Below are positions 1 through 64,000 of a stretch of DNA of 64,000 nt, piece by piece. The notes under the pieces were generated by a model. That model did not search any database, was not told the origin of the DNA, and saw only the letters and a program-made list of their open reading frames with translations. The translations under genes and the position numbers were made by a program. Where the stretch lies: the IMG/VR virus record IMGVR_UViG_3300009103_000001, positions 62,001 to 126,000 of that record; one strand, given 5' to 3'. How positions within the stretch are numbered: position 1 is the stretch's first letter; each line of letters opens with the position of its first letter.

Positions 1-258
1 AAGTTGTTTTTTAGCTCTAAGAATAGTTAACCTAGATGGCCTTTTATTTATATTTCTTTTCCTAAAACAAGCGAAAGGGTAATTAGATATCCAAATCGTA
101 GTATCACCTAATTTTGCGGTATGTTCACCAATATTACTAAAGGTATATTCATCTAATAACACATTAAATTCATCATCCCAATCTTTATCATATGGGTCAT
201 TCATTAACCAAAAATTAGGTCTGAATATAAATTGTAAGTTTCTAAAAAAATCTTTCAT
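1..258 (-). CDS. Hypothetical phage protein, 3' end runs off the window
   Basis: Manual translation from ATG at 258: MKDFFRNLQFIFRPNFWLMNDPYDKIWDDEF...WISNYPFACF...RPSRLTILRAKKQL, open to position 1; absent from the ORF track because there is no stop in the window. Confidence 0.7.
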   Translation of the reverse strand, partial: MKDFFRNLQFIFRPNFWLMNDPYDKDWDDEFNVLLDEYTFSNIGEHTAKLGDTTIWISNYPFACFRKRNINKRPSRLTILRAKKQL

Positions 259-295
259 AATTATTAATTATAATAAAATATTTTTAAATCGTAAA

Positions 296-305
296 GATAT
301 TTATA
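296..305 (+). promoter_or_regulatory. Putative late promoter element GATATTTATA
   Basis: Conserved ATATTTAT motif just upstream of ATG 313; the same motif precedes about 20 late genes. Confidence 0.6.
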
Positions 306-312
306 TATAACT

Positions 313-861
313 ATGGATATAAGAAAAATCATAAAAGAGGAAATGGAATCTAAAAATATAGGATATGAAGATATTGTATATGAAGATGATAACCTAATAG
401 TTATATATCCAAAAACAAGGGAAGCTTCATGTAATTATGGTGAAGACACAAATTGGTGTACAGCAGCTGAAGGTGGACAATCTTTCCATGAATATAATGA
501 TAAAGGTAACTTATATTATCATATATGGAAATTTAAAATGCCTAATAATAAACAAAACTATCAAAAAATTGCTAGATTCATTGAATATGGTAAAGAATAT
601 GGTGAACTTGGTGATTTTTTCTTATTTGATGATAGTCAAGTGGATAAGTATGAAATATTATTTAATATTTTAAATGGTAAAAAATTAAAGGAGGGTGGTT
701 TTGAGTATCCAGCAGAGTTAAAACCATTAAATGATTCTTGGGAAAAAGCTTTTATTGCTGTTGATACACATTATGCAAAAAATGGTTTACACAAAACACC
801 AACATATACGGAACCCGATATAGAAGATTTATGGGATGACGATTATGAAGAATTTTTCTAG
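313..861 (+). CDS. Leader-bearing protein (MDIRKIIKEE) with YG-x-x-T-x-WC domain, paralog of 1391 and 52418
   Basis: VYEDDNLIVIYPKTREASCNYGEDTNWCT motif shared with two other ORFs. Confidence 0.8.
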   Translation: MDIRKIIKEEMESKNIGYEDIVYEDDNLIVIYPKTREASCNYGEDTNWCTAAEGGQSFHEYNDKGNLYYHIWKFKMPNNKQNYQKIARFIEYGKEYGELGDFFLFDDSQVDKYEILFNILNGKKLKEGGFEYPAELKPLNDSWEKAFIAVDTHYAKNGLHKTPTYTEPDIEDLWDDDYEEFF

Positions 862-950
862 TGTAAATTGACTTTTATAGTCAATAACTTATATTTATAT
901 AGTAGACCAACCAATTAGGTACACACCTTAATCAATAATTAAAAATTATT

Positions 951-1070
951 ATGAGAAATTACGACCCAAACGATAAACCTTGCTTTGATGGTGATATTTA
1001 TGAAGATTTTATAGATGAAATCCCAGAAGAAGATATTTATTATAATATAGATGATTCTTTTGAATATTAA
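951..1070 (+). CDS. Small acidic hypothetical protein (39 aa)
   Basis: MRNYDPNDKPCFDGDIYEDFIDEIPEEDIYYNIDDSFEY*, A-rich upstream context; below the ORF-track size cutoff. Confidence 0.45.
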   Translation: MRNYDPNDKPCFDGDIYEDFIDEIPEEDIYYNIDDSFEY

Positions 1071-1390
1071 AAAAACATAATCATAAGAGATATAAGACCA
1101 TATACTGATACTAAAGACCTAGAGGTAGGTAAAAGATATATTGCCTATGATATAGGTAATGATGAACTTCATGGTGAACCTTTTATTGTTTTAAAAAAAA
1201 ATGAAAGTATAGATAATATACAAATTCACATCAAATGGCTTAATATGAATAGAGGTACTATCATAACAGAAAAATCTATAGGAAATTGGGAACCAATATT
1301 TAGACCTAGTATGGAGTGGATGTGGTTCTATAGATAATTTAATTCACACAACTTTATTGGATATTTATTATTAATAATATATTTATTGAT

Positions 1391-2839
1391 ATGGATATTA
1401 AATTATTATTAGAAAGAATTATACTTACTGAAGGTAGGGTTGAGAATGCTAGAAAAAAATATCCTAATATACCAGATAAAATTTTTGATTATTACGTAGA
1501 TAATGACCCATCTGGTAATCAAAAGTACCTTAATTGGGTTTTAAAAACTATAACAGCTGATTGGGGTATTACACAAACATCACATTTTAGACAAAATCAT
1601 TCTGAGTTATTAGATAGTTTAACATTCTTCCATGAAAATAACCAAGCGTTTAATAAAAAAGATATAAATCATTATAAAAATTTAACTATGTTTTTCCAAA
1701 CCATTGCTGAGGTTAGGGAAAAGGTGAGACAAAAAAAGGAAGAAAAAAAGGCTAAAAAACAAAGAAACCTTGTTTATCAAGATAAGGATTGGGTTGTAAT
1801 ATCACCTAAATCACATTTAGCTTCTTGTGTTTATGGTTCTGGTACAAAATGGTGTGTTACAATGAAAGATTATTCACATCATTGGGATAGATATTCTAAA
1901 AACGCAACATTCTTTTTTATAATAGATAAAAATAAAGATGATTCGGATAACCTATATAAAGTCGCTTTTAGAAAAATAGGTAGAAGTGGTAAGGTTGAAT
2001 TATGGGACGCTAAAGATTACGAGTTTAGTGAAAATAAAACAGGTTTAGATTATTTAGAAAAGCTACCAAAAAAGATGTTAGAACTAATTGAAAAACATCA
2101 TAGAATATATTTCCCTGAGTCTGAAGGCCCACCAGAATGGATAGAAGATAAACCAAGAGCACAAGCTTTGTATAATCATACTGATGATGAAGATTTGATG
2201 GATACAGGGGATTTCAGATACGGAATACCAATATATGAAACTTCGGAAAATTATTATCAAGTTGCGAATGAACAAGAATTAGATGATGCTTTATGGGAGT
2301 ATTATGATGAATATGATGATTGGGATTTATTGGAGTATTATGATGAAGATGGTTATTACTTATCTTTAAGTGATGAAGAAGAGTTTATTAATGAAATGGT
2401 AGAAAGTCGTGTGGATAATATGGGTGATACAGAAATTCTTGAATATTCGGACAAATTGGACCAATATGAAGACGTTGAAGATGAATTAATAAAATTACAA
2501 GATAGTGAAGATTTTAGTGAAGAAGAAGAACAAAATCTCATAGATAAACAGGTAGAAATATTAGAATTAGCTAAAGAAAATGTTATTTTTGTGGAAACTG
2601 AACATTGGTTTGATTGTCTTGCTGATGGTGTTGTTGAATGTTTAGTAAACGACCATGGCCTTTATAGAAATGCATATGAGTTACATGATAGTGGTGTTAC
2701 AGATTTTGATAGAAGTGGTTTAATAGAAAATAGAGTTTATAATTCTTATGATTGGGATGAAGTTACTGGTGGTTATGGTTATGAAACGGCTGAGGATTTT
2801 AATGGTGAAACTTGGTATGTATATGAGATAGACTATTAA
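1391..2839 (+). CDS. Leader-bearing protein (MDIKLLLERIILTE) with DPS..KYL module, YG-x-x-T-x-WC domain and very acidic C-terminal half
   Basis: 482-aa ORF; ATATTTAT at 1361 and 1379; VYQDKDWVVISPKSHLASCVYGSGTKWCVT. Confidence 0.85.
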   Translation: MDIKLLLERIILTEGRVENARKKYPNIPDKIFDYYVDNDPSGNQKYLNWVLKTITADWGITQTSHFRQNHSELLDSLTFFHENNQAFNKKDINHYKNLTMFFQTIAEVREKVRQKKEEKKAKKQRNLVYQDKDWVVISPKSHLASCVYGSGTKWCVTMKDYSHHWDRYSKNATFFFIIDKNKDDSDNLYKVAFRKIGRSGKVELWDAKDYEFSENKTGLDYLEKLPKKMLELIEKHHRIYFPESEGPPEWIEDKPRAQALYNHTDDEDLMDTGDFRYGIPIYETSENYYQVANEQELDDALWEYYDEYDDWDLLEYYDEDGYYLSLSDEEEFINEMVESRVDNMGDTEILEYSDKLDQYEDVEDELIKLQDSEDFSEEEEQNLIDKQVEILELAKENVIFVETEHWFDCLADGVVECLVNDHGLYRNAYELHDSGVTDFDRSGLIENRVYNSYDWDEVTGGYGYETAEDFNGETWYVYEIDY

Positions 2840-2970
2840 CCCATATTTTTAAGTTTATTTTCTAATTCAGTAATTTTTTCTAAATACCATTCTATAATTG
2901 TTTCATTATGGTGTAAACATACTTCTTTTTTATAATATTTAATATGTTCTATTATTTCTTCTTTTTCCAT
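2836..2970 (-). CDS. Small hypothetical protein (44 aa)
   Basis: MEKEEIIEHIKYYKKEVCLHHNETIIEWYLEKITELENKLKNMG*, fills the intergenic gap. Confidence 0.45.
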   Translation of the reverse strand: MEKEEIIEHIKYYKKEVCLHHNETIIEWYLEKITELENKLKNMG

Positions 2971-3026
2971 TTAAAAAAAATATAAAAGATAATTTAATTT
3001 GTAAATACTTTTATTATTATTATAAA

Positions 3027-3191
3027 ATGAAGACAATAGGTAAACATACCATAAAAGAGTTACAACCACATATTAAAGAAATTAGTGAACAATTTAATTT
3101 AAAACCATATAATGTTAAAGATTTTAAATTAATAAGAAAATTATTAGTACAACGGTATTATTCAATACCAATAATGGAGACTTATAATTAA
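3027..3191 (+). CDS. Small hypothetical protein (54 aa)
   Basis: MKTIGKHTIKELQPHIKEISEQFNLKPY...; its stop overlaps the SET gene start (TAATG), suggesting translational coupling. Confidence 0.6.
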   Translation: MKTIGKHTIKELQPHIKEISEQFNLKPYNVKDFKLIRKLLVQRYYSIPIMETYN

Positions 3192-3595
3192 TGAAACTTA
3201 TAAAACACAATGGTTTAAGAGTTAGTAAATCAAATGTACATGGTTTTGGTGTTTTCACTGATGTAGAGATAAAAAGTGGTGATTTGGTGGAACAATGTCC
3301 AACACACATATTATATGACACAAAAGTAGACTTAATACACCCTTCATTAAAAAGTTATGTGTATCAATTTACAATAGATGATAAACTAACACCAATAGTG
3401 CTTTTAGGGTGGGGTGGTATATATAACCATAGTGATGACCATAATTTAAATTATAAAGGAGAATATTTAATAGTCCAAGACGAAAATAAATTGGTTTTTA
3501 GTTTTTGGGCTAATAGAGATATTGAGGCCGGAGAAGAGTTATTTATTAATTATGGTAAAGAATATTTTAAGTATTTTAATATTAATAAAATTTAA
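3191..3595 (+). CDS. SET-domain protein (putative lysine methyltransferase)
   Basis: SET motifs HGFGVF, IYNHS and RDIEAGEELFINYG. Confidence 0.85.
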   Translation: MKLIKHNGLRVSKSNVHGFGVFTDVEIKSGDLVEQCPTHILYDTKVDLIHPSLKSYVYQFTIDDKLTPIVLLGWGGIYNHSDDHNLNYKGEYLIVQDENKLVFSFWANRDIEAGEELFINYGKEYFKYFNINKI

Positions 3596-3726
3596 AAGCT
3601 TATTTGCTTTTAGCTAGCTTGCTTTTGCTGCTGCAGCGCTTAAATATATATAATATAATAAAAAGCATAATAAATATATTTTTTTTTAATCCTACCTTAT
3701 ATGAATCCCAAATATTTATAATAAGA

Positions 3727-4728
3727 ATGAGAAATATTATAAAAAAAATATTAAAAGAAAGTTCAGATTTTGATTGGGTTAGGGATATTGAAGTTGAGAC
3801 TGATTTAACACCGTCACAAATTGTTCATAGATATGATTCTTTACCAAGTGAGATTGTTGGCCCAATGATTAGTAATGGTTTTTTTGATGTATACTATGAA
3901 GACGCTGCCGGAAAATATATTTTAAAAACTGATAGTTGGTGTGACTTTATACCATTATTTAAAAATATTGATAGTCGTTATGGGTATATGGGTAGAGGTT
4001 TAGCTGAAAGAATATTTTGTGATGATGAGGATTATTGGGAACCATATGATTCACATGATTTAGTTTATGATTGGATAAACCAAGTTTGGGATTTTGTTAC
4101 GCGAGATAAAACTTTATACAAATATATAGTAGAATGGATTAATGATAATCTTATTGGTGATGAAATGCATTTTGAGAGAAAAGAAACAACTTTAACAAAA
4201 GAAGATGTTCTTGATTGGTCTGCTGATTCTGATGTTTTGGGTGAAATGATTGATGAATTAGATGTTTTTGAAGATTTAAAACTTGAATTAACTTGGGCCT
4301 ATGGTTCAGCATATAATGTTGCGGCTAGAGATGGAATATATAACTCAGCTGTTGGAGCTGTAATGGATTTCTTTGGTAAAGGTGAGTGGGTACCCAAAGA
4401 AAAGACAGCGAAGTATACATTAAATTTTGACATCACAGATTTAATACAAGATGTTTTAGTGGAGGGAATAGAAAATTGTTGGGACCAATGTAGTAAATAT
4501 TGGAACCCAAAAAACAGAGATTTGGGGGACCAAACAGAAGAAGAAGCTTTTGAAGAGTGGTGTGAAGAATGTTGGGATTTCCCTTTTAGTGAGTTCGGTA
4601 ATTTTATTGATTTTTTTGAATTTTACTTGGATGATAGGGATGAATTATTAACTCCAAGGTTTGATGAATACCCAGATGATAGTAAGATATATCCTTATTT
4701 TGTAGAAGATGTGTATGATAGAATATGA
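3727..4728 (+). CDS. Leader-bearing acidic protein (MRNIIKKILKESSDFDW)
   Basis: Start moved from TTG 3604 to ATG 3727, which follows ATATTTAT at 3712 and begins the shared leader. Confidence 0.8.
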   Translation: MRNIIKKILKESSDFDWVRDIEVETDLTPSQIVHRYDSLPSEIVGPMISNGFFDVYYEDAAGKYILKTDSWCDFIPLFKNIDSRYGYMGRGLAERIFCDDEDYWEPYDSHDLVYDWINQVWDFVTRDKTLYKYIVEWINDNLIGDEMHFERKETTLTKEDVLDWSADSDVLGEMIDELDVFEDLKLELTWAYGSAYNVAARDGIYNSAVGAVMDFFGKGEWVPKEKTAKYTLNFDITDLIQDVLVEGIENCWDQCSKYWNPKNRDLGDQTEEEAFEEWCEECWDFPFSEFGNFIDFFEFYLDDRDELLTPRFDEYPDDSKIYPYFVEDVYDRI

Positions 4729-6785
4729 GTAAAACTAAAATAAATAATAATGATTTTGAATGGGCCAAAGACATCCCATTAATTATGGATACTTGTGAAG
4801 CGTATGGTATATTAAAACCAGGTGATGAAATTATTATTGATGCGATAGATAATTGGGAGGATAACCCAAATCAATGGAATGATACTGATGAGATACAAAC
4901 CTTTTATAGTGTTAAAGCAAAGGTATTAGCTTTAGATGAGTGTAACAATATACATAGAAATAATGAAAGTAATGCTAATACAATTCTAGTATCAATAGAA
5001 GAGGATGGTTATTATGGGTTTGATGATTTATGGGTTGAAGATTTTGTTGGGACATTACCATCACAGTGTCAAAAAGATAATTGTATGTTTTTAATTTGTG
5101 ACACAAATGAGGAAGAATACCAAATAAAATTAATTGAACCATCGTTAAATGAGTCTGATGATTTTAAATGGGTTGATGGGATACCTAAAGATTATTACCC
5201 ACCAGACTTAGAGTCTGGACTTAAAGGTTTAGAAAAATGGGTGGGACAAGCTTATCAAATAGATGATGAGATAGGCCTTTCTGTTCAGGATGTAAAAGAA
5301 AATCCGAACAAAGAGAATATTCAAGATTTAATAAATGTTCTTAAACATTGGAAACCATATCATGATGGTGATGAAGTTTATTGGGCCGTGGAAGACCTTA
5401 TTTCTTCAATAAACCCATTTAGGTTTCAAGACTTAAATAATATGGGATTATTTGAATCTGATTTGGATTGGGTTAATAATACATCAAATAAGATACAGAA
5501 CACTGGTATTGGTCACGATGGACATATAATTTCTTTACAAGAAGTTTATTTCGATTTTTTAAGAACAATAGCTAAGGTTGAGGGTAATTATAACCCACGA
5601 CTTGAATCACACGCTACATTAGACACCAAATATACTAGAAAAGTAAGGGATTATTTAAATTTGAACAGTAGAGACTATCAAGGATTAGCACGTGAATTAC
5701 TTCGTATAGGTTTGGATGAAGCTTTTAAAATGTATTTTGATAATAAGCCACAATTAAGTGAATCTGATGAATTAAATTGGGTTAAGAGCACTGGTTTAGG
5801 TAAAGTAGATTTAAGAGATTGTAAACCTGGTGATATTTTAATCACTAGAAGTGGTAAAACTGTTGAGTATGTTGGCCCAACGGAAAAAGGTAATTATTAC
5901 GACCACGTAGTAAAATATAATGATGGCCATAGTTATGGTAGTAGGACACACGATGGTTATGTGTTTAGGAAAAATAGGCGAGATGATGATGAAGATATCA
6001 TTCATGTGTTAAAAGAATATAAAAAAACAATAACTGAGGCAGCAGGGATTTCATTTGAAGTGAGAAAATGGGGTGAAATTATCTATAATGAGATAATGAA
6101 TAACCCTGATGAGAAAAAAAGGTTAATCATTGATGGTTATGACCACCCTGAAGCGTTCAACGGATTCCCAATAGACTATGTTGTGATAGATTTTTACGAT
6201 AAATTAACGGGATATGGTCAAGAACATTCAGGATATGATAAAGATGGTAACTATGTTGTATTATTATACATACAACCGCAACTAATAAATAATGAATATA
6301 GAGGATATGATTTAAAATCGGCATTAAATCATGAAATGAAACATGCTTGGGAGGACTATCAAAGAGTATCAAAAGGTTATACTAATATTGAACAAACTAA
6401 AGAATCACAAGAGTTATATAATAAAGATTTCATACATTTAATGAGTGATGAAAATATTAAAGGGCCCATTAAAACAGTGTTAAAATATTTTTATTATTTA
6501 ACCAATTTAGAAAAAGGTCCTTATATGGAGAATGTTTATGATAGAAATCCGGCGTATGAAAATATGATTAGAAAAATTATATCTAAAGATTTTGAACAGT
6601 TTAAAGACCGTTTTGATTTAGATGTTAATTGGCATTTAGTAAATACAGCTTATGATATACCATTTGTAAAAAAATTTAAAACTCCATTAGATTTTATTGA
6701 CTATAGTTCTTCAGAACTTAAAAAAAGAGCAATTAAAGTTTTAAAAAAAATTAATAAAATGAAATACATACATGGAATGTTGTAA
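4725..6785 (+). CDS. Putative multi-module polyprotein with C-terminal HExxH metallopeptidase-like domain
   Basis: Internal linkers LNESDDFKW, LFESDLDW, LSESDELNW and ITE; HEMKH at ~6330. Confidence 0.8.
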   Translation: MSKTKINNNDFEWAKDIPLIMDTCEAYGILKPGDEIIIDAIDNWEDNPNQWNDTDEIQTFYSVKAKVLALDECNNIHRNNESNANTILVSIEEDGYYGFDDLWVEDFVGTLPSQCQKDNCMFLICDTNEEEYQIKLIEPSLNESDDFKWVDGIPKDYYPPDLESGLKGLEKWVGQAYQIDDEIGLSVQDVKENPNKENIQDLINVLKHWKPYHDGDEVYWAVEDLISSINPFRFQDLNNMGLFESDLDWVNNTSNKIQNTGIGHDGHIISLQEVYFDFLRTIAKVEGNYNPRLESHATLDTKYTRKVRDYLNLNSRDYQGLARELLRIGLDEAFKMYFDNKPQLSESDELNWVKSTGLGKVDLRDCKPGDILITRSGKTVEYVGPTEKGNYYDHVVKYNDGHSYGSRTHDGYVFRKNRRDDDEDIIHVLKEYKKTITEAAGISFEVRKWGEIIYNEIMNNPDEKKRLIIDGYDHPEAFNGFPIDYVVIDFYDKLTGYGQEHSGYDKDGNYVVLLYIQPQLINNEYRGYDLKSALNHEMKHAWEDYQRVSKGYTNIEQTKESQELYNKDFIHLMSDENIKGPIKTVLKYFYYLTNLEKGPYMENVYDRNPAYENMIRKIISKDFEQFKDRFDLDVNWHLVNTAYDIPFVKKFKTPLDFIDYSSSELKKRAIKVLKKINKMKYIHGML

Positions 6786-6810
6786 TTGTAATATATTTTT
6801 ATTATATTTG
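6780..6810 (+). promoter_or_regulatory. Bacteroidota sigma-A-type promoter (TTG-N20-TATATTTG)
   Basis: Matches the -33/-7 consensus TTG...TAnnTTTG upstream of ATG 6816. Confidence 0.55.
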
Positions 6811-6815
6811 TAGTT

Positions 6816-7373
6816 ATGAAAAAAATACTTACAACAATATTAATTTTAATTAGTCTATTATCTATAGGACAAGATAAAGAGTTATTTGAATATGTGAATC
6901 AATACCGAATAGGTAATAATTTAAAACCATTAGAGTGGTCTGATAAATTAGTTAAAATATCTATAGGACAAAATAATAAGAATATTAAAGATAAATCTTT
7001 ATCACATAGTGTACATAATTCTTATGAAAATTGTTTATTAGGTTATACTATAGCCCCAACCAAAACTGAACATAAAGATTTCATTAAATTTGTTAAAAAA
7101 TATTTTAATTACAAATATAATGTAGACAAAGATATGTCAAATGAAGAATTAAATAGTTTAACTAGGATGTACATGATTTATATTTGGCATAATTCACCAA
7201 AACATAAGGAAAATATGTTAAAAAAAGATGTTAAACATTGTTCATCTGAAAGTTATATTGGTGATTTCGAAATTTTTAATGGTAAATTAAATGTTAATGG
7301 TAAAAGTTATACATATAAACAATTATCTACACACTATAAAGTAGAGTATTACGCCACAATGAATTTACAATGA
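6816..7373 (+). CDS. CAP (SCP-like) domain protein with signal peptide
   Basis: N-terminal signal peptide; VNQYR...LKPLEWSDKL, LSHS, EN and WHNSPKHKENML motifs. Confidence 0.8.
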   Translation: MKKILTTILILISLLSIGQDKELFEYVNQYRIGNNLKPLEWSDKLVKISIGQNNKNIKDKSLSHSVHNSYENCLLGYTIAPTKTEHKDFIKFVKKYFNYKYNVDKDMSNEELNSLTRMYMIYIWHNSPKHKENMLKKDVKHCSSESYIGDFEIFNGKLNVNGKSYTYKQLSTHYKVEYYATMNLQ

Positions 7374-8390
7374 TGGTTCAAAAAAACAAGGTAGTTCCTT
7401 ACCCTTAACTTTCACTTTTTTACATTTAGGTTTTTTATGTGTTTTTTTAGTGAAAATACTTTTTCTATATTTATTATATTTTTTAGGTTTAAATGTTTGT
7501 TTTAGTTTAACCATTTCAACCTCATAGTTATACAACATAGAACCAGCTTCCATTTTTGTCTCAGCTGTAACTTCTAATAAAACACTTATTTTAACATACC
7601 TATATTCTTTAGTTTGTTCACGAGCCTCACTTTTTTCATTTCTCGACATATTTGGTCCATATATATTTGGCCCTTGGTTTGGTTTTGTAATCACATCAAC
7701 ATCATCTACATCAAAACTATCAACAATATTAACAACACTTTCAGCTCTAAGTTTAGCTAGTTCTTCATTACCCATACTTATAGGTTCTTTATCTGTAGAA
7801 GATTCAATAACAACTTTAGTTATTTCACCTTCTTCACTAAGTACATTGAAAATATCATTAATTTTACTTTTTGCGTATTCAGATAACTCATACCCACCCG
7901 TTTCAAAAATATTGTCAGTATCTAATTCAATAGAGTCCTCTAATACTATAATTGAATTTTTAGGTAAAAGTGTATCTTTAGTAACTTTTATGTCAGAAAC
8001 AGTGAAACCTTGTCTTTGTTTAGAAATTATACTATGGTCACTTTTAGTTTTATATGTTTCTATTTTTGCGTTTTCAAAATCTTTTTTACTAACAGATTTT
8101 AATTTTTCTAAATTTTCCCTATTCAACTCAATTTGAGCATCACTAAATAACTGATATAAATCCTCATCACCAGATTCTAATTTATTTTGTATTAACTCAG
8201 CCGCTTTTATATGTGACGAATCTATTGGTTGGGTTTGTGCTTTTATATCGGTCATTGAAGCTAAAGCTATTAATCCGGCTAAAGCCCATTCTTTAAACTC
8301 TTCCTCTAATATTTCTTCTTTTAATATTTCGTCACTTCTGTAGTTTATTACAGATTTAAGTTGACTCTCTTTTAGAATAATTCTTTTCAT
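7365..8390 (-). CDS. Leader-bearing OmpA-like (peptidoglycan-binding) domain protein
   Basis: MKRIILKESQLK leader; FETGGYEL, ESSTDKEP, NEELAKLRAESV and RYVKI resemble the OmpA C-terminal domain; ATATTTAT upstream on the minus strand (8396-8403). Confidence 0.7.
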   Translation of the reverse strand: MKRIILKESQLKSVINYRSDEILKEEILEEEFKEWALAGLIALASMTDIKAQTQPIDSSHIKAAELIQNKLESGDEDLYQLFSDAQIELNRENLEKLKSVSKKDFENAKIETYKTKSDHSIISKQRQGFTVSDIKVTKDTLLPKNSIIVLEDSIELDTDNIFETGGYELSEYAKSKINDIFNVLSEEGEITKVVIESSTDKEPISMGNEELAKLRAESVVNIVDSFDVDDVDVITKPNQGPNIYGPNMSRNEKSEAREQTKEYRYVKISVLLEVTAETKMEAGSMLYNYEVEMVKLKQTFKPKKYNKYRKSIFTKKTHKKPKCKKVKVKGKELPCFFEPSL

Positions 8391-8559
8391 ATAATATAAA
8401 TATTTATATTATACTAAAAAAATGTGGTATTACATTCTTTTGTGCATTTAGTACAATATACACCACCGACATCTCTTTGTGATGGTGGAATACAATGTAC
8501 TTTTGCGTGACAACAAGAACTAACTACTTTAGATGTTTTTTTTCTTTTAATTCTTTTTC

Positions 8560-8847
8560 TCATTTCCTTTTTTTTAGGTAAGATAATTCGTTTTTTAGTT
8601 TCCAATAATTTTTTATTATTAATTCATTATTTTTATTTACAACATGATTAATATGTATCATAGTAATGGTTAATGAAATACTTAGTGAACACATACCACC
8701 AATAACCATAGTTTCAATATCAGATATATTAAAACCTAAATTATATAGTAATAAAAATATTATTGGGGTTATTACTTTTAAATATATAGAAAATCTAATT
8801 AAGATATTTTCTTTTATTTTTCTTATTATTTTTTTTATGAGTTTCAT
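8560..8847 (-). CDS. Hypothetical membrane protein
   Basis: 95 aa, two hydrophobic segments, part of a minus-strand gene run. Confidence 0.55.
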   Translation of the reverse strand: MKLIKKIIRKIKENILIRFSIYLKVITPIIFLLLYNLGFNISDIETMVIGGMCSLSISLTITMIHINHVVNKNNELIIKNYWKLKNELSYLKKRK

Positions 8848-8848
8848 T

Positions 8849-9079
8849 TTAAAAATTATGTTTATTTATTTTAAATTTTGTATTAAATGCTTTACTGTCT
8901 ATTAATTTATGAAAATCTTTTGTTGGGACTTCGACATTAACACCATTAATTAAACAAATAACAAAATTAGCACCAGGTAAGGACATTTCTAATGTGACAT
9001 CCCATTTCAATGCCTCACTTAAAAAAGCCTCACTATACCATAAATCATTTTGATATCTATACTTTATTATGTTATCCAT
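8849..9079 (-). CDS. Hypothetical protein
   Basis: 76-aa ORF tightly packed in the minus-strand run. Confidence 0.6.
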   Translation of the reverse strand: MDNIIKYRYQNDLWYSEAFLSEALKWDVTLEMSLPGANFVICLINGVNVEVPTKDFHKLIDSKAFNTKFKINKHNF

Positions 9080-9091
9080 AAGTTATGTCTG

Positions 9092-9454
9092 TTAACCACC
9101 ACCAATAGTAATGACTATACCCGAAACAAATATAATTGTACCTGAAACAATACACGCGTTTTTACCACTAAAATGTATACCTTTACCATTAAATGTTGAT
9201 GACCTAGTTAGTAGTCCAGCGGAAATAAATGTGGCACCACCAAGTAATAAAGCTGGACCAGTTTTTAAACCTGTATTATAATCTCTATAATATAATGGTT
9301 TAACTTTTGTTAATTTTAATTCTGGTTTGTAATATGTTGTATTAGTATTTAAACTAGCAAACAATAACCCACCATTATCTAATTCTATAGTAGTTTGTGA
9401 TTTTGTTATTAAAGCATTAATTATTAAAAATACTATTAATATAGTTTTTTTCAT
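9092..9454 (-). CDS. Hypothetical secreted/membrane protein
   Basis: Bacteroidota-style signal peptide (MKKTILIVFLIINALITKSQ) plus two C-terminal hydrophobic segments. Confidence 0.7.
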   Translation of the reverse strand: MKKTILIVFLIINALITKSQTTIELDNGGLLFASLNTNTTYYKPELKLTKVKPLYYRDYNTGLKTGPALLLGGATFISAGLLTRSSTFNGKGIHFSGKNACIVSGTIIFVSGIVITIGGG

Positions 9455-9540
9455 ATTCTTAATGATAAGATTTTTTTATTGTATAATCAATAGTTACTAT
9501 TTTATAAATATATATTATTATTATATAAAGATTTAATTTT

Positions 9541-9846
9541 ATGGATATAATAAAAAATGGGTATTCAACAGAAGAGAAAATAGAATTTTTAAAAGGTATT
9601 TTTAAATTTTATCAACCAACTTTACACATAGTGGAACAAATAGCTTTATTAACTGTTTGGGAAGAGAGATGTGTAGAAGAGGAAGAGTATGAAATGGCTA
9701 AATTTGTTAAGGATATGATGAATTATATTCAAAAAAACCCAAATAAAGTACCACAAAGATTAACTGGATTAGAAAAAATCCCAATAAAGCTAACAATATT
9801 TGGTAAAATTAAAAAATGGTTTAAAAAGTTATTTAAAATTAAGTAA
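9541..9846 (+). CDS. Hypothetical protein with UVR-like motif
   Basis: CVEEEEYEMAKFVKD resembles the UvrB/C (UVR) coiled-coil motif. Confidence 0.6.
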   Translation: MDIIKNGYSTEEKIEFLKGIFKFYQPTLHIVEQIALLTVWEERCVEEEEYEMAKFVKDMMNYIQKNPNKVPQRLTGLEKIPIKLTIFGKIKKWFKKLFKIK

Positions 9847-9875
9847 TTTTAATATTTGTGTGATATTTATATAAT

Positions 9876-10298
9876 ATGAAAATAAAGAAAATAAATAAAA
9901 ATCTTATAAGGGAATACGTTAAAGACCAAGTCGGTGATGTTGAAGAAAGTAGAATAGATAAAGCTATACGTGAATATTTAATCGAAAGAGAAGAAGAGGT
10001 TTATAATGATATGGTTGAAGAAACTTTTTCTAAAAAAACTAAAGAAGCTTTAAGAGATATGTGGGATGCTTTAGAAGAAATGATTGGTGACTTAAATATT
10101 ATTACATTAAAAGAAGGTGACGTAACAATACCTAACCTTGATATAGATGGTATTGGGGGTGAGAACGGTGTTAAGGAATATATAAATGATAATATAATAA
10201 ACCCCTTAGAAAAAATCCAAGACGAGTTAATGTTTTTAAGTGATGACCCAGAAGACTCTATGGATAATCTGGAAGATTCTATAGATATTAGAGATTAA
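9876..10298 (+). CDS. Acidic late protein with leader-like N-terminus (NLIREY, AIREYLIE)
   Basis: GATATTTATA at 9862; 140 aa. Confidence 0.75.
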   Translation: MKIKKINKNLIREYVKDQVGDVEESRIDKAIREYLIEREEEVYNDMVEETFSKKTKEALRDMWDALEEMIGDLNIITLKEGDVTIPNLDIDGIGGENGVKEYINDNIINPLEKIQDELMFLSDDPEDSMDNLEDSIDIRD

Positions 10299-10336
10299 CT
10301 CTATAATTACTATATTAACTAATATTTATAGGTAAT

Positions 10337-11524
10337 ATGGCAATTTTATCCAAAATCAGAAGAACAGTTGTAAAAGAAAATGATAATATTATATTATCTA
10401 AGAAACTACTAAAAGAGGTAGATGAAAGATATTATGATGTCGAAGAACATAGATTAAAATTAAATAATTTATGTGAAAGAGATATACAGTTAGGTAATAC
10501 TGAAAGTGTTTATTGTAGACTTTGGCAATTAACACAAAATCTCCCTAGTTCAATGGCTAATAGATTGGGGTCGGATTTAGATAGTATATATACTTTTTTA
10601 AGAAGTAATCTACAATTAGACAATAGAAGAAAATTTCATGGATTAATATCTAAAATATTAGACCATACCAATCCGGCCAACTCAATTAATATTGTTTCTG
10701 AATATCTTAAAAATACAGATGATTTGGATGAAATAAGAAGAAGTTTAGATTTATTTAGAGTTTCAGATGTAAATGAAGATGAGTTAGATGAATTTTTAAA
10801 AAAGGCTAAATTTAGTAGTTATACAAAATATGAAAAAAGTTTTGAAGGACAACATTTTAAAAGAGACCCAAAGTTTGTTAGGTTAAAATATAAAACTGAG
10901 GAAGATGATAAAAAAATACAAGACAGAATTTTAGATGTTTTAATGGGTAGACGAGAAATTAATGGTGTTGTTATAGAATTATACCAAAACATAATTAAAA
11001 ACTACACACCTGAAGAGATGTTAAAAGGTGACTTAACTTGTATTAAACCATTATATGATGATGCGGGTAATATAATTATAGGCATTAATGATATTGTTGA
11101 GGTTAAAAAGTTAGATTATCAAGGAGATAGTTATTTATCGGAATTTTTTGCTATATATAAAAATAAATTACCAAAAATAGCTTTTAGAAAAGAATATCAA
11201 TTGGTATATAATAAAATTATTGATGGTCTCTATTTATTATTCAAAAAAAAGGGTAGTAATATATTAGAAGATATTAAAAATAATTTTTCTGGTGTAATAT
11301 ATGACAATAATTTATTTATACCATCGAAAGATATTACTTTATATTGGAGTAATAGAGGTAGAAATGTTTGTAATAAAGACCATAGACTATCTATAAGATA
11401 TAAGATAGATGGTAAAAATTTTGTAGATGGATATGTTTATAATAAAAATAAAGATGTTTTAATTAATGAAAAACTTAAATTAACTATAAATGAAGACTTT
11501 ATAACTTGTGATATAGTAACATAA
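10337..11524 (+). CDS. Leader-bearing protein, possible PD-(D/E)xK-like nuclease
   Basis: ATATTTAT at 10322; VVKE and KLLKE in the N-terminus; KGD...DIVEVK is a weak nuclease-like motif. Confidence 0.7.
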   Translation: MAILSKIRRTVVKENDNIILSKKLLKEVDERYYDVEEHRLKLNNLCERDIQLGNTESVYCRLWQLTQNLPSSMANRLGSDLDSIYTFLRSNLQLDNRRKFHGLISKILDHTNPANSINIVSEYLKNTDDLDEIRRSLDLFRVSDVNEDELDEFLKKAKFSSYTKYEKSFEGQHFKRDPKFVRLKYKTEEDDKKIQDRILDVLMGRREINGVVIELYQNIIKNYTPEEMLKGDLTCIKPLYDDAGNIIIGINDIVEVKKLDYQGDSYLSEFFAIYKNKLPKIAFRKEYQLVYNKIIDGLYLLFKKKGSNILEDIKNNFSGVIYDNNLFIPSKDITLYWSNRGRNVCNKDHRLSIRYKIDGKNFVDGYVYNKNKDVLINEKLKLTINEDFITCDIVT

Positions 11525-11560
11525 TATTTACATTATATAATAAAATACCATCATTAATAA

Positions 11561-12373
11561 ATGAAAGTATTTTTCCAATCATCACTTCCTAGAGCTGGTT
11601 CAACCTTACTACAAAATATTATAGGCCAAAATCCAGATTTTTATGTCACACCCACATCTGGTGTTTTAGAATTACTTTATGCCGCTAGAAAAAATTATTC
11701 AGAATCACCAGAATTTAAAGCACAGGATTCTGAGATAATGAAAAGGGGTTGGTTATCTTTTTGTGAAAAGGGGTTATTGGGATTTTACGAAGGTATTACA
11801 GATAAACCTTACATTATAGATAAAAGTCGTGGGTGGGGTATTCATTATAATTTTTTGAATTCATTTCACCCAAACCCAAAAATTATCTGTATGGTTAGAG
11901 ATTTAAGAGATGTATTTACTTCAATGGAAAAAAATTTTAGAAAAAATCAACACTTAGATTATAAAATGACTAATCATAGTAAATTAGAAGGAACTACTAC
12001 AGAAAAACGAGCTGATATATGGGCCACAACACCACCAATAGGTTTATCAATTGAAAGAATTTATCAAATAATAAGAGAAGGTATAGATAAAAATATACTT
12101 TTTATAAGATATGAGGATTTAACAAGTACACCACAAAAGGAATTAAATAAAATATACGATTTTTTAGAAACACCAAGATTTGAACACGATTTTAATAATG
12201 TTAAACAAATAACAGTAGAAGATGATTCTGTTTATGGTGTTTTTGGTGACCATACAATAAAACAAAAAGTAGAACCGATACCAAGTCAGTCAAATATTAT
12301 TTTAGGTGAAAGATTATCAGAAAATATTAAAAATAATTATAAGTGGTTTTACGATTATTTTAATTACAGTTAA
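11561..12373 (+). CDS. Sulfotransferase family protein
   Basis: PAPS-binding SLPRAGSTLL, DKSR, MVRDLRDVFTS and IRYEDL motifs. Confidence 0.9.
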   Translation: MKVFFQSSLPRAGSTLLQNIIGQNPDFYVTPTSGVLELLYAARKNYSESPEFKAQDSEIMKRGWLSFCEKGLLGFYEGITDKPYIIDKSRGWGIHYNFLNSFHPNPKIICMVRDLRDVFTSMEKNFRKNQHLDYKMTNHSKLEGTTTEKRADIWATTPPIGLSIERIYQIIREGIDKNILFIRYEDLTSTPQKELNKIYDFLETPRFEHDFNNVKQITVEDDSVYGVFGDHTIKQKVEPIPSQSNIILGERLSENIKNNYKWFYDYFNYS

Positions 12374-12415
12374 ATTCTTTTCCATTCAAGAATATTTATA
12401 TAAAAAAACTTTTAT

Positions 12416-15406
12416 ATGAGTATTTCGTGTCCATTAACATTAAGGTTAGTAAAAGGTAGTAAATTAACATTTGCTGAGTTAGATAATAATTTTATCTCAC
12501 TAAGAGATTGTATATATAGTATTGATAATTTAGACACATTTGTTACCGGAGGAACTTTTAACCCAACAACAAACACTATTATTTTTAGTGGTAATACAGG
12601 TTTCCCTTCTTTTAGTGTTGATGTTTCGGCTTTAAACGATGGTTATTGGACTGCGGGTACTGGTACAAGTGCGGTAAAACTTATTAATAGTAGTAGTAGT
12701 GCTGGAGGTAATTATAGTGTTGCGGAAGGATTCCAAACATCGGCAAACGCTCATTATTCACACGCTGAAGGTATTGGTACGGCGGCTGGTGGTGAAGCTT
12801 CACATGCTGAAGGTAGAAATACAACGGCAAGTGGTTTATATTCTCACGCAGAAAATAATACTACACAAGCTATAGGTAATAATTCACATGCTGAAGGTTA
12901 TTTAACAATTGCTAGTGGTATTCGCTCACATGCAGAAGGTGCAGAAACTGTCGCTAGTGGTAACACTTCACACGCAGAAGGTAGGTTAACAATAGCGGGT
13001 GGTGACTATTCACACGCTGAAGGTGCTGGTTCACTTGCTATACCTAATAGAGCAAGTGGTTTTGCTTCTCATGCAGAAGGTTCAGAAACAACAGCTAGTG
13101 GATATTATTCACACGCAGAAGGTAGTAGTACTGTTAGTAGTTATTACGGTTCACATGCAGAAGGTGGTTTTACCACGGCTAGTGGATTATACGCACACGC
13201 AGAGGGACATGGAAATGTTGCTAGTGGTGAGGCTTCACATGCAGAAGGTGGTAAAGGACCAAGTCTTGGGACTGGTAATATAGCTAGTGGAAACGCTTCA
13301 CACGTAGAAGGCGGATATGTCCAAGGTGGTAGACCAACAGCAGAACAAGCGACATCAGCAACTACTTGGTCATCCCATGCAGAAGGTGTTGGAACTTTAT
13401 CTAGTGGTAGAGGTTCTCACGCTGAAGGTGGTGGAACAACAGCTAGTGGAGATTATTCACACGCAGAAGGTGATGGTACAATGGCTATTGGGGATGAGTC
13501 TCATGCGGAAGGACAAGGAACTACCGCTAGTGGTCTACAATCACACGCAGAAGGTGCTGGTACAAGTGCGACTAAAGCACAAGCACACGCAGAAGGTTCT
13601 ACTACTACGGCTAGTGGTATTGCTTCACATTCAGAAGGTAGGTTAACAACAGCTAGTGGATATTATTCACACGCAGAGGGTTGGGAAACTAAAGCTACGG
13701 CTTTTGCCGCTCATGCAGAAGGTAGGGGTAGTATAGCTGATGGTATATGTGCTCACGCAGAAGGTGGTGCATATACTGGTAAATACTTAGCAACATCAGC
13801 AACCACTTGGTCCGCACACGCAGAGGGTTATGGTACGTTAGCTTCAGGTGGTTTGTCACACGCAGAAGGTCATCAAACAAAGGCTAGTGGGGAATTTTCT
13901 CACGCTGAAGGTGATGGTACACTAGCTAGTAATAAAGCCTCACACGCTGAAGGTCATAACACCACAGCCAGTGGATATTATGACCACGCGGAAGGTGATG
14001 GTACTACTGCAAGTGGTTTTTATGGTTCTCACGCAGAAGGTTATTTAACAACCTCAAGTGGTGGTTATGGTTCACATTCTGAAGGAAATAGTACCTTAGC
14101 GAGTGGTGAAGCTGCTCACGCGGAGGGTAACAATACGGTCGCTAGTGGAAGTCCTTCTCACGCGGAAGGTAGTAATACCAGAGCGACTGGTCAAGAATCA
14201 CACGCGGAAGGTTATGGTAATACAGCAAGTGGTAGAGCTTCACACGCTGAGGGGGGTGTATGGTTTAATGGTAAAACAGAAGTTGTCGCCGGAACTTCAG
14301 CAACAACATATTCAGCACATGCTGAAGGTTATAATACTTTAGCTAGTGGTATTGCGTCACATACTGAAGGTTATGGTACAATTGCTAGTGGTAATTACTC
14401 TCACGCTGAAGGAGCAAATACAATAGCGAGTGGTTTATATTCTCACGCTGAAGGCGGTACCCTATTGGGTGACATTAATAGAGCAATTGGTGTTTCTTCA
14501 CATGTAGAAGGTGGTAGTATTGGTGGAAGTGGTGATGCCACATCCGCAACAACATTTTCAGCACACGCAGAAGGAGTAGGAACTTTAGCCAGCGGAATGG
14601 GTTCTCACGCACAAAATCGTAATACAACTGCTAGTGGTGATTATTCTCACGCAGAAGGATTTAGTACAACTGCTAGTGGTATTAATGCTCACGCTGAGGG
14701 TAGTGTAACTATAGCTGAAGGAAGTCATTCTCACGCAGAAGGATTTAATACAAAGTCTATTGGGTTGGCCTCACATGCTGGAGGACAAACCTCAATAGCT
14801 TCAGGTTCAACTTCTTTTGTTCATTCAATAAATTCAGTAGTAGTTGGTGATTATTCTGCAATTCTTGGTGGTTCTGGTAATACAATAAGTAATAATGTAT
14901 TGAGAAGTGTTATATTAGGTGGTTCAAACATCACAGGAACAACAAATGATACAGTTTATTTACCAAATGTAGATTTATGTAAGTTTGGTGGAACATTATA
15001 CACCTCATCAATATCTGGGTGTTCACCGGTTACAATAAGTGATGTAGAGTTAAGTGGTAATTTAACATATTCTAATAATACTAAAGTAAGTACTACAGGA
15101 AATACCGTACCAAATATTGTAGGTAAATCCATATGGACAATAGCTATAACATCAGCGGACGATGAAACAATATTGGCCAATGGTAGTGATGGACAAAGAT
15201 TAGTCATATATACAATAAGTACAGTAGAAAGTGGGGCAATAGTAGTTACACCAACAACGCCTAATGGTTTTGTTACTTTTACCTTAAGTGCTAGTTATAT
15301 CCCACTTGAACAAGTAGGTTCAGCATCTATAGAGTTAATCTATGATAGTAATTATGGTTGGTCTGTACTGGGTGGTCACGGATATACATTAACTACAACA
15401 CTTTAA
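12416..15406 (+). CDS. Fibre/adhesin protein with about 45 SHAEG (YadA head-like) 14-aa repeats
   Basis: N-terminal LRLVKGSKLTFAELDNNF typical of phage fibres; repeat SHAEGxxTxASGxx; ATATTTAT at 12392. Confidence 0.85.
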   Translation: MSISCPLTLRLVKGSKLTFAELDNNFISLRDCIYSIDNLDTFVTGGTFNPTTNTIIFSGNTGFPSFSVDVSALNDGYWTAGTGTSAVKLINSSSSAGGNYSVAEGFQTSANAHYSHAEGIGTAAGGEASHAEGRNTTASGLYSHAENNTTQAIGNNSHAEGYLTIASGIRSHAEGAETVASGNTSHAEGRLTIAGGDYSHAEGAGSLAIPNRASGFASHAEGSETTASGYYSHAEGSSTVSSYYGSHAEGGFTTASGLYAHAEGHGNVASGEASHAEGGKGPSLGTGNIASGNASHVEGGYVQGGRPTAEQATSATTWSSHAEGVGTLSSGRGSHAEGGGTTASGDYSHAEGDGTMAIGDESHAEGQGTTASGLQSHAEGAGTSATKAQAHAEGSTTTASGIASHSEGRLTTASGYYSHAEGWETKATAFAAHAEGRGSIADGICAHAEGGAYTGKYLATSATTWSAHAEGYGTLASGGLSHAEGHQTKASGEFSHAEGDGTLASNKASHAEGHNTTASGYYDHAEGDGTTASGFYGSHAEGYLTTSSGGYGSHSEGNSTLASGEAAHAEGNNTVASGSPSHAEGSNTRATGQESHAEGYGNTASGRASHAEGGVWFNGKTEVVAGTSATTYSAHAEGYNTLASGIASHTEGYGTIASGNYSHAEGANTIASGLYSHAEGGTLLGDINRAIGVSSHVEGGSIGGSGDATSATTFSAHAEGVGTLASGMGSHAQNRNTTASGDYSHAEGFSTTASGINAHAEGSVTIAEGSHSHAEGFNTKSIGLASHAGGQTSIASGSTSFVHSINSVVVGDYSAILGGSGNTISNNVLRSVILGGSNITGTTNDTVYLPNVDLCKFGGTLYTSSISGCSPVTISDVELSGNLTYSNNTKVSTTGNTVPNIVGKSIWTIAITSADDETILANGSDGQRLVIYTISTVESGAIVVTPTTPNGFVTFTLSASYIPLEQVGSASIELIYDSNYGWSVLGGHGYTLTTTL

Positions 15407-15488
15407 CATCACACCAACTAATTAATATTTAATATATCATAATTAAACATTTAATAGTATCTTAGATATTTATTAATAAAACAATATT

Positions 15489-16634
15489 ATGTCTTTAGTT
15501 ATAACAGATGCAGAAAAAGAAAAATTATTTAGACAAGTAAAACATAGGTTAGGTGCACCTATTAGAAAAGTTGAATTAGAAGATGAAATGTTTTGTACTT
15601 TATTGGAGATTTCAATAGAAGACCATTCAGCTTTTATTAATGAATGGTTAATCGAAGCTCAGTGGACATCAATATATGGGACTGATATTACAACAACAGA
15701 TTTAGCACAGGCTTTAACGGTTAGAGGTATGGAATATGAGGATTCATTTACATACGCATATTCAAAAATTGTTGGGTTACAAGCTCGTGGACCTTGGGAA
15801 CTTAAAAAAGATTATGTAACAGTACAAAAAGGACAACAAGTTTATGAAATACCAGCAGGTAGAGAGATAAATGAAGTATTATGGATTTCACCACCTACTA
15901 TAGATAATGCTTTATTTTCTACATATGGTTTTGGTGATTATGGTTACGGTGGTGGCTATGGACAAGTACCTTTCGGTGGTGGAGGTGGAGGTTATGGTTA
16001 TGGTGGTTTTTATTTATCACCCGCTTACGATATATTATCAAGAGACGCAGATTATGACTTAAAACAGAGAATAATATCTAGTGATTTAGTTTATAAAATA
16101 ACAGCAGGACCTAATGGTACAAAATTATTACATTTAATACCACCACCAGGTTCTAGAATTAGTTTTGGTTTAGCTGGTCTAACAACTGGTATTGATGTAA
16201 CTGGTAGTAAGGTTTGGTACCATTATTATGAAACAACATCTGAAGAAGAAAGACAAAGATGTCTTAATGAAAATAAAGATATTATTAAATTACCTAGTGA
16301 TGTTCCAGTTGATATTGTTAATTTTAGTGAATTAAATAACCCATCTAAACAATGGGTAAGAGATTATTTTACAGCTATGTGTAAAGAAACTTTAGGTAGA
16401 GTTAGGGGTAAATTTGGTGGTAGTTTAGGTATTACAGACGCAGAAGTAACAATGGATTATGATTCATTATTATCTGAAGCTAAAGAAGATAAAACAGCTC
16501 TGTGGGAAAGACTTAAAGAGAGATTAGAAAGGTTGATGCCAGATAAGATGTTAGAAAGAAAAGCTCTTGAGGCTGAAAATCTTAATAAGTCATTACAATA
16601 TCGACCACTTGGTCATCATTGGAATGTTATATAA
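15489..16634 (+). CDS. Neck protein (T4 gp13-like)
   Basis: RLGAPIRKVEL N-terminus and WVRDY..AMCKETLGRVRGKF C-terminus; late motif at 15465. Confidence 0.75.
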   Translation: MSLVITDAEKEKLFRQVKHRLGAPIRKVELEDEMFCTLLEISIEDHSAFINEWLIEAQWTSIYGTDITTTDLAQALTVRGMEYEDSFTYAYSKIVGLQARGPWELKKDYVTVQKGQQVYEIPAGREINEVLWISPPTIDNALFSTYGFGDYGYGGGYGQVPFGGGGGGYGYGGFYLSPAYDILSRDADYDLKQRIISSDLVYKITAGPNGTKLLHLIPPPGSRISFGLAGLTTGIDVTGSKVWYHYYETTSEEERQRCLNENKDIIKLPSDVPVDIVNFSELNNPSKQWVRDYFTAMCKETLGRVRGKFGGSLGITDAEVTMDYDSLLSEAKEDKTALWERLKERLERLMPDKMLERKALEAENLNKSLQYRPLGHHWNVI

Positions 16635-16649
16635 AAAAATTATTAATAG

Positions 16650-19469
16650 ATGTCATTTTTTCAGGCTAGACCTCAATTTGAAGACAGACAAATAGTACAA
16701 TATAGTAATCAAAGTATAACACTTTCAGGTACTAGTATAATTAATTCTACTGTATTAGATTTTACTGGAACAACTACTGCTGAAACATCAGTAAATATTG
16801 CCGGACTTCAAGGTTATTTAAATGGTACTAGATTATCTGGTCTAAAAATTAAACCACCATTTCTAAGGATGAGTGCCTCTACTGGTACAACAACGGTTGA
16901 TGTTACAGGTTATGTATTAAAATCTATAACACCAGATGGTTCAGTAGAATGGTCACCAATTAGTGGGGTTAGTTGGTCGGTATCGGCTTGTACATCACCA
17001 TTATATGTTACTAATATAGTTGCGTGTCCAACATCGGCGGGGACAATAACAATTACCGCGGGTGAACTACATGTTGATGGTGGTATAAAAATAACTGATG
17101 GTACAGAACAATCTGGTTATGTGTTAACAACAGACTCTAGTGGTAACGCTACTTGGCAATATAATGCAACAGGATTTTCAGGTAATACATCTGCTACATG
17201 TATTTCGGATTTATGGGTGACAAATGTTCATGGTTGTTCACCAATAACGGTACACGATAGTGTACAATCTTTAGGCTCTGAAGCAACAGGAACAACTTCA
17301 TTTGCTTTTGGTAGTTCAGTTAAAGCACACGGTAATTATTCACACGCAGAGGGTATAGGTGGCTTAGCTAGTGGTGATTATTCACATATTCAAAATGCTG
17401 GAGCATTAGCTAGTGGTGATTTTTCACACGCAGAAGGATTTGAAACAGAAGCTACAGCACATGCGGCACACGCTGAGGGTAGTGCAACTCAAGCTAATGG
17501 ATTTGCTTCACACGCTGAAGGTTCTTCTAATGCGGCCACAGGTAACACCGCACATGTTGAGGGTACTAATAATCAGGCATTTGGGGATTATTCACATGCA
17601 GAGGGTAGGGAAAATAAAGCATATGGTGACACATCACATGTTGAAGGTAGACTTAATTTAGCTAGTGGTGATTATTCACACGCAGGAGGAGCAGTAAATA
17701 CAGCTAGTGGTAATTATTCACACGTAATTGGTGTTGGTAATATAACTAGTGGTCTAGTGGCATACGCAGAAGGTAGACTAAATAGAGCGACTGGAGATTA
17801 TTCCCACGCTGAAGGTTATGGTAATACAGCAAGTGGAAATTATTCACACGTAAGTGGTGGACATAATGGAATAAAATTTGGGGGTGTTTCTGCTACTACA
17901 TTTTCATCTAGAGCATATGGTTATAGTACATTAGCTTCAGGTATATTATCTTACGCTAGTGGTTGGCAAACTATAGCCTCAGGTGAGGTGTCTTTCGTAC
18001 ATTCAAGTGCTTCTACATTGTCTGGTAATAATAGTGCTATTTTAGGTGGTAGTGGTATTGTCGGTAGTACATCCGACACTGTGTATGTACCAAATTTAAA
18101 TGTTAGAAACGATTATATTTTACATTCCGATAGTGTATTAGAAATGTCAGAAATATCTAATATATCTCCAGCTTTTAAAGGTTCTTATACGGAATTTGAT
18201 TGGACTGGGATTACAACAAATATAATATCAAATAATAATCCAGGTGGTAGTTCTGGAATATTAATAGGGGAATTTAGTGATTACCCAACAACAAAAAATC
18301 ACGGATTTTTAACTTATTATGGTAGTGGATACACAAGAAGTGGTTCACCAACAACTGGAACAGATTTTTACAGAAATAAATTTGTATTAAAAGGCTCAGA
18401 TAGTATTGACGGAATGGTCATCAACCCAATTAACAATAATAATTCAGCAAAATTATGGTGGGAAATTGATGATAATTCTGTTATGATGTTAATGGGTGAT
18501 GGAGCCACAAAAGGTAATCTTGGAATAGCATTAAATCCAAATGGTGATGAAGAACCAACCGCTAATTTTCAAATCGGTGGTACGGGTACAACAGGTGACT
18601 TTAAATATATTGACGGAAATCAACAAAGTGGTTATGTTTTAACCTCAGATGCTGATGGATTAGCTAGTTGGCAACCATCTTCTGGTGGTTTTTCTGGTAA
18701 TACATCGGCAACATGTATAAGTGATATATATGTAACAAATGTACATTCTTGTTCACCTTTAAATATAAACCCATTAGATGAGGGTAATGTTTATTTTGGT
18801 AGTACAAGTGGTGTTACAGTAGATATTACAAATACAAGATTAGGTGTAGGAACCAATTCACCACAAAATAAATTACATATTAAAGGAACGGGTATATCAT
18901 CATACCCATCGATTGATAGTAATAGTGTCGCAATATTTGAAAATAACCCTGAAACAACAATAACTCTTTTATCAGATAATGCTAGAAATTCTAAAATTGA
19001 ATTTGGTGATGAGCTAAGTGTTAAAGGTAGGATTATTTATGACAACTTGAATAACCAAATGATTTTTGTTACAAGTGGTAAAACAGGTGATAATGCAATA
19101 ACTATATCACAGGACAATGATGTTTCAATAGGTGGTTCATTAATAACATCGGGTAGTATTATAAGAAACACTAGGGATTTAAGTATAACCATCCCTACGG
19201 CTTTTCTACTTACATCATCTGATGATATAATATTTTTAACCACTTCTAGTGGGGGTGATATAGTTTTACCAGAAGCGGGCAGTTTAAATAATGGTAGGGT
19301 CATTGAAATAATAAGAGTAAGTGGTACAAACGCTATAAGAGTTGGTGATAATACAGCGAACGTGAACGGTACAGCGTCTCCAGGTATATCGCTATCATCT
19401 ACACTATATTCTAAAAATACTTTTACTTGTGATGGTAGTAATTGGTTCTATCAAACATCATCACCTTAA
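16650..19469 (+). CDS. Fibre/adhesin protein with SHAEG repeats and C-x11-C modules
   Basis: About 15 SHAEG-type repeats; GYVLTxDxxGxAxWQ twice; RLGVGTNSPQNKLHI fibre motif. Confidence 0.85.
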   Translation: MSFFQARPQFEDRQIVQYSNQSITLSGTSIINSTVLDFTGTTTAETSVNIAGLQGYLNGTRLSGLKIKPPFLRMSASTGTTTVDVTGYVLKSITPDGSVEWSPISGVSWSVSACTSPLYVTNIVACPTSAGTITITAGELHVDGGIKITDGTEQSGYVLTTDSSGNATWQYNATGFSGNTSATCISDLWVTNVHGCSPITVHDSVQSLGSEATGTTSFAFGSSVKAHGNYSHAEGIGGLASGDYSHIQNAGALASGDFSHAEGFETEATAHAAHAEGSATQANGFASHAEGSSNAATGNTAHVEGTNNQAFGDYSHAEGRENKAYGDTSHVEGRLNLASGDYSHAGGAVNTASGNYSHVIGVGNITSGLVAYAEGRLNRATGDYSHAEGYGNTASGNYSHVSGGHNGIKFGGVSATTFSSRAYGYSTLASGILSYASGWQTIASGEVSFVHSSASTLSGNNSAILGGSGIVGSTSDTVYVPNLNVRNDYILHSDSVLEMSEISNISPAFKGSYTEFDWTGITTNIISNNNPGGSSGILIGEFSDYPTTKNHGFLTYYGSGYTRSGSPTTGTDFYRNKFVLKGSDSIDGMVINPINNNNSAKLWWEIDDNSVMMLMGDGATKGNLGIALNPNGDEEPTANFQIGGTGTTGDFKYIDGNQQSGYVLTSDADGLASWQPSSGGFSGNTSATCISDIYVTNVHSCSPLNINPLDEGNVYFGSTSGVTVDITNTRLGVGTNSPQNKLHIKGTGISSYPSIDSNSVAIFENNPETTITLLSDNARNSKIEFGDELSVKGRIIYDNLNNQMIFVTSGKTGDNAITISQDNDVSIGGSLITSGSIIRNTRDLSITIPTAFLLTSSDDIIFLTTSSGGDIVLPEAGSLNNGRVIEIIRVSGTNAIRVGDNTANVNGTASPGISLSSTLYSKNTFTCDGSNWFYQTSSP

Positions 19470-19480
19470 TAATATTAACC

Positions 19481-21229
19481 ATGGGAATTAGCAATTATTA
19501 TTTTAACAATATCGATGGTTCTTTGATTAATGATGATTATTGGGACTTCCATATAACCTCAGATGACCAAGGACAATGTTTATTCTATGCTTCTTCGTGT
19601 CAAGACACATCTTGTGATTATTCAATAGTGACAGATGATTTGGTTTTATGGTTTGATATTAACCAAAGTGGTACAACAACTGATGGTACATCATTAACAT
19701 CTTTAACAGAGTGGGATGGTACAACAATTAAACCTTCTTCTGGTTTTACATTATGTGATTTTGGTTTAACAGGTGTTGATAATGGAAGGTATGATAGATT
19801 ATCAGGTCTTACCGTTACAATAACGTCAGCTGATACCAAAGTTGTATTATATCCAGTAACGGGATATACAATAAATTCTGCAACTGCGACTGCCGCAACA
19901 AAGGGTATATATGATTATCCATGGGATTATATAACTGGTACCACCACTACAAGTAGAGAATGTGTTGTTGGTGATACAGTATGTTTAAATGGGGGGTTCT
20001 ATCAAGGATATTTTAAATTAGATTTCTTGGAACCAAACCCTATAGAAGAAACTATAACCGCAACTACAAACAATAATTGTAGTACATCAAGTAGTAGCGT
20101 AACAAAAGAATTGGTTCCCGGTGATTCAAATGCAATGATATATGATTTAATGCCAACAGAGTATGAAAATGGTTGGTCAATGGAGACTTGGATTAAATGG
20201 GATAATTCAACTTGTTCTGGTGATACTGGTACAACATTAAACGATGTTTATACCGGTAATACTGGGTTTTTCTTTTATATAGGAACAAGAGCTGAAAATA
20301 AATTTAGAAATGTATTTTCTGGTGAAACAGGTTTATATACTTGTAATGGAAAAGTACCATTATCACCAGACAAACAAGTAGATGTAAACACAGGTGGACA
20401 AACTTGGTTTACTACTAGTAGTTATAGATTTGCGTGTGATAACAGTAGTTGTGTTTGTCCCACAACTGGTAGTACAAATACTGGTACAACAGTATTAGAA
20501 TATTGTGACCAACTATCTGAAAACGCTTTAGGATTCAGAATTAAACCTGATGGTAAAATAGGTTATAGAAAAATGTCTGTAACTGGAGCTTGTTTTAATA
20601 ATGAATTTAGAATGACCGGTACAACAATGGAGGAAGGATATTCGGATAATTCTGTTATACTTTCAGGTGATTCTTGGATGCATATTGTAGTTACTTATAC
20701 CCAAGGTGATGGGTATAGAAATAGTTTACCCGCAGGAACATTAAAATTTTGGGTTAATGGTAGGGTCATATATAGAGTTAAGAATTTTATAGGATTACAG
20801 TTAAGAGCATTAAATGAATGGAGTTCAAAACAATTAGGTGTACCATTTAATATAACGTGGGGTGGTGGAACACAAGGATTGGTTGAATCACAAACATTTG
20901 GTGGACCAGACCCAGCAGATAGAGGGTTACAACTTGAGAAGTATTTTGCTGGTTCATTTTTAGGAGAACTATCACAATTAAGATTTTATGAAAAACCACT
21001 TAATCTATTAGAAATAAGAAATAATTTCTTTGTTGATTGTAACCGTTATTGTATAAGAGAAACGTTTGGTGGGGCACAAATTATACAACCAACATCAAAT
21101 TTATGTGGTGATTGTAAATCTGGGACACCTGCAACATATTTATTATATGATAATGATTGTTTTATCGTAACAGAAAAAGGCGATAAAATAACAACAGAAC
21201 ATTTTAGACCATGTCCACCAGCATGTTAA
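19481..21229 (+). CDS. Cys/Thr-rich virion protein with LamG/concanavalin-like domain
   Basis: WSMETWIK, WMHIVVTY, LKFWVNG and FLGELSQLRFYEKPL are LamG hallmarks; start moved to ATG 19481. Confidence 0.75.
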   Translation: MGISNYYFNNIDGSLINDDYWDFHITSDDQGQCLFYASSCQDTSCDYSIVTDDLVLWFDINQSGTTTDGTSLTSLTEWDGTTIKPSSGFTLCDFGLTGVDNGRYDRLSGLTVTITSADTKVVLYPVTGYTINSATATAATKGIYDYPWDYITGTTTTSRECVVGDTVCLNGGFYQGYFKLDFLEPNPIEETITATTNNNCSTSSSSVTKELVPGDSNAMIYDLMPTEYENGWSMETWIKWDNSTCSGDTGTTLNDVYTGNTGFFFYIGTRAENKFRNVFSGETGLYTCNGKVPLSPDKQVDVNTGGQTWFTTSSYRFACDNSSCVCPTTGSTNTGTTVLEYCDQLSENALGFRIKPDGKIGYRKMSVTGACFNNEFRMTGTTMEEGYSDNSVILSGDSWMHIVVTYTQGDGYRNSLPAGTLKFWVNGRVIYRVKNFIGLQLRALNEWSSKQLGVPFNITWGGGTQGLVESQTFGGPDPADRGLQLEKYFAGSFLGELSQLRFYEKPLNLLEIRNNFFVDCNRYCIRETFGGAQIIQPTSNLCGDCKSGTPATYLLYDNDCFIVTEKGDKITTEHFRPCPPAC

Positions 21230-21245
21230 ATAAAATAATATAACT

Positions 21246-22109
21246 ATGGCGAATAAAAGAATAGACCAATTACCAAAAAATACTAACGCGTTAAAAGACT
21301 CGGATTTAATACCTATATGGGATGTTGTTAATAGTAAAACTGAAAGTGTATCTTTAGGTTCTTTATCTAGTTTTATAGATACGGCAACATTTACTGGTAA
21401 TACAGAAGCTACTTGTATATCTAATTTATATGTTAGTAATCTTTTCCCTTGTTCACCATTAACAATTTACGGTAATGTTGTTATACCTTCAGGTATAACG
21501 GTAGGTGGTACCATTACATGGTCTGGTGGTAGTGGACATAGTGGTCACGGAGTGACCATTACACCACAAGGTATTACCATAACTGGTAGTACAAGTGGTG
21601 GTACAGGTACAACAAGTACTACAATAACAAGTAGTGGTATTAATACACCTGGTTTAACTACACCTAATATATCTACGTCAGGTATAACAGTAGGTGGTAC
21701 CATTACATGGTCTGGTGGTAGTGGACATAGTGGTCACGGAGTGACCATTACACCACAAGGTATGTCAATAACTAGTAGTGGTAGCACTATAATAATTTCT
21801 AACTCAGGTATATTAAATAATACTAGATTTTTAGGTAATACTGGTGGTACTATAACTATAAATGATTATTTTATAATAATTAACGGAAATGGTAGTCCAA
21901 CATGGACACTACCTAATTCACCTAATAATGGTAAAGAATTTTTATTTCGTAGAAACGATACAAATATAGGTACTTGCACTATTCAAACTTCTGGTAGTGA
22001 TGAAATTTTAGAATTAAATACTGGTACAGTTAGTACATCTATAACATTAATAAATGGTGAATCAAAAAAAGTTATTTACCATGATGCCATATGGTATGAA
22101 GTAATATAA
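21246..22109 (+). CDS. Fibre-like virion protein with internal duplication
   Basis: MANKRIDQLP N-terminus; C-x11-CSP module; duplicated 28-aa segment; C-terminal TLPNSPNNGKEFLF fibre-type domain. Confidence 0.8.
   Translation: MANKRIDQLPKNTNALKDSDLIPIWDVVNSKTESVSLGSLSSFIDTATFTGNTEATCISNLYVSNLFPCSPLTIYGNVVIPSGITVGGTITWSGGSGHSGHGVTITPQGITITGSTSGGTGTTSTTITSSGINTPGLTTPNISTSGITVGGTITWSGGSGHSGHGVTITPQGMSITSSGSTIIISNSGILNNTRFLGNTGGTITINDYFIIINGNGSPTWTLPNSPNNGKEFLFRRNDTNIGTCTIQTSGSDEILELNTGTVSTSITLINGESKKVIYHDAIWYEVI
21489..21763 (+). repeat. Two 86-bp direct repeats (21489-21574, 21678-21763) with one mismatch
   Basis: tcaggtataac(g/a)gtaggtggtaccattacatggtctggtggtagtggacatagtggtcacggagtgaccattacaccacaaggtat. 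Confidence 0.9.
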
Positions 22110-22118
22110 TTAAATAAT

Positions 22119-22511
22119 ATGGGACAAAACTTTTTTATACGTAAAAATTCAGAATTACCAATATTAAAAATGAAAGTTATTAATGATGGTAGAAGTGATT
22201 ATAAAAAGATTTTTGATAATCTAGAGAATGCTGCAGTGACATTTTCAATGGTCGATTCTGAAACAGGTAAACCAAAAGTATTTAATAAACAAGCTTTTAT
22301 AATACCAGTAATAAAAGATATATGTAAAGAAGATGAAGAATACTATATTGGGTATAAATTTAGTGAAAGAGAAGTTAATAGAGTGGGAACATATAAAGCT
22401 GAATTTAAAATAGATTTTTTAGATGATGGGTGTTCATTAATTGTACCAATAAGAGAAGATTTATTTGTTAATGTAACAGATAGTTTCACTAACTCAAAAA
22501 TAGTTTGTTAA
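22119..22511 (+). CDS. Putative virion structural protein (BppU-like/Ig-like)
   Basis: FFIRKNSELPIL...AAVTFSM...GTYKAEFKIDF pattern; structural gene context. Confidence 0.6.
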   Translation: MGQNFFIRKNSELPILKMKVINDGRSDYKKIFDNLENAAVTFSMVDSETGKPKVFNKQAFIIPVIKDICKEDEEYYIGYKFSEREVNRVGTYKAEFKIDFLDDGCSLIVPIREDLFVNVTDSFTNSKIVC

Positions 22512-23050
22512 TGGAAAAATTAATTAAAAAAATATTAAAAGAAGAATTATTAAAAGAAAACTTAAGGTTTGATGATATCTATAGTGAGTTATGGGATAAG
22601 ATGTTATATAGTGTTTGTATGAAGTACACTAATGATATTAATGTAGCACAGGATTATTGTCAAAATGGTTTTATGAAAGTATATAATAATCTTCATACAT
22701 ATAAAAATACTGGTTCTTTAGAAGGTTGGGTTAGAAGAATTATTAATAACTCAATGATAGATGATTTTAGAAAAAAGAAAAATCAACCAACTGCACAAAC
22801 AATAGATGAACCGGATTGGGGACGTATAGATTCAGGGTATGATGATGAAGAATACAGTGAAGATGATAGGATGCACTATGTTAAACAAGCTATAACAAAT
22901 CTAAGCCCATCAAACAGAGAAGCTTTTGAATTATACTTGGATGGTTATAAACATGAAGAAATCGCTGATATGTTGGGCATTAGTGTTGTGGCCTCTAAAT
23001 CAAGGGTTTTTAAAGCTAAAAGAGAAATTAGGAAATTAATTAATCTCTAA
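22511..23050 (+). CDS. ECF-type sigma-70 factor carrying the shared leader (MEKLIKKILKEELLKE)
   Basis: Region 2 AQDYCQNGFMKVY...GSLEGWVRRIINNSMIDDFRK; region 4 LSPSNREAFEL...HEEIADMLGIS...SKSRVFKAK. Confidence 0.9.
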   Translation: MEKLIKKILKEELLKENLRFDDIYSELWDKMLYSVCMKYTNDINVAQDYCQNGFMKVYNNLHTYKNTGSLEGWVRRIINNSMIDDFRKKKNQPTAQTIDEPDWGRIDSGYDDEEYSEDDRMHYVKQAITNLSPSNREAFELYLDGYKHEEIADMLGISVVASKSRVFKAKREIRKLINL

Positions 23051-23663
23051 ATGGGTAAGTGACCATTAATTCTGGATATTTTTTTTGTGTTTCAGATAAA
23101 ATTTTATGTATAGAACTATAAGTACCTTCAGCATATACATTTTTTAAATATTTTAAATATTCTTCTCTTGTTTTAATTTTTCTTGTGTAAGAATTTTGCC
23201 ATAAAGCATAATCAATAACACTCATTTCCCAAGAGTTAAAAACAGCGTGATTATGTTGCTCACCCAAATTAGTTGTAGACCTTGAATTAGCAACTTTCAT
23301 ACCAAATAGATTATTATTTTCAATAAAAATTAAACTTTTAAAATTACCCGTTTCATATCTAGCTTGAGAAAACACTATATCGGGAAATTTAACATTTAAT
23401 TTTAATAGGTAATCTACTAATTTTTTTTCAGTAAAAACATTTAATGTATCAATTAGTACTATCTCTTTTTCATAACTAATATCATTTTTAAATATATTAA
23501 CTAAATTATCATTATTACTACCTAAAATATAACCTATTTGTATTAATATAAAAATAATAGATATTGGTAATATTGTTAGGTAACAAAATTGTCTAAATAA
23601 TGTTGTAAATATTGGTACAAACAACATTTCCTCATCATCATATTTATATAATTTTTTAAACAT
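23040..23663 (-). CDS. Glucosaminidase-domain cell-wall hydrolase with N-terminal TM anchor
   Basis: QARYETG...NNNLFGMK...FNSWEMSVIDY; TM segment; start moved to ATG 23663 because the promoter overlaps the TTG. Confidence 0.8.
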   Translation of the reverse strand: MFKKLYKYDDEEMLFVPIFTTLFRQFCYLTILPISIIFILIQIGYILGSNNDNLVNIFKNDISYEKEIVLIDTLNVFTEKKLVDYLLKLNVKFPDIVFSQARYETGNFKSLIFIENNNLFGMKVANSRSTTNLGEQHNHAVFNSWEMSVIDYALWQNSYTRKIKTREEYLKYLKNVYAEGTYSSIHKILSETQKKYPELMVTYPFRD

Positions 23664-23666
23664 ACT

Positions 23667-23698
23667 CAAATATAAAAAAAATCCCCTTTATTATCAAA
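23667..23698 (-). promoter_or_regulatory. Bacteroidota-type promoter TTTG-N20-TATATTTG
   Basis: Consensus match upstream of the glucosaminidase gene. Confidence 0.55.
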
Positions 23699-23709
23699 TA
23701 AAGAGGATT
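23674..23709 (-). terminator. Intrinsic terminator after clpC
   Basis: Minus-strand stem aatcctctttatt/aataaaggggatt followed by a U-tract. Confidence 0.6.
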
Positions 23710-23728
23710 CAAATTAATAGAAAAAACA

Positions 23729-26206
23729 CTATTTTTTTGGTTTTTTAATTGTTACGGAAACTTTATTTTTAGTAAAGCTAACAACAATTGTATCACCTTC
23801 TTTTAATTCACCATCTAACATTTTTTCAGCTATTGGGTCTTCAACATATCGTTGAATAGCTCTATTTAATGGTCTAGCTCCGTATTTCTCATCATAACCT
23901 TTTTCTGTTAAATAGGCTTTCATTTTTGGTGTAACAGTTAGATTGTAACCTAACTCTAACATTCTATCTTTAAGTTCTTTTATAGGTAAATCTACAATTT
24001 TCTTAATTTCTTCTTTATTTAAAGATTTAAAAATTATAATATCATCTAAACGATTTAAAAATTCTGGTGAGAATGTTTTTTTAACAGAGTCTTCAATTAC
24101 CCCATCTCTAATCTCTTCAAGATTATCTATTTTAGCTTTAGTACCAAAACCAACACCAGTACCAAAATCTTGTAATTTTCTAGCTCCAATATTAGATGTC
24201 ATAATTATTAAAGTATTTCTGAAATCAACTTTACGACCTAAACCATCAGTTAAGTGCCCTTCATCAAATACTTGTAATAAAACATTAAATACATCTGTGT
24301 GAGCCTTTTCTATTTCATCTAATAATATTAAAGAATATGGTTTTCTTCTAACTTTTTCAGTTAGTTGGCCACCTTCCTCATAACCAACGTAACCTGGAGG
24401 TGCACCAACTAATTTAGACACAGAATGTTTTTCCATATATTCAGACATATCAACTCTAATAACCGAATCTTCTGAACCATAAACAATTTCAGATAAAACT
24501 TTAGCTAAATGTGTTTTACCAACACCAGTAGGACCTAAAAATATAAAAGAACCAATTGGTTTATCATGGTTTTTAATACCCATTCTATTTCTTCTAATAG
24601 CTTTAGATATTTGTTCCACAGCCCCATCTTGACCTATAACTCTAGATATTATATCACTAGACATATTCTTAAGTTTTTCTAAGTCAGTTTGTGTGACTTT
24701 ATTTACTGGTATACCTGTGACCATAGAAACAACTTTTGCGACATCTTCTTCTGTTATTGTTTTTCTAACAGAATTAAGGTTTTCATTCCATTCTTGTGTG
24801 GCATCATCCAATTCTTTTTTCAACCTTCTTTCTTCATCACGAAGTTTTGCGGCTTCTTCATATCTTTGTGCCCTAACCACATCTTTCTTCTTCTCGTCAA
24901 CCTCATTAATTTTTTCTTCTAAATCAGTAACATTTTTAGGTGGTTGTACGTGTACTTGAGCTCTAGCACCAACCTCATCTAATATATCGATAGATTTGTC
25001 TGGTTGTTCTCTATCTGTAATATATCTATCAGCCATTTTCACACAAGCTTTAATTGATTCATCGTCATAAATAACTTTATGATGGTCTTCATACTTATCT
25101 TTAATATTTTCAAGAATAACCAAAGTATTTTCAGTACTTGGTGGTTCAATCATAACTTGTTGAAATCTACGTGTTAAAGCACCATCCTTTTCAAAGTTTT
25201 CACGAAACTCATCTAATGTAGTTGCCCCAATACATTGTATTTCACCCCTAGCTAAAGCTGGTTTCAATATATTTGAAGCGTCTAAAGAACCAGATGCATT
25301 ACCAGCACCAACCATAGTATGTATTTCATCAACAAAAAGTATAACATCATCAGTTTTACTAAGTTCTTGTAAAATACCTTTTAATCGTTCTTCAAATTGA
25401 CCCCTATATTTGGTACCAGCAACTAATAAAGCCATATCCAAAGTTACAAGTCTCATATCATAAAGAATTCTAGGACATTTTCTTTGGGCGATTTTTAAAG
25501 CCAAACCTTCTGCAATAGCTGTTTTACCAACACCAGGTTCACCAATTAAGATTGGGTTATTCTTTTTACGTCTACTTAGTATTTGAGAAACACGTTCTAT
25601 TTCGTCTTCTCTTCCGACAATTGGGTCTATTGCCCCATTCTCAGCCAATTTAGTAATATCCCTACCAAAATTATCTAATATTGGAGTATTACTATTTGAG
25701 TCATTTTTCTTTAACCCTCCGGTATTTTTTTCTTCTTCCATACCACTAAACATTCTATTCATAATTGTGTCATTTTTAATTTCTATTAATATACTTTTAA
25801 AATTCTTATAAGTCAAACCTTGATTATTTAAAACTTTAGTACCACCAAACTCTCTATATTTTAATATTGACAACATAACATGTTCAGTGCCAACATATTC
25901 ATCATTTAATTTGTCAGACTCCATTTCAGCAACATTTAATACTAATTTAGAGTTTTTACTTAATGGTATTAATTTTTTTTTAATTCTAGGTTTTCTAATT
26001 TTTAACCTCATATAACTATCTAATTTAGAGAATAAATCATCAATATCAAATCCCATAGATAGTATAACCTCAACCACGTTATTATCATAGTCACTAAGCA
26101 AAGCCAATAATATATGTTCGGGGTCAATATCATTACCCCCTAATCTTATGGATTCCTTAAATGACCTTTTTAATATTTCTTTAATTTTTGGGTCTGTTGG
26201 TTTCAC
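23729..26206 (-). CDS. clpC: ATP-dependent Clp protease ATP-binding subunit ClpC
   Basis: Clp-N repeats, two AAA+ modules ([16 protein letters not shown]), UVR motif, [10 protein letters not shown]. Confidence 0.95.
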
Positions 26207-26294
26207 AGTACAAGTATAATTATAAATAATTAATTCGACAAGTTATTTAGTTTTTTTTATTCATTAACTATATTTAATATTAAATTTAATTAAA

Positions 26295-26510
26295 ATGTAT
26301 AAAAAGTTAACAATAGTTTTTAAAAATAACCCAAATTCAGTAGATGAGTTTGATGGTGGCACTTATACTGTTACGTATGAAAATACTAGTATTGTTGTTA
26401 GTGGTGATTATTTAGTTTTAACCACACAAGAACAAGATGAAAAGGGTGATGGTTATGTTCAAGGAAAAATACACCATCTTAAAGAGGTTTTAAGTTATAG
26501 AGGTCAATAA
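26295..26510 (+). CDS. Hypothetical protein
   Basis: 71 aa, stop overlaps the next start. Confidence 0.65.
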   Translation: MYKKLTIVFKNNPNSVDEFDGGTYTVTYENTSIVVSGDYLVLTTQEQDEKGDGYVQGKIHHLKEVLSYRGQ

Positions 26511-26812
26511 TGGCAGTAATAGAAAAAACAGAAAGAGATGATGGTGTTATAGAATGTTTAATAGATTCTTCTAACATACTTAAATCTGAGTATAAAGAAT
26601 CTAATAACACATTAATATTAACATTTAAGGCTGGAACTAGATATGAATATAAAGGTATTTTAAATAGAGATTATGTCAGGTTTGAAATGACAGAAAGCCA
26701 AGGTAGTGTTTTCAATAAGACAATGAGGAAGTATGAATATGAGAAATTAGAAAGTACTGACGCTTCATTAATTAAAGAACGTATAGAAGAAATTAAAAAA
26801 GAAAGAAATTAA
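26510..26812 (+). CDS. KTSC-domain protein
   Basis: DSSNILKSEY...LILTFKAGTRYEY...ESQGSVFNK. Confidence 0.85.
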   Translation: MAVIEKTERDDGVIECLIDSSNILKSEYKESNNTLILTFKAGTRYEYKGILNRDYVRFEMTESQGSVFNKTMRKYEYEKLESTDASLIKERIEEIKKERN

Positions 26813-27138
26813 TTTTTACTATAAGAAACAACATCATAAATACTAAGACAAGGTTGTTCACCTTCAAATTCACTTTTAGCTTTAAACACAAAAACAGGAC
26901 CTTCTGTATGTACAATATAAGTTAAGTCATTATTATCACTATAACCTAAGAATTTTATAGTGACATTTTCAAAACCAAAAGATTTTAATTTTTTAATAAC
27001 TAAAGATTTTATAGATTCACCAGTACATTGTATTTCAGATAATATATCAGCAATTTCTACCGCAGTAATTTCATTCATACGATTTTCTAGTAGTTTTTTA
27101 AACTGACCTTCCTTTAATATTATAGTTTTATTTTTCAT
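26809..27138 (-). CDS. Leader-bearing protein (MKNKTIILKEGQFKKLLE)
   Basis: Late motif on the minus strand at 27161-27170; start moved to ATG 27138. Confidence 0.75.
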   Translation of the reverse strand: MKNKTIILKEGQFKKLLENRMNEITAVEIADILSEIQCTGESIKSLVIKKLKSFGFENVTIKFLGYSDNNDLTYIVHTEGPVFVFKAKSEFEGEQPCLSIYDVVSYSKN

Positions 27139-27173
27139 TACCAAACCTAAATTGTTTTTTAATAAATATCTGA

Positions 27174-27764
27174 TTAGTTTTCATAATCTTCGTCATATTC
27201 CCTAGGGTCAAAACCAGATTGTCTTTTTTCGTATTCCTCAGTGTCTAATTCAGCTTCATACGCTCTACCATCCTCAAAACCTTTATTATATATTTTTTCT
27301 AATTTATTTTCTACTTCTTTTTCTTCACAATCCTCATACCCTTTTTCATGGCCAGCGTCATAACCTTCTTCATACCCAATATCCTTAGCTTCATCAATTT
27401 CATCCTCACAATCATATCTTGCATCTCGGCCCCCATCATGAAAACCCTCATTATAACCTTGTTGTTCACCCTCTTCCCAACCTTCTTGTTGTCCTTTTTG
27501 TCTACCATTGTCATAAATCTCTTCAGAAAAATTATATAAAACATTAGTCATTTCATCTAGTTTATCAACATCTAAACCTAAATTATAAATAAAGTCTACA
27601 AGTTTATATGTGCGGTTTTCTGGGTCATGAATATAATAATCCCAATCCTGTAAATCACTTAAGTCATTAGCAATATCAGTTTTAGAGGCCGGTTCAATAT
27701 CTCCAACCCAATCAAAATCATTATCTTCCTTTAATATTTTCTTAATTAAATCTTTCATTATCAT
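27174..27764 (-). CDS. Leader-bearing acidic protein (KDLIKKILKEDNDFDW) with GxxxG repeats
   Basis: GRQKGQQEGWEEGEQQGYNEGFHDG and GYEEGYDAGHEKGYED repeats, FliH/Yae1-like pattern. Confidence 0.8.
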   Translation of the reverse strand: MIMKDLIKKILKEDNDFDWVGDIEPASKTDIANDLSDLQDWDYYIHDPENRTYKLVDFIYNLGLDVDKLDEMTNVLYNFSEEIYDNGRQKGQQEGWEEGEQQGYNEGFHDGGRDARYDCEDEIDEAKDIGYEEGYDAGHEKGYEDCEEKEVENKLEKIYNKGFEDGRAYEAELDTEEYEKRQSGFDPREYDEDYEN

Positions 27765-27767
27765 TTA

Positions 27768-27787
27768 ATAAATATCAAGATATTTAT
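27768..27787. promoter_or_regulatory. Back-to-back late promoter elements ATAAATATC-AA-GATATTTAT
   Basis: Perfect 9-bp inverted repeat between divergent genes 27764(-) and 27792(+). Confidence 0.65.
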
Positions 27788-27791
27788 GAAT

Positions 27792-28583
27792 ATGGATTTA
27801 AACGAGAAAGAAATTGAACAAGCCAATAGAACTATAGATTTATCTGGCTTTAAAATGCAAGATGACCTTAATCCTAAGATTTGGGACAAGGAACAAAATA
27901 TGAAATCTGATGTTAGAAAAACACTTTTAAAAATCGCTGATGATTATTTTGAATCTTTGGAAATACCTGGTGTTGATATAGAAGATGTTACAATGACAGG
28001 TAGTTTAGCTAATTATAATTGGTCAAAATATTCTGATATAGATTTACATATATTAATAGATTATGAAGAGATGCCAATGGATGAAACTTTAATTGAAGAT
28101 TTTCTTAAATCAAAAAGTTCTAATTGGAATAAAGAACATGATATTAAGGTTTATGGTTTTGATGTCGAATTATATGTACAAGATATCGAAGAAGAACATA
28201 CATCAACAGGCGTTTATTCTATATTAAAAAATGAATGGGTAATTAAACCAGAAAAAAAGAAGATATCAATTAATGATAAAACTATAAAGAATAAAGCTAA
28301 TCGATTAATGGATATGATTGATAGTGTATATGAAGATATGGAAGAAGAGGAAGATTATGATAAAATAGTTAATCTTGCACAAAAAATACAGGATAAAATA
28401 AAAAAAATGCGCCAATGTGGGTTAGAAGAAGGTGGTGAATGGTCTGTAGAAAATATTGTATTTAAAGTATTGAGAAGAAATGGTATGTTAGATAGGTTGG
28501 GTGATATAAAAACTGTGGCTTATGATAAATCTATGACATTGGAATCAATTAATGGGTTTAATGATAAATTTAAACAAATTTAA
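27792..28583 (+). CDS. Nucleotidyltransferase (Pol-beta superfamily)
   Basis: TGSLANYNWSKYSDIDLH (GS...DxD) and DVELYVQD; likely start ATG 27792 (MDLNE). Confidence 0.8.
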   Translation: MDLNEKEIEQANRTIDLSGFKMQDDLNPKIWDKEQNMKSDVRKTLLKIADDYFESLEIPGVDIEDVTMTGSLANYNWSKYSDIDLHILIDYEEMPMDETLIEDFLKSKSSNWNKEHDIKVYGFDVELYVQDIEEEHTSTGVYSILKNEWVIKPEKKKISINDKTIKNKANRLMDMIDSVYEDMEEEEDYDKIVNLAQKIQDKIKKMRQCGLEEGGEWSVENIVFKVLRRNGMLDRLGDIKTVAYDKSMTLESINGFNDKFKQI

Positions 28584-28608
28584 ACATATTTATTAATAAA
28601 AAGAAATT

Positions 28609-28899
28609 ATGGACAGTTATTACATAGTAGATACACCAGCAACAGCTATTTATTCAGCTAACACATACTATTCGATTTATGTTGATGCGGGAGTCACATT
28701 AGTATATAAAGGTGTTACGTTCCCTGGACCCACAAGTGGACCAATAATAGTAAATTTAACAGTAAATGGACCAACTGATATTGCTGGTAGTGACGCTACT
28801 ATAATTCTAATGGGCAAGAAAAAACCACAAGCATTTGCACCAGGACCTCCAGGTCAAGGTGGTATGAATACTGATGGTACTTGGAATATAAAGGGGTAA
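28609..28899 (+). CDS. Small beta-rich late protein
   Basis: CATATTTATT at 28585; 96 aa. Confidence 0.7.
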   Translation: MDSYYIVDTPATAIYSANTYYSIYVDAGVTLVYKGVTFPGPTSGPIIVNLTVNGPTDIAGSDATIILMGKKKPQAFAPGPPGQGGMNTDGTWNIKG

Positions 28900-28914
28900 A
28901 ATAAAAATATTACA

Positions 28915-30720
28915 ATGAGAGATAAAACCTTAAAAAGAATGTTAAAATTGGCTGATATAAAGCCAATTATTAAAGAAAGTAAAAAAGCCCTACTTTCATC
29001 AATGGAAATTGTTAAAGAGGCGGTGGATGGTAATACTTACGCTATTGTCAGAGAAAATAAAAGATATTTTATAAAATCGGCTGAAACTAAAGAAAATTTA
29101 CAAGAATCTGATTTCGATTATATTGGTGGCATACAAAATAAGACTAAAAAATCTTTTAGTTCTTTTAGTGATGCAACAAAACATTTAAACTTAATGTTTG
29201 AAGAAATTAATAATCATTCAGATGTTGATAATATTAATATTTTAGAGTCTGATTTATTGGGTGAAAAAAAATATGTTTTAAAATTACCAAAACCAAAAAT
29301 AGAGGAAGTGCCAGAAACACCAAGTGACGAAGAGTTTGGAACTGAAGAAGGTGGTGAAGAAGACTTTGATTTTGGAACTGAAGAAGGTGGTGAAGAAGAC
29401 TTTGATTTTGGAACTGAAGGTGAAGGAGATTTTGATTTTGACGCTGAAGGTGGTGAAGGAGAAGGAGATTTTGATTTTGACGCTGAAGGTGGTGAAGGAG
29501 AAGGAGATTTTGATTTTGACGCTGAGGGTGAAGAAGAGGTTAGTGATGAGGTAGAAGTGAATGACGAACTTGAGGGTAGTTCTATAAAAGATATACAGAG
29601 TACCACTGGCACATTAGGCCAACAATTAAGAGATACTGAAGATTTATCTTCTGATATACAAAAATGGGTAGCAAAATCTGTTTTATCAGCGTTAGATTTA
29701 GATAATATGGACTCAAAAGATAAAAAAGATATTATAAATACAGTGGAAGCTGGTGGTGATAGTTCTGATGAAGTAGAGGTTGAAAAAACAGAGTTTGATT
29801 TTGACGCTGAATTAGAAGAAAGTTCTGATGAGTTAGGTCTTAATGTTACAACAACTAACGAACCAGATGTACAAACATGGAAAACACCACAAGGAAGTGA
29901 GTCAGGTGGTTTAACAGAGCCTTGGGAATCGGAGGATAAAGGTTATGATGAGGATAACCCTGATATAGGTGGTGATGAGGATGAAGAAATTGCTGAACCA
30001 GGTAAAACGGGGGAAGATTTATTAATATTAGATGATGATGTAATAAATGATGACCCATATGATTTACCTAATGCTGAAGCAGAAGCATTATATGGACCAA
30101 ATACATATCCCGAATATAGTAGAGACCCAGCTTATAGAGCAAAAAAACAAGCAGATAAAGATATAACAACACATTATTATAAATCGGCACCTCCAGGTTT
30201 TGAATTAGACCCATCAGAAGATTGGAGGAAACATAAATTACCTTACGATACAAAATTTTTAGATGAGGATGATGATGTTTGGTATAGTGAAATGGAAGAC
30301 GCTGGAATATTAGCTCCATCAACTTATGAAGATGAGTTAGGTTTACCACCAGCAACAAAAGATTCAGATGAAACAGAATATGATTGGTCAAATGCTGATG
30401 ATAAATTTGTTGGTGAGCCTATTGACAGTGTTGGAGATTTTGACGAAATTTTGGATGAAGAACAAATTGATGAAGATATGGAATTTTATGATGATATAAT
30501 AATGGCACCACAACCACAAAGAGCACCAGAAGAAGAACCGGCACAACCACAAGTTGACCCAGGTGTACCAGAAAAAGAACCACCAAGTAAGAGACCGTCA
30601 AGACAACCATTTACCCCACCCCCACATATTACCCCAGGTGAGGAACCAGGACCTAAAGCTAAATGGGATAAGAGGGATAGGGATATGATGTATAGAGATA
30701 TTGACGTAGAGTTCGAATAA
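28915..30720 (+). CDS. Highly acidic, low-complexity putative head-internal/core protein
   Basis: IIKE, LQE and ILE sites; DFDF repeats; Pro-rich C-terminus. Confidence 0.8.
   Translation: MRDKTLKRMLKLADIKPIIKESKKALLSSMEIVKEAVDGNTYAIVRENKRYFIKSAETKENLQESDFDYIGGIQNKTKKSFSSFSDATKHLNLMFEEINNHSDVDNINILESDLLGEKKYVLKLPKPKIEEVPETPSDEEFGTEEGGEEDFDFGTEEGGEEDFDFGTEGEGDFDFDAEGGEGEGDFDFDAEGGEGEGDFDFDAEGEEEVSDEVEVNDELEGSSIKDIQSTTGTLGQQLRDTEDLSSDIQKWVAKSVLSALDLDNMDSKDKKDIINTVEAGGDSSDEVEVEKTEFDFDAELEESSDELGLNVTTTNEPDVQTWKTPQGSESGGLTEPWESEDKGYDEDNPDIGGDEDEEIAEPGKTGEDLLILDDDVINDDPYDLPNAEAEALYGPNTYPEYSRDPAYRAKKQADKDITTHYYKSAPPGFELDPSEDWRKHKLPYDTKFLDEDDDVWYSEMEDAGILAPSTYEDELGLPPATKDSDETEYDWSNADDKFVGEPIDSVGDFDEILDEEQIDEDMEFYDDIIMAPQPQRAPEEEPAQPQVDPGVPEKEPPSKRPSRQPFTPPPHITPGEEPGPKAKWDKRDRDMMYRDIDVEFE
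29332..29530 (+). repeat. In-frame tandem repeats encoding (FGTEEGGEEDFD)x2 and (GEGDFDFDAEG-GE)x3
   Basis: Near-identical 36-bp and 39-bp units. Confidence 0.85.
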
Positions 30721-30721
30721 A

Positions 30722-31180
30722 ATGAAAACACAAGAAAATAATTATTCACATTTCGGAATAAAAGACGAAGACCAAGTAGCATATGCGGAGGCTATGGGTA
30801 AAGACCCCAATACCTTTAAGGTAGAATCAAGAAAGCAAGCGAAACTAGACGGTTATTATATTGGTGACAGGTTGTTAGAAGGTATAGACTTTATATTCAC
30901 AGTTAACGATGATGGGACTCTATCTGTAGAAACCCCTAAAGAATCACAGAGTTATATGGATAATCTAAACGAAGAAAAGTGGTTGAGAATGGCATTAGAT
31001 TATGCTAAAAGTAGAGACTTTTTCGAAGGGTTGGATGGGTTGGAAGACATAAACCTGGTAATGACTAATGGTGACTATAACTTTGAAGCATTAACACTTC
31101 CTTCCCCAACAGTTCATGGAAAAGTGAATTTAAATGATAAATTAAGGGAAGAAGTTAAAAGATTTAATGATTTAATTTAA
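30722..31180 (+). CDS. Hypothetical protein, C-terminal LREEVKRFNDLI motif
   Basis: 152-aa ORF followed by a terminator. Confidence 0.75.
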   Translation: MKTQENNYSHFGIKDEDQVAYAEAMGKDPNTFKVESRKQAKLDGYYIGDRLLEGIDFIFTVNDDGTLSVETPKESQSYMDNLNEEKWLRMALDYAKSRDFFEGLDGLEDINLVMTNGDYNFEALTLPSPTVHGKVNLNDKLREEVKRFNDLI

Positions 31181-31183
31181 AAT

Positions 31184-31216
31184 AAAAAACACGAAAAGTT
31201 AATTCGTGTTTTTTTT
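31184..31216 (+). terminator. Intrinsic terminator
   Basis: aaaaaacacgaa/ttcgtgtttttt hairpin with T-tract. Confidence 0.75.
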
Positions 31217-31242
31217 ATGCAATAATATTAATATTTATTAAT

Positions 31243-31659
31243 ATGGAAGAATTATATTTAATATATATTAATAAGATTGGTACCACATTTAAAGGTGAAC
31301 ATATGTTTGAATTTTTATTTTCAAACTCCACAACATGGGAATGGGATGAGGGTTGGTATGAATCATCAGTAATTACAGACACAACAGATTTATCACCAGA
31401 CCCATCAGTAGTTAAAATGATAGGTTCATTAAAAACAAACGAATTAGATTTAGATTTAGTGCAAGAATCGGGTGTATTTGATATTTATAACGCAGTTGAG
31501 GATATTATTGCGTTAGGATGGCAGAAATTAAATGAGGATGATGACCCAGATATTGAAAGAATTGTATTTAAATTTGGCGAAAAAAAAGAATTAGTAGAGT
31601 CTAAATTATATATAATGGATTTAGCCTTACAATATAAGGAAAATAAAGTAATTAGATAA
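31243..31659 (+). CDS. Hypothetical late protein
   Basis: ATATTTAT at 31231; 138 aa. Confidence 0.8.
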   Translation: MEELYLIYINKIGTTFKGEHMFEFLFSNSTTWEWDEGWYESSVITDTTDLSPDPSVVKMIGSLKTNELDLDLVQESGVFDIYNAVEDIIALGWQKLNEDDDPDIERIVFKFGEKKELVESKLYIMDLALQYKENKVIR

Positions 31660-33521
31660 TGAAAAGATTAGAAGATAAAAATAAAGACTTGGATTGGGTT
31701 AAAGATACTGAACCACACACAATAGATAAACTTAGTAATAAAATAAAACATGACGGACCAATGACCATTGATGATGTCATATCTTTTTTAAATAAAGAAG
31801 ACCCTATTTTAAAAGATGAACCTTATTATCCTGATGAACAAAATGAATCAGAAAATGGTGATGAAAGATATCTTTTACAAGATGATGAAAATGTTGATGA
31901 GACTATAACGGTAGGGGAAGATGACCCTGACGCTGAAAGAACAGCAAGTGAGATTAAAAAAAGGGATAAAGATAAAACGGTACGATATACCAATAAAGAA
32001 GGTGATGTTGTTACAGTTGAAAATAAAATTATAACATCAGAGTCTTTTAAAAAAATAGTTAAAAATTACGGTAAAATATCATTGTCGGAGTCAGATATTA
32101 TGAGTATACTTGAAGAAACTCAGAATCCAATTATGTCAAAATCTGAGATAGTAGAATCAATACAAAAAAATTTAATATCTGAAGCAAATATGAATGATAA
32201 TGTAAGAAGAAAATTTGAATCTGGTGAACATGATTACTCAGACCACCTAGAAAGAGAGTTAACTAAAAATATATCTGATGATGTGTTTCGTGAAATACAA
32301 CAAAAAATTAGAGAGAAGGTCGGTAACGATAATGTAACACTTGAAGACGCACAAAGATTATTAGGTACATCACTAATTGAGGCGGCTAAAAAAGAATATG
32401 AATATGGGATTGAAAATTTGGAGAGAAAAGCTGTTGAAATGATTAGACAACAATTTAATATGCCAGCAGACGCTGTTGATGTTGACGCAACAATTACTGG
32501 ATTAAATCCACGTATGGTTATTGGTAGAGAAGTATCACCACAAGAAGCTGAACAATTGACTAGACAAACAGGTTTTAAGGTTGGTTCAGTAGATAAGGGA
32601 CAAATTAAACATCAAAGAGGTAATACACCAAAACCACAAAATATCTCAGATGAAGAAGTTAAGGATGAGATAACAAGAAGACGTTTTACTAACGCTCTTA
32701 TGCATGGGGCAGCTCGAAAATCACAAAACCTACACTTTATGGATGATGAATTGTCTCAAAACGTACCAGATTTATCTAGAAATTATGGTAATATTATGGC
32801 CGCAAATGATTTTAACTATTGGATATTAGATGATGAAACAATAAAAAATGAAGGTAGGAGTGGTGTACACGCAGGAAATGTTAGAATTGACCTTTCTGGT
32901 GATAAACCAAAAATAATAGCACAAGGTATTGTATTTCCAATATTATTACATGAATTAGCGAAAGGTGTTATGGAATTAATGTCATTACATTCTTTACCAC
33001 AAGATAGAAATTTAAGACAACATGTTTTAGATAATACAGACCATTTAGAGGCTGAAACAAACGATATACGATTAGGTCAACATATTTGGACTAAGATAGT
33101 TGAAAACATACCAGTGGATAATCAAGAAGTAATATCATTAACATTTAATTATTTACAACAATTACCAACAAATGATTTTAATAGTTTAATAAAAGACTTA
33201 CTTAATAATAGGGAAGAGGCTAAAAATAGAATTGAAAATATGGCTAATGAAGCGTTGGAACAATTAAGGGATGAAGCTTATAAAGATAGCACTAGTGGTT
33301 ATGAGGATAGTCCAATAGAGGATGATGATAGTGATGTTTTAACACCACCTGAACCTGAAGGTAGAGAAGTTACACCAGAACCAGAAATTGAAGATGTACC
33401 GAAAGAACCTGATTATTCTAGTATGAATAAAAGACAATTAGAGTTAGCTATTGACGCGGCTTTAGATGATGGTAATATGGATTTGGTTAGAAAAATTGGT
33501 TCTTATCTTAGTCAAAAATAA
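31659..33521 (+). CDS. Hypothetical late protein with DLDWVKD N-terminal motif and multiple x-x-E sites
   Basis: 620 aa; LSESDI, LISE and LLHELAKG; immediately upstream of the terminase. Confidence 0.8.
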   Translation: MKRLEDKNKDLDWVKDTEPHTIDKLSNKIKHDGPMTIDDVISFLNKEDPILKDEPYYPDEQNESENGDERYLLQDDENVDETITVGEDDPDAERTASEIKKRDKDKTVRYTNKEGDVVTVENKIITSESFKKIVKNYGKISLSESDIMSILEETQNPIMSKSEIVESIQKNLISEANMNDNVRRKFESGEHDYSDHLERELTKNISDDVFREIQQKIREKVGNDNVTLEDAQRLLGTSLIEAAKKEYEYGIENLERKAVEMIRQQFNMPADAVDVDATITGLNPRMVIGREVSPQEAEQLTRQTGFKVGSVDKGQIKHQRGNTPKPQNISDEEVKDEITRRRFTNALMHGAARKSQNLHFMDDELSQNVPDLSRNYGNIMAANDFNYWILDDETIKNEGRSGVHAGNVRIDLSGDKPKIIAQGIVFPILLHELAKGVMELMSLHSLPQDRNLRQHVLDNTDHLEAETNDIRLGQHIWTKIVENIPVDNQEVISLTFNYLQQLPTNDFNSLIKDLLNNREEAKNRIENMANEALEQLRDEAYKDSTSGYEDSPIEDDDSDVLTPPEPEGREVTPEPEIEDVPKEPDYSSMNKRQLELAIDAALDDGNMDLVRKIGSYLSQK

Positions 33522-33540
33522 ATTAATTTTAATAATCTTT

Positions 33541-33565
33541 AAACCCGCTATTGCGGGTTTTTTTA
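33541..33565 (+). terminator. Intrinsic terminator
   Basis: aaacccgc-tatt-gcgggttt plus T-tract. Confidence 0.85.
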
Positions 33566-33594
33566 TGCCTAAAGATATTTATAGATAAAACTCT

Positions 33595-35385
33595 ATGAAT
33601 AAGGCTCAGATGTTATATGAAATAGGTAAATGTATAAAAGACCCAATTTATGCAATAGAAACTTATCTAGAAACAGAAGATAGAACACAAGGTGGTTTTG
33701 TTCCATTTAAACTTTTTCCCAAACAAAAAGAATTAGTTAAATCTTACATAGATAATGACCACAATATAGTTATGAAACCACGACAAGCTGGGATAACAAC
33801 AACCACAGCAGCATATCTAGCTATAGTAACAGCATTATCCTCCAATAAAAGTACACAAAAAATTCTTATTGCAGCTAATAAACAAGAAACAGCAAAAGAA
33901 TTTCTAAAGAAAATAAAAGATTTTACAAAACAATTACCACAGTGGATGGATGTTTATCGTAACACTAACTCTACTGATTGGTTTGATACGGAAAAAAATT
34001 CATCTTCCCACTATAAATTATGGAATGGTAGTGAAGTTAAAGCTGTTGCATCATCTAAAGATGCCTTAAGGGGTTATACACCATCTGTTGTTGTTGTGGA
34101 TGAGGCAGCATTTATTGAGGGTAATAAAGGAGAAGAATTTTATACTGCCGCTCAACCATCATTATCTACAGGAGGTCGTTCAATATTAATTTCAACACCT
34201 AATGGTTATGACCCACTTTATCATAAAGCCTATGCCAACGCTAAATCAGGTGATAATAATTTCAATATAATAGAAATGCGTTGGTATGAAGACCCACGAT
34301 ACAATAAAGGTATGACTTGGGTTAAAAAAGAAAGAAATAAAGATGGTGAAGAAACTATACAAACAAAAGAAGATTTTAATAAAGAAAATTGGGATGATTT
34401 AATCAAAGATAATTGGGAACCAACGTCAGATTGGTTTGAAAATATGTGTGCACAACTTAATCACAATCCAAGGTCAATAGCACAAGAATTACTTTGTTCG
34501 TTTTTAGGTTCTGGTGATAACGTAATAGATGAAAAGTATGTTGAGAGACAAAAAAAGGATAATGTAGTAGACCCAATTAGAAAAGAATGGTTAGATGGTA
34601 ACATGTGGATTTGGGAAGACCCAATAAAAGACCACCAATATATATTAGCGGCCGACCCATCATCAGGTTCTTCAGATGACTTTGCTGGTATTTGTATATG
34701 GGATTACACAACTGGATATCAAGTAGCTGAGTATCATGGTAAAGTTGCTCCAGATGTATTAGGTGAGATATGTAAATATTATGGTGAATCTTATAACGCT
34801 TTTGTTGTAGTAGATATTACTGGTGGTTGGGGAGCTTCAGTAATATTAAAATTAATTGAGTTAGGTTATTCTAAAAAATTATTATATTATGACATTACAG
34901 TTGGTATTGACGCTGTTGAAAATAATAAATCACTACAGAAATTTATGAATAAAGGTAAATTACCTGGACTTAATTTTCAAAAAAATAGAGGACAAATAAC
35001 CACAAAACTAGAAGAATTTATTAGATTAGATTCTTTTAAAGTTAGGTCTATTAGAGCAATAAACGAAATGGACACATTTGTTTTTATAAACGGTAGAGCT
35101 GACCATATGAAAGGTTATCATGATGACTTATTAATGTCAATAGGTATGTGTTGTTTTGTTGGTGAGACATCATTTAAAAATTTAGAAAAATCTAAAGGAC
35201 AAGCTAAAGCAATGGTTAGTAGTTGGGCAATTACAACAACAACAAGTGAGGATATTGGTGTTTTGGATGATGTTATGAATGGTTTTATTGTTAATGAAAT
35301 TAATGAAAATAAACAAACCGTTCAAAATACAAAAGAATATTCTTGGTTATTTGGTGGTTTACCTGGATTTAAAAAAAATAAATAA
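33595..35385 (+). CDS. terL: Terminase large subunit (T4 gp17-like)
   Basis: KPRQAGITT Walker A, VVVDEAAF Walker B, ISTPNG, ADPSSG nuclease acidic residues, HDDLLMS. Confidence 0.95.
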   Translation: MNKAQMLYEIGKCIKDPIYAIETYLETEDRTQGGFVPFKLFPKQKELVKSYIDNDHNIVMKPRQAGITTTTAAYLAIVTALSSNKSTQKILIAANKQETAKEFLKKIKDFTKQLPQWMDVYRNTNSTDWFDTEKNSSSHYKLWNGSEVKAVASSKDALRGYTPSVVVVDEAAFIEGNKGEEFYTAAQPSLSTGGRSILISTPNGYDPLYHKAYANAKSGDNNFNIIEMRWYEDPRYNKGMTWVKKERNKDGEETIQTKEDFNKENWDDLIKDNWEPTSDWFENMCAQLNHNPRSIAQELLCSFLGSGDNVIDEKYVERQKKDNVVDPIRKEWLDGNMWIWEDPIKDHQYILAADPSSGSSDDFAGICIWDYTTGYQVAEYHGKVAPDVLGEICKYYGESYNAFVVVDITGGWGASVILKLIELGYSKKLLYYDITVGIDAVENNKSLQKFMNKGKLPGLNFQKNRGQITTKLEEFIRLDSFKVRSIRAINEMDTFVFINGRADHMKGYHDDLLMSIGMCCFVGETSFKNLEKSKGQAKAMVSSWAITTTTSEDIGVLDDVMNGFIVNEINENKQTVQNTKEYSWLFGGLPGFKKNK

Positions 35386-35624
35386 TGGCAAAAATATACT
35401 CAAATAAAGCTTTTAGACGACAATGTGCTGTTAGGAAAGGTGGGGGACCAACTTATAATAGATTTTGTCCACCTAAAGATAGGGGTAATGATAATTTGGT
35501 CACAAAAAAACCAGAAAAAAATAGTTGTTCTGGCCCTTATGACAATCTAGTTAGTTATGTATTTGAAATAGACTTATCAAATGGTAGTCATTTAGCATAT
35601 GTTGATTGTGATTATGTAGAATAA
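35385..35624 (+). CDS. Small Cys-containing hypothetical protein
   Basis: Coupled to the terL stop (TAATG). Confidence 0.65.
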   Translation: MAKIYSNKAFRRQCAVRKGGGPTYNRFCPPKDRGNDNLVTKKPEKNSCSGPYDNLVSYVFEIDLSNGSHLAYVDCDYVE

Positions 35625-35697
35625 TTATTTTTAATGTTCACATTAAATAAAGATAAGTTATTGTTATTAGTGTAGATATTTATATTAAAATATTTTT

Positions 35698-37575
35698 ATG
35701 GAAGAAAATAAAAATTTAACAGTTTATCAAAAATTATTTTACTTATTTGGACAAGCGGGTGGACCGAAAACGAATGCGGATTATAATAAGTATACTTTAA
35801 ATAATAAGGATTTAATTGTTACTAAATCTAAAGAAGATTTTCAAAAAGAAAAATTACAACTACAACAACAAAAATATTTAGAAGGTCAATGGGCCAGAGT
35901 TGATAGTGAATTATACCAAAAATCAATATTTTATGAAACATCTAGAGTGGCTTCATATATGGATTATGAATCTATGGAGTTTACACCTGAAATATCAGTA
36001 GCTTTAGATATAATGTCTGAAGAAAGTTGTACGTTAAGTGAACAAGGACAAATATTATCTATTTATTCTGATTCTTCTAGAATCAAAAAAGTTTTACAAG
36101 ATTTATTTTATAATGTATTAGATATACACTCTAATTTACCTATGTGGACAAGAAATACTTGTAAATATGGTGATAATTTTGTTTTTCTAAAAATAGATTA
36201 TAAAGATGGTATTATAGGGGCAAGTCAATTAACAAATATAGAAGTTAGTAGAAGTGAAACAGGAACATTCCCATTCCAAGAACCAACGGTACAAGAAGCT
36301 GAAAATGACGTTAAAAAGAAACAAGTTAAATTTTATTGGAAAAATAAAAATATGGAATTTAATCCATGGGAAGTAGCACATTTTAGATTATTAGGTGATG
36401 ATAGAAAATTACCTTATGGTACTTCTGTGTTAGAAAAAGTTAGAAGAATATGGAAACAACTTCTTTTAGCTGAAGATGCTATGTTAGTTTATCGTGTTAC
36501 AAGAGCACCAGAAAGAAGAGTATTTAAAGTTTATGTTGGTAATATAGATGATGATGATGTTGAAGCTTATGTACAAAAAGTAGCGAATAAATTTAAAAGA
36601 GTACAAACAACAGATAATCAAACTGGTCAGGTAGATATTAGATATAATACTTTAGCCGTAGACCAAGATTATTTTGTTCCTGTAAGAGACCCAAATGCGT
36701 CAATGCCTATTGAGACTTTAGCTGGAGCTCAAAACTTAGACCAAATTGCTGATATACAATTTATACAAAGAAAATTAGTTACAGCACTAAGAGTACCTAA
36801 AACTTTTTTAGGTTTTGAAGAACCTGTTGGTGAAGGTAAAAATTTAGCTTTGATGGACATTAGATTCGCTAGAACTATTAATAGAATTCAACAAGCTATG
36901 ATACAAGAATTAAATAAAATAGCTATTATACATCTATATATTTTAGGGTTTCATGATGAATTAAATGATTTTAAATTATCACTTAATAACCCATCAACAC
37001 AGGGTGAGATGTTAAAGGTTGAACAATGGAAAGAAAAAGTTCTTTTATATAAAGATTTAGTTGCCGGAGTTGATGGTGGTATAGCGCCAACATCACACAC
37101 ATGGGCTAAGAAAAATATATTTAATTGGTCTTCAGATGAAATAAAAGAAGATTTAGAACAACAAAGACTAGAGAGAGCGGCTTCAGCGGAATTAGAACAA
37201 ACACCGAACATAATTAAAAATACTGGATTTTTTAAGAAGGTTGATAAACTATATGGAGAATTACCGATGGACCAAGGTGAAGAGACTGAAGAAGGCGAAG
37301 GTACTGAAGAAGGTTTTGGTGGTGGTGATTTAGGTGGAGGCTTTGGAGGTGGAGGCTTCGGAGGCGGTGAAGATTTCGGTGGTGGTGAAGAAGGTGGCTT
37401 TGGTGAAGAAGGTGGCTTTGGTGAAGAAGGTGGCTTTGGTGAAAGTTTTAGGGGAGACGAAAAAACTATAGAGAAGTTACTATTAGAAGGTAAGAAAAAA
37501 AATGAAGATATTTTTATGATGACAGAGGGTATTGAAGACCTTATAAACAAGAATAAAGATACAGAACAAGAATAA
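35698..37575 (+). CDS. Portal protein (T4 gp20-like)
   Basis: EDAMLVYRVTRAPERRVFKVYVGN, DYFVPVR, IETLAG and ALRVPK motifs. Confidence 0.95.
   Translation: MEENKNLTVYQKLFYLFGQAGGPKTNADYNKYTLNNKDLIVTKSKEDFQKEKLQLQQQKYLEGQWARVDSELYQKSIFYETSRVASYMDYESMEFTPEISVALDIMSEESCTLSEQGQILSIYSDSSRIKKVLQDLFYNVLDIHSNLPMWTRNTCKYGDNFVFLKIDYKDGIIGASQLTNIEVSRSETGTFPFQEPTVQEAENDVKKKQVKFYWKNKNMEFNPWEVAHFRLLGDDRKLPYGTSVLEKVRRIWKQLLLAEDAMLVYRVTRAPERRVFKVYVGNIDDDDVEAYVQKVANKFKRVQTTDNQTGQVDIRYNTLAVDQDYFVPVRDPNASMPIETLAGAQNLDQIADIQFIQRKLVTALRVPKTFLGFEEPVGEGKNLALMDIRFARTINRIQQAMIQELNKIAIIHLYILGFHDELNDFKLSLNNPSTQGEMLKVEQWKEKVLLYKDLVAGVDGGIAPTSHTWAKKNIFNWSSDEIKEDLEQQRLERAASAELEQTPNIIKNTGFFKKVDKLYGELPMDQGEETEEGEGTEEGFGGGDLGGGFGGGGFGGGEDFGGGEEGGFGEEGGFGEEGGFGESFRGDEKTIEKLLLEGKKKNEDIFMMTEGIEDLINKNKDTEQE
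37387..37443 (+). repeat. Three tandem 18-bp repeats (GAAGAAGGTGGCTTTGGT) in the portal C-terminal tail
   Basis: Encodes (EEGGFG)x3. Confidence 0.85.
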
Positions 37576-37624
37576 TTATTGAAGCACTTATCATTTTCGG
37601 CATATTTATTTTAAAAATAATATT

Positions 37625-38407
37625 ATGAATTTTGGTACTGTTAAGAATATATTTGTTGAAAAACTTATAGAATCCCATATTTCTGGTGAAAAAACAGGTA
37701 AAAACTTATATAAAAAGTTTTTAAAAACACTTAATGAAAGTGAAACATTAAAGACAGCTTTTGTTGTTTATAAGAATATTGAAAGTAATACAATTAGTGA
37801 TAAATTTGAGGCAAACCATTATTTAAAAGAAAATTTATCGTTAATTAATAATTTTACAGGAAAAAAATCATTAGTAGAAGAAACTAAAAAATTAATAGCA
37901 ATTTTAAAAGAAAATGATATTAATTTAGATGTTAAATCTAATAACTTACACGAATCTTTAGAAATACTTTTAACTAAAACTAGTAGTTTAAAAACCATAA
38001 ACAAATTACACGAATCTAGAATAAATGTTATAGATTGGTTAATTTCTAATAAAGATAGGGAAGAAAAAAGTGATTATGTTAGGGAAAATATAAATCCTAA
38101 GAAATTTTTAGATATAGCAACAAATAAATTTAATGAAAGATATTCAGAATTAACTGAAGAAGAAAAAAATATTTTAAAGGTACTTAAAGAATCTGACGAT
38201 AGTAGTTTAAAAAATATGGTTTTAAAACTAGTTAAAGATAACATTAACATTATAAATGAAAATTTGGATAAGTATTCAAATAATATGGATGTTAAAGGTA
38301 AGTTATTAGAAACTAAAGATAGGGTTTACAGAATGGTTGATAGTGATGATGATTTAGGTAATAAAATTTTAAAATTATATGATTTAAAAAATAGTATTAA
38401 TGGGTAA
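37625..38407 (+). CDS. Hypothetical head-module protein (helical, many LxE sites)
   Basis: CATATTTATT at 37601; directly after the portal. Confidence 0.8.
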   Translation: MNFGTVKNIFVEKLIESHISGEKTGKNLYKKFLKTLNESETLKTAFVVYKNIESNTISDKFEANHYLKENLSLINNFTGKKSLVEETKKLIAILKENDINLDVKSNNLHESLEILLTKTSSLKTINKLHESRINVIDWLISNKDREEKSDYVRENINPKKFLDIATNKFNERYSELTEEEKNILKVLKESDDSSLKNMVLKLVKDNINIINENLDKYSNNMDVKGKLLETKDRVYRMVDSDDDLGNKILKLYDLKNSING

Positions 38408-38915
38408 GATGTTTGGGTTTATTTTGGAGAATTTTGGGTTCAACTGTAAATATGAGTTTATGGGTTCAATGGTACACACACAAGTACTAGCTTTAACATT
38501 ACCTATAGCCGGCATTAGTTCAATAATTGAATCGTACTTTGGTTTACAGGGTTTAACAGTCCTATCTTTTGTGTTACTAATAACACTTGAACTTATATCG
38601 GGTATATGTGCGTCTAAGGTAAATAAAGAAAAAATCTCTTCTAGAAGGTTTAGTAGGTTTGGTTTTAAATTATTTGTATGGGTCACATTATTATTTATTT
38701 TAAATAGTTTAAGATTGGAATATTCCACATACGATACAACAATAGGTAAAACATCTTATTTATTATTTAATTGGTTACATAGTACAGTTTTTATTTATGT
38801 TAATTTAGAATATCTAATATCAGTTTTAGAAAATTTAGGGGTTATATCTGGTAAGAAAAAAGGTACATTAATTTCAGCAATTAAAAATAAACTAAAAAAC
38901 ATTCTTAAAAATTAA
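38400..38915 (+). CDS. Putative holin (phage holin 4-like)
   Basis: Multiple TM segments; ELISGICAS...ISSRRF...K...EYLISVLENLG. Confidence 0.7.
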   Translation: MGKMFGFILENFGFNCKYEFMGSMVHTQVLALTLPIAGISSIIESYFGLQGLTVLSFVLLITLELISGICASKVNKEKISSRRFSRFGFKLFVWVTLLFILNSLRLEYSTYDTTIGKTSYLLFNWLHSTVFIYVNLEYLISVLENLGVISGKKKGTLISAIKNKLKNILKN

Positions 38916-38945
38916 TGAATAAAAAATAAATCAAATGTTTTTATA

Positions 38946-39239
38946 ATGGGAGTATTTAAAGATATGTTAAAAGAAAGAGGAAAATGGTCACAAGGTAGAA
39001 TATATCTACTAGTATCAGTTATAGTATATTACATCACATTAGCTGTTCTTATGTTTGCTGGTATAAAAACTTCTAAAGAGGGAGAAGGTTTAGATATGGA
39101 TAAATTTGAAATCATTATTGAGGCACTTAAATACGCTATGGTGTTATTTGGTGGTTATGTATTTGGTGGTAAATTTATGGAAGTAATTAAAGTTATTGGG
39201 GGCAAGAAAGAAGAGCCTCCTAAAAAGGAAATATTATAA
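38946..39239 (+). CDS. Small two-TM membrane protein (lysis-associated?)
   Basis: WSQGRI followed by two TM helices; adjacent to the holin. Confidence 0.7.
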   Translation: MGVFKDMLKERGKWSQGRIYLLVSVIVYYITLAVLMFAGIKTSKEGEGLDMDKFEIIIEALKYAMVLFGGYVFGGKFMEVIKVIGGKKEEPPKKEIL

Positions 39240-39245
39240 ATGAAT

Positions 39246-39276
39246 AAAAGCCTCCAAATTTAGGGGGCTTTTTTTT
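39246..39276 (+). terminator. Intrinsic terminator
   Basis: aagcctcc/gggggctt stem plus T-tract. Confidence 0.75.
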
Positions 39277-39329
39277 GTTAATAACATTTAGTATACTTAA
39301 GTAAATAACAATTAATAAAAAAATAATAA

Positions 39330-40460
39330 ATGAAAAAAGTTTTTTTAGAATACGTTTGGTTGGACGGAAATCAACCACAACAATTAAGAAGTAAAACTAA
39401 AGTTGTAAAACCTGAAGATATTAGAAAATATACTGATTCGGGGGTTATAAACCCCGAATATTCGGGATTTATTTGGGATTTACCTAAATGGTCTTTTGAT
39501 GGTAGTTCAACAAAACAGGCTAAAGCTGGAAAGGGGGAAAACACTGATTGTGTTTTAAAACCTGTATTTTCTTGTGATGACCCATTTAGAGGTGATTATC
39601 ATTACATTGTCCTTTGTGAGGTTTTAAATCCAGACGGAACCTTACACCCAACAAATAAAAGAGGTGAGTTAAGGGAGTTTATGGAAAAAAATAAAATAAC
39701 GGACTCTAAAGTTAGTTTAGAAAAAGCCAATTGGTTTGGTTGGGAACAAGAATATACTTTAACCACAAAACCGAATTTTAAAGAAGGTGAAGGATTACCA
39801 CTTGGGTTCAGACCTAATGAAGAACCTAGACCACAAGGAGATTATTATTGTGGTGTTGGAGCAGATAATATCACAGGTAGAAGAATTGTGGAAGAACATT
39901 TAGAAAAATGTGTTGAAGCTGGTTTGGATATCTCAGGTATTAACGCGGAAGTTATGTTAGGGCAATGGGAATACCAAATTGGACCTGTAACATCTCTTGA
40001 AGGGTCGGACCAATTATGGGTTTCTAGATATATTCTACAACGAGTGGCCGAAGAAAATGGTGTTAAAATATCATTTCACCCAAAACCAAAAACTGGTGAT
40101 TGGAATGGTTCAGGATGTCATGTCAATTTCTCAACCCCTGAAATGAGAAAAGAAGACGGTATTAAATTAATTAAAGATACAATGGCTAAATTAACACTTA
40201 CTCATGATGAACATATTAAAGTATATGGTTTATATAATGAAAAACGTATGACAGGTGAACATGAAACTTCTAGTATAAACGATTTTAGTTATGGTTATAG
40301 TACAAGAGATACTAGTATCAGAATTCCAGCACAGTCAATAATTGATGGTAAGGGTTATTTTGAAGACCGAAGACCCGCTTCTAATTGTGACCCATACAGT
40401 GTAGCATTACGTATGTTAAAAACTGTATATAACACTGTGAATGAAACAGTAGAAGTTTAA
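39330..40460 (+). CDS. glnII: Glutamine synthetase type II
   Basis: EYVWLDG, LRSKTK, WSFDGSST, EQEY, NAEVMLGQWEYQIGP, DWNGSGCH, SIRIP and YFEDRRPASNCDPY. Confidence 0.95.
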   Translation: MKKVFLEYVWLDGNQPQQLRSKTKVVKPEDIRKYTDSGVINPEYSGFIWDLPKWSFDGSSTKQAKAGKGENTDCVLKPVFSCDDPFRGDYHYIVLCEVLNPDGTLHPTNKRGELREFMEKNKITDSKVSLEKANWFGWEQEYTLTTKPNFKEGEGLPLGFRPNEEPRPQGDYYCGVGADNITGRRIVEEHLEKCVEAGLDISGINAEVMLGQWEYQIGPVTSLEGSDQLWVSRYILQRVAEENGVKISFHPKPKTGDWNGSGCHVNFSTPEMRKEDGIKLIKDTMAKLTLTHDEHIKVYGLYNEKRMTGEHETSSINDFSYGYSTRDTSIRIPAQSIIDGKGYFEDRRPASNCDPYSVALRMLKTVYNTVNETVEV

Positions 40461-40470
40461 ATTTTTAATA

Positions 40471-40911
40471 ATGAAAAGAGGTAAAGAAGTGAAGATTAAC
40501 ACACCATATCAATATAATATCATTTCTGGAACGGTTGACAATAAAAACCCAAAATCAGTTTATATACAAATATCAGCTTGGGGTAAACCGAAAATTTATA
40601 ATGAATTTTATGATTATGATAATATATTAAAATTTAAATCTAAAAAAGTAAAAAGAAAGTTATTTGAAGTTCTAGACAATGAACATTTCCATAAAAATAA
40701 ATCTATAGTAGATTTTAATATGGCTTCGTCTGGGATTAAAAAAGATAAAAGGAGTTTTATGTCAGTAGAAATGACATTGTTTAAAAAAGAACCTTTATTA
40801 CCTGTAAATTCAAATGAATTACAACCAATATTAGGTATAATATCTGAAAAAATAATAACGGATGTTTTTGAAAAGGATGAAGATTTTAAGTTTTTTAAGA
40901 AAAAAAGCTAA
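40471..40911 (+). CDS. Hypothetical protein
   Basis: 146-aa ORF. Confidence 0.75.
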   Translation: MKRGKEVKINTPYQYNIISGTVDNKNPKSVYIQISAWGKPKIYNEFYDYDNILKFKSKKVKRKLFEVLDNEHFHKNKSIVDFNMASSGIKKDKRSFMSVEMTLFKKEPLLPVNSNELQPILGIISEKIITDVFEKDEDFKFFKKKS

Positions 40912-40979
40912 AAAGATTAGTAAAAAAGAATTTAATAATAAAAAACAATGGTTAGAAGGTGATGGGCCTCAAACAGACT

Positions 40980-41005
40980 AAAAGGGACAATAATGTCCCT
41001 TTTTT
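40980..41005. terminator. Bidirectional intrinsic terminator
   Basis: aaagggaca-ataa-tgtcccttt between convergent genes. Confidence 0.8.
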
Positions 41006-41543
41006 ATTTACCAACAGATACAGTGTAAAATGATTGTTTATATTTCATAAAACACTCACCATTTTCATCACTAACACAAATAACGTATGGACCAAAAGTT
41101 TTAACAGTCCCATTGCCGTAATAAGTGGATAATCTTTCAGTTAAACCAAACACTTGTTCATCGTGTCTTCTAACATAATCATACCCTATAGAACCTCTAG
41201 TAGTAAAAACAGTATAACTTTTATTATCATCACTTCTACCAATATAAACCTTAGCTTTAGTGTATATGTAATTACCTTGTTTATAAGATTCTATTTTTAT
41301 GTCTTTAACATTCCAATTACCAAACATTTGTGAAAGTTGTTTACTAACTCTTTCTTCTAAATCATCAGTTAATCTTTTAGAACCTAATACACCATGAACC
41401 AAATCCCAATCTGTATTATCAGTAGGTTGTTTACCTTCAATAGTAACAACGTAATGGTTTTTTTCAGTATATGTATGATGTAAGTTTTGTGAGAAAACGA
41501 CACTAACCATAAAGATTAGTATGATTGTTAATATATTTTTCAT
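41004..41543 (-). CDS. Hypothetical secreted protein
   Basis: Signal peptide MKNILTIILIFMVSVVFSQ. Confidence 0.75.
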   Translation of the reverse strand: MKNILTIILIFMVSVVFSQNLHHTYTEKNHYVVTIEGKQPTDNTDWDLVHGVLGSKRLTDDLEERVSKQLSQMFGNWNVKDIKIESYKQGNYIYTKAKVYIGRSDDNKSYTVFTTRGSIGYDYVRRHDEQVFGLTERLSTYYGNGTVKTFGPYVICVSDENGECFMKYKQSFYTVSVGK

Positions 41544-42172
41544 TTTACTTGTGGATTTTTAAGTTGTACAGTTGGTTGAATTTCTTCTAATAGGAGTTCA
41601 TAAGAAACATCCATATCATTAGCTAATTTATAAAGTTGGTCGATGGTACCTTTTTTAATTGAATATTTAGCTATTGCTTCAATTAGGTTTTCTTTATCAT
41701 CAGCAGAAATATCTTCACAATTTTCAATTAAACCCGCGATTGTTTCTTGATTTCTTTCCAAAACATTGACGTTGAATTTATATTCGACCTCTTCATTTAC
41801 AATATCTTCACCGTAGGTTTTTATTAGATATTCAGCTCTTTCAGCATCTATCTTTTTATAAGAATCTTGTACAATAACCATCACTCTACCACCTTGGTCA
41901 GAAGTTAAGTTAAAAGATGATTCTCTTTTACCCGTTTTTTCTAATATAGCAATAAATTCTTCAACACCAATTTCTTTTATGGTTGATTCAGCTGAAGCTA
42001 ATTCTGACTTAATTGTTGCCATTTCCTTTTTTAATGTAGCTAGTTTAGCCAATTTTAAATGAAACAGAGCCATTTCTTCTTCTTTTAGTTTTGGTGTTAC
42101 CATCTGTTTTTCAACAGTTTTTGATTTAGTTGTTTTGGCTTTTGATTTAGCCTTTGAGAACATATTTGCCAT
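41540..42172 (-). CDS. Hypothetical early protein with coiled coil
   Basis: 210 aa; host-type promoter upstream. Confidence 0.8.
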   Translation of the reverse strand: MANMFSKAKSKAKTTKSKTVEKQMVTPKLKEEEMALFHLKLAKLATLKKEMATIKSELASAESTIKEIGVEEFIAILEKTGKRESSFNLTSDQGGRVMVIVQDSYKKIDAERAEYLIKTYGEDIVNEEVEYKFNVNVLERNQETIAGLIENCEDISADDKENLIEAIAKYSIKKGTIDQLYKLANDMDVSYELLLEEIQPTVQLKNPQVK

Positions 42173-42213
42173 AGTAATAAATGTTTTAAGTGATTTTTAA
42201 ATAATTAATTGAA

Positions 42214-42243
42214 CAAATATAATAATATTATTTTTATTGGCAA
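42214..42243 (-). promoter_or_regulatory. Bacteroidota-type promoter TTG-N19-TATATTTG
   Basis: Consensus match upstream of 42172. Confidence 0.6.
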
Positions 42244-42289
42244 TGGAATAAGTGAATTTATTGCATATTTATTAAGAAAAGTATTAAAT

Positions 42290-43018
42290 ATGAAAATATT
42301 AAAACCAGGAGATGAGGGATATGGTTATATCATTGAGTATGATGCCGGATTTATTTCACCATCATTAACATGTAAAGACGGTGTGTGTTCTAATTCTAAT
42401 TTGATTAAAGAATTTAAATCTGGTTTAAATTTCGGATTAGATGGGGAGTTACCAGATAAAATAGAATTATACGCTGTTCTTCAAAAATGGGGTGTGGAGA
42501 ATAAAAATGGTAGAGTATATACAGAAGAAATTTTAAAAAGAGAGGCAAAAAGATACCAAGAATTTATAGATATGGGTACATCACTCGGTGAATTGAATCA
42601 CCCAGAATCATCAATTATTGATGCTGACCGTGTATCACATAGAGTTACAGAAATATGGTGGGAAGGTAGAACATTAATGGGCAAAATCGAATTAGACACA
42701 ACACCAGGTTATTTAAGTGGTGGTGTGATTAGTTCTGTTGGTGATAAAGTTCTTAATATGATTAGAAAGGGATGGACTGTTGGCATATCTTCTAGAGGTG
42801 TCGGTTCGTTAAAACAAGAAGGTGGTAAAAATGTTGTTCAAGACGATTTCGAATTAATATGTTGGGATATTGTAACATCACCATCTACACCAGGTTCTTG
42901 GATATCGATAAGTCAACAAGATTTGACACCATATACAGAATCAGTTAAAAAAAATAATAATTTATTATCCGAAGAAGAACATACATTATTGAATAATTTA
43001 AATAAATTTTTATTATGA
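42290..43018 (+). CDS. Prohead core protein protease (T4 gp21-like)
   Basis: NKNGRVY, LGELNHP, VSH, GISSRGVGS and DIVTSPSTPGS; start moved to ATG 42290 after CATATTTATT at 42264. Confidence 0.92.
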   Translation: MKILKPGDEGYGYIIEYDAGFISPSLTCKDGVCSNSNLIKEFKSGLNFGLDGELPDKIELYAVLQKWGVENKNGRVYTEEILKREAKRYQEFIDMGTSLGELNHPESSIIDADRVSHRVTEIWWEGRTLMGKIELDTTPGYLSGGVISSVGDKVLNMIRKGWTVGISSRGVGSLKQEGGKNVVQDDFELICWDIVTSPSTPGSWISISQQDLTPYTESVKKNNNLLSEEEHTLLNNLNKFLL

Positions 43019-43296
43019 AAAAAATAATTAAATTAAACGAAAACGATATAGGGAACTTGGTTAAGAAAATAATCAAGGAAGATAGAACTGATTTTGAAAA
43101 AGTTTATATAATAGTTAATAGAGAAATACACGGTTATGAGGCGGTAGAGAATGTATATAAGACGTTGGAAGATGCGGTAAAAGATGATGTATTTGACAGA
43201 TACGAACAAACGCCAGAAATACTAAACGACCCAAATGATGGGGGGTTATATGGTATGAGTGAAACATTTTATATATTACCTTATAAAGTAAATTAA
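43015..43296 (+). CDS. Leader-A cargo protein (MKKIIKLNENDIGNLVKKIIKE)
   Basis: Leader shared with six other ORFs. Confidence 0.8.
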   Translation: MKKIIKLNENDIGNLVKKIIKEDRTDFEKVYIIVNREIHGYEAVENVYKTLEDAVKDDVFDRYEQTPEILNDPNDGGLYGMSETFYILPYKVN

Positions 43297-43313
43297 AAAT
43301 AATTTTTATTATA

Positions 43314-43634
43314 ATGAAAAGAATTGAAAAACAAAAGAGACGGTTAATTGAAGAAGCTAATAAAAGGGTTCTAAAGGAATCCGCTGAATTGACTGAATTA
43401 CACGATGATGTATTATACTTAACACCTGAATACCGTTTGACTGGTAATAGGGGTGAGGGTGTTCGTGTTTATGAAGAAATAATGGATACTGTTAATTCAT
43501 ATGGTATAGAACCATCTGATGAGGCTAAAGCTTTAATTAAAAGACTTGAATACGACCTTAGTGCTTTAGAGGGTTTCGATGAAAGAGTGGTAAAATTATA
43601 TGAATCTTTAAGTGGAATAAATATTAATGAATAA
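43314..43634 (+). CDS. Leader-C cargo protein (MKRIEKQKRRLIEEANKRVLKE)
   Basis: Leader related to those of 54431 and 54613. Confidence 0.8.
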   Translation: MKRIEKQKRRLIEEANKRVLKESAELTELHDDVLYLTPEYRLTGNRGEGVRVYEEIMDTVNSYGIEPSDEAKALIKRLEYDLSALEGFDERVVKLYESLSGININE

Positions 43635-43641
43635 AATAATT

Positions 43642-43980
43642 ATGAAAAAAATAATTAAATTAAACGAAAACGATATAGAAAATTTGGTTAAGAAAATAAT
43701 CAAGGAAGAGGGTGAAGAGTATAGAAGTAAAGACCCAGACCAATTGGATATGTTTGATGGCACAGTTAAAGATAGGGAATTAGAACAAGAATATAAAGAA
43801 TGGGAAGAAGAGGATGATAAAATGACAGATATATATAATGATATTTATGACACACTTGAACCGGTATTGAATAATATTCTTGATAAGTATGGAGAAGATT
43901 TTGATTTAATCGCCAATGATGACATGATTCAAAACATAGTAGAGGATTGGATGTATCCAGATGGAGGTGATGAAGATTAA
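43642..43980 (+). CDS. Leader-A acidic cargo protein
   Basis: Start moved to ATG 43642 at the leader. Confidence 0.8.
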   Translation: MKKIIKLNENDIENLVKKIIKEEGEEYRSKDPDQLDMFDGTVKDRELEQEYKEWEEEDDKMTDIYNDIYDTLEPVLNNILDKYGEDFDLIANDDMIQNIVEDWMYPDGGDED

Positions 43981-44010
43981 AAGGATAATAATATTTATAA
44001 TAAAATAATC

Positions 44011-45156
44011 ATGAAAAAAATAATTAAATTAAACGAAAACGATATAGAGAATTTAGTTAAAAAAATAATCAAGGAAGATAGGTTACAAGAATTAGATAAA
44101 TTAACTTATGATAGTGCAGCTGAAAAAGCTTCAGAAAGAGGTATACCCGCTTTATCTGATAGATTTAGAAAACATGGACAAGAACATGGTCTAGGAAAGG
44201 AAAAAGAACAATTCACTTTAGTGATTGACCATAGCAGTCTTGGAGAAAGGGAATATACTTATAAAGTTGAGTCTGTGGAGGAAATGGAAGATGGTAAAAC
44301 TTTAAAAATAAAATTAGTTGACATAGATAACCCACAAAATGTTCATACATATACAGGAAGTATTCGACTCACCAACCCAAACAAAAACAGTAGGTCACTT
44401 AAACGTGGGGATTATAAACTAATTTTATATTTTAGAGATAATTATTATACTTTAGCTAAAACAAGAAAAGATGCTAAAAATTTATTAAATATGTTAATTA
44501 AAAATATGGGTGGTAAACACATGTTCCACCCACTAAAAAATATAGACCCTAGAACTTTAACTCTTGGGTATTCAAATTTTGGTGAAAATATTAAAAGAAG
44601 AAAAACACTTAGTGAAGATAGAACTGATTATGAGATGAGTGGTGCTAGAAGTCGTAAAGACTATGTCTCTAATCCAAGAGAAAGAGATATTACTGGAATG
44701 TTCGGTAAATATTCTGAAGATGTACCACCAATGGTAATTAGATACATGAGAAAAAATCCTGAAGCTATTGTAAAAAGATTATATAAAATATATGGTGATA
44801 AAATATATGATTATATACCACAACAAGTAGATATGGATTTAGTTAGAAATAACCCGAATGATGCCGATTTAGGGGCACAAGTTAGAAGTCGTTTTAATTC
44901 TGAAAATATTAATGAATGTGGTGAAGGGGGTTATATGACAGAAGATGGTTGTGTTGATTATGTCGAGGAAAATAGAAGACCTAGAAGAATATCTGAATCA
45001 AACGGTAAAGGTTGTGCTGATACAGAAAAAGGTTGTATTAGAAAAAGAAAAAGTGGTTGGGTAATATTAAATAATAAAAAAGGTGGTGTTTGGAGAAAAT
45101 GTTCTAGTAGAAAAAACTGTGAAGAACAATTAGATGCATATCACGCAAATCAATAA
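44011..45156 (+). CDS. Leader-A multi-module protein
   Basis: ATATTTAT at 43991; internal LQE, LSE, INE and ISE sites separate modules. Confidence 0.85.
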   Translation: MKKIIKLNENDIENLVKKIIKEDRLQELDKLTYDSAAEKASERGIPALSDRFRKHGQEHGLGKEKEQFTLVIDHSSLGEREYTYKVESVEEMEDGKTLKIKLVDIDNPQNVHTYTGSIRLTNPNKNSRSLKRGDYKLILYFRDNYYTLAKTRKDAKNLLNMLIKNMGGKHMFHPLKNIDPRTLTLGYSNFGENIKRRKTLSEDRTDYEMSGARSRKDYVSNPRERDITGMFGKYSEDVPPMVIRYMRKNPEAIVKRLYKIYGDKIYDYIPQQVDMDLVRNNPNDADLGAQVRSRFNSENINECGEGGYMTEDGCVDYVEENRRPRRISESNGKGCADTEKGCIRKRKSGWVILNNKKGGVWRKCSSRKNCEEQLDAYHANQ

Positions 45157-45158
45157 TC

Positions 45159-45464
45159 ATGAAAGTTAAAAATATGTTATACGCGGGTCTTGGTATGGGT
45201 ACAATGGTATCTAAGAAGACTTATGAAGCTTATGAAAATTTTGTAAAAAGTGGTAAGGAGTTGGACCCAACAGTAAGTTCTACTATTGATGATTTTTTTA
45301 GTGATTTGGAAAATCAAAAAAAAGAAGTTAGAAATAGAGTTGAGGAAATTTTTAGTTTAACAGCGGATAAATTAGGGTACATCAAATTAAATGAGTATGA
45401 AAATTTATTAAAAAGAATAAAAACTTTAGAAGCTGAGTTAGCACAAGAAAAAAATAAAAAATGA
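45159..45464 (+). CDS. Phasin-like coiled-coil protein
   Basis: LYAGLGMG...FVKSGK...LLKRIKTLE resembles PhaF/PhaI-like phasin family proteins. Confidence 0.55.
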   Translation: MKVKNMLYAGLGMGTMVSKKTYEAYENFVKSGKELDPTVSSTIDDFFSDLENQKKEVRNRVEEIFSLTADKLGYIKLNEYENLLKRIKTLEAELAQEKNKK

Positions 45465-45805
45465 AAAAAAGAATTGTAAAACTAAACGAAAACGATATTG
45501 AAAGACTCGTTAATAGAATTATAAAAGAAGATGAAAAAGTATCATCTTCACAACTTAAACAAAAAATGAAACAAACTAGTATGGATACTGGTAGTTTAGG
45601 TTTAACACCAAAAGAAAGAGAAGTCTTTAGTACAGCAATAGATATGTTAAAAGATTTTTTCGCACAACAAGGAAATCAGGCAACAGGTAAAGCTTTAAGT
45701 TTATTTAATAGATTTAAGGATAGTTTAAAAGATGTTAAAGCTGAACCAATTAAATCACCAGAAGAGGAACAAAATACTGGTACAGATGAATTCGCGGACC
45801 AATAA
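45461..45805 (+). CDS. Leader-A cargo protein (MKKRIVKLNENDIERLVNRIIKE)
   Basis: Shared leader. Confidence 0.8.
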   Translation: MKKRIVKLNENDIERLVNRIIKEDEKVSSSQLKQKMKQTSMDTGSLGLTPKEREVFSTAIDMLKDFFAQQGNQATGKALSLFNRFKDSLKDVKAEPIKSPEEEQNTGTDEFADQ

Positions 45806-46296
45806 TGGGATTAATTCGTAAAATAATAAAAGAAGAACTTCTTAAGGAAGTTGGGGGATATGATGACCCAACTATAATGGCTCAACATTCTGGTGCAACA
45901 TTACGTTCACTAATAGAAGTATTGTCTGGTATGTTAGAGGCTATTAAAAGATTAGCTCAAAAAATATCAAAAGGCGGGTTAGATAAATTTAAAGGTAGAG
46001 ACGTATTATTTAATTTATCTGACATAATAAATGAAGGATTAAGATTAACAGGTTTATTAATAAAAGATTTCACAGAAGATGATATTATATTTGAAGGTAA
46101 AAAGTTTATTGAAAAAATGAATGAGTTTAAAAGAAAGATTAGACTTTTATCTAATCTTGGTTCAAGTTATACAGAAAAAGACTATAATGAGAAAATATTA
46201 GAATTGATATTTAAATTGGAACCGACAATAAACAGTTATGGTAATAGTTTAAATGATGTTAATAAAAGATTCATGGATAGGTTCGATATGATATAA
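45805..46296 (+). CDS. Leader-B cargo protein (MGLIRKIIKEELLKE), helical
   Basis: Leader nearly the same as that of the sigma factor at 22511. Confidence 0.8.
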   Translation: MGLIRKIIKEELLKEVGGYDDPTIMAQHSGATLRSLIEVLSGMLEAIKRLAQKISKGGLDKFKGRDVLFNLSDIINEGLRLTGLLIKDFTEDDIIFEGKKFIEKMNEFKRKIRLLSNLGSSYTEKDYNEKILELIFKLEPTINSYGNSLNDVNKRFMDRFDMI

Positions 46297-46376
46297 TAAT
46301 TTTAATTAACTATTCACAAATAAACATATATTAAATAAAATTGTATTAATAATTAATCAAAAAAAAGTTTTAAAAA

Positions 46377-46610
46377 ATGAGTGATATAATAGTAAAATAT
46401 TTTTTAGTAAAAGTAGAATTTGATTCTATAAATGAGAACACGGGAAAACCAAAGAAAATAAAAACACAATATCTTGTTGATGCAATGACTTGTACAGAAG
46501 CTGAAGCAAGAACAAACATTTATTTAAAAGAATCTGTGTTAGACTATGAGATTGTATCGGCAGTTAAAAGTCCAATAGAAGACGTTATAAGAGTAGCGGT
46601 TCCGGCTTAG
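46377..46610 (+). CDS. DUF4494-like protein
   Basis: YLVDAMTCTEAEAR motif, a family typical of Bacteroidota. Confidence 0.7.
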   Translation: MSDIIVKYFLVKVEFDSINENTGKPKKIKTQYLVDAMTCTEAEARTNIYLKESVLDYEIVSAVKSPIEDVIRVAVPA

Positions 46611-46634
46611 ATAAAAAAACAAAAATACTACTTT

Positions 46635-46670
46635 AACACGAAATGTCTAATTGATGTTTCGTGTTTTTTT
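46635..46670 (+). terminator. Intrinsic terminator
   Basis: aacacgaaatgtc/gatgtttcgtgtt stem plus T-tract. Confidence 0.75.
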
Positions 46671-46823
46671 ATGCTTAAAAATTTTATTCTATAAAAAAAA
46701 TATAATTAAAATAAACTAAAATAAAGTTTTTTTAACTTTTTCCACATTTAATACATATTTATTAGAAAACTCTAAGTGCTTTAGGGTTTTTTAATAATAT
46801 TATATAATAAAAAATAAAAAAAA

Positions 46824-48029
46824 ATGGCAGAGAACAGAAAGTCTATCATCGATGAGGCTCTCTTAGAAAGCGAACAAATTGAAAAAGCTTTCGAAGCTAA
46901 TGCAAAAGAAATACTGACTCAAACTATGAGTTCAGAAATTGAAGAAATGGTAAAGGAATCTTTAGAAGGTTCAAGTAGCTTAACAGAAGACGAAGATGAA
47001 GAAATGTTAGATTTACCTGATATGGGTGATGATGACGAAGATGCCGTCGCTGTTGCTGGTGACGTAGAAGACCTAGAAGACATGGGAATGGAACTAGGCG
47101 ACCTTGAAGGTCTAGAAGACCTTGAAGGGGATGATAACGAAGGACTTGATATCGAAATGATTGATTTGACAGACGCTGACGACACTGAAGTTGTTAGAGT
47201 TTTCAAAAAAATGGGACCAGACGATGAAATCGAAGTGGTTCAAGATGGTGGAAATATTGATATTAAGGATAATGAAACTGGCGCAGAATATAGAGTAGAA
47301 CTTGGTGGTGAAGGTGAAGACCTTGAAGACCTTGAAGGTGATGAAATTGAAATGGAAGACTTAGAAGACGTAGACGTTGAAGGTGATGAAATTGAAATGG
47401 AAGACCTAGAAGGTGATGACACTGAAGGTGAAGAAATTATTTATCAAGTAGAACTTGATGATGAAGATGACACCGTTGAAGAAGCTAGCAGAACATTAGG
47501 TAAGGGAAGTAAAAACTACCCTAAACGTAAAGGTTTACCAAAACCTATAGCTAGTGGAGCTAAGAATGAGTCAATAAAACCAAAGTTCTTAAAAATGATG
47601 AATGAAAATAAAGTTCTAAAAACTGATATCGAAAAAGTTGAATCTGAAAATAAAGAGTTAAAAGAAGACTATAATAAAATGGTTGACGCTCTTAAACAGT
47701 TCAGACAAAAACTTAATGAGGTTGCTGTGTTTAACAGTAACTTAACTTATACAGTTAGATTATTTACCGAACACTCAACTACTAAAGATGAGAAAGTTGA
47801 TGTAATCAAGAGATTTGATGAAGCTAAAACTCTTAAAGAATCTAAAGCTACTTATAAAAATTTAGTTAAAGAAATATCTAAGACAAAGGCTCCAATTAAA
47901 GAATCTATTGAGGAAAAAATTAACGAAACAAAATCTAGTGGTTCAGCACAGGTAACTGAATCTAAAGTTTATGTACACCCAGAGTTAGAAAAAATGAAAA
48001 ACTTATGGGAATATGAGTACAAAAACTAA
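46824..48029 (+). CDS. Prohead scaffolding/core protein (T4 gp22 position)
   Basis: Acidic low-complexity middle, C-terminal coiled coil, many LxE sites; immediately upstream of the major capsid gene. Confidence 0.8.
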   Translation: MAENRKSIIDEALLESEQIEKAFEANAKEILTQTMSSEIEEMVKESLEGSSSLTEDEDEEMLDLPDMGDDDEDAVAVAGDVEDLEDMGMELGDLEGLEDLEGDDNEGLDIEMIDLTDADDTEVVRVFKKMGPDDEIEVVQDGGNIDIKDNETGAEYRVELGGEGEDLEDLEGDEIEMEDLEDVDVEGDEIEMEDLEGDDTEGEEIIYQVELDDEDDTVEEASRTLGKGSKNYPKRKGLPKPIASGAKNESIKPKFLKMMNENKVLKTDIEKVESENKELKEDYNKMVDALKQFRQKLNEVAVFNSNLTYTVRLFTEHSTTKDEKVDVIKRFDEAKTLKESKATYKNLVKEISKTKAPIKESIEEKINETKSSGSAQVTESKVYVHPELEKMKNLWEYEYKN

Positions 48030-48064
48030 TAATAATAAAATTAAATTAAAAAACCAAAATTAAA

Positions 48065-49888
48065 ATGGGATATTTATTAAAATCTGGTGAGGTTGGAAAT
48101 ATCGGACTTAAGCATCAAAAAGCTATCCGTGAAGCAACCGTAAACAAGTGGAATGACCTAGGATTTCTTGAAGGTTTAGATGGGCATGTTAAAGAAAACA
48201 TCGCTCTTCTTTACGAGAACCAAGCGTCAACACTTATTAATGAGACAACAGATACGGCTGGTGGAGCATCAACTGGTTCTTTTGAAACAGTAGTTTTTCC
48301 AATCGTAAGGCGTGTTTTCTCAAAATTGTTAGCAAACGACATCGTTTCTGTTCAAGCATTAAATTTACCAATAGGTAAACTTTTCTATTTCGTACCAAAA
48401 GTATCGGATAGAGTTGAGAGTACATCTCCATCTTTTGCTGGTGGAGCATCTGGTGCTACTGCATCACATGGAGCACCAATAATCTGTCACTGTAACACAA
48501 CAGACTGTAATCCTACGACTTACTCTGAATGTGCTAAAAATATGTATGATAGATTTTATGATGACGGAATGTGGGACCAATCAAAAGGTCAAATAATGTT
48601 ACACGTTGATAACGGTACTATGGTAGTGTTTACTGCTTGTACTGACGCAACACTTGGTGTTCCTCATGAATTCATTGGTGGTGTTACTGCACAAGCTGGT
48701 GACGGTTCTGTTAGAAGTCAAATTGTACAAATTTGTAACTTTAGTACAGCTGGAGCTGGTAGACTTTTAGGTCCTGATGGAAATGAAATGGATACTGAAT
48801 CTTTCTTAGCATCAATTGCTGTTACACCTACTGGTACTTTAGTTGATAAAGATGGTTTAACAATTGCTGAGGCTGGTGACCAATTACCAGTTAGAGTTGT
48901 TACACAAAAATATGGTAGAGGTATCGTTTCTTATGGTGATATTTGTGACGCTGAAGGATGTATATTCTTAGAAGTTGATTTAACTCACCCAGTATGTGTA
49001 GAATGTGGTGATGGTACTTTCGATGGTTATATCGGAGCAGCATCTGGAACAACAGCTATTGTATCTGGTGTAGGTTCTAGTGACTTAGGAGGTGTAAACC
49101 TAGCAGTTACTTGGAGGTCTTACCAAGACCTTGAAGAAGAGTGTGAAATGGGAGAAGTATCTTTCGAACTTGATTCTGTTACAGTATCGGTTACTGAAAG
49201 AAAATTAAGAGCTACTTGGACTCCTGAATTAGCACAAGATGTGTCAGCGTTCCATAACATTGATGCAGAAGCTGAATTAACAGCATTACTTTCTGAACAA
49301 GTTGCAGCAGAAATCGACAGGGAAATCCTTAGAGATTTAAGAACTGGGGCGGCTTGGACATTAAGATGGGATTATAACGGATGGAAAAGGTTACCAAATA
49401 ACAACGGTTACACTCAAAAAGATTGGAACCAAACGTTGATTACAGCGGTTAACCAAATTTCAGCTCAAATCCATAAGTCTACTCTTAGGGGTGGTGCTAA
49501 CTTCGTAGTTGTATCTTCTGAGGTATCAGCCATTATGGATGACCTTGAATACTTCCACGTATCTAACGCAGCTCCAGAACAAGACCAATACAATATGGGT
49601 ATTGAAAGAGCTGGTTCTCTTGGTGGACGTTACACTGTATACCGTGACCCTTACGCTCCAGCACACTCGGTGTTAGTTGGACACAAAGGTAAATCACTAT
49701 TGGATACTGGGTATATTTACGCTCCGTATGTACCATTACAGTTAACTCCAACAATGTACAATCCATTTAACTTTGTACCTATCAAAGGTATAATGACGCG
49801 TTACGCGAAAAAGATGGTTAATAACAGGTTCTACGGACATATCCGTGTGGACGGTTTACGTACATTTGATGTTAGAGAATTGAGATAA
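48065..49888 (+). CDS. Major capsid protein (T4 gp23-like) with Cys-rich insertion
   Basis: PIVRRVF..LLANDIVSVQ, RKLRATWTPELAQD, EIDREI, YAPYVPLQ and GIMTRY. Confidence 0.95.
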   Translation: MGYLLKSGEVGNIGLKHQKAIREATVNKWNDLGFLEGLDGHVKENIALLYENQASTLINETTDTAGGASTGSFETVVFPIVRRVFSKLLANDIVSVQALNLPIGKLFYFVPKVSDRVESTSPSFAGGASGATASHGAPIICHCNTTDCNPTTYSECAKNMYDRFYDDGMWDQSKGQIMLHVDNGTMVVFTACTDATLGVPHEFIGGVTAQAGDGSVRSQIVQICNFSTAGAGRLLGPDGNEMDTESFLASIAVTPTGTLVDKDGLTIAEAGDQLPVRVVTQKYGRGIVSYGDICDAEGCIFLEVDLTHPVCVECGDGTFDGYIGAASGTTAIVSGVGSSDLGGVNLAVTWRSYQDLEEECEMGEVSFELDSVTVSVTERKLRATWTPELAQDVSAFHNIDAEAELTALLSEQVAAEIDREILRDLRTGAAWTLRWDYNGWKRLPNNNGYTQKDWNQTLITAVNQISAQIHKSTLRGGANFVVVSSEVSAIMDDLEYFHVSNAAPEQDQYNMGIERAGSLGGRYTVYRDPYAPAHSVLVGHKGKSLLDTGYIYAPYVPLQLTPTMYNPFNFVPIKGIMTRYAKKMVNNRFYGHIRVDGLRTFDVRELR

Positions 49889-49910
49889 GAATCTTAATAT
49901 ATAACAAACT

Positions 49911-49940
49911 AAAGGAGGAACATATGTTCCTCCTTTTTTT
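49911..49940 (+). terminator. Intrinsic terminator after the capsid gene
   Basis: aaaggaggaaca/tgttcctccttt stem plus T-tract. Confidence 0.85.
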
Positions 49941-49972
49941 ATGCACTAAACTATTTATAATAAAACAATAAA

Positions 49973-50140
49973 ATGCCGTATAAAGTAAAAGGTAAATGTG
50001 TTTATAATGCCAATACTGATGAGAAAGTAGGTTGTACTAAGGGTTCAGTCAAAAAATATCTTGCCGCATTAAATGCTAATGTGGATGAAAATATTATTAA
50101 AAAAGTTGTACAGGAAACCTTTAAAAGGGTTGGCATTTAA
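49973..50140 (+). CDS. Small basic Cys-containing late protein (55 aa)
   Basis: MPYKVKGKCVYNANTDEKVGCTKGSVKKYLAALNANVDENIIKKVVQETFKRVGI*; TATTTATA at 49952; missed by the ORF track. Confidence 0.7.
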   Translation: MPYKVKGKCVYNANTDEKVGCTKGSVKKYLAALNANVDENIIKKVVQETFKRVGI

Positions 50141-50368
50141 TTTTATAAAAATAAAATACGTGAAACAGTTTTTTTTATTTTTTTCTTGATACGTATTCTT
50201 CTTATACGTGAAACTCTATTTTCAATTTCGAATAACTTACTTATGTTATCGTTAATTTCTATTATTTCTTTTCTTTTTTTCATAATGCATTAAGTATTAA
50301 ATATCAAATAATTCTCAAAAGTATCAAAAATTTAATAATAAAACAAGATATTTATAAAAAAGATTTTA

Positions 50369-50803
50369 ATGAAAATTAAAAAAATCATAAAAACTATTTT
50401 GGAATCAGAATTTGACTGGGTTAAAGATTCTGTTTTACATTTTTGGGATATGAATAAAAAATATGTTGTGGATGTTTCAAAGTTAGAAAGATACCCACCA
50501 ATGAGTCTTTCACCAACTTCTGATAGGTATACAGATATATTTATATCAGATATTATAGATTATGGTAAAGAAATAGGGTATGATATAACGGATTTAGGTA
50601 GTACAGCTGATATACAACAACGAGTGCAAGGTTCTTATACCGTTCCTCATGATGTATGTTATATATATTTTAATCCAAACAAATTTGTAGAGTGGGATAT
50701 GTGTGGTATAGACGACCCAACTTGGGATGGTGAATATGAGTTAATGGATGCGGAGAGTTTTATTTATTATATGGAGAATAATTTTATTAAGAATGAACAT
50801 TAA
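50369..50803 (+). CDS. Leader-B cargo protein (MKIKKIIKTILESEFDW)
   Basis: GATATTTATA at 50347. Confidence 0.8.
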   Translation: MKIKKIIKTILESEFDWVKDSVLHFWDMNKKYVVDVSKLERYPPMSLSPTSDRYTDIFISDIIDYGKEIGYDITDLGSTADIQQRVQGSYTVPHDVCYIYFNPNKFVEWDMCGIDDPTWDGEYELMDAESFIYYMENNFIKNEH

Positions 50804-51842
50804 AAAAATTATAAGAGAAGAGTTGGACGATTTTGATTGGGCTAGGGATGATATCTACTTTTCAATAGACTATATTCTAGGTAAACAGATGTATTTTAGG
50901 CATAGTAATATAAATGAACTTGAAAGAGAATATAAAGCTTATAACAATGACAGAATACAACAAATACCAAAAAATAAAATAGTCTTAGGTAATATTAAGT
51001 GGACTAGTATGTTTACGGCAAATTATGTTAAAAATAATATAGCACACATCTATTTACAAGACAGCACTAGTTTACAATATTCAGTGGATATGGTTGAATT
51101 TTATGTAAATAGTGGTATATGGGCTTTAGAGGATGATAATGGTAATATTATTAATGATTTCTCTGGCCAATATTTAAAAGAATCAGAGTTGGATTGGATT
51201 CAAAAATCTGAACCAGATAGAAAAGATATTAGAAGTTTCAATAAAGAAAGGTATAAAACCACTCTTAATTATAATAATGCTGAAATAGGGGATAAATTTA
51301 TCCCACCTGGTAGTCATATGGTATGGACCGTTGATGATAAAGAATTTTGGCGTGGCAAATGGGGTAATGACGAAAATGGAGACCCTGAATATTATAGATA
51401 TTTTATTATATGGATAAAAAATGAGAGGGGTGACCTCAAAAGAAAGTATTATAATAAAACGAATAAATTATTTCCAGGTACTTATAGACCTTGGAGAAAA
51501 ATAGTTGACTCTAATATTAATGAATCGAAAGAGTTTGATTGGGCAAAAGAAATTAAACCTGAAATGACTGCTGAAGCTGTACCACTATATTATAATAAAC
51601 CTCTTTTTTGGTATCATCGGGGTGAACCTAGGCAATGTTGGGGGATGCCTACCATTTATTGGTTATCAAAAAGTTATGTCACTGAAAGGGGTGAAAATAT
51701 ATCTTTATTATGTTATGATGACGGATGTGATGTAGAATCAAAAATTGAATGTAGTGCATTTTATGACTATACAATTGCTAATATGTTTAATGAGGGGACA
51801 CTTAGATTTCAATCACAGTTAAGTGATATTGAACCAACTTAA
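50793..51842 (+). CDS. Putative three-module polyprotein (MNIKKIIREELDDFDW; LKESELDW; INESKEFDW)
   Basis: Start moved to ATG 50793; internal linkers at 51174 and 51516. Confidence 0.8.
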   Translation: MNIKKIIREELDDFDWARDDIYFSIDYILGKQMYFRHSNINELEREYKAYNNDRIQQIPKNKIVLGNIKWTSMFTANYVKNNIAHIYLQDSTSLQYSVDMVEFYVNSGIWALEDDNGNIINDFSGQYLKESELDWIQKSEPDRKDIRSFNKERYKTTLNYNNAEIGDKFIPPGSHMVWTVDDKEFWRGKWGNDENGDPEYYRYFIIWIKNERGDLKRKYYNKTNKLFPGTYRPWRKIVDSNINESKEFDWAKEIKPEMTAEAVPLYYNKPLFWYHRGEPRQCWGMPTIYWLSKSYVTERGENISLLCYDDGCDVESKIECSAFYDYTIANMFNEGTLRFQSQLSDIEPT

Positions 51843-52205
51843 AAAACGTTTCCAGAGTGGTTTAGTTTTACCATATGATGTTTCGTATAAGGGAACCCAT
51901 TGTTCACCATTCCATGTAACTAAATGACCACTATCTTCATCAAATTTAACTCTGCCTTGATAATTAGGTAATTCAGCACTACCGGTTACAGTTAAATTAG
52001 ATATAGTAGTTTGTAGGTCATTTACTGTAATAGCCATACCACCATCGTTACCATTAATAAAAAGAGTGTTAGTTTGGTTAGGTTCCTCGAAGGGAATTTG
52101 AATTTGGCCGTTTTCAATAAAACCTCTTTGTCTAAGTGAAGTACCTATCACAACTTTAGCTTTACCACTTTTAAAATCGTGTTTTGCTATTATTTTTTTA
52201 AACAT
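51819..52205 (-). CDS. Hypothetical protein
   Basis: 128-aa ORF. Confidence 0.7.
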   Translation of the reverse strand: MFKKIIAKHDFKSGKAKVVIGTSLRQRGFIENGQIQIPFEEPNQTNTLFINGNDGGMAITVNDLQTTISNLTVTGSAELPNYQGRVKFDEDSGHLVTWNGEQWVPLYETSYGKTKPLWKRFLSWFNIT

Positions 52206-52225
52206 ATATTAATTATAATGATAGC

Positions 52226-52256
52226 AAAAAAAAAGGGAAGATTACTTCCCTTTTTT
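52226..52256. terminator. Intrinsic terminator (bidirectional type)
   Basis: aaaaaagggaag-atta-cttcccttttt. Confidence 0.75.
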
Positions 52257-52421
52257 ATAAACATCTAAATAAGATACCCCATATTTTCTGAGTTTCTCAC
52301 CCAAAGTGGCGTCATGAGGGTTTTCCTTGATTTCTTTAATAAAATGTTCTATAACATCCGAATAAAGTAAAACCAGTTCGTCTATATTAGATGTCGACCT
52401 TATTTTTTCTTTAAACGTCAT
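52242..52421 (-). CDS. Small protein with P-x-D-x-x-L-G-x-x-x-R motif (59 aa)
   Basis: MTFKEKIRSTSNIDELVLLYSDVIEHFIKEIKENPHDATLGEKLRKYGVSYLDVYKKGK*; ATGA-coupled to 52418. Confidence 0.65.
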   Translation of the reverse strand: MTFKEKIRSTSNIDELVLLYSDVIEHFIKEIKENPHDATLGEKLRKYGVSYLDVYKKGK

Positions 52422-53158
52422 TCTCTTATGCCTTTATTTTTAGCTACAACCATATTAGGTTCACCTTTTTCCATTTTTTCAGTTATGATATCCATAATTT
52501 CTGGTTTTACCATTCTATATACTTTTAGGGTATCAGTAACATTGAATTGTTTATCTTGAACATCCCAAATAGTCATACCATCTTTCTTATTTTTATCATT
52601 GTGGAAAGCCATTTTTGAGAAAACATTAGTTCTACAATCTTTATCTTTAACGGTTTTGTCTATTAAGAAAACTAAAACACCATTTTCAGTATATTGTTTG
52701 AAATAACGCCCATAGTTGTGGTCCTCACTTGATACACACCATTTTGTAGCTTTACCATACATGTTTGAACTACGTGTGGTAAGTGGTAAAATAACGACCC
52801 ATCTATCATCTTCATAAAGAACTTCTGTTTCCTTATTTTTAACTTCAGAACGAGTAATTTTTTCTTTGGCGAATTTAACAGCCTCTATAATGTCTTGGTT
52901 TGACTCATAAGAATATATGTCTTTATTTTCCAAAAGATTTCTTTCAGATAAATCTTCAAAATCTTTTATAACTTCAAACATTTCTTTAAAGGTTTCATTA
53001 TTAAGCTCATTATGAATCCAATCAACCCAATCCTTAGTTTGTTTAATCATGAAAGGTAAATATTTATTAGACTTTGTAGGGTCATTTTCAGATAAAACTT
53101 CTATTACATCAATAGAGTAAGTTGGGTGTTGTGCTTTAAGGTCTCTTTTTTTCGCCAT
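52418..53158 (-). CDS. Leaderless paralog of the YG-x-x-T-x-WC family
   Basis: NDPTKSNKYL, KDIYSY and LYEDDRWVVILPLTTRSSNMYGKATKWCVS. Confidence 0.85.
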   Translation of the reverse strand: MAKKRDLKAQHPTYSIDVIEVLSENDPTKSNKYLPFMIKQTKDWVDWIHNELNNETFKEMFEVIKDFEDLSERNLLENKDIYSYESNQDIIEAVKFAKEKITRSEVKNKETEVLYEDDRWVVILPLTTRSSNMYGKATKWCVSSEDHNYGRYFKQYTENGVLVFLIDKTVKDKDCRTNVFSKMAFHNDKNKKDGMTIWDVQDKQFNVTDTLKVYRMVKPEIMDIITEKMEKGEPNMVVAKNKGIRE

Positions 53159-53191
53159 TTGTATTATTTTTTTTTAGGTTTAAAACTTTAA

Positions 53192-53222
53192 CAAAGATAA
53201 TAATTTTTTTTAAACTATCAAA
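53192..53222 (-). promoter_or_regulatory. Bacteroidota-type promoter TTTG-N19-TATCTTTG
   Basis: Consensus match upstream of 53158. Confidence 0.6.
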
Positions 53223-53359
53223 CTATTTTATATTTTTTTTCGATTTTTCTCTAATTATTTTCCATATTGCTTAAGACAATATGGTTAATTACTTTATTCT
53301 TCAAATATAGACCAATTTTTTTAATTTAACAAGATATTTATTAAAAAAGATAATTTAAC

Positions 53360-53764
53360 ATGAAAAAGAAAGTAATTAAATTAAACGAAAACGATATAGA
53401 AAATTTGGTTAAGAAAATAATCAAAGAAGAAGATAAGGAAAAAGTGACAACTTTAACCAGACATCCAGCTTATCCAATTATAGATGAATTGGAAATGACT
53501 TTGGATGAGTTAAAAACAAAATTTAAAAGAGATATCGCAAATAGTGTTTCTGGAGCAGATGGATATCATAGTGAGATAGATACATTCGTGTCAAATTTTA
53601 ATAAATTTATTGGGAAAGTTTCTGATTTGAAAAGTAAGATAAATGACCATCAAATAGCGTCAAAAAAGAAACAAGAGTCAAACGCTCAAATGCAAGAAAG
53701 AAAAAGAGCTCATTGGGATAGAAAAGAAAAAGCTAGAAATGAGGGTAGTAAATACTCATATTAA
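53360..53764 (+). CDS. Leader-A cargo protein
   Basis: MKKKVIKLNENDIENLVKKIIKEE; GATATTTATT at 53333. Confidence 0.85.
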   Translation: MKKKVIKLNENDIENLVKKIIKEEDKEKVTTLTRHPAYPIIDELEMTLDELKTKFKRDIANSVSGADGYHSEIDTFVSNFNKFIGKVSDLKSKINDHQIASKKKQESNAQMQERKRAHWDRKEKARNEGSKYSY

Positions 53765-53777
53765 AGACGTTAAATCT

Positions 53778-54113
53778 GTGAAAAAGAAAATAATCAAATT
53801 AAACGAAAGTGATATTCAACGTATTGTTAAAAGAATAATAAGTGAAAATAGTGGAATGGATTTTTACTTAGAAGAACTTGGGGAGTTTGCCAATAACTTA
53901 GAATGGAATGATATATATGATGATGATGAGGACCTTAGAGATTATGATGTACATCAAGTAGAGGAAATAATACAACAAGCCAATGATGACGAATCCCTAA
54001 GTGATAATGAGTGGGATATCATTAGTGAATTTGGGCAAGCTATAATTAATAAGTTAACTGGCGAAAGTGGTGAAGAGGATTATCCGACAGACCAGAGAGA
54101 GTATTGGTCATAA
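53778..54113 (+). CDS. Leader-A acidic cargo protein
   Basis: GTG start at 53778: KKKIIKLNESDIQRIVKRIISE. Confidence 0.75.
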   Translation: MKKKIIKLNESDIQRIVKRIISENSGMDFYLEELGEFANNLEWNDIYDDDEDLRDYDVHQVEEIIQQANDDESLSDNEWDIISEFGQAIINKLTGESGEEDYPTDQREYWS

Positions 54114-54134
54114 CCTTTATATATATAAACACAT

Positions 54135-54431
54135 ATGAAAAAGAAAATAATCAAATTAAACGAAAAGGATATCGAAAGATTGGTAGAAAAAATCATTAAA
54201 GAAGAAAATGATATGTTAATGGGTGAAGACTCAGAAGGTGAAGAAACCTATAATTATGACCAAGATTTACATCATGATTCTGAAGAATTACATGATTTAG
54301 AACATAAACATGGTAGTAAAAGACATATCCGTAATTTAAAAAAGGATATGGATTATGATGAAAAAAGAGGTGTAGGTAAAAATGATAAGTGGAGAAGAGA
54401 AAGAGGTACCCACTTTAATAGAAGAAGTTAG
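54135..54431 (+). CDS. Leader-A cargo protein, His/charge-rich
   Basis: MKKKIIKLNEKDIERLVEKIIKEE. Confidence 0.8.
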   Translation: MKKKIIKLNEKDIERLVEKIIKEENDMLMGEDSEGEETYNYDQDLHHDSEELHDLEHKHGSKRHIRNLKKDMDYDEKRGVGKNDKWRRERGTHFNRRS

Positions 54432-54616
54432 TGAATAGACAAGATAAAATACAAAACATACTTAAAGCCAATAAAAGGTTATTAAAAGAAGACCATGAAA
54501 GTACCGATAAAGGTAAGATTGATTATATAAAAGGTGCTTTAGAAAATTTATCATCTGAGGATTTGGATAAGATTTATTTGTCAGTTGAAGAGTATGACCC
54601 AGAATATGAAAAATGA
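54431..54616 (+). CDS. Leader-C small cargo protein
   Basis: MNRQDKIQNILKANKRLLKE. Confidence 0.75.
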   Translation: MNRQDKIQNILKANKRLLKEDHESTDKGKIDYIKGALENLSSEDLDKIYLSVEEYDPEYEK

Positions 54617-55800
54617 GAAGGTTTGATAAAAATAAAAATATATTAGAAGCCAACTTAAGATTAGAAAGAGAATTTATTACCAGTAAATCTCTTTTATTAA
54701 GCACTACAACAAGTAATACATTTATTGAATCTTGTTTAAATAGCCAATATTTTAACGAAGATGAAAAATCTTTTATACTAGAAACAGTATTACCAAATCA
54801 AAAATTAATACAAGAAGGTGGTTGGGATTGGATTAAAGATAATATAATAGAACCCACAAAAAATGCCATAAAAAAAGGTGTAGATAAAGCAAAATCTTTT
54901 TACACTAAAATAAAAGAACTTATTTCTAATATTGGTAAATTTTTAAAAGAAATATGGTCATATATTATAAAGTTTGGTGAATGGTTGTGGGATAAGGTTT
55001 TTGGTATAGTTAAAAATAAAATTAATAAAAATAAAGCTAAGATTGAAAAAAAGTTAGAGGAATTTAAAAATTTACCACCACAAGAAAGAGACACAGAAAT
55101 AGAACAGTTAATCCAAACTGGAGAATTTTGGAAGGATAAGTCTGGTATTAGCACTATTTTAGGTACTTTTAATAGTGATGTTGAGGGCTCAATAAATAAA
55201 ATGAATTCTGGTAGTGAAGCTATAATGGAATATTGGTCACCTGAAGTTATAGACTTTTTTGGTAAAAGTAAAAAAATTCTAAAAGAAGGTAGTAGTAAAG
55301 CAATGAAAGTAGTGGAGTGGGTTGTTCAGGCTGTTAGTTGGGTTATAAAAATACCTCAAAAAGCTTTAGAATGGATTTTTAGTAAAGCGGCCCAAGGTAT
55401 ATTAATACTTTCTAGTATTGCAACTGAAAAGTTTGGTGGTCCTGGTCCATTCAAATTCCCAAATTTAAGTCATCTTATTGGAGCAACTTTACTTACTATA
55501 GCTGAGTCAATAGTTTTTTCACACACAGTTTTTCATACACATTTTAAAGGTAATTTTATTACAGATGTGATTGTAGGTTGGGAACATATCATGGAAGAGG
55601 TTTTAGGAAAAATCGCTGGTAGTTTTGTTAAACCACTTGTTGCAATCATATCGGGTATTGGTATTGTTTTAGGTATAATGGAGATGATTTTTGCTATTCA
55701 ACACATAAGAAAAGAAAAAGACTTATCACAATACGATAAAAAAGATTTAAATCAAGATGGTAAGGGTGATAGTTTCGATGAAAAATTAGCTACTAGTTAA
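54613..55800 (+). CDS. Leader-C protein with amphipathic and hydrophobic C-terminal helices
   Basis: MRRFDKNKNILEANLRLE; internal LIQEGGWDW and ILKE; TM-like segments. Confidence 0.8.
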   Translation: MRRFDKNKNILEANLRLEREFITSKSLLLSTTTSNTFIESCLNSQYFNEDEKSFILETVLPNQKLIQEGGWDWIKDNIIEPTKNAIKKGVDKAKSFYTKIKELISNIGKFLKEIWSYIIKFGEWLWDKVFGIVKNKINKNKAKIEKKLEEFKNLPPQERDTEIEQLIQTGEFWKDKSGISTILGTFNSDVEGSINKMNSGSEAIMEYWSPEVIDFFGKSKKILKEGSSKAMKVVEWVVQAVSWVIKIPQKALEWIFSKAAQGILILSSIATEKFGGPGPFKFPNLSHLIGATLLTIAESIVFSHTVFHTHFKGNFITDVIVGWEHIMEEVLGKIAGSFVKPLVAIISGIGIVLGIMEMIFAIQHIRKEKDLSQYDKKDLNQDGKGDSFDEKLATS

Positions 55801-57303
55801 TTAACACCAATCTTTTTCAGAAACAATTTCAAATTGTATAATATCGTGATAAGTTCTAATCTGACTACCAGATTCTAATTTAAATTCAATATAATAATCA
55901 TTAGGTATAAACCACGAAGTATCAATTAAGAAATAATTACTATCTTCAGTTCTATTAACTTCTTTCCAATCAATATATTCTATTTGAGTCTCACCCTCTT
56001 TAATATAAATTCTATAATATATTTTATCTATTAGTTGATAGTGTGTTGTATATGGTATAAAAGCTTGTATACCAACTCTTCTTGTATCACCACGTTTTAT
56101 TTTTTCTTTACGTTTAATACCGTCAAAAGAAAAATGGTAGTCATATATTGATATGTTATGGTCATTACCAACGCCTTGGCCACTTTTATCGGCAGAACCT
56201 ATATTATAATAAGAATCACTATCTTTAACAATAAATTCTAATTCAACATCACCTAAATCTTTACCGTTAATAATAACATTATTCCAAACATCTCTAAACA
56301 TTATATTACCACAATACCCACTAATAGGGTTATCACTTACATTTAAATTAATATAGTAAACACCAGTTGTTGTTTGGTTTATTTCAGAAGAAGTAAATGT
56401 TTGATAGGTATTATCATTTTGGTCATATACTGTAACACCCGAAATAATTGCATTAACACGTTCTCCACCCGCATTAACGTATAAGTAGAGTCTGTTATCC
56501 TTATCCAGGTAGAACTCACACCTATCGTCTTTAATTAGGTCATTATAGACAGTTTCCATATATGGTTCATATACTGTTTGTGTGTCTCTTGTAAAAAACC
56601 CAACATAACACATATCATCTTGTAAAGCAGTTTCTAAACTATAACTAAAAGCTATACCCATATTACAGTTTGTAACACCACTACTAATTAACCCATTAAC
56701 ATAATCAGAAACATCAACACAAAAATTTTCATCCCCATGGTCAAAATGTTGGGTGCCTTTAATAAGATTTATTGTAGTACCAGTATACCCAGTTGTAGAA
56801 CCAGAGTACCACATTGATGGGTTAGTGTATACACCATTTTGTGACCAATTAACATTACTTTGTCTTTCTTCCCAATTAGCCGGACCTTCACAATATGCTT
56901 GGTCACCTAACTGACAAGTTAATGCTTTAACCTCAACATAATCATAACCATCACCTTCGTCCCAAACTTCTGGAACTTCAAATAATATTAAGTCAAAACC
57001 AGTAGCTCTTTTAATTTCACCACAAGAACTACTTACTTTTTTACAATATGTTTCTTTATCAAAACAAGAAGTATTAGTTATGTTTATTTTATGGGTCATA
57101 CCAGTTAAACTATATTCTTTAGTATCAACCCTATCAATTAACTCTGTTAAATCTAGATTAAATATATATCTAGAATATTTTAAATCATCTAATTTTGTAG
57201 AACCCCCATGGAAAATTTCGGCAATTGGGTTCCTACCTGTATTTACACAAGAGTTTCTAACTAATACAGTATCTTTATTAAAATATGTTCTGAGTATACT
57301 CAT
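55801..57303 (-). CDS. Putative virion structural protein (Cys-rich, beta-rich)
   Basis: 500 aa; late motif on the minus strand at 57319-57327. Confidence 0.75.
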   Translation of the reverse strand: MSILRTYFNKDTVLVRNSCVNTGRNPIAEIFHGGSTKLDDLKYSRYIFNLDLTELIDRVDTKEYSLTGMTHKINITNTSCFDKETYCKKVSSSCGEIKRATGFDLILFEVPEVWDEGDGYDYVEVKALTCQLGDQAYCEGPANWEERQSNVNWSQNGVYTNPSMWYSGSTTGYTGTTINLIKGTQHFDHGDENFCVDVSDYVNGLISSGVTNCNMGIAFSYSLETALQDDMCYVGFFTRDTQTVYEPYMETVYNDLIKDDRCEFYLDKDNRLYLYVNAGGERVNAIISGVTVYDQNDNTYQTFTSSEINQTTTGVYYINLNVSDNPISGYCGNIMFRDVWNNVIINGKDLGDVELEFIVKDSDSYYNIGSADKSGQGVGNDHNISIYDYHFSFDGIKRKEKIKRGDTRRVGIQAFIPYTTHYQLIDKIYYRIYIKEGETQIEYIDWKEVNRTEDSNYFLIDTSWFIPNDYYIEFKLESGSQIRTYHDIIQFEIVSEKDWC

Positions 57304-57346
57304 TAAAATTGTTTATTAATAAATATCTTAAAATATTGTAATATAA

Positions 57347-58699
57347 TTAAAACTCAGGAATTTCATTTAATGTTGGTATTTTAACAAATTGGTATTGCTG
57401 TATTTTATTCTCGTTAATAAAATTTAAAAAATTATTCATTAATACACCGTACGCCCCAACTAAGTTATTATCCGTACCTTTAAGTTCAGTAACTAAAGAG
57501 GCGTCTATAATATTTTCTATCATAAAAGAAACTTCAGATATTCCATTATTAGATAATTTTTTAGCTTTAATATTATAAAACGGTTGTTTTAATTCATCAC
57601 CCCTAACTATTGCTGGGTCATTAGTAATTATATTTTTATCAATTTTAGATAATATATTTGATGAGTTATTTAATATATCACCACCAGCAAAAATATTACT
57701 ACTATTTAACTTAGGTAATTCAGTTAACATCCAATTCTGTAATTCTATGTATGATGGTATTGCAGGATTTTGTTGTACATTATGATATGGGTGTGTATGT
57801 GTTTTAACCCAGTTAAATAATTTATTTATAAAATCTTTTAGTATGTCACCATATACTAGTGGGTGTAAAGATTGTTCTAAATTAACTTGTTCTTCTTCAG
57901 ATATTTCTGGTTTAACAATACTTGAATTATCATCTCTACCTATTAAAAATATTTTATTAGCGACAGCATTTATATCTGTTCTAGTTTCTTTAGAGTTATT
58001 AATAGACTCTTGGTTAAAAAATGATAAGTTAGAAAAATTAGGTACTGTTTTAACATCACCTAAACTACTTGGGTTTATAGTTCTTAATTGTAAATAAGCT
58101 GGATTTTTTTTATTTTTAACATCTGGTTTATCTGGAGAAAATTTAGCTACTCTAATTAAAATTTCAGAATTTTTAAATATTATATCTGAGTTATTTCTAC
58201 CTTGAATAGCTATTTCATCTTTTTTTGGGTATACAGGCATAATACTGTCTTGTAACCCAGGTATTTTATCTATAGATTTTTTAAATGGTAAACCTGGGCC
58301 AGGTGGAAATAACCCACTTGGATATAAACTACCATCTTTTAAATCTTGTTTTTGTGCTATTATTGGACCTATATATTCTCTATCAATACCGTTAGTATCG
58401 TCTAAATTAAAAAATATAACTTTAACTTGTTCTTGGGGTTTGGGTACAATATTTAAATGTAATGGTAAAAATGGTTTACATATAAATAAGTCTTTTTTTT
58501 GTACTTTTTTACCACTTTCACCCAAATATTTATCAGTACTTTCAATTAAAACTTTTATTCTACCCGCGCCATTTGGGTCATCCCAATCTTGAACAGTTCC
58601 TATATGTATTATTTTAGAACCTAATTGAGCATCTTTAGGAGAATTACCTGAACCACCTTTAGAACCAAATGGACCTAATGAATAATTTCTTGTTGCCAT
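57347..58699 (-). CDS. Baseplate central spike (gp5/gpV-like)
   Basis: OB-fold signature DDPNGAGRIKV...VPKPQEQVKVIF...YIG; THTHPYH spike-tip motif. Confidence 0.75.
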   Translation of the reverse strand: MATRNYSLGPFGSKGGSGNSPKDAQLGSKIIHIGTVQDWDDPNGAGRIKVLIESTDKYLGESGKKVQKKDLFICKPFLPLHLNIVPKPQEQVKVIFFNLDDTNGIDREYIGPIIAQKQDLKDGSLYPSGLFPPGPGLPFKKSIDKIPGLQDSIMPVYPKKDEIAIQGRNNSDIIFKNSEILIRVAKFSPDKPDVKNKKNPAYLQLRTINPSSLGDVKTVPNFSNLSFFNQESINNSKETRTDINAVANKIFLIGRDDNSSIVKPEISEEEQVNLEQSLHPLVYGDILKDFINKLFNWVKTHTHPYHNVQQNPAIPSYIELQNWMLTELPKLNSSNIFAGGDILNNSSNILSKIDKNIITNDPAIVRGDELKQPFYNIKAKKLSNNGISEVSFMIENIIDASLVTELKGTDNNLVGAYGVLMNNFLNFINENKIQQYQFVKIPTLNEIPEF

Positions 58700-58703
58700 A
58701 TTA

Positions 58704-58886
58704 CTATATTTCTATACCTCTATCTTTTAATTCTTTAATAACTATACTATAGTTTTCTTTTATATTACTCCAATGGTTAGATTTTTTTAATAATTCTAAT
58801 CTAACAAATTCATAATCTTCTCTTAGTTTTACTTTAAGTTCTAAAAGTTCCTTATTACTTTTTTTATTTATATCTTTAATTTTCAT
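58704..58886 (-). CDS. Small coiled-coil hypothetical protein
   Basis: 60 aa, coupled within the operon. Confidence 0.65.
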   Translation of the reverse strand: MKIKDINKKSNKELLELKVKLREDYEFVRLELLKKSNHWSNIKENYSIVIKELKDRGIEI

Positions 58887-59329
58887 TAATATATTTGTCC
58901 TTGTCCCGCTGGAATACCTAATATTGTACCGAAAACTTGTATTGGGCCTCCCGCATTACCACCTGTAGCTTGAATTTGTGAACCAGGTCTTATACCAACA
59001 TCAATTCTAGCTTCTGTTGTTAAGGCTTTTACTATTTCTTCCATCCTTATCTTTTCCATAATTTCGTCTGGAGCAACATCTCCACCAACTAAGGGGCCAA
59101 CAGGTAGTCCAGCCTCACTTTTTCTTTGTATTATTCTAGCTGCTATTTTATCTGGTGATAAACCTGGTTTATTTTTTCCAGTAAAAGCTATAATTTGTGG
59201 GGGTACTGATTGGTTTGGTATATTTGGTAATCTAAATAAATTTAATAATTCATTTAATATTGATTTTGAACTTTTAAAGTTAACCTTACCAAACTCTTCT
59301 GATTGTTTACATTTTACTTTATTACTCAT
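58886..59329 (-). CDS. Hypothetical baseplate-region protein
   Basis: 147 aa, Gly/Pro-rich C-terminus. Confidence 0.75.
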   Translation of the reverse strand: MSNKVKCKQSEEFGKVNFKSSKSILNELLNLFRLPNIPNQSVPPQIIAFTGKNKPGLSPDKIAARIIQRKSEAGLPVGPLVGGDVAPDEIMEKIRMEEIVKALTTEARIDVGIRPGSQIQATGGNAGGPIQVFGTILGIPAGQGQIY

Positions 59330-59344
59330 CTTATTATTTTTTTT

Positions 59345-60907
59345 TTAAACGTTATTAGTTACTTTTGGTGCTGGTAATTTTTCCATTGTACCATCTTTAA
59401 CTCCAGCTTTTTTTATAGTATAACTAACTATGATTTCTTTAATTTTTTTAATAGCTTTAGCAATTATTATTAAAGCTTGTTTTTGTATTAATTTAATTAT
59501 TTCTCTTTTTAATATTTTAAAAACAATTTCTGTTAAAGCGGCTAAAGCCTCTCTACCAATATATTCAAAAAATATAGGATTAGATTTTATAAATTCTGAA
59601 CTTTTTGTTGGTAAATTATTTAAACTACTAGCTCCATTAACCATAGAATTTGATAATTGATAGAAACACATAACTTTTGGTGTTAATATTGTCATATTCA
59701 TTATAGTTTTTGGTATTGAGGTTATTAAATCCTCCATTATTTTTTTCTGAGCTGATTCACTATTTTCAGGACCAACTTCTGTAGCTATTTGTGTACCAAC
59801 ACTTTTAAGTATATTATCTATGTTTTTTGTAATTTCTATATCATTACTCAAGTCAGTTAAAACTAAACCATTGATTGTTGTGTTAGTAGTACTCACTATC
59901 CCACACCCAACATCTAAATCATTAATACCATTTTTTCTTTGTCTTGCAGCATTTTCTATTTCAAAAATTTCATCATTTGAGAAAGAGAAAAAACTATTAT
60001 CAAAAACAATATCGTCTTCACACGGGTCAGTATTAAGAATATTATCTAACATTTTATTAGATAATTGTTCATCGGTTAATTCATCTAAACTTTTACCTAA
60101 TTCAGCGTCTAAATTACCAAAGACAGTATTAAGCATATTAGCCATAAAATTTTTTTTATCAAAAATTTCTAAACTATCAACAAAATCTCTAGAAAATTCA
60201 TTATATGTTTTATTATTATAATTACTGTTTATTTGTAGATTGATTTGGGCTGGTGCAATGAATTGTAAATCTAAGAGGTCACCATTAGGTCCAGACCAAG
60301 TTTCTACATTACCAGGGGTTTGTATAGTATTATATAAAAACCTATTAAAATCTTTAGATGGTTCACCATACATAAATGACGATAATGACGAATCTGGGTC
60401 ACTTTTCAACATACTACTAAAATCTACAGTTTGTAAATCTAAAAAAATGCTATTATTTTGTGGTAAAGTAAAATTTGACCCACATACAATAGATTCTTTT
60501 GTCCCAACCAGAATAGCGTCTTTAACAATATTAATTAATCTTGGATAAAATGTGGTTAAAACTTCTTTTAAGATGTCAGGCATCCCACTATTATTTATAG
60601 TTCTAGGGACTGCTGATTTTAAGTTACCTATATTTGGTTTTTTAGGTAGATTAAAGTTACCTTTATCAACCTTACTTAATGATTTTTTCTTTTTTTTTAT
60701 TTTTTTACCCTTTTCATTACTTTCATTATTTTCTTCTTTAGTCATACCTAAAGTTTCTAATAAAAAAGGTAATATATTTTTTTTCTTATCTTTTACACTA
60801 TCAATAGAGGATGTTTTTCCACCTGGAGGTAATTTAGGTAAATCAATAATAGTTTTATTTATACCGAGTTCAGCAATTATATTTTCCTTGTCTTGTATAA
60901 AACCCAT
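59345..60907 (-). CDS. Hypothetical late protein (520 aa)
   Basis: Long ORF in the late minus-strand operon. Confidence 0.8.
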   Translation of the reverse strand: MGFIQDKENIIAELGINKTIIDLPKLPPGGKTSSIDSVKDKKKNILPFLLETLGMTKEENNESNEKGKKIKKKKKSLSKVDKGNFNLPKKPNIGNLKSAVPRTINNSGMPDILKEVLTTFYPRLINIVKDAILVGTKESIVCGSNFTLPQNNSIFLDLQTVDFSSMLKSDPDSSLSSFMYGEPSKDFNRFLYNTIQTPGNVETWSGPNGDLLDLQFIAPAQINLQINSNYNNKTYNEFSRDFVDSLEIFDKKNFMANMLNTVFGNLDAELGKSLDELTDEQLSNKMLDNILNTDPCEDDIVFDNSFFSFSNDEIFEIENAARQRKNGINDLDVGCGIVSTTNTTINGLVLTDLSNDIEITKNIDNILKSVGTQIATEVGPENSESAQKKIMEDLITSIPKTIMNMTILTPKVMCFYQLSNSMVNGASSLNNLPTKSSEFIKSNPIFFEYIGREALAALTEIVFKILKREIIKLIQKQALIIIAKAIKKIKEIIVSYTIKKAGVKDGTMEKLPAPKVTNNV

Positions 60908-61260
60908 TATTTATCATCTTTTTTATCAAATAATTCTCTTAATAGGTCCATGTCTTCTGGATTTAAACTATCATTGTTGATATCATTAATCACATCACCT
61001 TTAAACACTAACTGACTCATTAGTTTTATTAATGATAATTTTTTATCTATAGTACTATCAATTAATTTTAATAAATCTGTATTAGCTTTATTTAAGTTAA
61101 CTAGGTCATGCATATCTTCTATGTCAACCTTTTTTTTATTTTCGTTAACTTGTCTAATAGCGGTACTTCTTTGTTCCACTAACTCATTATAAGCTTCTTG
61201 AGCCATACCCAAAAAACTATCTGTAGTGATTTTAACTTGTTTTTTTCTTGGTCGTGCCAT
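60907..61260 (-). CDS. Hypothetical coiled-coil late protein
   Basis: Late motif on the minus strand at 61275-61283. Confidence 0.75.
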   Translation of the reverse strand: MARPRKKQVKITTDSFLGMAQEAYNELVEQRSTAIRQVNENKKKVDIEDMHDLVNLNKANTDLLKLIDSTIDKKLSLIKLMSQLVFKGDVINDINNDSLNPEDMDLLRELFDKKDDK

Positions 61261-61296
61261 AATCTTTTTTATAAATAAATATCTATTATGACGATT

Positions 61297-62079
61297 TTAA
61301 AAAGTTTCTTCTTTAAGTATTGTATATATTATTTTATATCTTTTCATGGCATTTCTAATGTCTTTTGTTGATAATGCCGTTAATTCTCGCATATAATATA
61401 ATATAAGGTTTTTATTAAACTTATTTTTACCAGGGACATTATCATCGTCAAATAAATTTTCCCAACCATCTAGTATAGATACAAGCGCTTTACCTACTTT
61501 CTTTTCATTTTCATTTAAAACTTTTTCAGACATTTCGTCTTTAATGGAATTAGATATTTTTCCAATAAACTCATTTAAATTAATGTTACCATCATCTATT
61601 GTATATTGTAAATCATCTATTTTTTCGACATCGGGTATTACGTCATCAAAATTATAATTTTGTTTAAGTCTTTTATCTTCTTTTATTAATTTACCTAAAA
61701 GATAATGTTTAACTACTGTACCATAATAAGAATAAGATTTTTTGTTTTTATCTGGTTTAAATTTATGAAATTTTACATGTAAAAAACTAAGAGTATCAGC
61801 ATGTAAATCTTCATACTCCATAGTTTTAGAATATAGTTTATACCTCCTTATTATACTTTCAACCATTTTATTTAATGGTGCTCTAAGTTTTTTAGAATAT
61901 AATTTATTTCTAAGTAAATCATCCTCTGTAGTTCCAGTCCATCTATACCCATCTTGTGTATTTGGGTCTTCTACTAATCCTCCAAGCTTTAAATATTTTT
62001 GTACAGCTTCTTCCTCTTCAGGACCAAAGTAAGGTTTTTTAGTTGGTTTTCTCCCCCTTCTCTTTGGTTTTTGTTCCAT
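61297..62079 (-). CDS. Phage sigma-like factor (T4 gp55-like late sigma candidate)
   Basis: EDLHADTLSFL...KFKPDKNKKSYSYYGTVVKHYL resembles sigma region 2 of gp55-type factors. Confidence 0.65.
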   Translation of the reverse strand: MEQKPKRRGRKPTKKPYFGPEEEEAVQKYLKLGGLVEDPNTQDGYRWTGTTEDDLLRNKLYSKKLRAPLNKMVESIIRRYKLYSKTMEYEDLHADTLSFLHVKFHKFKPDKNKKSYSYYGTVVKHYLLGKLIKEDKRLKQNYNFDDVIPDVEKIDDLQYTIDDGNINLNEFIGKISNSIKDEMSEKVLNENEKKVGKALVSILDGWENLFDDDNVPGKNKFNKNLILYYMRELTALSTKDIRNAMKRYKIIYTILKEETF

Positions 62080-62892
62080 TTATACGTTTTCTTCTTGCAT
62101 ATATTTTATTCCCCTATCTTGTTTAAAATAACATTCTTTTTTAGCCGTATTAAACCAAAATCTAGCCTCTAAGGGGTCGATTTTTTCTTCACCATTATAA
62201 TAATTAAAAAATAATGAATTTGGTCTCATATTTATTTTTTTATAACCAATCTTAGGTATGGTCATAATTTTTTTATCATAATATGTCATCCTTAAAAAGA
62301 ATTCATAAATGAATTGTAGTTTAATACTAGGTTTCAAACCACTAATAGATTCAAAAGCTTCTTTTTTGTATATACCACCAGAAAATTGGAAGTTTGGAAA
62401 ATTTAGTAATGAATCATTATCTAAGAAACCATGTCTATCTGAAAAATCTTTAGCCCAAACAGGTTCGTTTGTAAAATGTAAAAACTTACCTTCAACATTA
62501 GCGTCTAACACTATAGGTAAAAATACATCTACATCATCATAGTGTTCAACATATTTATTAAAACTATCAAACCATATTTTAGAATATTCATCATCAACTT
62601 CTAAAACAGAAAACCATTCTGTTTCGATTTTTGTTACACCGAAATTAATTTGTGAACAAAAATCAGTTTCACCATCATTTTCTACTATATCTAAAATATT
62701 TTTTATTTTTTCATCAAAATCAAATTCATTGATTATATTTTTAGCATCACCATCTTTTGGTACAACTAATAAAAGTTTTTTAGGTAATACTTTTTGTTCC
62801 CTAATACTACCAATAGCTTTAGCGAAATAATCTTTTTCATCTTCGTTTATTCTGTGTATTGGTATTATAACTGTTAAATCGTTTTTACTCAT
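62080..62892 (-). CDS. Glycosyltransferase family 2-like
   Basis: LTVIIP, AIGSIREQ, INFG and LEVDDEY (DxD-like) motifs. Confidence 0.8.
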   Translation of the reverse strand: MSKNDLTVIIPIHRINEDEKDYFAKAIGSIREQKVLPKKLLLVVPKDGDAKNIINEFDFDEKIKNILDIVENDGETDFCSQINFGVTKIETEWFSVLEVDDEYSKIWFDSFNKYVEHYDDVDVFLPIVLDANVEGKFLHFTNEPVWAKDFSDRHGFLDNDSLLNFPNFQFSGGIYKKEAFESISGLKPSIKLQFIYEFFLRMTYYDKKIMTIPKIGYKKINMRPNSLFFNYYNGEEKIDPLEARFWFNTAKKECYFKQDRGIKYMQEENV

Positions 62893-62899
62893 TTTATAT

Positions 62900-63979
62900 T
62901 TATTTTTGTTCTATTATTTCAGTTTCATTAAATTTCTCTAAACTAAGAGTAAATTCTTTAATAATTTTATTCCTTAAATTATCATAATATTCTTTAATAT
63001 TATTTTTTTGATTTTCTTCTGTGTAAGGCTCAACTGTTTTTTCCATTTCATCGTAAAGTTCTTTAGGTTCTAAATCTTCTAACCAAGCTTGAAAGTAATT
63101 ACCTAAAATATCTGTTATATTATTAACATTATTGGTCCACATACCATTTTTGTCTTCCATCCATTCTGGTACTAGATTAGGAACTTTACCTATAACTGGG
63201 ACACCACATTTCATTGATTCTAATGGAAATGTACCAAAACCTGATACATCATCAACCCAAATAGAAACACACGATTCAGATAAGTTTTTAGCAAATTTTT
63301 CTCTTGGCATTCCTCTTAAATCTCTAAAAGTAACCCATTTTAGGTGTGGGTATCTTATATAAAAACTTTTAAATATTTTAACAGTATCTCTTTGGTCTCT
63401 AGTAAAAATAGTTACGATAGGTTTTTTTGGTTTTTCATCCTTTTTAAAATATTCTGGTATAGATAATTTTACTATACCAACCTCCATATTAGGATTACCA
63501 AATAAACTTTCTACATATTCTTTTTGTTTATCAGAAGTTGTAATAACATCTCTAACATTATAATCAGCCCAAGTTTTACCTGGTTCTAACATTTCTAATA
63601 TATAATCATATGATTGTGACATAATCATTTTTCTACAAGGTAATTGTTTAATTTGTTCTAATATATTAGCAAAAATTTCTGGTACTATAACAACGTCAGA
63701 ACCACTAACTTTTAGTTGTTGTGATTCAATGGATAGGTGTGGTAGATTTGAATATTCTTCACCTAACCAAGTTACAACACTTGTATAATCATTTTTTTCA
63801 TGTAAAACATATGCTTTATATCCCAATTCATTTAACACTTTTACGTGTTCATATATGTTAGCCACACCGGCTGTGGGATTACCTTTAGTGTCCATAGTGA
63901 AAAAATATAAACCAAATTCTTTTTTTTCTAATTTAGATATATTTTCTTCAATTCTAGCTTTTATTTCATGTTGTTCCAT
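62900..63979 (-). CDS. Glycosyltransferase, GT-B fold (GT4-like)
   Basis: TAGVANIYEH, VIVPE and SGFGTFPLESMKCGVPVIG. Confidence 0.8.
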   Translation of the reverse strand: MEQHEIKARIEENISKLEKKEFGLYFFTMDTKGNPTAGVANIYEHVKVLNELGYKAYVLHEKNDYTSVVTWLGEEYSNLPHLSIESQQLKVSGSDVVIVPEIFANILEQIKQLPCRKMIMSQSYDYILEMLEPGKTWADYNVRDVITTSDKQKEYVESLFGNPNMEVGIVKLSIPEYFKKDEKPKKPIVTIFTRDQRDTVKIFKSFYIRYPHLKWVTFRDLRGMPREKFAKNLSESCVSIWVDDVSGFGTFPLESMKCGVPVIGKVPNLVPEWMEDKNGMWTNNVNNITDILGNYFQAWLEDLEPKELYDEMEKTVEPYTEENQKNNIKEYYDNLRNKIIKEFTLSLEKFNETEIIEQK

Positions 63980-64000
63980 ATTTATTTTTTTAATATAAGT

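What the first reader, a model, noticed from the sequence alone, without database searches (positions are those of the whole stretch)
4725..6785. Apparent polyprotein: ~100-aa modules joined by L-x-E-S-D-x(2-3)-W linkers, ending in an HExxH peptidase
Seen: the protein starts NDFEWAKD, then has LNESDDFKWV (5145), LFESDLDWV (5448), LSESDELNWV (5754) and ITEAAG (6030). This gives segments of roughly 140, 100, 100, 90 and 250 aa with no similarity to each other; the last carries HEMKH. The linker matches the junction at the start of single-cargo genes (ILKESSDFDWV, ILKEDNDFDWV, ILESEFDWV). Inference: one gene encodes about five proteins released by the head protease, a virus-polyprotein strategy rarely described in tailed phages.
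Basis: partly seen in the sequence, partly recalled or inferred. Interest (0 to 1): 0.88.

Follow-up and report, generated by a model that had tools for sequence, protein, structure and literature searches.

The report
Phage head-cargo polyprotein with cleavable linkers
An uncultured, probably marine T4-like giant phage strings five unrelated small proteins into one gene, joined by a conserved peptide that looks like a cutting site for the phage's head protease, which suggests a beads-on-a-string way of loading many proteins into the virus particle.

Summary
ORF 4725-6785 (686 aa) has three [LIVM]-x-E-S-(acidic)-[FL]-x-W-[IV] linkers and an ITE/AAG junction. They split it into five modules of 143, 101, 102, 92 and 248 aa. 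AlphaFold gives five confident, different folds, and confidence collapses exactly at the linkers.

Eighty-two homologues carry 1-7 such linkers, about 30 unrelated module families in permuted orders, and usually the same HExxH C-terminal module. Modules also occur as separate genes behind a roughly 10-aa Lys/Ile-rich leader ending in hydrophobic-x-Glu, and four such genes lie in this window. The same leader heads prohead-core-like proteins next to a T4 gp21-type (S77) protease gene. T4 gp21 cuts after L/I-x-E.

The best reading is a multi-cargo precursor of internal head proteins, cut by the prohead protease (confidence about 0.6; no cleavage was shown). Self-processing by the HExxH module is unlikely as the general mechanism, because 18 of 22 multi-linker ORFs lack that module.

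The idea is anticipated by T4 capsid-targeting sequences and by "polyvalent proteins". The conserved linker, its D-F-D-W part downstream of the cut, and the cassette shuffling appear undescribed. I rate it a new variant of a known kind. All module functions are unknown.

The parts
3712..3719 (+). Promoter-like or initiation motif ATATTTAT, 8 nt upstream of the 3727 start codon. It heads the two-gene unit 3727-4728 / 4725-6785.
   Evidence: 22 of 44 copies in the window lie 4-23 nt upstream of start codons in gene orientation, against 0.57 expected. The same motif precedes the terminase, portal, protease and gp13-like genes.
3727..4728 (+). Single-cargo gene (333 aa, net charge -47). Its leader is MRNIIKKILKE, followed by the junction SSDFDWVRDIE. 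Its stop codon overlaps the target's start codon (ATGA).
4725..6785 (+). Target gene: 686-aa precursor made of five modules.
4725..5153 (+). Module 1 (aa 1-143, beta-rich, pI 4.05). It starts with a degenerate junction, MSKTK-INNN-DFEWAKDIP, that has no Glu. This aligns to an internal linker (ISES-NDFDWVKEIP) of homologue P0002.
5145..5174 (+). Linker 1, LNE|SDDFKWV. Predicted cut after Glu143.
   Evidence: pLDDT below 50 at residues 139-153.
5154..5456 (+). Module 2 (aa 144-244, all-helical). It exists as a stand-alone gene product (P0096, P0153). It is absent exactly from linker to linker in P0002 and P0004.
5448..5474 (+). Linker 2, LFE|SDLDWV. Predicted cut after Glu244.
   Evidence: pLDDT below 50 at residues 234-258.
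5457..5762 (+). Module 3 (aa 245-346, mainly helical).
5754..5783 (+). Linker 3, LSE|SDELNWV. Predicted cut after Glu346.
   Evidence: pLDDT below 50 at residues 341-358.
5763..6038 (+). Module 4 (aa 347-438). It is a small five-stranded beta domain. The domain is widespread as a stand-alone protein of 70-130 aa, for example P0162 (73 aa) and P0112, which has its own leader MNIKKIIRE|SIDEFDWI.
6030..6047 (+). Junction ITE|AAG. Predicted cut after Glu438. It lacks the D-F-D-W part.
   Evidence: stand-alone HExxH homologues carry leaders ending in hydrophobic-x-Glu at this exact column. pLDDT dips to 58 at residues 431-440.
6039..6782 (+). Module 5 (aa 439-686). It is a conserved alpha/beta domain with HEMKH (nt 6330-6344) and an invariant Glu596. 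Candidate zincin-like metallopeptidase.
27174..27764 (-). Single-cargo gene (196 aa, net charge -39). Its leader is MIMKDLIKKILKE, followed by the junction DNDFDWVGDIEP.
   Evidence: upstream ATATTTAT motif.
42290..43018 (+). Prohead protease of the T4 gp21 type (Peptidase_S77). It is the proposed processing enzyme.
   Evidence: (Pfam, E = 5e-25), and (aligns to T4 gp21 structure 5jbl at E = 2.9e-16; GELNHPE and SSRGVGS present).
43015..46296 (+). Run of prohead-core-like genes between the protease and scaffold genes. Four begin with MKK(I/R)I(K/V)KLNENDIE.LV..IIKE, and 45805 begins with MGLIRKIIKE.
49973..50140 (+). 55-aa Lys-rich ORF with two Cys, directly after the major capsid gene. It is homologous to the 43-aa N-terminal leader (MPYFTKKG...KYLAALH) that heads about half of the homologous polyproteins.
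50369..50803 (+). Single-cargo gene (144 aa). Its leader is MKIKKIIKTILE, followed by SEFDWV. It is a full-length homologue (30-36% identity) of the internal module family placed just before the constant C-terminal part in other phages' polyproteins.
50793..51842 (+). Second polyprotein (349 aa, three modules, no HExxH module). It has the leader junction IRE|ELDDFDWA (nt 50811-50843) and linkers LKE|SELDWI (nt 51174-51200) and INE|SKEFDWA (nt 51516-51545).

Best explanation
The gene encodes a multi-cargo precursor of internal head proteins in an uncultured 210-kb T4-like phage.

Shown:
- The protein is five independently folding, mutually unrelated modules joined by flexible peptides.
- The peptide consensus across the family is [IL]-N-E-S-(D/E/N)-D-[FL]-D-W-[IV]-(K/R)-D-[IV]-x-P.
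- The same junction follows a roughly 10-aa Lys/Ile-rich N-terminal leader in single-module genes.
- That leader, without D-F-D-W, also heads prohead-core-like proteins encoded beside the protease, scaffold and capsid genes.
- Modules are exchanged, inserted, deleted and split off as separate genes exactly at the linkers.

Inferred:
- The precursor is built into the prohead core in the way T4 internal proteins are.
- The gp21-type serine protease (42290-43018) cuts after the invariant Glu of each hydrophobic-x-Glu site, at Glu143, 244, 346 and 438.
- This releases four products of about 10-17 kDa and one of 30 kDa. Three would begin with Ser-Asp...Trp.
- The products stay in the head and probably enter the host cell with the DNA.
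- One gene thereby delivers equimolar amounts of several small proteins, and new cargo can be added by cassette insertion at a linker.
- The C-terminal product is a candidate zinc metallopeptidase whose substrate is unknown.

Speculative: the strongly conserved part downstream of the cut (S-x-D-F-D-W-[IV]-x-D) goes beyond what T4 gp21 is known to need. It may be a clade-specific recognition, docking or retention signal that stays on each mature product.
For: 1. Motif statistics: 10 copies against 0.02 expected in the window. Hydrophobic-x-Glu precedes 258 of 262 D-F-x-W contexts, against a 15% background.
2. Flexible linkers and independent domains: pLDDT is below 50 only at the N-terminus and the three linkers, pTM is 0.49, and the domains are confident.
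3. Modularity: 83 family members have 1-7 linkers. There are about 30 module families with two or more members, plus singletons, in permuted orders. The families compared by hhalign are unrelated except where one holds an unsplit pair or a fragment of another and for one truly related pair. Stand-alone homologues exist for modules 2, 4 and 5, and modules 1-2 occur elsewhere. P0002 lacks module 2 exactly from linker to linker.
4. Leader junction and internal linker are equivalent: gene 50369 carries a leader and is the homologue of an internal module in 30 other polyproteins. Stand-alone HExxH proteins have hydrophobic-x-Glu leaders exactly at the ITE|AAG column.
5. Link to the head: the ...KKIIKE leader heads four to five small genes between the protease and scaffold genes. 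Two cargo genes and the homologue of the MPY leader lie directly after the capsid gene. All three cargo transcription units carry the ATATTTAT upstream motif shared with the terminase, portal, protease and neck genes.
6. Protease: Peptidase_S77 at E = 5e-25. It aligns to T4 gp21 with a His and a Ser at the conserved GELNH and SSRG motifs (their catalytic role is from my own knowledge of gp21). T4 gp21 cuts after L/I-X-E, and T4 internal proteins carry 10-19-aa propeptides that target them to the core (PMC9026906).
7. Clade co-distribution: head-gene loci whose protease is at least 64% identical hold 38 junction motifs in 693 kb. Loci at about 50% identity hold 1 in 514 kb.
8. Module sizes are mostly 100-140 aa, in the size range of the T4 internal proteins (8-20 kDa).
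Against: - No proteomic or biochemical data exist for this clade. The deposited phage genomes searched hold no relative.
- The target itself has no canonical leader and no Glu before its first D-F-E-W (MSKTKINNNDFEW), so how it would be targeted is unclear.
- T4 gp21 is reported to need only L/I-X-E. The extra conservation of Asn at P2, Ser at P1' and D-F-D-W is therefore unexplained and could mean a different recognising partner.
- The modules are acidic (pI 4.05-6.9), unlike the basic T4 internal proteins.
- The gene lies about 29 kb from the head-gene block, and no module has a recognisable function.
- Co-distribution with the protease clade cannot be separated from co-distribution with the phage clade as a whole.
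Confidence: 0.6

Rival explanations
1. The protein is not cut internally. It is an intact multi-domain 'polyvalent' protein. The conserved linkers would then be flexible connectors that each carry a short binding motif (acidic residues plus Phe/Trp), used for example to dock repeatedly on a scaffold, capsid or host partner. Only the N-terminal leaders, where present, would be removed.
For: - Some polyvalent proteins, such as the N4 virion RNA polymerase, ArdC and TraC1, are delivered unprocessed (PMC5512222).
- The motif is far more conserved downstream of the putative cut than a gp21-type site is reported to need.
- It persists at the very N-terminus of the target and of P0004 and P0034 without a preceding Glu.
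- The linkers are predicted to be disordered, as short linear binding motifs usually are.
Against: - Hydrophobic-x-Glu immediately upstream is nearly invariant (258 of 262). A pure binding motif lying downstream of it gives no reason for that.
- The internal linker is interchangeable with the junction behind 10-aa leaders. Such leaders are hard to explain unless they are removed.
- Frequent fission into separate genes shows that the modules do not need to be covalently joined.
Confidence: 0.17
2. The polyprotein processes itself, as virus polyproteins do. The C-terminal HExxH metallopeptidase would recognise N-E-S-D-D-F-D-W and cut the linkers in cis or in trans, either before packaging or after injection.
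For: - The HExxH module is the one constant part of the 83-member family recovered with the target.
- It has HExxH plus an invariant downstream Glu, and a helix / three-strand / helix core as described for zincin-like peptidases (PMC5512222).
- Iyer et al. proposed exactly this role for such domains in polyvalent proteins.
- A dedicated enzyme would explain the extended, highly specific motif.
Against: - 18 of 22 distinct multi-linker ORFs in the fetched loci lack the HExxH module, including the window's own 50793-51842 and a 1355-aa ORF with six linkers. P0082 has seven linkers and no HExxH.
- The HExxH family extends as stand-alone proteins to sequences only 26-46% identical to the target's module. 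The one such distant locus examined (5.9 kb) shows no D-F-D-W.
- The module's own N-terminal boundary is a plain hydrophobic-x-Glu site without D-F-D-W.
- The peptidase assignment itself is weak.
Confidence: 0.12
3. The linker is conserved mainly as a recombination device. In this view a shared DNA or peptide boundary lets cassettes be swapped between genes and phages, and it has no role of its own in processing.
For: - Breakpoints of module insertion, deletion, permutation and gene fission fall in the linkers.
- From my own knowledge, conserved leader-coding sequence at the variable internal-protein loci of T-even phages has been proposed to mediate such exchange.
Against: - Conservation is at the peptide level, not the DNA level. 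The window's copies share only about 70% identity over about 27 nt. Ser is encoded by TCT, TCA, TCG and AGT, and Glu by GAA and GAG.
- This explanation does not exclude cleavage. It explains how the architecture evolves, not why hydrophobic-x-Glu and D-F-D-W are kept.
Confidence: 0.05

Closest known systems
T4 internal proteins (IPI, IPII, IPIII, Alt) with capsid-targeting sequences, processed by prohead protease gp21
   Same: - Short N-terminal propeptide ending in hydrophobic-x-Glu.
- A gp21-type S77 protease is encoded in the genome.
- The mature parts are hypervariable, unrelated and small.
- The genes are scattered outside the head-gene block.
- The leader is shared with prohead core proteins.
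   Different: - Several cargos are concatenated in one ORF, with the cleavage-type site repeated internally.
- There is an additional conserved motif downstream of the cut (S-x-D-F-D-W-[IV]-x-D) that T4 lacks.
- The cargos are acidic rather than basic.
- The target itself lacks the leader.
- Nothing has been shown experimentally.
Polyvalent proteins of phages and conjugative elements (Iyer, Burroughs, Anand, de Souza, Aravind 2017, PMC5512222)
   Same: - 2-15 unrelated domains in one phage polypeptide.
- A zincin-like HExxH domain as the recurrent element.
- Proposed packaging in the head, delivery with the DNA and proteolytic release of individual domains.
   Different: - That paper's text never uses the word 'linker'. 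Here a sharply conserved junction delimits every module.
- None of the modules hits a Pfam family, including the families defined for polyvalent proteins.
- Most multi-linker ORFs lack the metallopeptidase. The likely processing enzyme is therefore the prohead protease, not the embedded peptidase.
Multiply cleaved head and ejection proteins of giant phages phiKZ, 201phi2-1 and SPN3US
   Same: - A diverged gp21 homologue cuts many head proteins after Glu in a three-residue motif.
- Some proteins are cut at several sites.
   Different: - In those phages, apart from the protease's own self-cleavage product, the identified cleavages remove N-terminal propeptides. They do not separate a chain of unrelated globular cargos.
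- Their motif is S/A-x-E with no other identifiable requirement.
Phage P1 Dar proteins (DarA, DdrB and others)
   Same: Head-packaged anti-defence proteins. DdrB has a C-terminal HExxH domain and is processed before packaging.
   Different: There is no repeated linker, the head system is different, and no sequence relationship was found.
Polymorphic toxins with conserved demarcating motifs (for example VENN in CdiA and the Rhs core-end motif; from my own knowledge)
   Same: A short conserved peptide marks the border between a constant part and exchangeable cassettes and serves as the recombination breakpoint.
   Different: Those have one variable C-terminal domain per protein and are secreted bacterial proteins. 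Here many variable modules lie upstream of a constant C-terminal module, in a phage.
Polyproteins of RNA viruses
   Same: One ORF, several mature products, and conserved junction peptides.
   Different: In RNA viruses the processing protease is usually part of the polyprotein itself. That feature was tested here and is not general.

Membership tests
T4-type internal head protein / capsid-targeting-sequence system | N-terminal propeptide of about 10-19 aa ending in L/I-x-E | tested here: inconclusive
   Met for the neighbouring and related genes 3727, 27764 (minus strand), 50369 and 50793, and for many homologues such as MGKLIKKILRE|S. Not met for the target's own N-terminus, MSKTKINNNDFEW, which has no Glu. 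Its four internal junctions do fit hydrophobic-x-Glu.
T4-type internal head protein / capsid-targeting-sequence system | The genome encodes a gp21-type (Peptidase S77) prohead protease with its catalytic His and Ser | tested here: met
   Pfam PF03420 at E = 5.4e-25. phmmer match to T4 gp21 structure 5jbl at E = 2.9e-16, with GELNHPE and SSRGVGS present.
T4-type internal head protein / capsid-targeting-sequence system | The protein is present in proheads and virions and is cleaved there by the protease | not testable with these tools
   The phage is uncultured, and the deposited phage genomes searched hold no relative.
Polyvalent proteins (Iyer et al. 2017) | Two or more unrelated globular domains in one polypeptide of a phage or conjugative element | tested here: met
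   Five separately folding modules with different secondary-structure classes. Module families are unrelated by hhalign. The phage context is shown.
Polyvalent proteins (Iyer et al. 2017) | Domains belong to the described effector, peptidase or LPD families | tested here: not met
   No Pfam or PHROG family for the target, for its separate modules, or for nine diverse homologues (about 55 modules), apart from one sub-threshold DUF7215 match.
Zincin-like (gluzincin) metallopeptidase, for module 5 | HExxH in a helix, plus a third metal ligand (Glu) in a following helix | tested here: met
   H536, E537, H540 and E596 are invariant in 24 diverse homologues. The model places HExxH in helix 99-118 and the Glu in helix 163-174 of the module, after an N-terminal helix and three strands.
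Zincin-like (gluzincin) metallopeptidase, for module 5 | Significant sequence or fold similarity to a known zincin | tested here: inconclusive
   The profile against PDB sequences matches only the catalytic fragment 2l0r_A (a zincin endopeptidase) at E = 0.016. Foldseek with the pLDDT-92.5 model finds nothing below E = 0.3 in the PDB. There is no Pfam hit.
Self-processing viral polyprotein | The protease that cuts the junctions is part of the polyprotein | tested here: not met
   Only 4 of 22 distinct multi-junction ORFs contain the HExxH module. The serine protease is a separate gene about 35 kb away.

The most novel reading that the evidence does not exclude
A clade of AT-rich T4-like giant phages, found at least in ocean metagenomes, may have evolved a general, transferable cargo-loading grammar. 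It would consist of a short leader or a small Lys-rich domain for entry into the prohead core, a protease site, and a new downstream tag (S-x-D-F-D-W-[IV]-x-D-[IV]-x-P) that remains on every mature product and acts as a retention, docking or ejection signal. With it, arbitrary proteins could be strung together as beads on a string, loaded in fixed ratios, cut apart inside the capsid and injected. A sigma factor and strongly acidic proteins that might mimic DNA carry the same leader and could be loaded in the same way. The linkers would double as cassette-exchange points, giving a combinatorial arsenal of dozens of still unknown effector families.
Probability: 0.3. Interest if true: 0.85.

Novelty: new variant of a known kind. 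Interest (0 to 1): 0.7.

Why it matters
If the linkers are cut in the prohead, this would be the clearest case so far of a true cargo polyprotein in a tailed phage. It would have a sharply defined, portable junction peptide.

- **Head assembly:** it would extend the T4 capsid-targeting paradigm from one leader per cargo to one precursor for many cargos. It would also show how a gp21-type protease can acquire extended substrate recognition.
- **Dark matter:** it would give a rule for finding virion-packaged proteins in uncultured phages by scanning for the leader and junction. That rule immediately flags dozens of unknown module families as candidate injected effectors or anti-defence proteins.
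- **Application:** T4 heads are already used to package foreign proteins through the capsid-targeting sequence. A defined cleavable linker for multi-protein loading would therefore be of direct interest.

If the linkers are not cut, the result is still a new, very widespread short linear motif of unknown function in phage proteins.

Tried and rejected
- **Known families:** Pfam and PHROGs on the whole protein, on each module, on the linker segments and on nine homologues gave nothing usable. The only matches were a sub-threshold DUF7215 hit on one linker of P0083 and chance hits.
- **Fold search:** the HExxH module and the full-length model against the PDB, and the full-length model against BFVD, gave no functional lead. 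The one significant hit was an uncharacterised phage protein.
- **Deposited phage genomes:** tblastn of the target, modules 4-5, cargo gene 50369 and core protein 44011 against 50,697 phage genomes found no match. No experimentally studied relative exists in that set.
- **Diverged repeat domain:** I tested whether the modules are copies of one domain that begins with D-F-D-W. This is rejected by hhalign after trimming the linker and by the different predicted folds.
- **Missed leader or frameshift fusion with 3727-4728:** rejected. Stop codons lie directly upstream in frame.
- **T4 late promoter TATAAATA:** not enriched, 28 copies against 24 expected. This search led instead to the ATATTTAT motif.
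- **Asn-mediated self-cleavage at N-E-S:** considered and dropped, because Asn at that position is present in only about half of the linkers.
- **Literature search for the motif letters:** no relevant paper.
- **Degenerate DNA pattern scan of IMG/VR:** the total count (40 stretches) was, by my rough estimate, near what chance would give. It did recover true multi-copy contigs, including a 380-kb contig.

Full report
**What the window is.** The window has 30% G+C and is part of IMG/VR contig IMGVR_UViG_3300009103_000001, 210,157 bp. It carries a T4-type head-gene set:
- large terminase, 33595-35385;
- gp20-like portal, 35698-37575;
- Peptidase_S77 prohead protease, 42290-43018;
- an acidic scaffold-like protein, 46824-48029;
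- Gp23-type major capsid protein, 48065-49888.

The protease aligns to the T4 gp21 crystal structure (5jbl, E = 2.9e-16) and keeps the GELNH and SSRG motifs. From my own knowledge of gp21, these hold the catalytic His and Ser. The closest deposited phages are distant. Flavobacterium phage immuto has 41% capsid and 45% protease identity, and the next are Microcystis phage Mel-JY01 and two metagenomic huge phages. One close homologue of the target protein comes from Tara Oceans metagenomes, so the group is at least partly marine.

**The observation.** ORF 4725-6785 is intact, 686 aa, with stop codons directly upstream in frame. Cutting after each Glu gives pieces of 143, 101, 102, 92 and 248 aa. 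The junction motif occurs 10 times in the six-frame translation of the window, against a mean of 0.02 in 300 shuffles.

It has a leader junction and two internal linkers.

**The family.** A search of 5.8 billion proteins returned 83 proteins including the query, 379-1196 aa long. They share mainly the C-terminal 37-51% of the query at 49-82% identity.
- All but a few carry 1-7 copies of the linker.
- The consensus from 305 distinct contexts is [IL]-N-E-S-(D/E/N)-D-[FL]-D-W-[IV]-(K/R)-D-[IV]-(E/P)-P, and nothing is conserved upstream of P3.
- Anchoring only on D-[FL]-x-W-[IV], 258 of 262 contexts have [LIVM]-x-E within the 10 residues before it, against 15% of background windows. The two halves of the motif are therefore obligatorily coupled.
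- Splitting the proteins at the linkers and clustering gives a constant C-terminal segment, a 45-aa N-terminal leader in 43 proteins, and about 30 further module families with two or more members, plus about 30 singletons. Their orders differ between proteins, for example 2-11-5-3-1-0 against 2-5-11-3-1-0, and ...1-18-23-0 against ...18-1-23-0.
- After trimming the linker, profile-profile comparison finds no relationship between families. The exceptions are families that hold an unsplit pair or a fragment of another, and one truly related pair.
- Homologue P0002 lacks the target's module 2 exactly from linker to linker, leaving a hybrid linker.

**Stand-alone modules.** An exhaustive HMMER search of 1.84 billion cluster representatives found 323 hits.
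- Module 5 (the HExxH module) exists as a separate protein of 245-265 aa.
- Module 4 exists as many separate proteins of 70-130 aa.
- Module 2 exists as proteins of 124-126 aa.
- Module 1 occurs inside differently built proteins.
- Window gene 50369-50803 is a full-length homologue (30-36% identity) of an internal module of 30 of the polyproteins. The modules of 50793-51842 and of 27174-27764 match internal modules elsewhere.

**Structure.**
- With a 46-sequence alignment, AlphaFold2 gives mean pLDDT 80.6 and pTM 0.49. pLDDT is below 50 only at residues 1-17, 139-153, 234-258 and 341-358, that is, at the N-terminal degenerate junction and the three linkers. There is also a dip to 58 at residues 431-440, over ITEAAG.
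- The five modules have different architectures: beta-rich, all-helical, helical, a five-stranded small beta domain, and an alpha/beta domain.
- The whole D-F-x-W part lies in the low-confidence stretch. It behaves as a short linear motif, not as part of a fold.
- Module 5 alone models at pLDDT 92.5.

**The leaders.** Single-module genes start with M-x(1-4)-(I/L)-(I/K)-K-K-I-(I/L)-(K/R)-E followed by the junction. Stand-alone homologues of module 5, down to 26% identity, start with leaders that end in hydrophobic-x-Glu just before (S/V)AGISF. The Glu is at least 90% conserved. This validates ITE|AAG as a boundary of the same kind without D-F-D-W.

In the window, the small genes between the protease and scaffold genes (43015, 43627, 44011, 45461), and also 53360 and 54135, begin with a near-identical 22-aa leader, MKKIIKLNENDIENLVKKIIKE. 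Gene 45805 begins MGLIRKIIKE. These genes lie where, from my own recollection of the T4 gene map, genes 67 and 68 sit. PMC9026906 lists gp67 and gp68 as prohead core proteins. Published work on T4 states that gp21 cuts after L/I-X-E, and that 10-19-residue N-terminal propeptides target internal proteins to the core and are then removed (PMC9026906). The first 60 residues of the capsid protein hold five hydrophobic-x-Glu sites. This stretch precedes the region that aligns with the start of mature gp23.

**Further links to the head.**
- About half of the homologous polyproteins start with a 43-aa Lys-rich domain, MPYFTKKG...KYLAALH-INE|S. In the window its homologue is a separate 55-aa ORF (49973-50140) directly after the capsid gene and before cargo gene 50369.
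- An upstream motif, (G/A)ATATTTAT(A/T), lies 4-23 nt before 21 genes (22 of the 44 motif copies, against 0.57 expected). These include the terminase, portal, protease, gp13-like and core genes and all three cargo transcription units.
- The target's start codon overlaps the stop codon of 3727-4728 (ATGA), so the two are probably co-expressed.

**Which protease?** Of 22 distinct ORFs with two or more junctions in all the loci fetched, only 4 contain the HExxH module. The embedded peptidase therefore cannot be the general cis-acting enzyme. The HExxH family also occurs as a stand-alone gene directly after a leader-plus-D-F-D-W cargo gene (L007). In a distant 5.9-kb locus whose leaders are MKIILTE-type, no D-F-D-W was seen.

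The junction motif is clade-restricted. In head-gene loci from IMG/VR it occurs 38 times in 693 kb where the protease is at least 64% identical to the window's, and once in 514 kb where it is about 50% identical. Short ...IKKLLRE leaders persist in the more distant group, and hydrophobic-x-Glu leaders are visible in Flavobacterium phage immuto. The leader plus hydrophobic-x-Glu is therefore the older, general system, and D-F-D-W is a clade-specific addition. One 380-kb IMG/VR contig has at least 18 junctions, including a 1355-aa ORF with six linkers.

**Most likely mechanism.** The precursor enters the prohead core and the S77 protease cuts after Glu143, 244, 346 and 438. This gives five products that remain in the head and are probably ejected.
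- The architecture, the modularity and the equivalence of leaders and linkers are shown.
- Cleavage, virion location and ejection are inferred by analogy with T4. I put this at about 0.6.
- The function of the D-F-D-W part is unknown. Its retention at the uncleavable N-terminus of the target, P0004 and P0034 suggests that it acts on the mature product, or as a docking signal, rather than only as part of the scissile site.

**Weak points.**
- There are no experimental data for the clade.
- The target lacks a canonical leader.
- The modules are acidic, pI 4.05-6.9. The neighbouring cargos carry net charges of -47 and -39.
- No module has an assignable function.
- The peptidase call for module 5 rests on three things. 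These are HExxH plus invariant Glu596, a secondary-structure order that fits the zincin core described by Iyer et al., and a profile match of E = 0.016 to a zincin catalytic fragment. There is no fold-search support.

**Comparison with what is known.** The closest concepts are the T4 capsid-targeting-sequence and internal-protein system, and the 'polyvalent proteins' of Iyer et al. 2017 (PMC5512222). Those are multi-domain phage proteins with zincin-like domains, predicted to be delivered with the DNA and processed into units. Giant phages of the phiKZ and SPN3US type cut many head proteins after Glu, sometimes at several sites, but the cleavages identified there remove N-terminal propeptides.

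I could not find the following described in the searchable literature:
- a sharply conserved junction peptide repeated between every module;
- identity of that junction with the leader junction of single-cargo genes;
- the conserved part downstream of the cut;
- the cassette shuffling at the linkers.

I therefore rate the finding a new variant of a known kind, not categorically new, with interest 0.7.

Noticed in passing
window-wide; e.g. 297-304, 3712-3719, 33575-33582, 35676-35683, 42265-42272, 50348-50355: The motif (G/A)ATATTTAT(A/T) lies 4-23 nt upstream of 21 start codons in gene orientation (22 of its 44 copies, against 0.57 expected). The genes include the terminase, portal, protease and neck genes and the cargo genes. 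It is probably this phage's promoter, possibly a late one, or a translation-initiation signal. The T4 late promoter TATAAATA is not enriched.
   Followed up: partly
43015-43296, 43627-43980, 44011-45156, 45461-45805, 53360-53764, 54135-54431: Six genes share a near-identical 22-aa N-terminus, MKK(I/R/K)(I/V)(I/V)KLNE.DIE.LV..IIKE, which has two hydrophobic-x-Glu sites. The same leader is very common in related contigs: 105 of 1080 ORFs near head genes have a leader-like N-terminus. It is likely a prohead-core targeting propeptide.
   Followed up: partly
22511-23050 (+): A sigma-70/ECF-type sigma factor (Sigma70_r2 E = 7e-14, r4_2 E = 5e-13) starts with the cargo-type leader MEKLIKKILKE|ELLKE. 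This raises the possibility that a sigma factor is packaged in the virion. A gene with a weak Sigma70_r4_2 hit also lies about 0.7 kb upstream of the polyprotein gene in a Tara Oceans relative (L003).
   Followed up: no
49973-50140 (+): An unannotated 55-aa ORF, Lys-rich with two Cys, lies right after the capsid gene. In other phages the same domain is fused as the N-terminal leader of the polyproteins.
   Followed up: partly
7365-8390 (-) and 26809-27138 (-): An OmpA-domain protein (341 aa) and a 109-aa protein also begin with leader-like N-termini, MKRIILKE|S and MKNKTIILKE|G. The set of candidate head-targeted proteins may therefore be larger than the D-F-D-W class.
   Followed up: no
3727-4728 (+), 27174-27764 (-): The single-cargo proteins are extremely acidic, with net charge -47 in 333 aa and -39 in 196 aa. 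That composition is compatible with DNA-mimic anti-restriction proteins. No homology supports this.
   Followed up: no
5763-6038 (module 4 of the target): This small beta domain has the signature VDLR.C..GD...G(T/S)RTHDG.V(F/Y). It is very widespread as a stand-alone 70-130-aa protein in metagenomes (about 80 of the 150 listed cluster representatives) and has no Pfam family.
   Followed up: partly
48065-49888 (+): The Gp23-type capsid protein is 607 aa. About 250 residues (roughly aa 110-360, several of them Cys) lie between the segments that align to T4 gp23, where T4 has about 120. The insertion domain is therefore enlarged.
   Followed up: no
23729-26206 (-), 39330-40460 (+), 3191-3595 (+), 6816-7373 (+): Auxiliary genes: a ClpA/B-like double AAA+ protein (825 aa, phrog_4871 E = 1e-259), a glutamine-synthetase-like protein, a SET-domain protein, and a CAP-domain protein whose N-terminus is hydrophobic and looks like a signal peptide.
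   Followed up: no
12416-15406 and 16650-19469 (+): Two large proteins (996 and 939 aa) are built from repeats matching phrog_25468, with 11 and 2 stretches. They flank the gp13-like neck gene and are probably structural proteins.
   Followed up: no
P0083, residues 543-559 (homologue, not in the window): The only Pfam signal on any linker is a sub-threshold match to positions 30-46 of DUF7215 (E = 0.0027, 18 bits against a cut-off of 27). That family might contain a related junction.
   Followed up: no

Follow-up and report, generated by a model that had tools for sequence, protein, structure and literature searches.

A recurrent acidic, tryptophan-containing peptide in an uncultured T4-like marine phage: a candidate processing junction and N-terminal tag

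IMGVR_UViG_3300009103_000001 comes from an uncultured T4-like marine phage whose proteins carry a recurring acidic, Trp-containing peptide, and this locus raises the question of what one short peptide does in so many proteins. The window analyzed here is a 64,000-nt stretch of the 210-kb contig.

Recurrence of the motif

The peptide is the second half of a two-part element, [IL]-(N/K/R)-E followed by (S/E)-x-D-[FL]-x-W-[IV]-[KR]-D-[IV]-x-P, which spans 15 residues overall. The original prediction had counted about 13 copies of a DFDWVxD-like motif in the window; our count is 12, but the recurrence itself stands and is larger in scale than proposed, with ~46 copies in the contig, spread over 28 ORFs. 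Matches to the predicted pattern number 5 in the window and 15 in the entire contig, against 0.03 and 0.13 expected from shuffled proteomes, and a broader pattern gives 44 against 4.4 expected; the >100-fold enrichment shows that the motif is more frequent than composition would produce. An exhaustive profile search of 1.84 billion representatives recovered 622 protein clusters with the motif, with up to 13 copies in a single protein and a median motif-to-motif spacing of 111 aa. A word-indexed search limited to residues 1-40 returned one orthologue only. The motif is not described in the family libraries or the literature covered by our searches: Pfam, PHROGs, and NCBIfam gave no match for the motif proteins and none above the curated cut-off over the motif, and literature string searches with the motif and near variants found no relevant paper. 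In GenBank phage records, neither megablast nor tblastn detected motif proteins, and no cultured relative with the motif was found. Tara-type marine samples are among the sources of contigs of this kind.

Within the window, the copies lie on the plus strand unless stated otherwise. The ORF starting at 3727, where the ATG is probably the true start, opens with the leader M-R-N-I-I-K-K-I-L-K-E and carries L-K-E-S-S-D-F-D-W-V-R-D at 3751-3786 (core heptad DFDWVRD, 3766-3786). Four copies occur in the ORF at 4725-6785: a degenerate N-terminal one lacking E at P1, K-I-N-N-N-D-F-E-W-A-K-D (4737-4772; core 4752-4772), and three at internal junctions, L-N-E-S-D-D-F-K-W-V-D-G (5145-5180; core 5160-5180), L-F-E-S-D-L-D-W-V-N-N (5445-5480; core 5460-5480), and L-S-E-S-D-E-L-N-W-V-K-S (5754-5789; core 5769-5789). 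The C-terminal part that follows the fourth copy, 330 aa long, has ~70% identity to many metagenomic proteins. On the minus strand, the ORF at 27174-27764 combines a K-K-I-L-K-E leader with the N-terminal copy L-K-E-D-N-D-F-D-W-V-G-D (27699-27734; core 27699-27719). The ORF at 31659-33521 has the N-terminal copy K-D-L-D-W-V-K-D (31671-31706; core 31686-31706); its residues 1 to ~125 are variable, and the remainder is kept in motif-free relatives. A variable slot downstream of the major capsid gene is occupied by the ORF at 50369-50803, with the N-terminal copy I-L-E-S-E-F-D-W-V-K-D (50393-50428; core 50408-50428); the stored ESM Atlas model for this ORF is poor. The ORF starting at 50793 carries an N-terminal copy with W at residue 16, I-R-E-E-L-D-D-F-D-W-A-R-D (50814-50849; core 50829-50849), a weak internal junction backed by the orthologue P0001, L-K-E-S-E-L-D-W-I-Q-K (51171-51206; core 51186-51206), and a further internal junction that is a low-confidence linker in the model, I-N-E-S-K-E-F-D-W-A-K-E (51516-51551; core 51531-51551). 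Finally, L-I-Q-E-G-G-W-D-W-I-K-D lies inside the ORF at 54613-55800, 72 residues from the start (54805-54840; core GWDWIKD, 54820-54840).

The upstream half, the leader, and the candidate protease

The motif had been predicted to begin, nearly always, within about 5 residues after an [IL]-x-E site, and the data bear this out. In 10 of the 12 window copies, [IL]-x-E ends 1-4 residues ahead of the core, and in a set of 619 copies from 184 proteins, [ILVMF]-x-E lies directly upstream in 482 of the 483 internal copies (background 22.6%). The two window copies that lack [IL]-x-E are the N-terminal ones of ORFs 4725 and 31659, which had been described as native N termini with no leader; both do lack the site, but ORF 4725 is not entirely without a leader, as it opens with K-I-N-N-N-D-F-E-W, a degenerate junction. 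I or L occupies P3 in 87% of junctions, P1' is S in 85%, and N is found in 56%, while E takes the place of the P1' Ser in most N-terminal copies. Autoproteolysis at N-E-S was rejected because neither N nor S is invariant and because of this replacement of S by E. Natural proteins that start exactly at the predicted P1', e.g., M-D-D-F-D-W, also exist.

In N-terminal copies, W is usually at residue 16 (the first W falls there in 59 of 151 in the profile search) and follows a leader, M-N-I-K-K-I-I-R-E-E, that terminates in I-R/K-E at residue 9. The K-K-I-I-K/R-E leader occurs 43 times against 2.6 expected, with 39 of these occurrences inside the first 30 residues. Of the 266 ORFs, 38 have it, roughly half of these with no motif, and internal motif copies come without it; by these statistics the motif and the leader are separable, as originally proposed. 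Together, leader or tag is carried by 10-14% of ORFs. The frequency of [IL]-x-E inside modules is 0.86 of expectation compared with 1.19 in the phage's other proteins, a depletion that is modest and poorly controlled.

A prohead protease of the Peptidase_S77 (T4 gp21) family, encoded on the plus strand at 42209-43018 (PF03420, E = 5e-25, over 42209-43015; phrog_207), is the candidate for cleavage behind [IL]-x-E. T4 gp21 cuts after L/I-x-E and needs only this site (PMC9026906). Just as the protease lies on the plus strand, so do the head-module ORFs 43015, 43627, 44011, and 45461 (43015-45805), which have in common the leader M-K-K-I-I-K-L-N-E-N-D-I-E-N-L-V-K-K-I-I-K-E and carry no D-F-D-W tag.

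We tentatively favor, at somewhat less than even chances, a reading in which the motif is a processing junction combined with a retained N-terminal tag on proteins loaded into the head. The element lies in a modeled flexible linker ahead of each ~110-aa module, in proteins built of 1-13 heterologous, freely shuffled modules. The leader M-N-I-K-K-I-I-R-E, like the T4 capsid targeting sequence, would take the protein to the prohead core; the gp21-family protease would then cleave behind every junction Glu, removing the leader and separating the modules; and each freed module would retain S-D-D-F-D-W-I-K-D as its new N terminus, where the peptide would serve all modules alike as a docking tag, either holding them in the head or engaging a partner that they share. 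We infer the cleavage, the capsid location, and the tag partner. The fit of the junction to the T4 gp21 L/I-x-E rule and the leader common to small head-module ORFs, both read from sequence, favor head cargo. Against it, a leader or tag on so many ORFs would make an unusually large cargo, and most copies, at contig 8-58 kb, lie beyond the recognizable structural block. The absence of the motif from the core head proteins, and from the relatives with an S77 protease described below, also counts against this reading.

Cleavage alone is insufficient to explain a conserved retained half, because T4 gp21 requires no P' motif. The same consideration bears on an alternative that we regard as unlikely, in which the whole 15-residue element is an extended recognition site of the prohead protease and D-F-D-W makes P' contacts that give junctions preference among the numerous [IL]-x-E sites, with no role after cleavage. 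The two halves are invariably adjacent, the element is modeled in a flexible, accessible linker, and the genome encodes the S77 protease, all as such a site would have it. However, the capsid protein, the scaffold-like protein (46824-48029), and the leader-only head-module proteins contain [IL]-x-E with no D-F-D-W, and a pure cleavage determinant would make no sense in proteins that start at the tag or lack a Glu ahead of it (ORFs 4725 and 31659). Moreover, three relatives with major capsid proteins ~60% identical contain zero motif copies; two of the three were confirmed to encode the S77 protease and ClpC, and therefore the motif is not required for head assembly. The suggestion in the original prediction that the motif forms the P' part of the protease recognition sequence is weakened by these motif-free head proteins and relatives (S77 checked in two) and by the minimal requirement of gp21 (PMC9026906).

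The distribution of the copies also suits another alternative, in which the proteins are cytoplasmic rather than head cargo, the junction is uncut or cut by another protease, and the acidic-aromatic repeat docks on one hub, of phage or host origin, to which multi-module proteins would bind with added avidity. Acidic-aromatic tails are typical docking peptides, and most arrays are outside the structural block. Both motif-bearing genomes examined encode an HslV-family peptidase (contig 143620-144111) that the three relatives lack, and a gene for a ClpC-like unfoldase lies at 23729-26206. The HslV co-occurrence is nevertheless confounded by phylogeny, since it compares two closely related genomes with three, and we know of no sequence specificity in HslV-type peptidases. 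ClpC, which had been listed among the proteins for co-folding with the peptide, shows no phyletic link to the motif and was rejected in the role of lineage-specific partner because it is also encoded in relatives without the motif. Docking in the cytoplasm would, in addition, leave unexplained both the near-invariant [IL]-x-E, which follows the gp21 rule, and the leader common to head-module ORFs; we judge it improbable.

Two promoter sequences were considered as guides to expression timing and rejected. The T4 late promoter TATAAATA lies upstream of only 15 of 266 ORFs and of none of the main head genes. The candidate promoter ATATTTAT, an enriched upstream motif, lies ahead of head and tail genes and of 7 motif genes, but it is also found ahead of replication-region genes and so is not discriminating.

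The modules and the putatively retained half

The modules downstream of the motif are ~110 aa long and, by BLAST, mostly unrelated in sequence: 611 of them split into 141 components, and 79 components have a single member. Their order changes from protein to protein by shuffling, and each boundary bears the motif. Recognized domains are NUDIX (P0007) and Phage_lysozyme (P0020) only; no peptidase domain was found in the 8 top motif proteins or in the window proteins, and PADLOC gave no matches for the motif proteins. A Foldseek search of the PDB with a three-module model returned no match below E = 0.1, only weak Tudor/PWWP-like leads.

AlphaFold models from two alignments (16 and 41 sequences) give the motif a pLDDT of 30-53, compared with 85-95 for the neighboring modules, and in these models the motif is an exposed flexible linker outside any fold. 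This bears on the idea that the motif is merely a structural N-terminal cap, for instance an opening strand or helix, in a single family of highly divergent domains, and recurs by paralogy only. Within one module family the tag variant does track the module (e.g., D-D-F-D-W-A-R/K-G), and many modules open with a similar h-x-V-G-D/K-C stretch. On the other hand, the low-confidence motif does not pack against the confident modules in either model, the three modeled modules differ in secondary structure, the BLAST components are numerous, and conservation of the motif far exceeds that of any following sequence; we consider a cap very improbable.

The presence of the motif at each boundary of shuffled modules could also reflect a signal in the DNA, a conserved boundary sequence that promotes recombination and cassette shuffling. 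Codon usage of the motif equals that of the genome and synonymous codons are free to vary, which indicates selection on the peptide and not on the DNA, and shuffling probably follows from the common coding sequence rather than being its function. A DNA-level signal was thus rejected on codon usage, and we give it hardly any credence.

Implications and comparison with known systems

Should the junction be a processing and tagging cassette, phages could encode their head-delivered proteins as chains of exchangeable modules that are cut apart, and a second, retained signal would stand beside the classical capsid targeting sequence. More than 600 unannotated clusters, and ~10% of this phage's genes, would be opened up as likely host-takeover or counter-defense cargo, and the short natural tag with its cut site might be used to load foreign proteins into T4-like capsids. 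In its fullest and more doubtful form, the proposal is that this marine T4-like jumbo phage lineage carries in its head polyproteins made of dozens of different small effectors, which the prohead protease separates at a universal junction. Each module would keep a docking tag, D-F-D-W-I-K-D, that decides through a receptor on the capsid or core whether the module is held or let go, and the whole would form a modular loading cassette for cargo that occurs in nature. Should the capsid model fail, the conservation of a 15-residue motif in hundreds of modules unrelated to one another would still indicate a strong partner.

Several systems offer partial parallels. Encapsulin cargo-loading peptides are likewise short, conserved, and joined by a flexible linker to unrelated cargo of an HK97-fold shell (shell binding being hypothetical here), but they differ in sequence, are usually C-terminal and single, and involve no protease step. 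In phiKZ, 201phi2-1, and SPN3US, a gp21-related protease cleaves many head proteins after the Glu of a short motif, and there are paralogous families of internal proteins; there, however, the cut motif is S/A/G-x-E, cleavage removes propeptides rather than separating modules, and no conserved tag is known to stay on the products. Polyvalent proteins (Iyer et al. 2017, PMC5512222) join 2-15 heterologous domains in one polypeptide, compared with up to 13 modules here, and are predicted to accompany the delivered DNA and to be split into units, as proposed for the motif proteins, some of which carry lysozyme or NUDIX domains. They differ in having an embedded zincin-like MPTase or a C-terminal assemblin, neither of which was found in motif proteins, whereas the modules here are small (~110 aa), nearly all unannotated, and bounded each time by a uniform junction peptide (a term search of PMC5512222 gave no occurrence of "linker").

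The T4 capsid targeting sequence is 10 residues long, with processing governed by residues 8 and 10 (PMC9026906), and is all that the diverse T4 internal proteins have in common (PMC3012670). IPI, IPII, IPIII, and Alt have no sequence homology to the motif proteins by Pfam, PHROG, or NCBIfam. The signal described here, known from sequence alone, differs in being internal as well, up to 13 times per protein, in having a conserved peptide after the cut site, where T4 has none, and in serving dozens of genes instead of three. It resembles the signal of IPI-III in its short N-terminal leader, which runs for 9-10 residues and closes with I-x-E, in the gp21-family protease encoded in the same genome, in the very diverse mature parts that have only the signal in common, and in the placement of its genes in variable slots.

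Head genes and expression signals

The single viral contig, of which the window covers bases 62001-126000, comprises 210,157 bp at 29.9% G+C, with a CheckV completeness estimate of 64%, and its phage is a distant T4-like one. It has a Gp23-family major capsid protein and a large terminase sharing ~30% identity with the Flavobacterium phage immuto enzyme; relatives come from metagenomes only, partly marine (Tara). Within the window we find a ClpC-like ATPase (23729-26206), the portal (35698-37575) and a Peptidase_S77 prohead protease of the T4 gp21 family (42209-43018); a glutamine-synthetase-like gene (Gln-synt_C plus Gln-synt_N, 39330-40460) lies between the latter two. The capsid protein contains L-Y-E51 and I-N-E60 near the position aligning with the T4 gp23 cut at L-T-E65, a placement that would be consistent with T4-like maturation but is no proof of it. 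Two large ORFs (12416-15406 and 16650-19469) give repeated phrog_25468 matches, with 11 stretches in the former, and their region has 35-38% G+C vs ~29% elsewhere.

The sequence ATATTTA(T), a possible phage promoter element, is overrepresented about six-fold in the 60 bases that precede start codons (62 ORFs over the whole contig). It usually stands 5-18 bases before the ATG, as at 33595, 35698, 44011 and 50369. The phage does not use T4's TATAAATA, and the motif-gene starts that were inspected have no evident Shine-Dalgarno sequence in front of them. The promoter motifs do not discriminate expression timing.

A two-part element and its leader

The original prediction described an acidic-aromatic D-F-D-W-type motif recurring behind [IL]-x-E sites. 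Six-frame and ORF scans bear this recurrence out, locating 12 copies in the window in the ORFs named there, and ~46 copies in 28 of the 266 ORFs of the whole contig, where density peaks outside the window, between 8 and 58 kb of the contig. The DFDWVxD-like pattern as first formulated matches far more often than in residue-shuffled proteomes (contig, 15 vs 0.13 expected; window, 5 vs 0.03).

Alignment of 42 copies (A1) and analysis of 619 copies from 184 proteins show that the motif makes up the latter half of a longer element, with the consensus [IL]-N-E-S-D-D-F-D-W-I-K-D-[IV]-x-P. An [ILVMF]-x-E lies directly upstream in 482 of 483 internal copies (background, 22.6%), and around the predicted cut P3 is I/L in 87%, P2 mainly N, and P1' S in 85%. 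That the whole element forms an extended protease recognition site and nothing more is a reading we consider unlikely. [IL]-x-E is slightly depleted within the modules, the ~110-residue segments behind the motif (observed/expected 0.86 vs 1.19 in the phage's other proteins, an imperfect control).

N-terminal copies carry a leader, M-N-I-K-K-I-I-R-E-E, in place of I-N-E-S; the Trp is residue 16 in 59 of the 151 top proteins, and a few proteins begin precisely after the Glu position (e.g., M-D-D-F-D-W). Leader and tag are separable: there are 43 matches to [KR][KR]-I-[IL]-[KR]-E vs 2.6 expected, 39 of these in the first 30 residues, and about half of the 38 ORFs with the leader have no D-F-D-W, including ORF 53360 and small ORFs 43015, 43627, 44011, 45461 and 45805 between the protease and capsid genes.

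Other leader families were also seen. ORFs 43015, 43627, 44011, 45461 and 53360, in or near the head module (43015-45805 and 53360-53764), have in common the 22-residue leader M-K-K-I-I-K-L-N-E-N-D-I-E-N-L-V-K-K-I-I-K-E, which contains two [IL]-x-E sites. The related phage G007 has N-terminal leader families of its own, namely an equivalent, M-K-K-I-I-R-L-T-E-S-D-L-T-R-I-V-K-R-V-I-K-E (~10 genes), and M-K-I-I-I-T-E-N-Q-Y-K-L-I-K-E-N (~17 genes). A third type, M-(K/R)-R-x-x-K-x-x-x-I-x-E-A-N-x-R-L-L-K-E, begins three ORFs (43314-43634, 54431 and 54613-55800) and ORFs of two related loci (L001 and L007).

Modules behind the motif

The segments that follow the motif are mobile and heterogeneous. 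Once stripped of the motif, the contig's 46 downstream segments fall into 39 BLAST clusters, and a wider set of 611 modules into 141 components (79 singletons); the three modules of ORF 50793 are found elsewhere singly and reordered. Copies are spaced by a median of 111 residues, with at most 13 per protein. Pfam searches of eight large members returned only NUDIX and phage lysozyme domains, neither immediately behind a motif. ORF 31659 joins a conserved core, common to motif-less relatives, to a variable motif-bearing N-terminal part. The C-terminal part of ORF 4725 (5790-6785, ~330 residues) is ~70% identical to the C-terminal parts of numerous 900-1190-aa metagenomic proteins whose N-terminal modules vary, and from sequence this ORF looks like a conserved core preceded by a variable module array.

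An AlphaFold2 model of ORF 50793 (16-sequence alignment) gives two modules pLDDT 85-95, but leader and motif ~30 and the third junction <50; in another model, built for a largely helical module family (41 sequences), the module scores 85-93 and both flanking junctions 45-53. Secondary structure differs among the three confidently modelled modules. The motif is thus predicted to be a linker peptide outside any fold, and it seems very improbable that it serves as the structural cap to a divergent domain. Since the motif scores low and the modules high, the residues conserved best in both alignments are modelled as unpacked, as is characteristic of a short linear motif that another protein reads. 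At conserved positions synonymous codons alternate, and their usage matches that of the genome at large; selection is on the peptide, and a DNA-level recombination signal is the least probable explanation.

Distribution and comparison with T4

Searching 1.84 billion cluster representatives with a profile returned 622 proteins at E <= 0.001 (137 at E <= 1e-10), and DNA-pattern scans found further low-G+C viral contigs with many copies; the motif was not found in the GenBank phage records, curated families or literature searched. Relative G001 (380 kb; capsid protein 79% and protease 81% identical) has 54 matches, and three more distant relatives (capsid protein ~60% identical) have none; both motif-less relatives fetched whole, G007 among them, encode the S77 protease and ClpC. 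In a set of 80 loci surrounding related capsid genes, motif ORFs occur only in the closest relative checked there, in a variable slot. Window ORFs 50369 and 50793 fill that slot, which follows the capsid gene and in relatives holds an ORF judged by eye to be HNH-type endonuclease-like (L001:11899-12591, L007:5138-6553).

Outside the window (contig 143620-144111, minus strand; L153:3620-4108), the phage encodes a peptidase of the HslV family (phrog_1040, E = 6e-17). Among the genomes examined this peptidase occurs only in the two motif-bearing ones, this phage and G001, and is absent from the three motif-less relatives, a small sample confounded by phylogeny. This co-occurrence speaks for a motif that acts in docking or processing in the cytoplasm, perhaps in connection with the peptidase, although we regard that role as doubtful.

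We tentatively favor the reading that head cargo is processed at the junction and keeps the tag, cleavage, capsid location and a tag partner all being inferred, because the element fits and extends the logic of T4 gp21 and its capsid targeting sequence. T4 gp21 cleaves after L/I-x-E, and the capsid targeting sequence of IPIII consists of residues 1-10, with processing controlled by residues 8 and 10 (PMC9026906); that sequence is the only common part of the otherwise diverse T4 internal proteins (PMC3012670). Unlike its T4 counterpart, the element here also stands at internal junctions, and a cut there would leave the conserved acidic-aromatic peptide on every product.

What the first reader, a model, noticed from the sequence alone, without database searches (positions are those of the whole stretch)
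22511..23050. ECF sigma factor with a packaging-type leader at the end of a structural operon
Seen: a complete ECF sigma (regions 2 and 4) begins MEKLIKKILKEELLKE, almost the same as MGLIRKIIKEELLKE at 45805. It is translationally coupled (TAATG) to the last gene of the neck/fibre operon. Inference: it is made late, packaged and injected to redirect host RNA polymerase at the start of the next infection, which would be an unusual alternative to a virion RNA polymerase.
Basis: partly seen in the sequence, partly recalled or inferred. Interest (0 to 1): 0.82.

Follow-up and report, generated by a model that had tools for sequence, protein, structure and literature searches.

The report
Phage sigma factor with head-targeting-like tag
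An uncultured marine T4-like jumbo phage makes an ECF-type sigma factor late in infection, with its neck and fibre genes. The protein's N-terminus carries a short modular tag shared with many other late proteins, above all those encoded next to the head protease, so it may be loaded into the capsid, but no virion data exist.

Summary
Window 22511..23050 (+) encodes a complete 179-aa ECF sigma factor (regions 2 and 4; closest solved relative B. subtilis SigW). Its start overlaps the upstream stop (TAATG), at the end of a gp13-neck/fibre operon.

A tag, M-x-x-I-[KR]-K-I-[IL]-K-E or a longer MKKIIKLNE..KIIKE form, heads 16 of 101 genes in 74 kb.
- All tagged genes lie in units led by an ATATTTAT promoter-like motif that also precedes terminase, portal, protease, scaffold and neck genes.
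- No gene of the early-type cluster is tagged.
- In 28 related head modules, 54% of genes between the gp21-family protease and the scaffold carry the tag, against 7% elsewhere.
- The tag ends in Phi-Phi-x-Glu, the T4 gp21 cleavage pattern, and resembles the scaffold's own N-terminus, as the T4 capsid-targeting sequence does.

Caveats:
- The leader is not an add-on. It occupies helix alpha1 of ordinary ECF sigmas.
- In many relatives it is internal, in DHH-sigma fusions.
- Two early promoters look host-type.
- There are no virion or RNA data.

Best reading (about 0.4): a T4-CTS-like head-loading tag, so the sigma is probably head-loaded. Its injection and its role afterwards are untested.

The parts
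22511..23050 (+). ECF-type sigma factor gene, 179 aa
   Evidence: JGI gene call identical
22511..22558 (+). N-terminal tag, aa 1-16: MEKLIKKILKE plus ELLKE, giving two Phi-Phi-K-E motifs
   Evidence: tag HMM 18.0 bits vs at most 12.5 in 2,280 shuffles; AF2 pLDDT 47-66 here vs >90 in the core; conserved in about 30 homologs, sometimes separated from the core by 15-25 aa inserts
22598..22780 (+). sigma region 2 (aa 30-90)
   Evidence: Pfam PF04542, 7e-14
22880..23026 (+). sigma region 4 (aa 124-172)
   Evidence: Pfam PF08281, 5e-13
22509..22513 (+). TAATG stop/start overlap with upstream ORF 22119..22511
15465..15473 (+). GATATTTAT promoter-like motif, nearest one upstream of the sigma on its strand (24 nt before the gp13 neck gene)
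15489..22511 (+). neck/fibre operon: gp13 neck, three fibre-like proteins, a 130-aa protein
42287..43018 (+). prohead core serine protease (T4 gp21 family, Peptidase_S77)
   Evidence: Pfam 5e-25; alignment with T4 gp21
43015..46296 (+). run of head-module genes between protease and scaffold; 43015, 43642, 44011, 45461 and 45805 carry the tag
   Evidence: same arrangement in 28 relatives
45805..46296 (+). 163-aa head-module protein with the tag most like the sigma's (MGLIRKIIKEELLKE, then VGG linker)
   Evidence: homolog in L085 carries the long tag instead
46824..48029 (+). acidic coiled-coil scaffold-like protein; its N-terminus (..RKSIIDEALLESE..) resembles the tag
48065..49888 (+). major capsid protein, Gp23 family; the site aligned with the T4 maturation site reads LINE/T
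313..861 (+). tagged gene (MDIRKIIKEE..) directly behind GATATTTAT
3727..4728 (+). tagged gene (tag followed by DFDW)
27174..27758 (-). tagged gene (tag followed by DFDW) behind GATATTTAT
50369..51842 (+). two tagged genes (50369 and 50793), both with DFDW after the tag
53360..54431 (+). three small genes with the long tag
61297..62079 (-). second, virus-specific sigma-like protein (possible gp55 analogue)
   Evidence: weak BLASTP to T4 gp55, E 0.006, colinear; ESM Atlas nearest clusters are viral 'RNA polymerase sigma factor family', score 0.99
23729..26206 (-). ClpB/ClpC-like AAA+ ATPase, convergent neighbour of the sigma; synteny conserved in L004, and in L009 by ORF size, position and N-terminal similarity only

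Best explanation
The ORF is a functional ECF-type sigma factor of an uncultured marine T4-like jumbo phage (210-kb contig).

**Expression.** It is transcribed with neck and fibre genes from a late-type promoter. Its translation start overlaps the stop of the upstream gene.

**The tag.** Its first 11-16 residues are a copy of a clade-wide modular N-terminal tag. I read the tag as the functional equivalent of the T4 capsid-targeting sequence. It is an amphipathic helix that resembles the scaffold's own N-terminus. It would take the protein into the scaffolding core of the prohead, and it ends in Phi-Phi-x-Glu, where the gp21-family prohead protease would cut.

**Consequence.** On this reading the sigma is loaded into heads together with a set of other tagged late proteins. 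It would enter the next host with the DNA, as T4 Alt and the internal proteins do.

**Shown here**
- the sigma's identity
- its late-type operon context
- the tag's statistical reality, modularity and genomic distribution
- the T4-type head machinery

**Inferred**
- targeting, cleavage and ejection
- what the sigma does after entry; its promoters are unknown
For: 1. **T4-type head module.** Terminase and portal, Peptidase_S77 protease (5e-25) and Gp23 capsid protein (5e-71). The residue pattern at the T4 gp23 maturation site (LTE/A) aligns with INE/T here and VSE/A and ISE/A in two relatives.
2. **Tag design matches T4 leaders read from the T4 record.** IPII/IPIII start MKTYQEFIAE, gp24 MAKINELLRE, gp22 MLKEQLIAE, Alt MELITE. 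The CTS is 10 aa, with targeting residues 4 and 7 and processing residues 8 and 10 (PMC9026906). MGLIRKIIKE has hydrophobic residues at 4, 7 and 8 and Glu at 10.
3. **Enrichment in the head module.** In 28 close relatives, 57/105 genes between protease and scaffold are tagged against 31/417 elsewhere.
4. **Late-only distribution.** All 16 tagged genes in 74 kb lie in units led by ATATTTAT, the motif before terminase, portal, protease, scaffold and neck genes. None of the genes carrying the early-type leader is tagged.
5. **Modularity.** The sigma family and the 45805 family each occur with either the short or the long tag. Variable 15-25 aa linkers follow the tag, and natural sigma homologs exist without it.
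6. **Conserved Phi-Phi-x-Glu.** It is kept before the sigma core in 54 of 60 distinct contexts, including all DHH-sigma junctions. Cellular ECFs have Gly at that position.
7. **Resemblance to the scaffold.** The scaffold N-terminus resembles the tag, as T4 gp22 resembles the CTS.
8. **Structure model.** AF2 gives the tag low confidence and the core high confidence.
Against: - There is no virion proteome, no cultured relative and no RNA data.
- The tag sits where ordinary ECF sigmas have helix alpha1, and SigW aligns from residue 1. It could simply be a structural helix with a phage-typical sequence.
- In 13 relatives the same segment is internal, in a DHH-sigma fusion. This fits a helix or linker as well as a cleavage site.
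- Cargo includes a CCA-adding/poly(A) polymerase-family enzyme, a DHH-like phosphoesterase, and proteins with hydrophobic segments. These are not classic capsid contents.
- Sixteen percent of genes tagged is a lot.
- Early-cluster promoters look like primary-sigma promoters.
- No ECF-type bipartite promoter was found in the window.
- The head-module loci are related to one another, so the Fisher p-value overstates independence.
Confidence: 0.4

Rival explanations
1. The sigma works inside the cell that makes it. It is a late or very-late transcription factor, possibly the factor for the ATATTTAT promoters with positive autoregulation. The tag serves another purpose common to late proteins, such as stability, assembly into another complex, or recognition by the neighbouring phage Clp ATPase.
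For: - In every relative with a tagged sigma, the sigma or DHH-sigma gene lies directly behind the ATATTTAT motif. That is the usual signature of an autoregulated ECF sigma.
- Phage ECF-like sigmas that read a single -10-like element exist (phiEco32 gp36, as summarised in PMC4281155).
- The Clp ATPase is a conserved neighbour.
- Tagged cargo includes cytoplasmic-type enzymes.
Against: - The sigma keeps a full region 4, but no -35-like element accompanies ATATTTAT.
- The window encodes a second, gp55-like sigma candidate that could serve a -10-only late promoter.
- This reading does not explain why the tag is concentrated next to the protease and scaffold genes.
- It does not explain why the tag ends in the protease's cleavage pattern.
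Confidence: 0.35
2. The 'leader' is only the normal N-terminal helix (alpha1) of a SigW-like ECF sigma. Its likeness to other phage proteins reflects the Lys/Ile/Glu/Leu-rich composition of a 30% GC genome and a general preference for such N-termini. It has no shared function.
For: - SigW begins MEMMIKKRIKQ.. and is colinear with the leader.
- Total length is normal for an ECF sigma.
- The segment is retained when internal in fusions.
Against: - The tag HMM built without the sigma gives 18 bits, against at most 12.5 in 2,280 composition-matched shuffles and under 5 bits for SigW and cellular ECFs.
- There are synonymous codon differences under identical residues.
- Two different tag flavours sit on orthologous sigmas, with inserts between tag and core.
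- The tag is strictly absent from early-cluster genes of the same composition.
Confidence: 0.12
3. The tag-coding DNA is conserved mainly as a recombination linker that lets late-gene cassettes shuffle behind a shared promoter. The peptide itself is incidental.
For: - Long-tag copies in the window are nearly identical at the DNA level.
- A metagenome contig shares about 35 nt of the sigma's tag-coding DNA and then continues into a different gene.
- Tags are swapped between cargo families.
Against: - The short tags differ at synonymous sites while keeping the peptide.
- The peptide pattern (Glu invariant, P2 position variable) is conserved over sigma homologs that are only 35-55% identical.
Confidence: 0.08

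Closest known systems
T4 capsid-targeting sequence (CTS) of internal proteins IPI-III and the propeptide of Alt, cut by prohead protease gp21
   Same: - A short N-terminal amphipathic leader ends in (L/I)-x-Glu.
- It is shared by otherwise unrelated, dispersed late genes.
- It resembles the scaffold N-terminus.
- The phage has a gp21-family protease, a gp22-like scaffold and a gp23 capsid protein.
- One T4 cargo (Alt) reprograms host RNA polymerase after injection.
   Different: - The sequence differs (K/I-rich).
- A second 25-aa flavour exists.
- Far more genes carry it.
- Several tagged genes sit inside the head module.
- The cargo here is a sigma factor.
- Nothing is shown experimentally.
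Phage-encoded ECF-like sigma factors (phiEco32 gp36; the 'sigma-W' genes annotated in crAss-like phages); closest solved structure B. subtilis SigW
   Same: - Two-domain sigma2-sigma4 architecture of about 180 aa.
   Different: - Untagged homologs in three other phage contigs (L057, L060, L063) sit behind host-type promoters, TAtcTTTG. Early-to-middle expression that switches on later genes is the pattern known for such phage sigmas.
- This one is in a late structural operon.
- It carries the late-protein tag.
- It has no anti-sigma partner nearby.
Virion-packaged RNA polymerases (N4 vRNAP, phiKZ virion RNAP; cited as examples in PMC12282133)
   Same: - Transcription machinery would be delivered with the genome, if the packaging reading is right.
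   Different: - Those are complete polymerases that transcribe early genes from non-host promoters.
- Here only a sigma would be delivered, and the two early promoters seen look host-type.
T4 gp55 late sigma
   Same: - A phage sigma tied to late genes.
- The late-type promoter here is a single AT-rich element without a -35 box.
   Different: - gp55 has only a region-2-like part; this protein has a full region 4.
- A separate gp55-like candidate exists at 61297..62079.

Membership tests
ECF (group 4) sigma-70 family | sigma2 (regions 2.1-2.4) and sigma4 (4.1-4.2) only, about 20 kDa | tested here: met
   Pfam r2 and r4_2; profile hit to SigW at 8e-32 and many other ECF sigmas; Foldseek matches with E <= 0.001 are all ECF sigmas
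ECF (group 4) sigma-70 family | co-transcribed anti-sigma factor (common, not universal) | tested here: not met
   The downstream neighbour is a convergent glucosaminidase; the upstream 130-aa protein has no family hit
ECF (group 4) sigma-70 family | bipartite -35/-10 cognate promoter, usually before its own gene | tested here: inconclusive
   No GAAAC/GGAAC..CGT sites above chance. Relatives have ATATTTAT directly upstream of the gene, but without a -35 element
T4-type capsid-targeting sequence / gp21-processed propeptide | phage encodes a gp21-family prohead protease, a scaffolding core and a gp23-type shell | tested here: met
T4-type capsid-targeting sequence / gp21-processed propeptide | short N-terminal leader ending in (L/I)-x-Glu, shared by unrelated proteins | tested here: met
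   T4 leaders read for comparison
T4-type capsid-targeting sequence / gp21-processed propeptide | leader is necessary and sufficient for encapsidation | not testable with these tools
   Needs reporter fusions in a cultured phage-host pair
T4-type capsid-targeting sequence / gp21-processed propeptide | leader is removed by the prohead protease; the mature protein is present in virions and ejected | not testable with these tools
   No proteomics exists; no cultured relative was found
Virion-delivered transcription machinery | early phage genes use promoters unlike the host's and are transcribed by the delivered enzyme | tested here: not met
   Two early-cluster promoters read TTGATA-N17-TAT(A/T)TT, also compatible with the Bacteroidota -33/-7 type. 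Only two promoters were seen, so this is weak
T4 gp55-type late sigma | region-2-only factor without region 4 | tested here: not met
   A full Sigma70_r4_2 domain is present

The most novel reading that the evidence does not exclude
A clade of marine T4-like jumbo phages uses a modular CTS-like tag to load a varied set of late proteins into the head: an ECF sigma factor (free or as a DHH-phosphoesterase-sigma polyprotein cut at the internal tag), a CCA-adding-type enzyme and many unknowns. The sigma is ejected with the DNA and gives host core RNA polymerase a phage specificity from the first seconds of infection. It would be the first virion-delivered sigma factor.
Probability: 0.28. Interest if true: 0.88.

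Novelty: new variant of a known kind. Interest (0 to 1): 0.68.

Why it matters
Phages are known to deliver whole RNA polymerases (N4, phiKZ) or an RNA-polymerase modifier (T4 Alt) with their DNA. My limited literature search found no report of a delivered sigma factor.

Even if the sigma stays in the producing cell, the tag system matters on its own account:
- It is a recognisable, interchangeable N-terminal address on about one late gene in six.
- It is tied to one promoter class and to the head-protease neighbourhood.
- It would let one read the likely capsid contents of uncultured T4-like phages from sequence alone.
- It offers a candidate encapsidation signal for engineering.
- It raises a testable idea: the DHH-sigma fusions may be polyproteins cut by the head protease.

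Tried and rejected
- **DNA and protein searches of cultured phages.** Only the Clp ATPase matched at the DNA level. Sigma hits were below 30% identity and started at residue 19 or later. The 45805 family had no match. No relative with proteomics exists.
- **PHROGs and Pfam on neighbours and tagged cargo.** Mostly no hits.
- **Canonical ECF promoter scans.** At or below chance.
- **Generic sigma-70 and terminator scan around the gene.** Promoter-like sites were no commoner than in shuffles and gave no usable lead. The only clear terminator hairpin follows the Clp gene.
- **gp55 test for 61297..62079.** Weak BLASTP, no PDB sequence hit, only immuto 'hypothetical' hits. The Atlas lead supports 'viral sigma family'. 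I kept it as a lead only.
- **RNA evidence.** No RNA run was listed as holding the stretch, and three metatranscriptomes of the same study laid no reads.
- **Global search for the long tag.** The single search of protein representatives was wasted by my error. A full-length 514-aa row was left in alignment A4, so the profile modelled that family. A region-limited word search found only 2 proteins.
- **First scaffold-boundary count.** It used a faulty pattern and was replaced.
- **Exact look-up of the right-edge protein.** It failed, so only the left flank of the contig was read.
- **Rejected idea.** The tag is not a translation-optimising codon run: early genes of the same genome use a different conserved leader and have no tag.

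Full report
**What is there**

Window 22511..23050 (+) is an intact 179-aa ORF. Pfam finds sigma-70 region 2 (aa 30-90) and region 4 (aa 124-172) and nothing else. A profile of 39 homologs matches B. subtilis SigW at 8e-32, then other ECF sigmas. The AF2 model (mean pLDDT 80) retrieves ECF sigmas for all matches with E <= 0.001.

The ATG overlaps the TAA of the upstream ORF, giving TAATG at 22509-22513. Upstream on the same strand lie a T4 gp13-type neck protein (PF26809), three fibre-like proteins and a 130-aa protein. Downstream, a glucosaminidase and an 825-aa ClpB/ClpC-like ATPase converge on the sigma.

**What genome this is**

The window is part of a 210,157-bp marine metagenome contig with 30% GC. 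It encodes:
- a large terminase and a portal;
- a Peptidase_S77 prohead protease of the T4 gp21 family and a Gp23-family major capsid protein;
- an acidic coiled-coil scaffold-like protein just before the capsid gene.

The nearest cultured capsid relatives are Flavobacterium phage immuto and Microcystis phage Mel-JY01, at about 40% identity. It is a distant T4-like jumbo phage.

**The leader is a genome-wide tag**

A pattern scan, followed by HMMs built from window proteins other than the sigma, shows two N-terminal forms:
- a short form, M-x-x-I-[KR]-K-I-[IL]-K-E-[EDS];
- a long form, MKKIIKLNENDIENLVKKIIKE-[ED].

In 74 kb (the window plus 10 kb to its left) 16 of 101 genes carry one of them. 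The sigma's N-terminus scores 18.0 bits against the short-tag HMM. The best of 2,280 composition-matched shuffles scores 12.5, and SigW and the cellular-type ECF homologs score under 5. Codons differ at synonymous sites between the sigma and 45805, so the peptide is what is conserved.

**The tag is modular**

About 40 metagenomic sigma homologs (45-80% identity) were aligned.
- Most begin with the short tag.
- Several have a 15-25 aa insert between the tag and the sigma core.
- Some carry the long form (MKIKITESQYNRVILKE..).
- Two start directly at the core.
- Distant cellular-type ECFs have the usual E..LI.GC..G helix instead.

The head-module protein 45805 has the short tag in most relatives and the long tag in L085, joined at the same VGGYDD junction.

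**Where tagged genes lie**

A promoter-like motif, (G)ATATTTAT, occurs 18 times against 3.5 expected. It sits 13-32 nt before the ATG of first-in-operon genes, including terminase, portal, protease and neck; before the scaffold gene it lies 70 nt upstream.

Eight tagged genes lie directly behind the motif. The other eight, the sigma among them, are internal members of units that it leads. No copy lies between the neck-gene motif at 15465 and the sigma, apart from a core match inside a fibre gene at 21136.

Ten kilobases left of the window is a cluster of about 25 small genes on the other strand. Twelve of them have a conserved AAACCAAAACAAAG leader before the ATG. Two promoters of primary-sigma type are present (TTGATAAT-N9-ATTACTTAT). 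None of these genes has ATATTTAT or a tag. The only two tagged genes embedded there point the other way, and each has its own GATATTTAT.

In relatives, the sigma or DHH-sigma gene is directly preceded by the same motif. Untagged sigma homologs of other phages are preceded by TAtcTTTG, the Bacteroidota -7 type. The tag therefore goes with one promoter class, the class that serves virion genes.

**Link to the head**

I fetched 80 head modules from IMG/VR using the protease as query. In the 28 close relatives where the scaffold could be located, 57 of 105 genes between protease and scaffold are tagged, against 31 of 417 elsewhere (Fisher 5e-25). The loci are related, so this is not 28 independent trials. 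Distant relatives have no genes in that interval and almost no tags.

The tag ends in Phi-Phi-x-Glu. The T4 gp23 maturation site (LTE/A) aligns with INE/T in this capsid protein and with VSE/A and ISE/A in two relatives. The N-terminal parts of the proteases carry LIKE/F, LLTE/S, IIKE/S and MLE/S at one aligned place.

T4 leaders read from the T4 record are MKTYQEFIAE (IPII, IPIII), MAKINELLRE (gp24), MLKEQLIAE (gp22) and MELITE (Alt). The literature gives a CTS of 10 aa, with targeting at residues 4 and 7 and processing at 8 and 10 (PMC9026906). MGLIRKIIKE fits that spacing. The scaffold here begins ..RKSIIDEALLESE.., close to the tag, just as T4 gp22 resembles the CTS.

**Findings that cut the other way**

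- The sigma is not longer than ordinary ECFs. SigW (MEMMIKKRIKQVKKGDQDAF..) aligns with the leader from residue 1, so the tag occupies helix alpha1 and is not an added piece.
- In 13 relatives the sigma is the C-terminal domain of a roughly 645-aa ORF. The order is an N-terminal tag (MNIIIKEELLNEGG), a DHH-like phosphoesterase (weak Pfam hit, 1e-3), a junction that keeps ..KKSILKEV.. or a variant, and then the sigma. In L004, L009 and L025 the two are separate adjacent genes. Another lineage has long tag, then a 150-aa hydrophobic-rich domain, then the sigma.
- Across 60 distinct contexts, 54 keep Phi-Phi-x-Glu before the core, and all 13 fusions do. This fits an internal cleavage site, but equally a conserved helix.
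- Tagged cargo in relatives includes a PolyA_pol/CCA-adding family enzyme (1e-37). In the window, one protein matches the long-tag pattern and has a hydrophobic segment and an OmpA-like domain, but it scores only 6.8 bits on the short-tag HMM and is not among the 16.
- The window also encodes a second, virus-specific sigma-like protein (61297..62079). It has a weak colinear match to T4 gp55, and its Atlas neighbours are named viral sigma factors. It could serve the -10-only late motif.
- No ECF-type bipartite promoter was found.

**Weighing**

The tag's distribution, its end motif, its likeness to the scaffold, its restriction to late units and the T4 precedent together make a prohead-core targeting and processing signal the best single explanation. 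I put that at about one half.

If so, the sigma is head-loaded (about 0.4 overall). That it then acts as an injected sigma in the next host is less likely still (about 0.28). The main reasons are that the early promoters look host-type and the sigma's targets are unknown.

The main rival (0.35) is a sigma that acts late in the producing cell, perhaps autoregulated from ATATTTAT, with the tag doing something else. That the leader is only a SigW-like alpha1 helix resembling the tag by chance is unlikely (0.12), given the HMM control and the tag swaps.

No RNA or protein data could be brought to bear.

**Verdict**

This is a new variant of known kinds, a phage ECF sigma combined with T4-type head targeting, and the proposal is testable.

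Noticed in passing
window, e.g. 296, 15465, 33574, 35675, 42265, 50347, 53333; minus strand 27162, 27768, 57319, 61275: Promoter-like motif (G)ATATTTAT(t/a). It occurs 18 times against 3.5 expected and lies 13-32 nt before first-in-operon late genes. It has no -35 partner. It also lies directly upstream of sigma or DHH-sigma genes in relatives.
   Followed up: yes
L148:1-9700 (contig 52313-62000, left of the window): Cluster of about 25 small minus-strand genes. Twelve have a conserved AAACCAAAACAAAG leader immediately before the ATG. Two promoters read TTTTTTATTGATAAT-N9-ATTACTTAT. This is a distinct, early-looking gene class.
   Followed up: partly
L010:2474-4423, L011:4883-6805, L017:6678-8639 and ten more loci: In many relatives the sigma is fused in frame to the C-terminus of a DHH-like phosphoesterase (about 645 aa in total). 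In L004, L009 and L025 the two are adjacent separate genes. No DHH homolog was found in the window.
   Followed up: partly
L034:4051-5064, L037:3787-4797, L048:9503-10516: Another sigma lineage has a long tag, then a roughly 150-aa hydrophobic-rich domain (..ADIVGIFDPTGIVD..), then the sigma core, about 337 aa in all.
   Followed up: no
window 61297..62079 (-): Second sigma-like protein. It has a weak colinear match to T4 gp55, and its ESM Atlas neighbours are viral 'RNA polymerase sigma factor family' clusters.
   Followed up: partly
window 23729..26206 (-): Phage-encoded 825-aa ClpB/ClpC-like AAA+ ATPase with a Clp_N domain. It is a convergent neighbour of the sigma, conserved in L004 and, by ORF size, position and N-terminal similarity, in L009. 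At the DNA level it resembles Clp genes in very large uncultured phages.
   Followed up: no
window 3727, 27174(-), 50369, 50793; also 4725 and 31659 without the tag: A second short motif, [DN]-D-F-D-W-[VA]-x-D, often follows the short tag directly. It also occurs near the N-terminus of two untagged proteins.
   Followed up: no
L100:6413-7945 (-), L107:6013-7953 (-), L096:7528-7947 (-): Tagged PolyA_pol/CCA-adding family nucleotidyltransferase (one with a weak cyclic-phosphodiesterase-like tail), encoded next to the head protease in relatives.
   Followed up: partly
window 39330..40460: Glutamine-synthetase-like gene (Gln-synt_C and Gln-synt_N) inside the head-gene region. It is preceded by a terminator and an early-type promoter-like sequence.
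   Followed up: no
window 48065..49888: The Gp23-family capsid protein is 607 aa. It has an insertion of roughly 200 aa relative to T4 gp23 and to the immuto and Mel-JY01 proteins.
   Followed up: no
window 16650..19469: The 939-aa fibre-like protein contains a long run of degenerate repeats of the type ..G(D/N)YSHAEG.. . The relative L004 has a YadA_head-like hit in a fibre gene.
   Followed up: no
window 22509-22543 (run X2): A short contig from a marine metagenome matches only the tag-coding 35 nt of the sigma gene. It then continues into a different gene (..TDFDWVKDNP), so tag-coding DNA is nearly identical between different genes.
   Followed up: no
window 3191..3595, 6816..7373, 7365..8390 (-), 38400..38915, 62080..63979 (-): Other annotated domains: SET domain protein and CAP-domain protein (JGI precomputed hits), OmpA-like protein with a long-tag-like N-terminus, a holin family protein, and two glycosyltransferases.
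   Followed up: no
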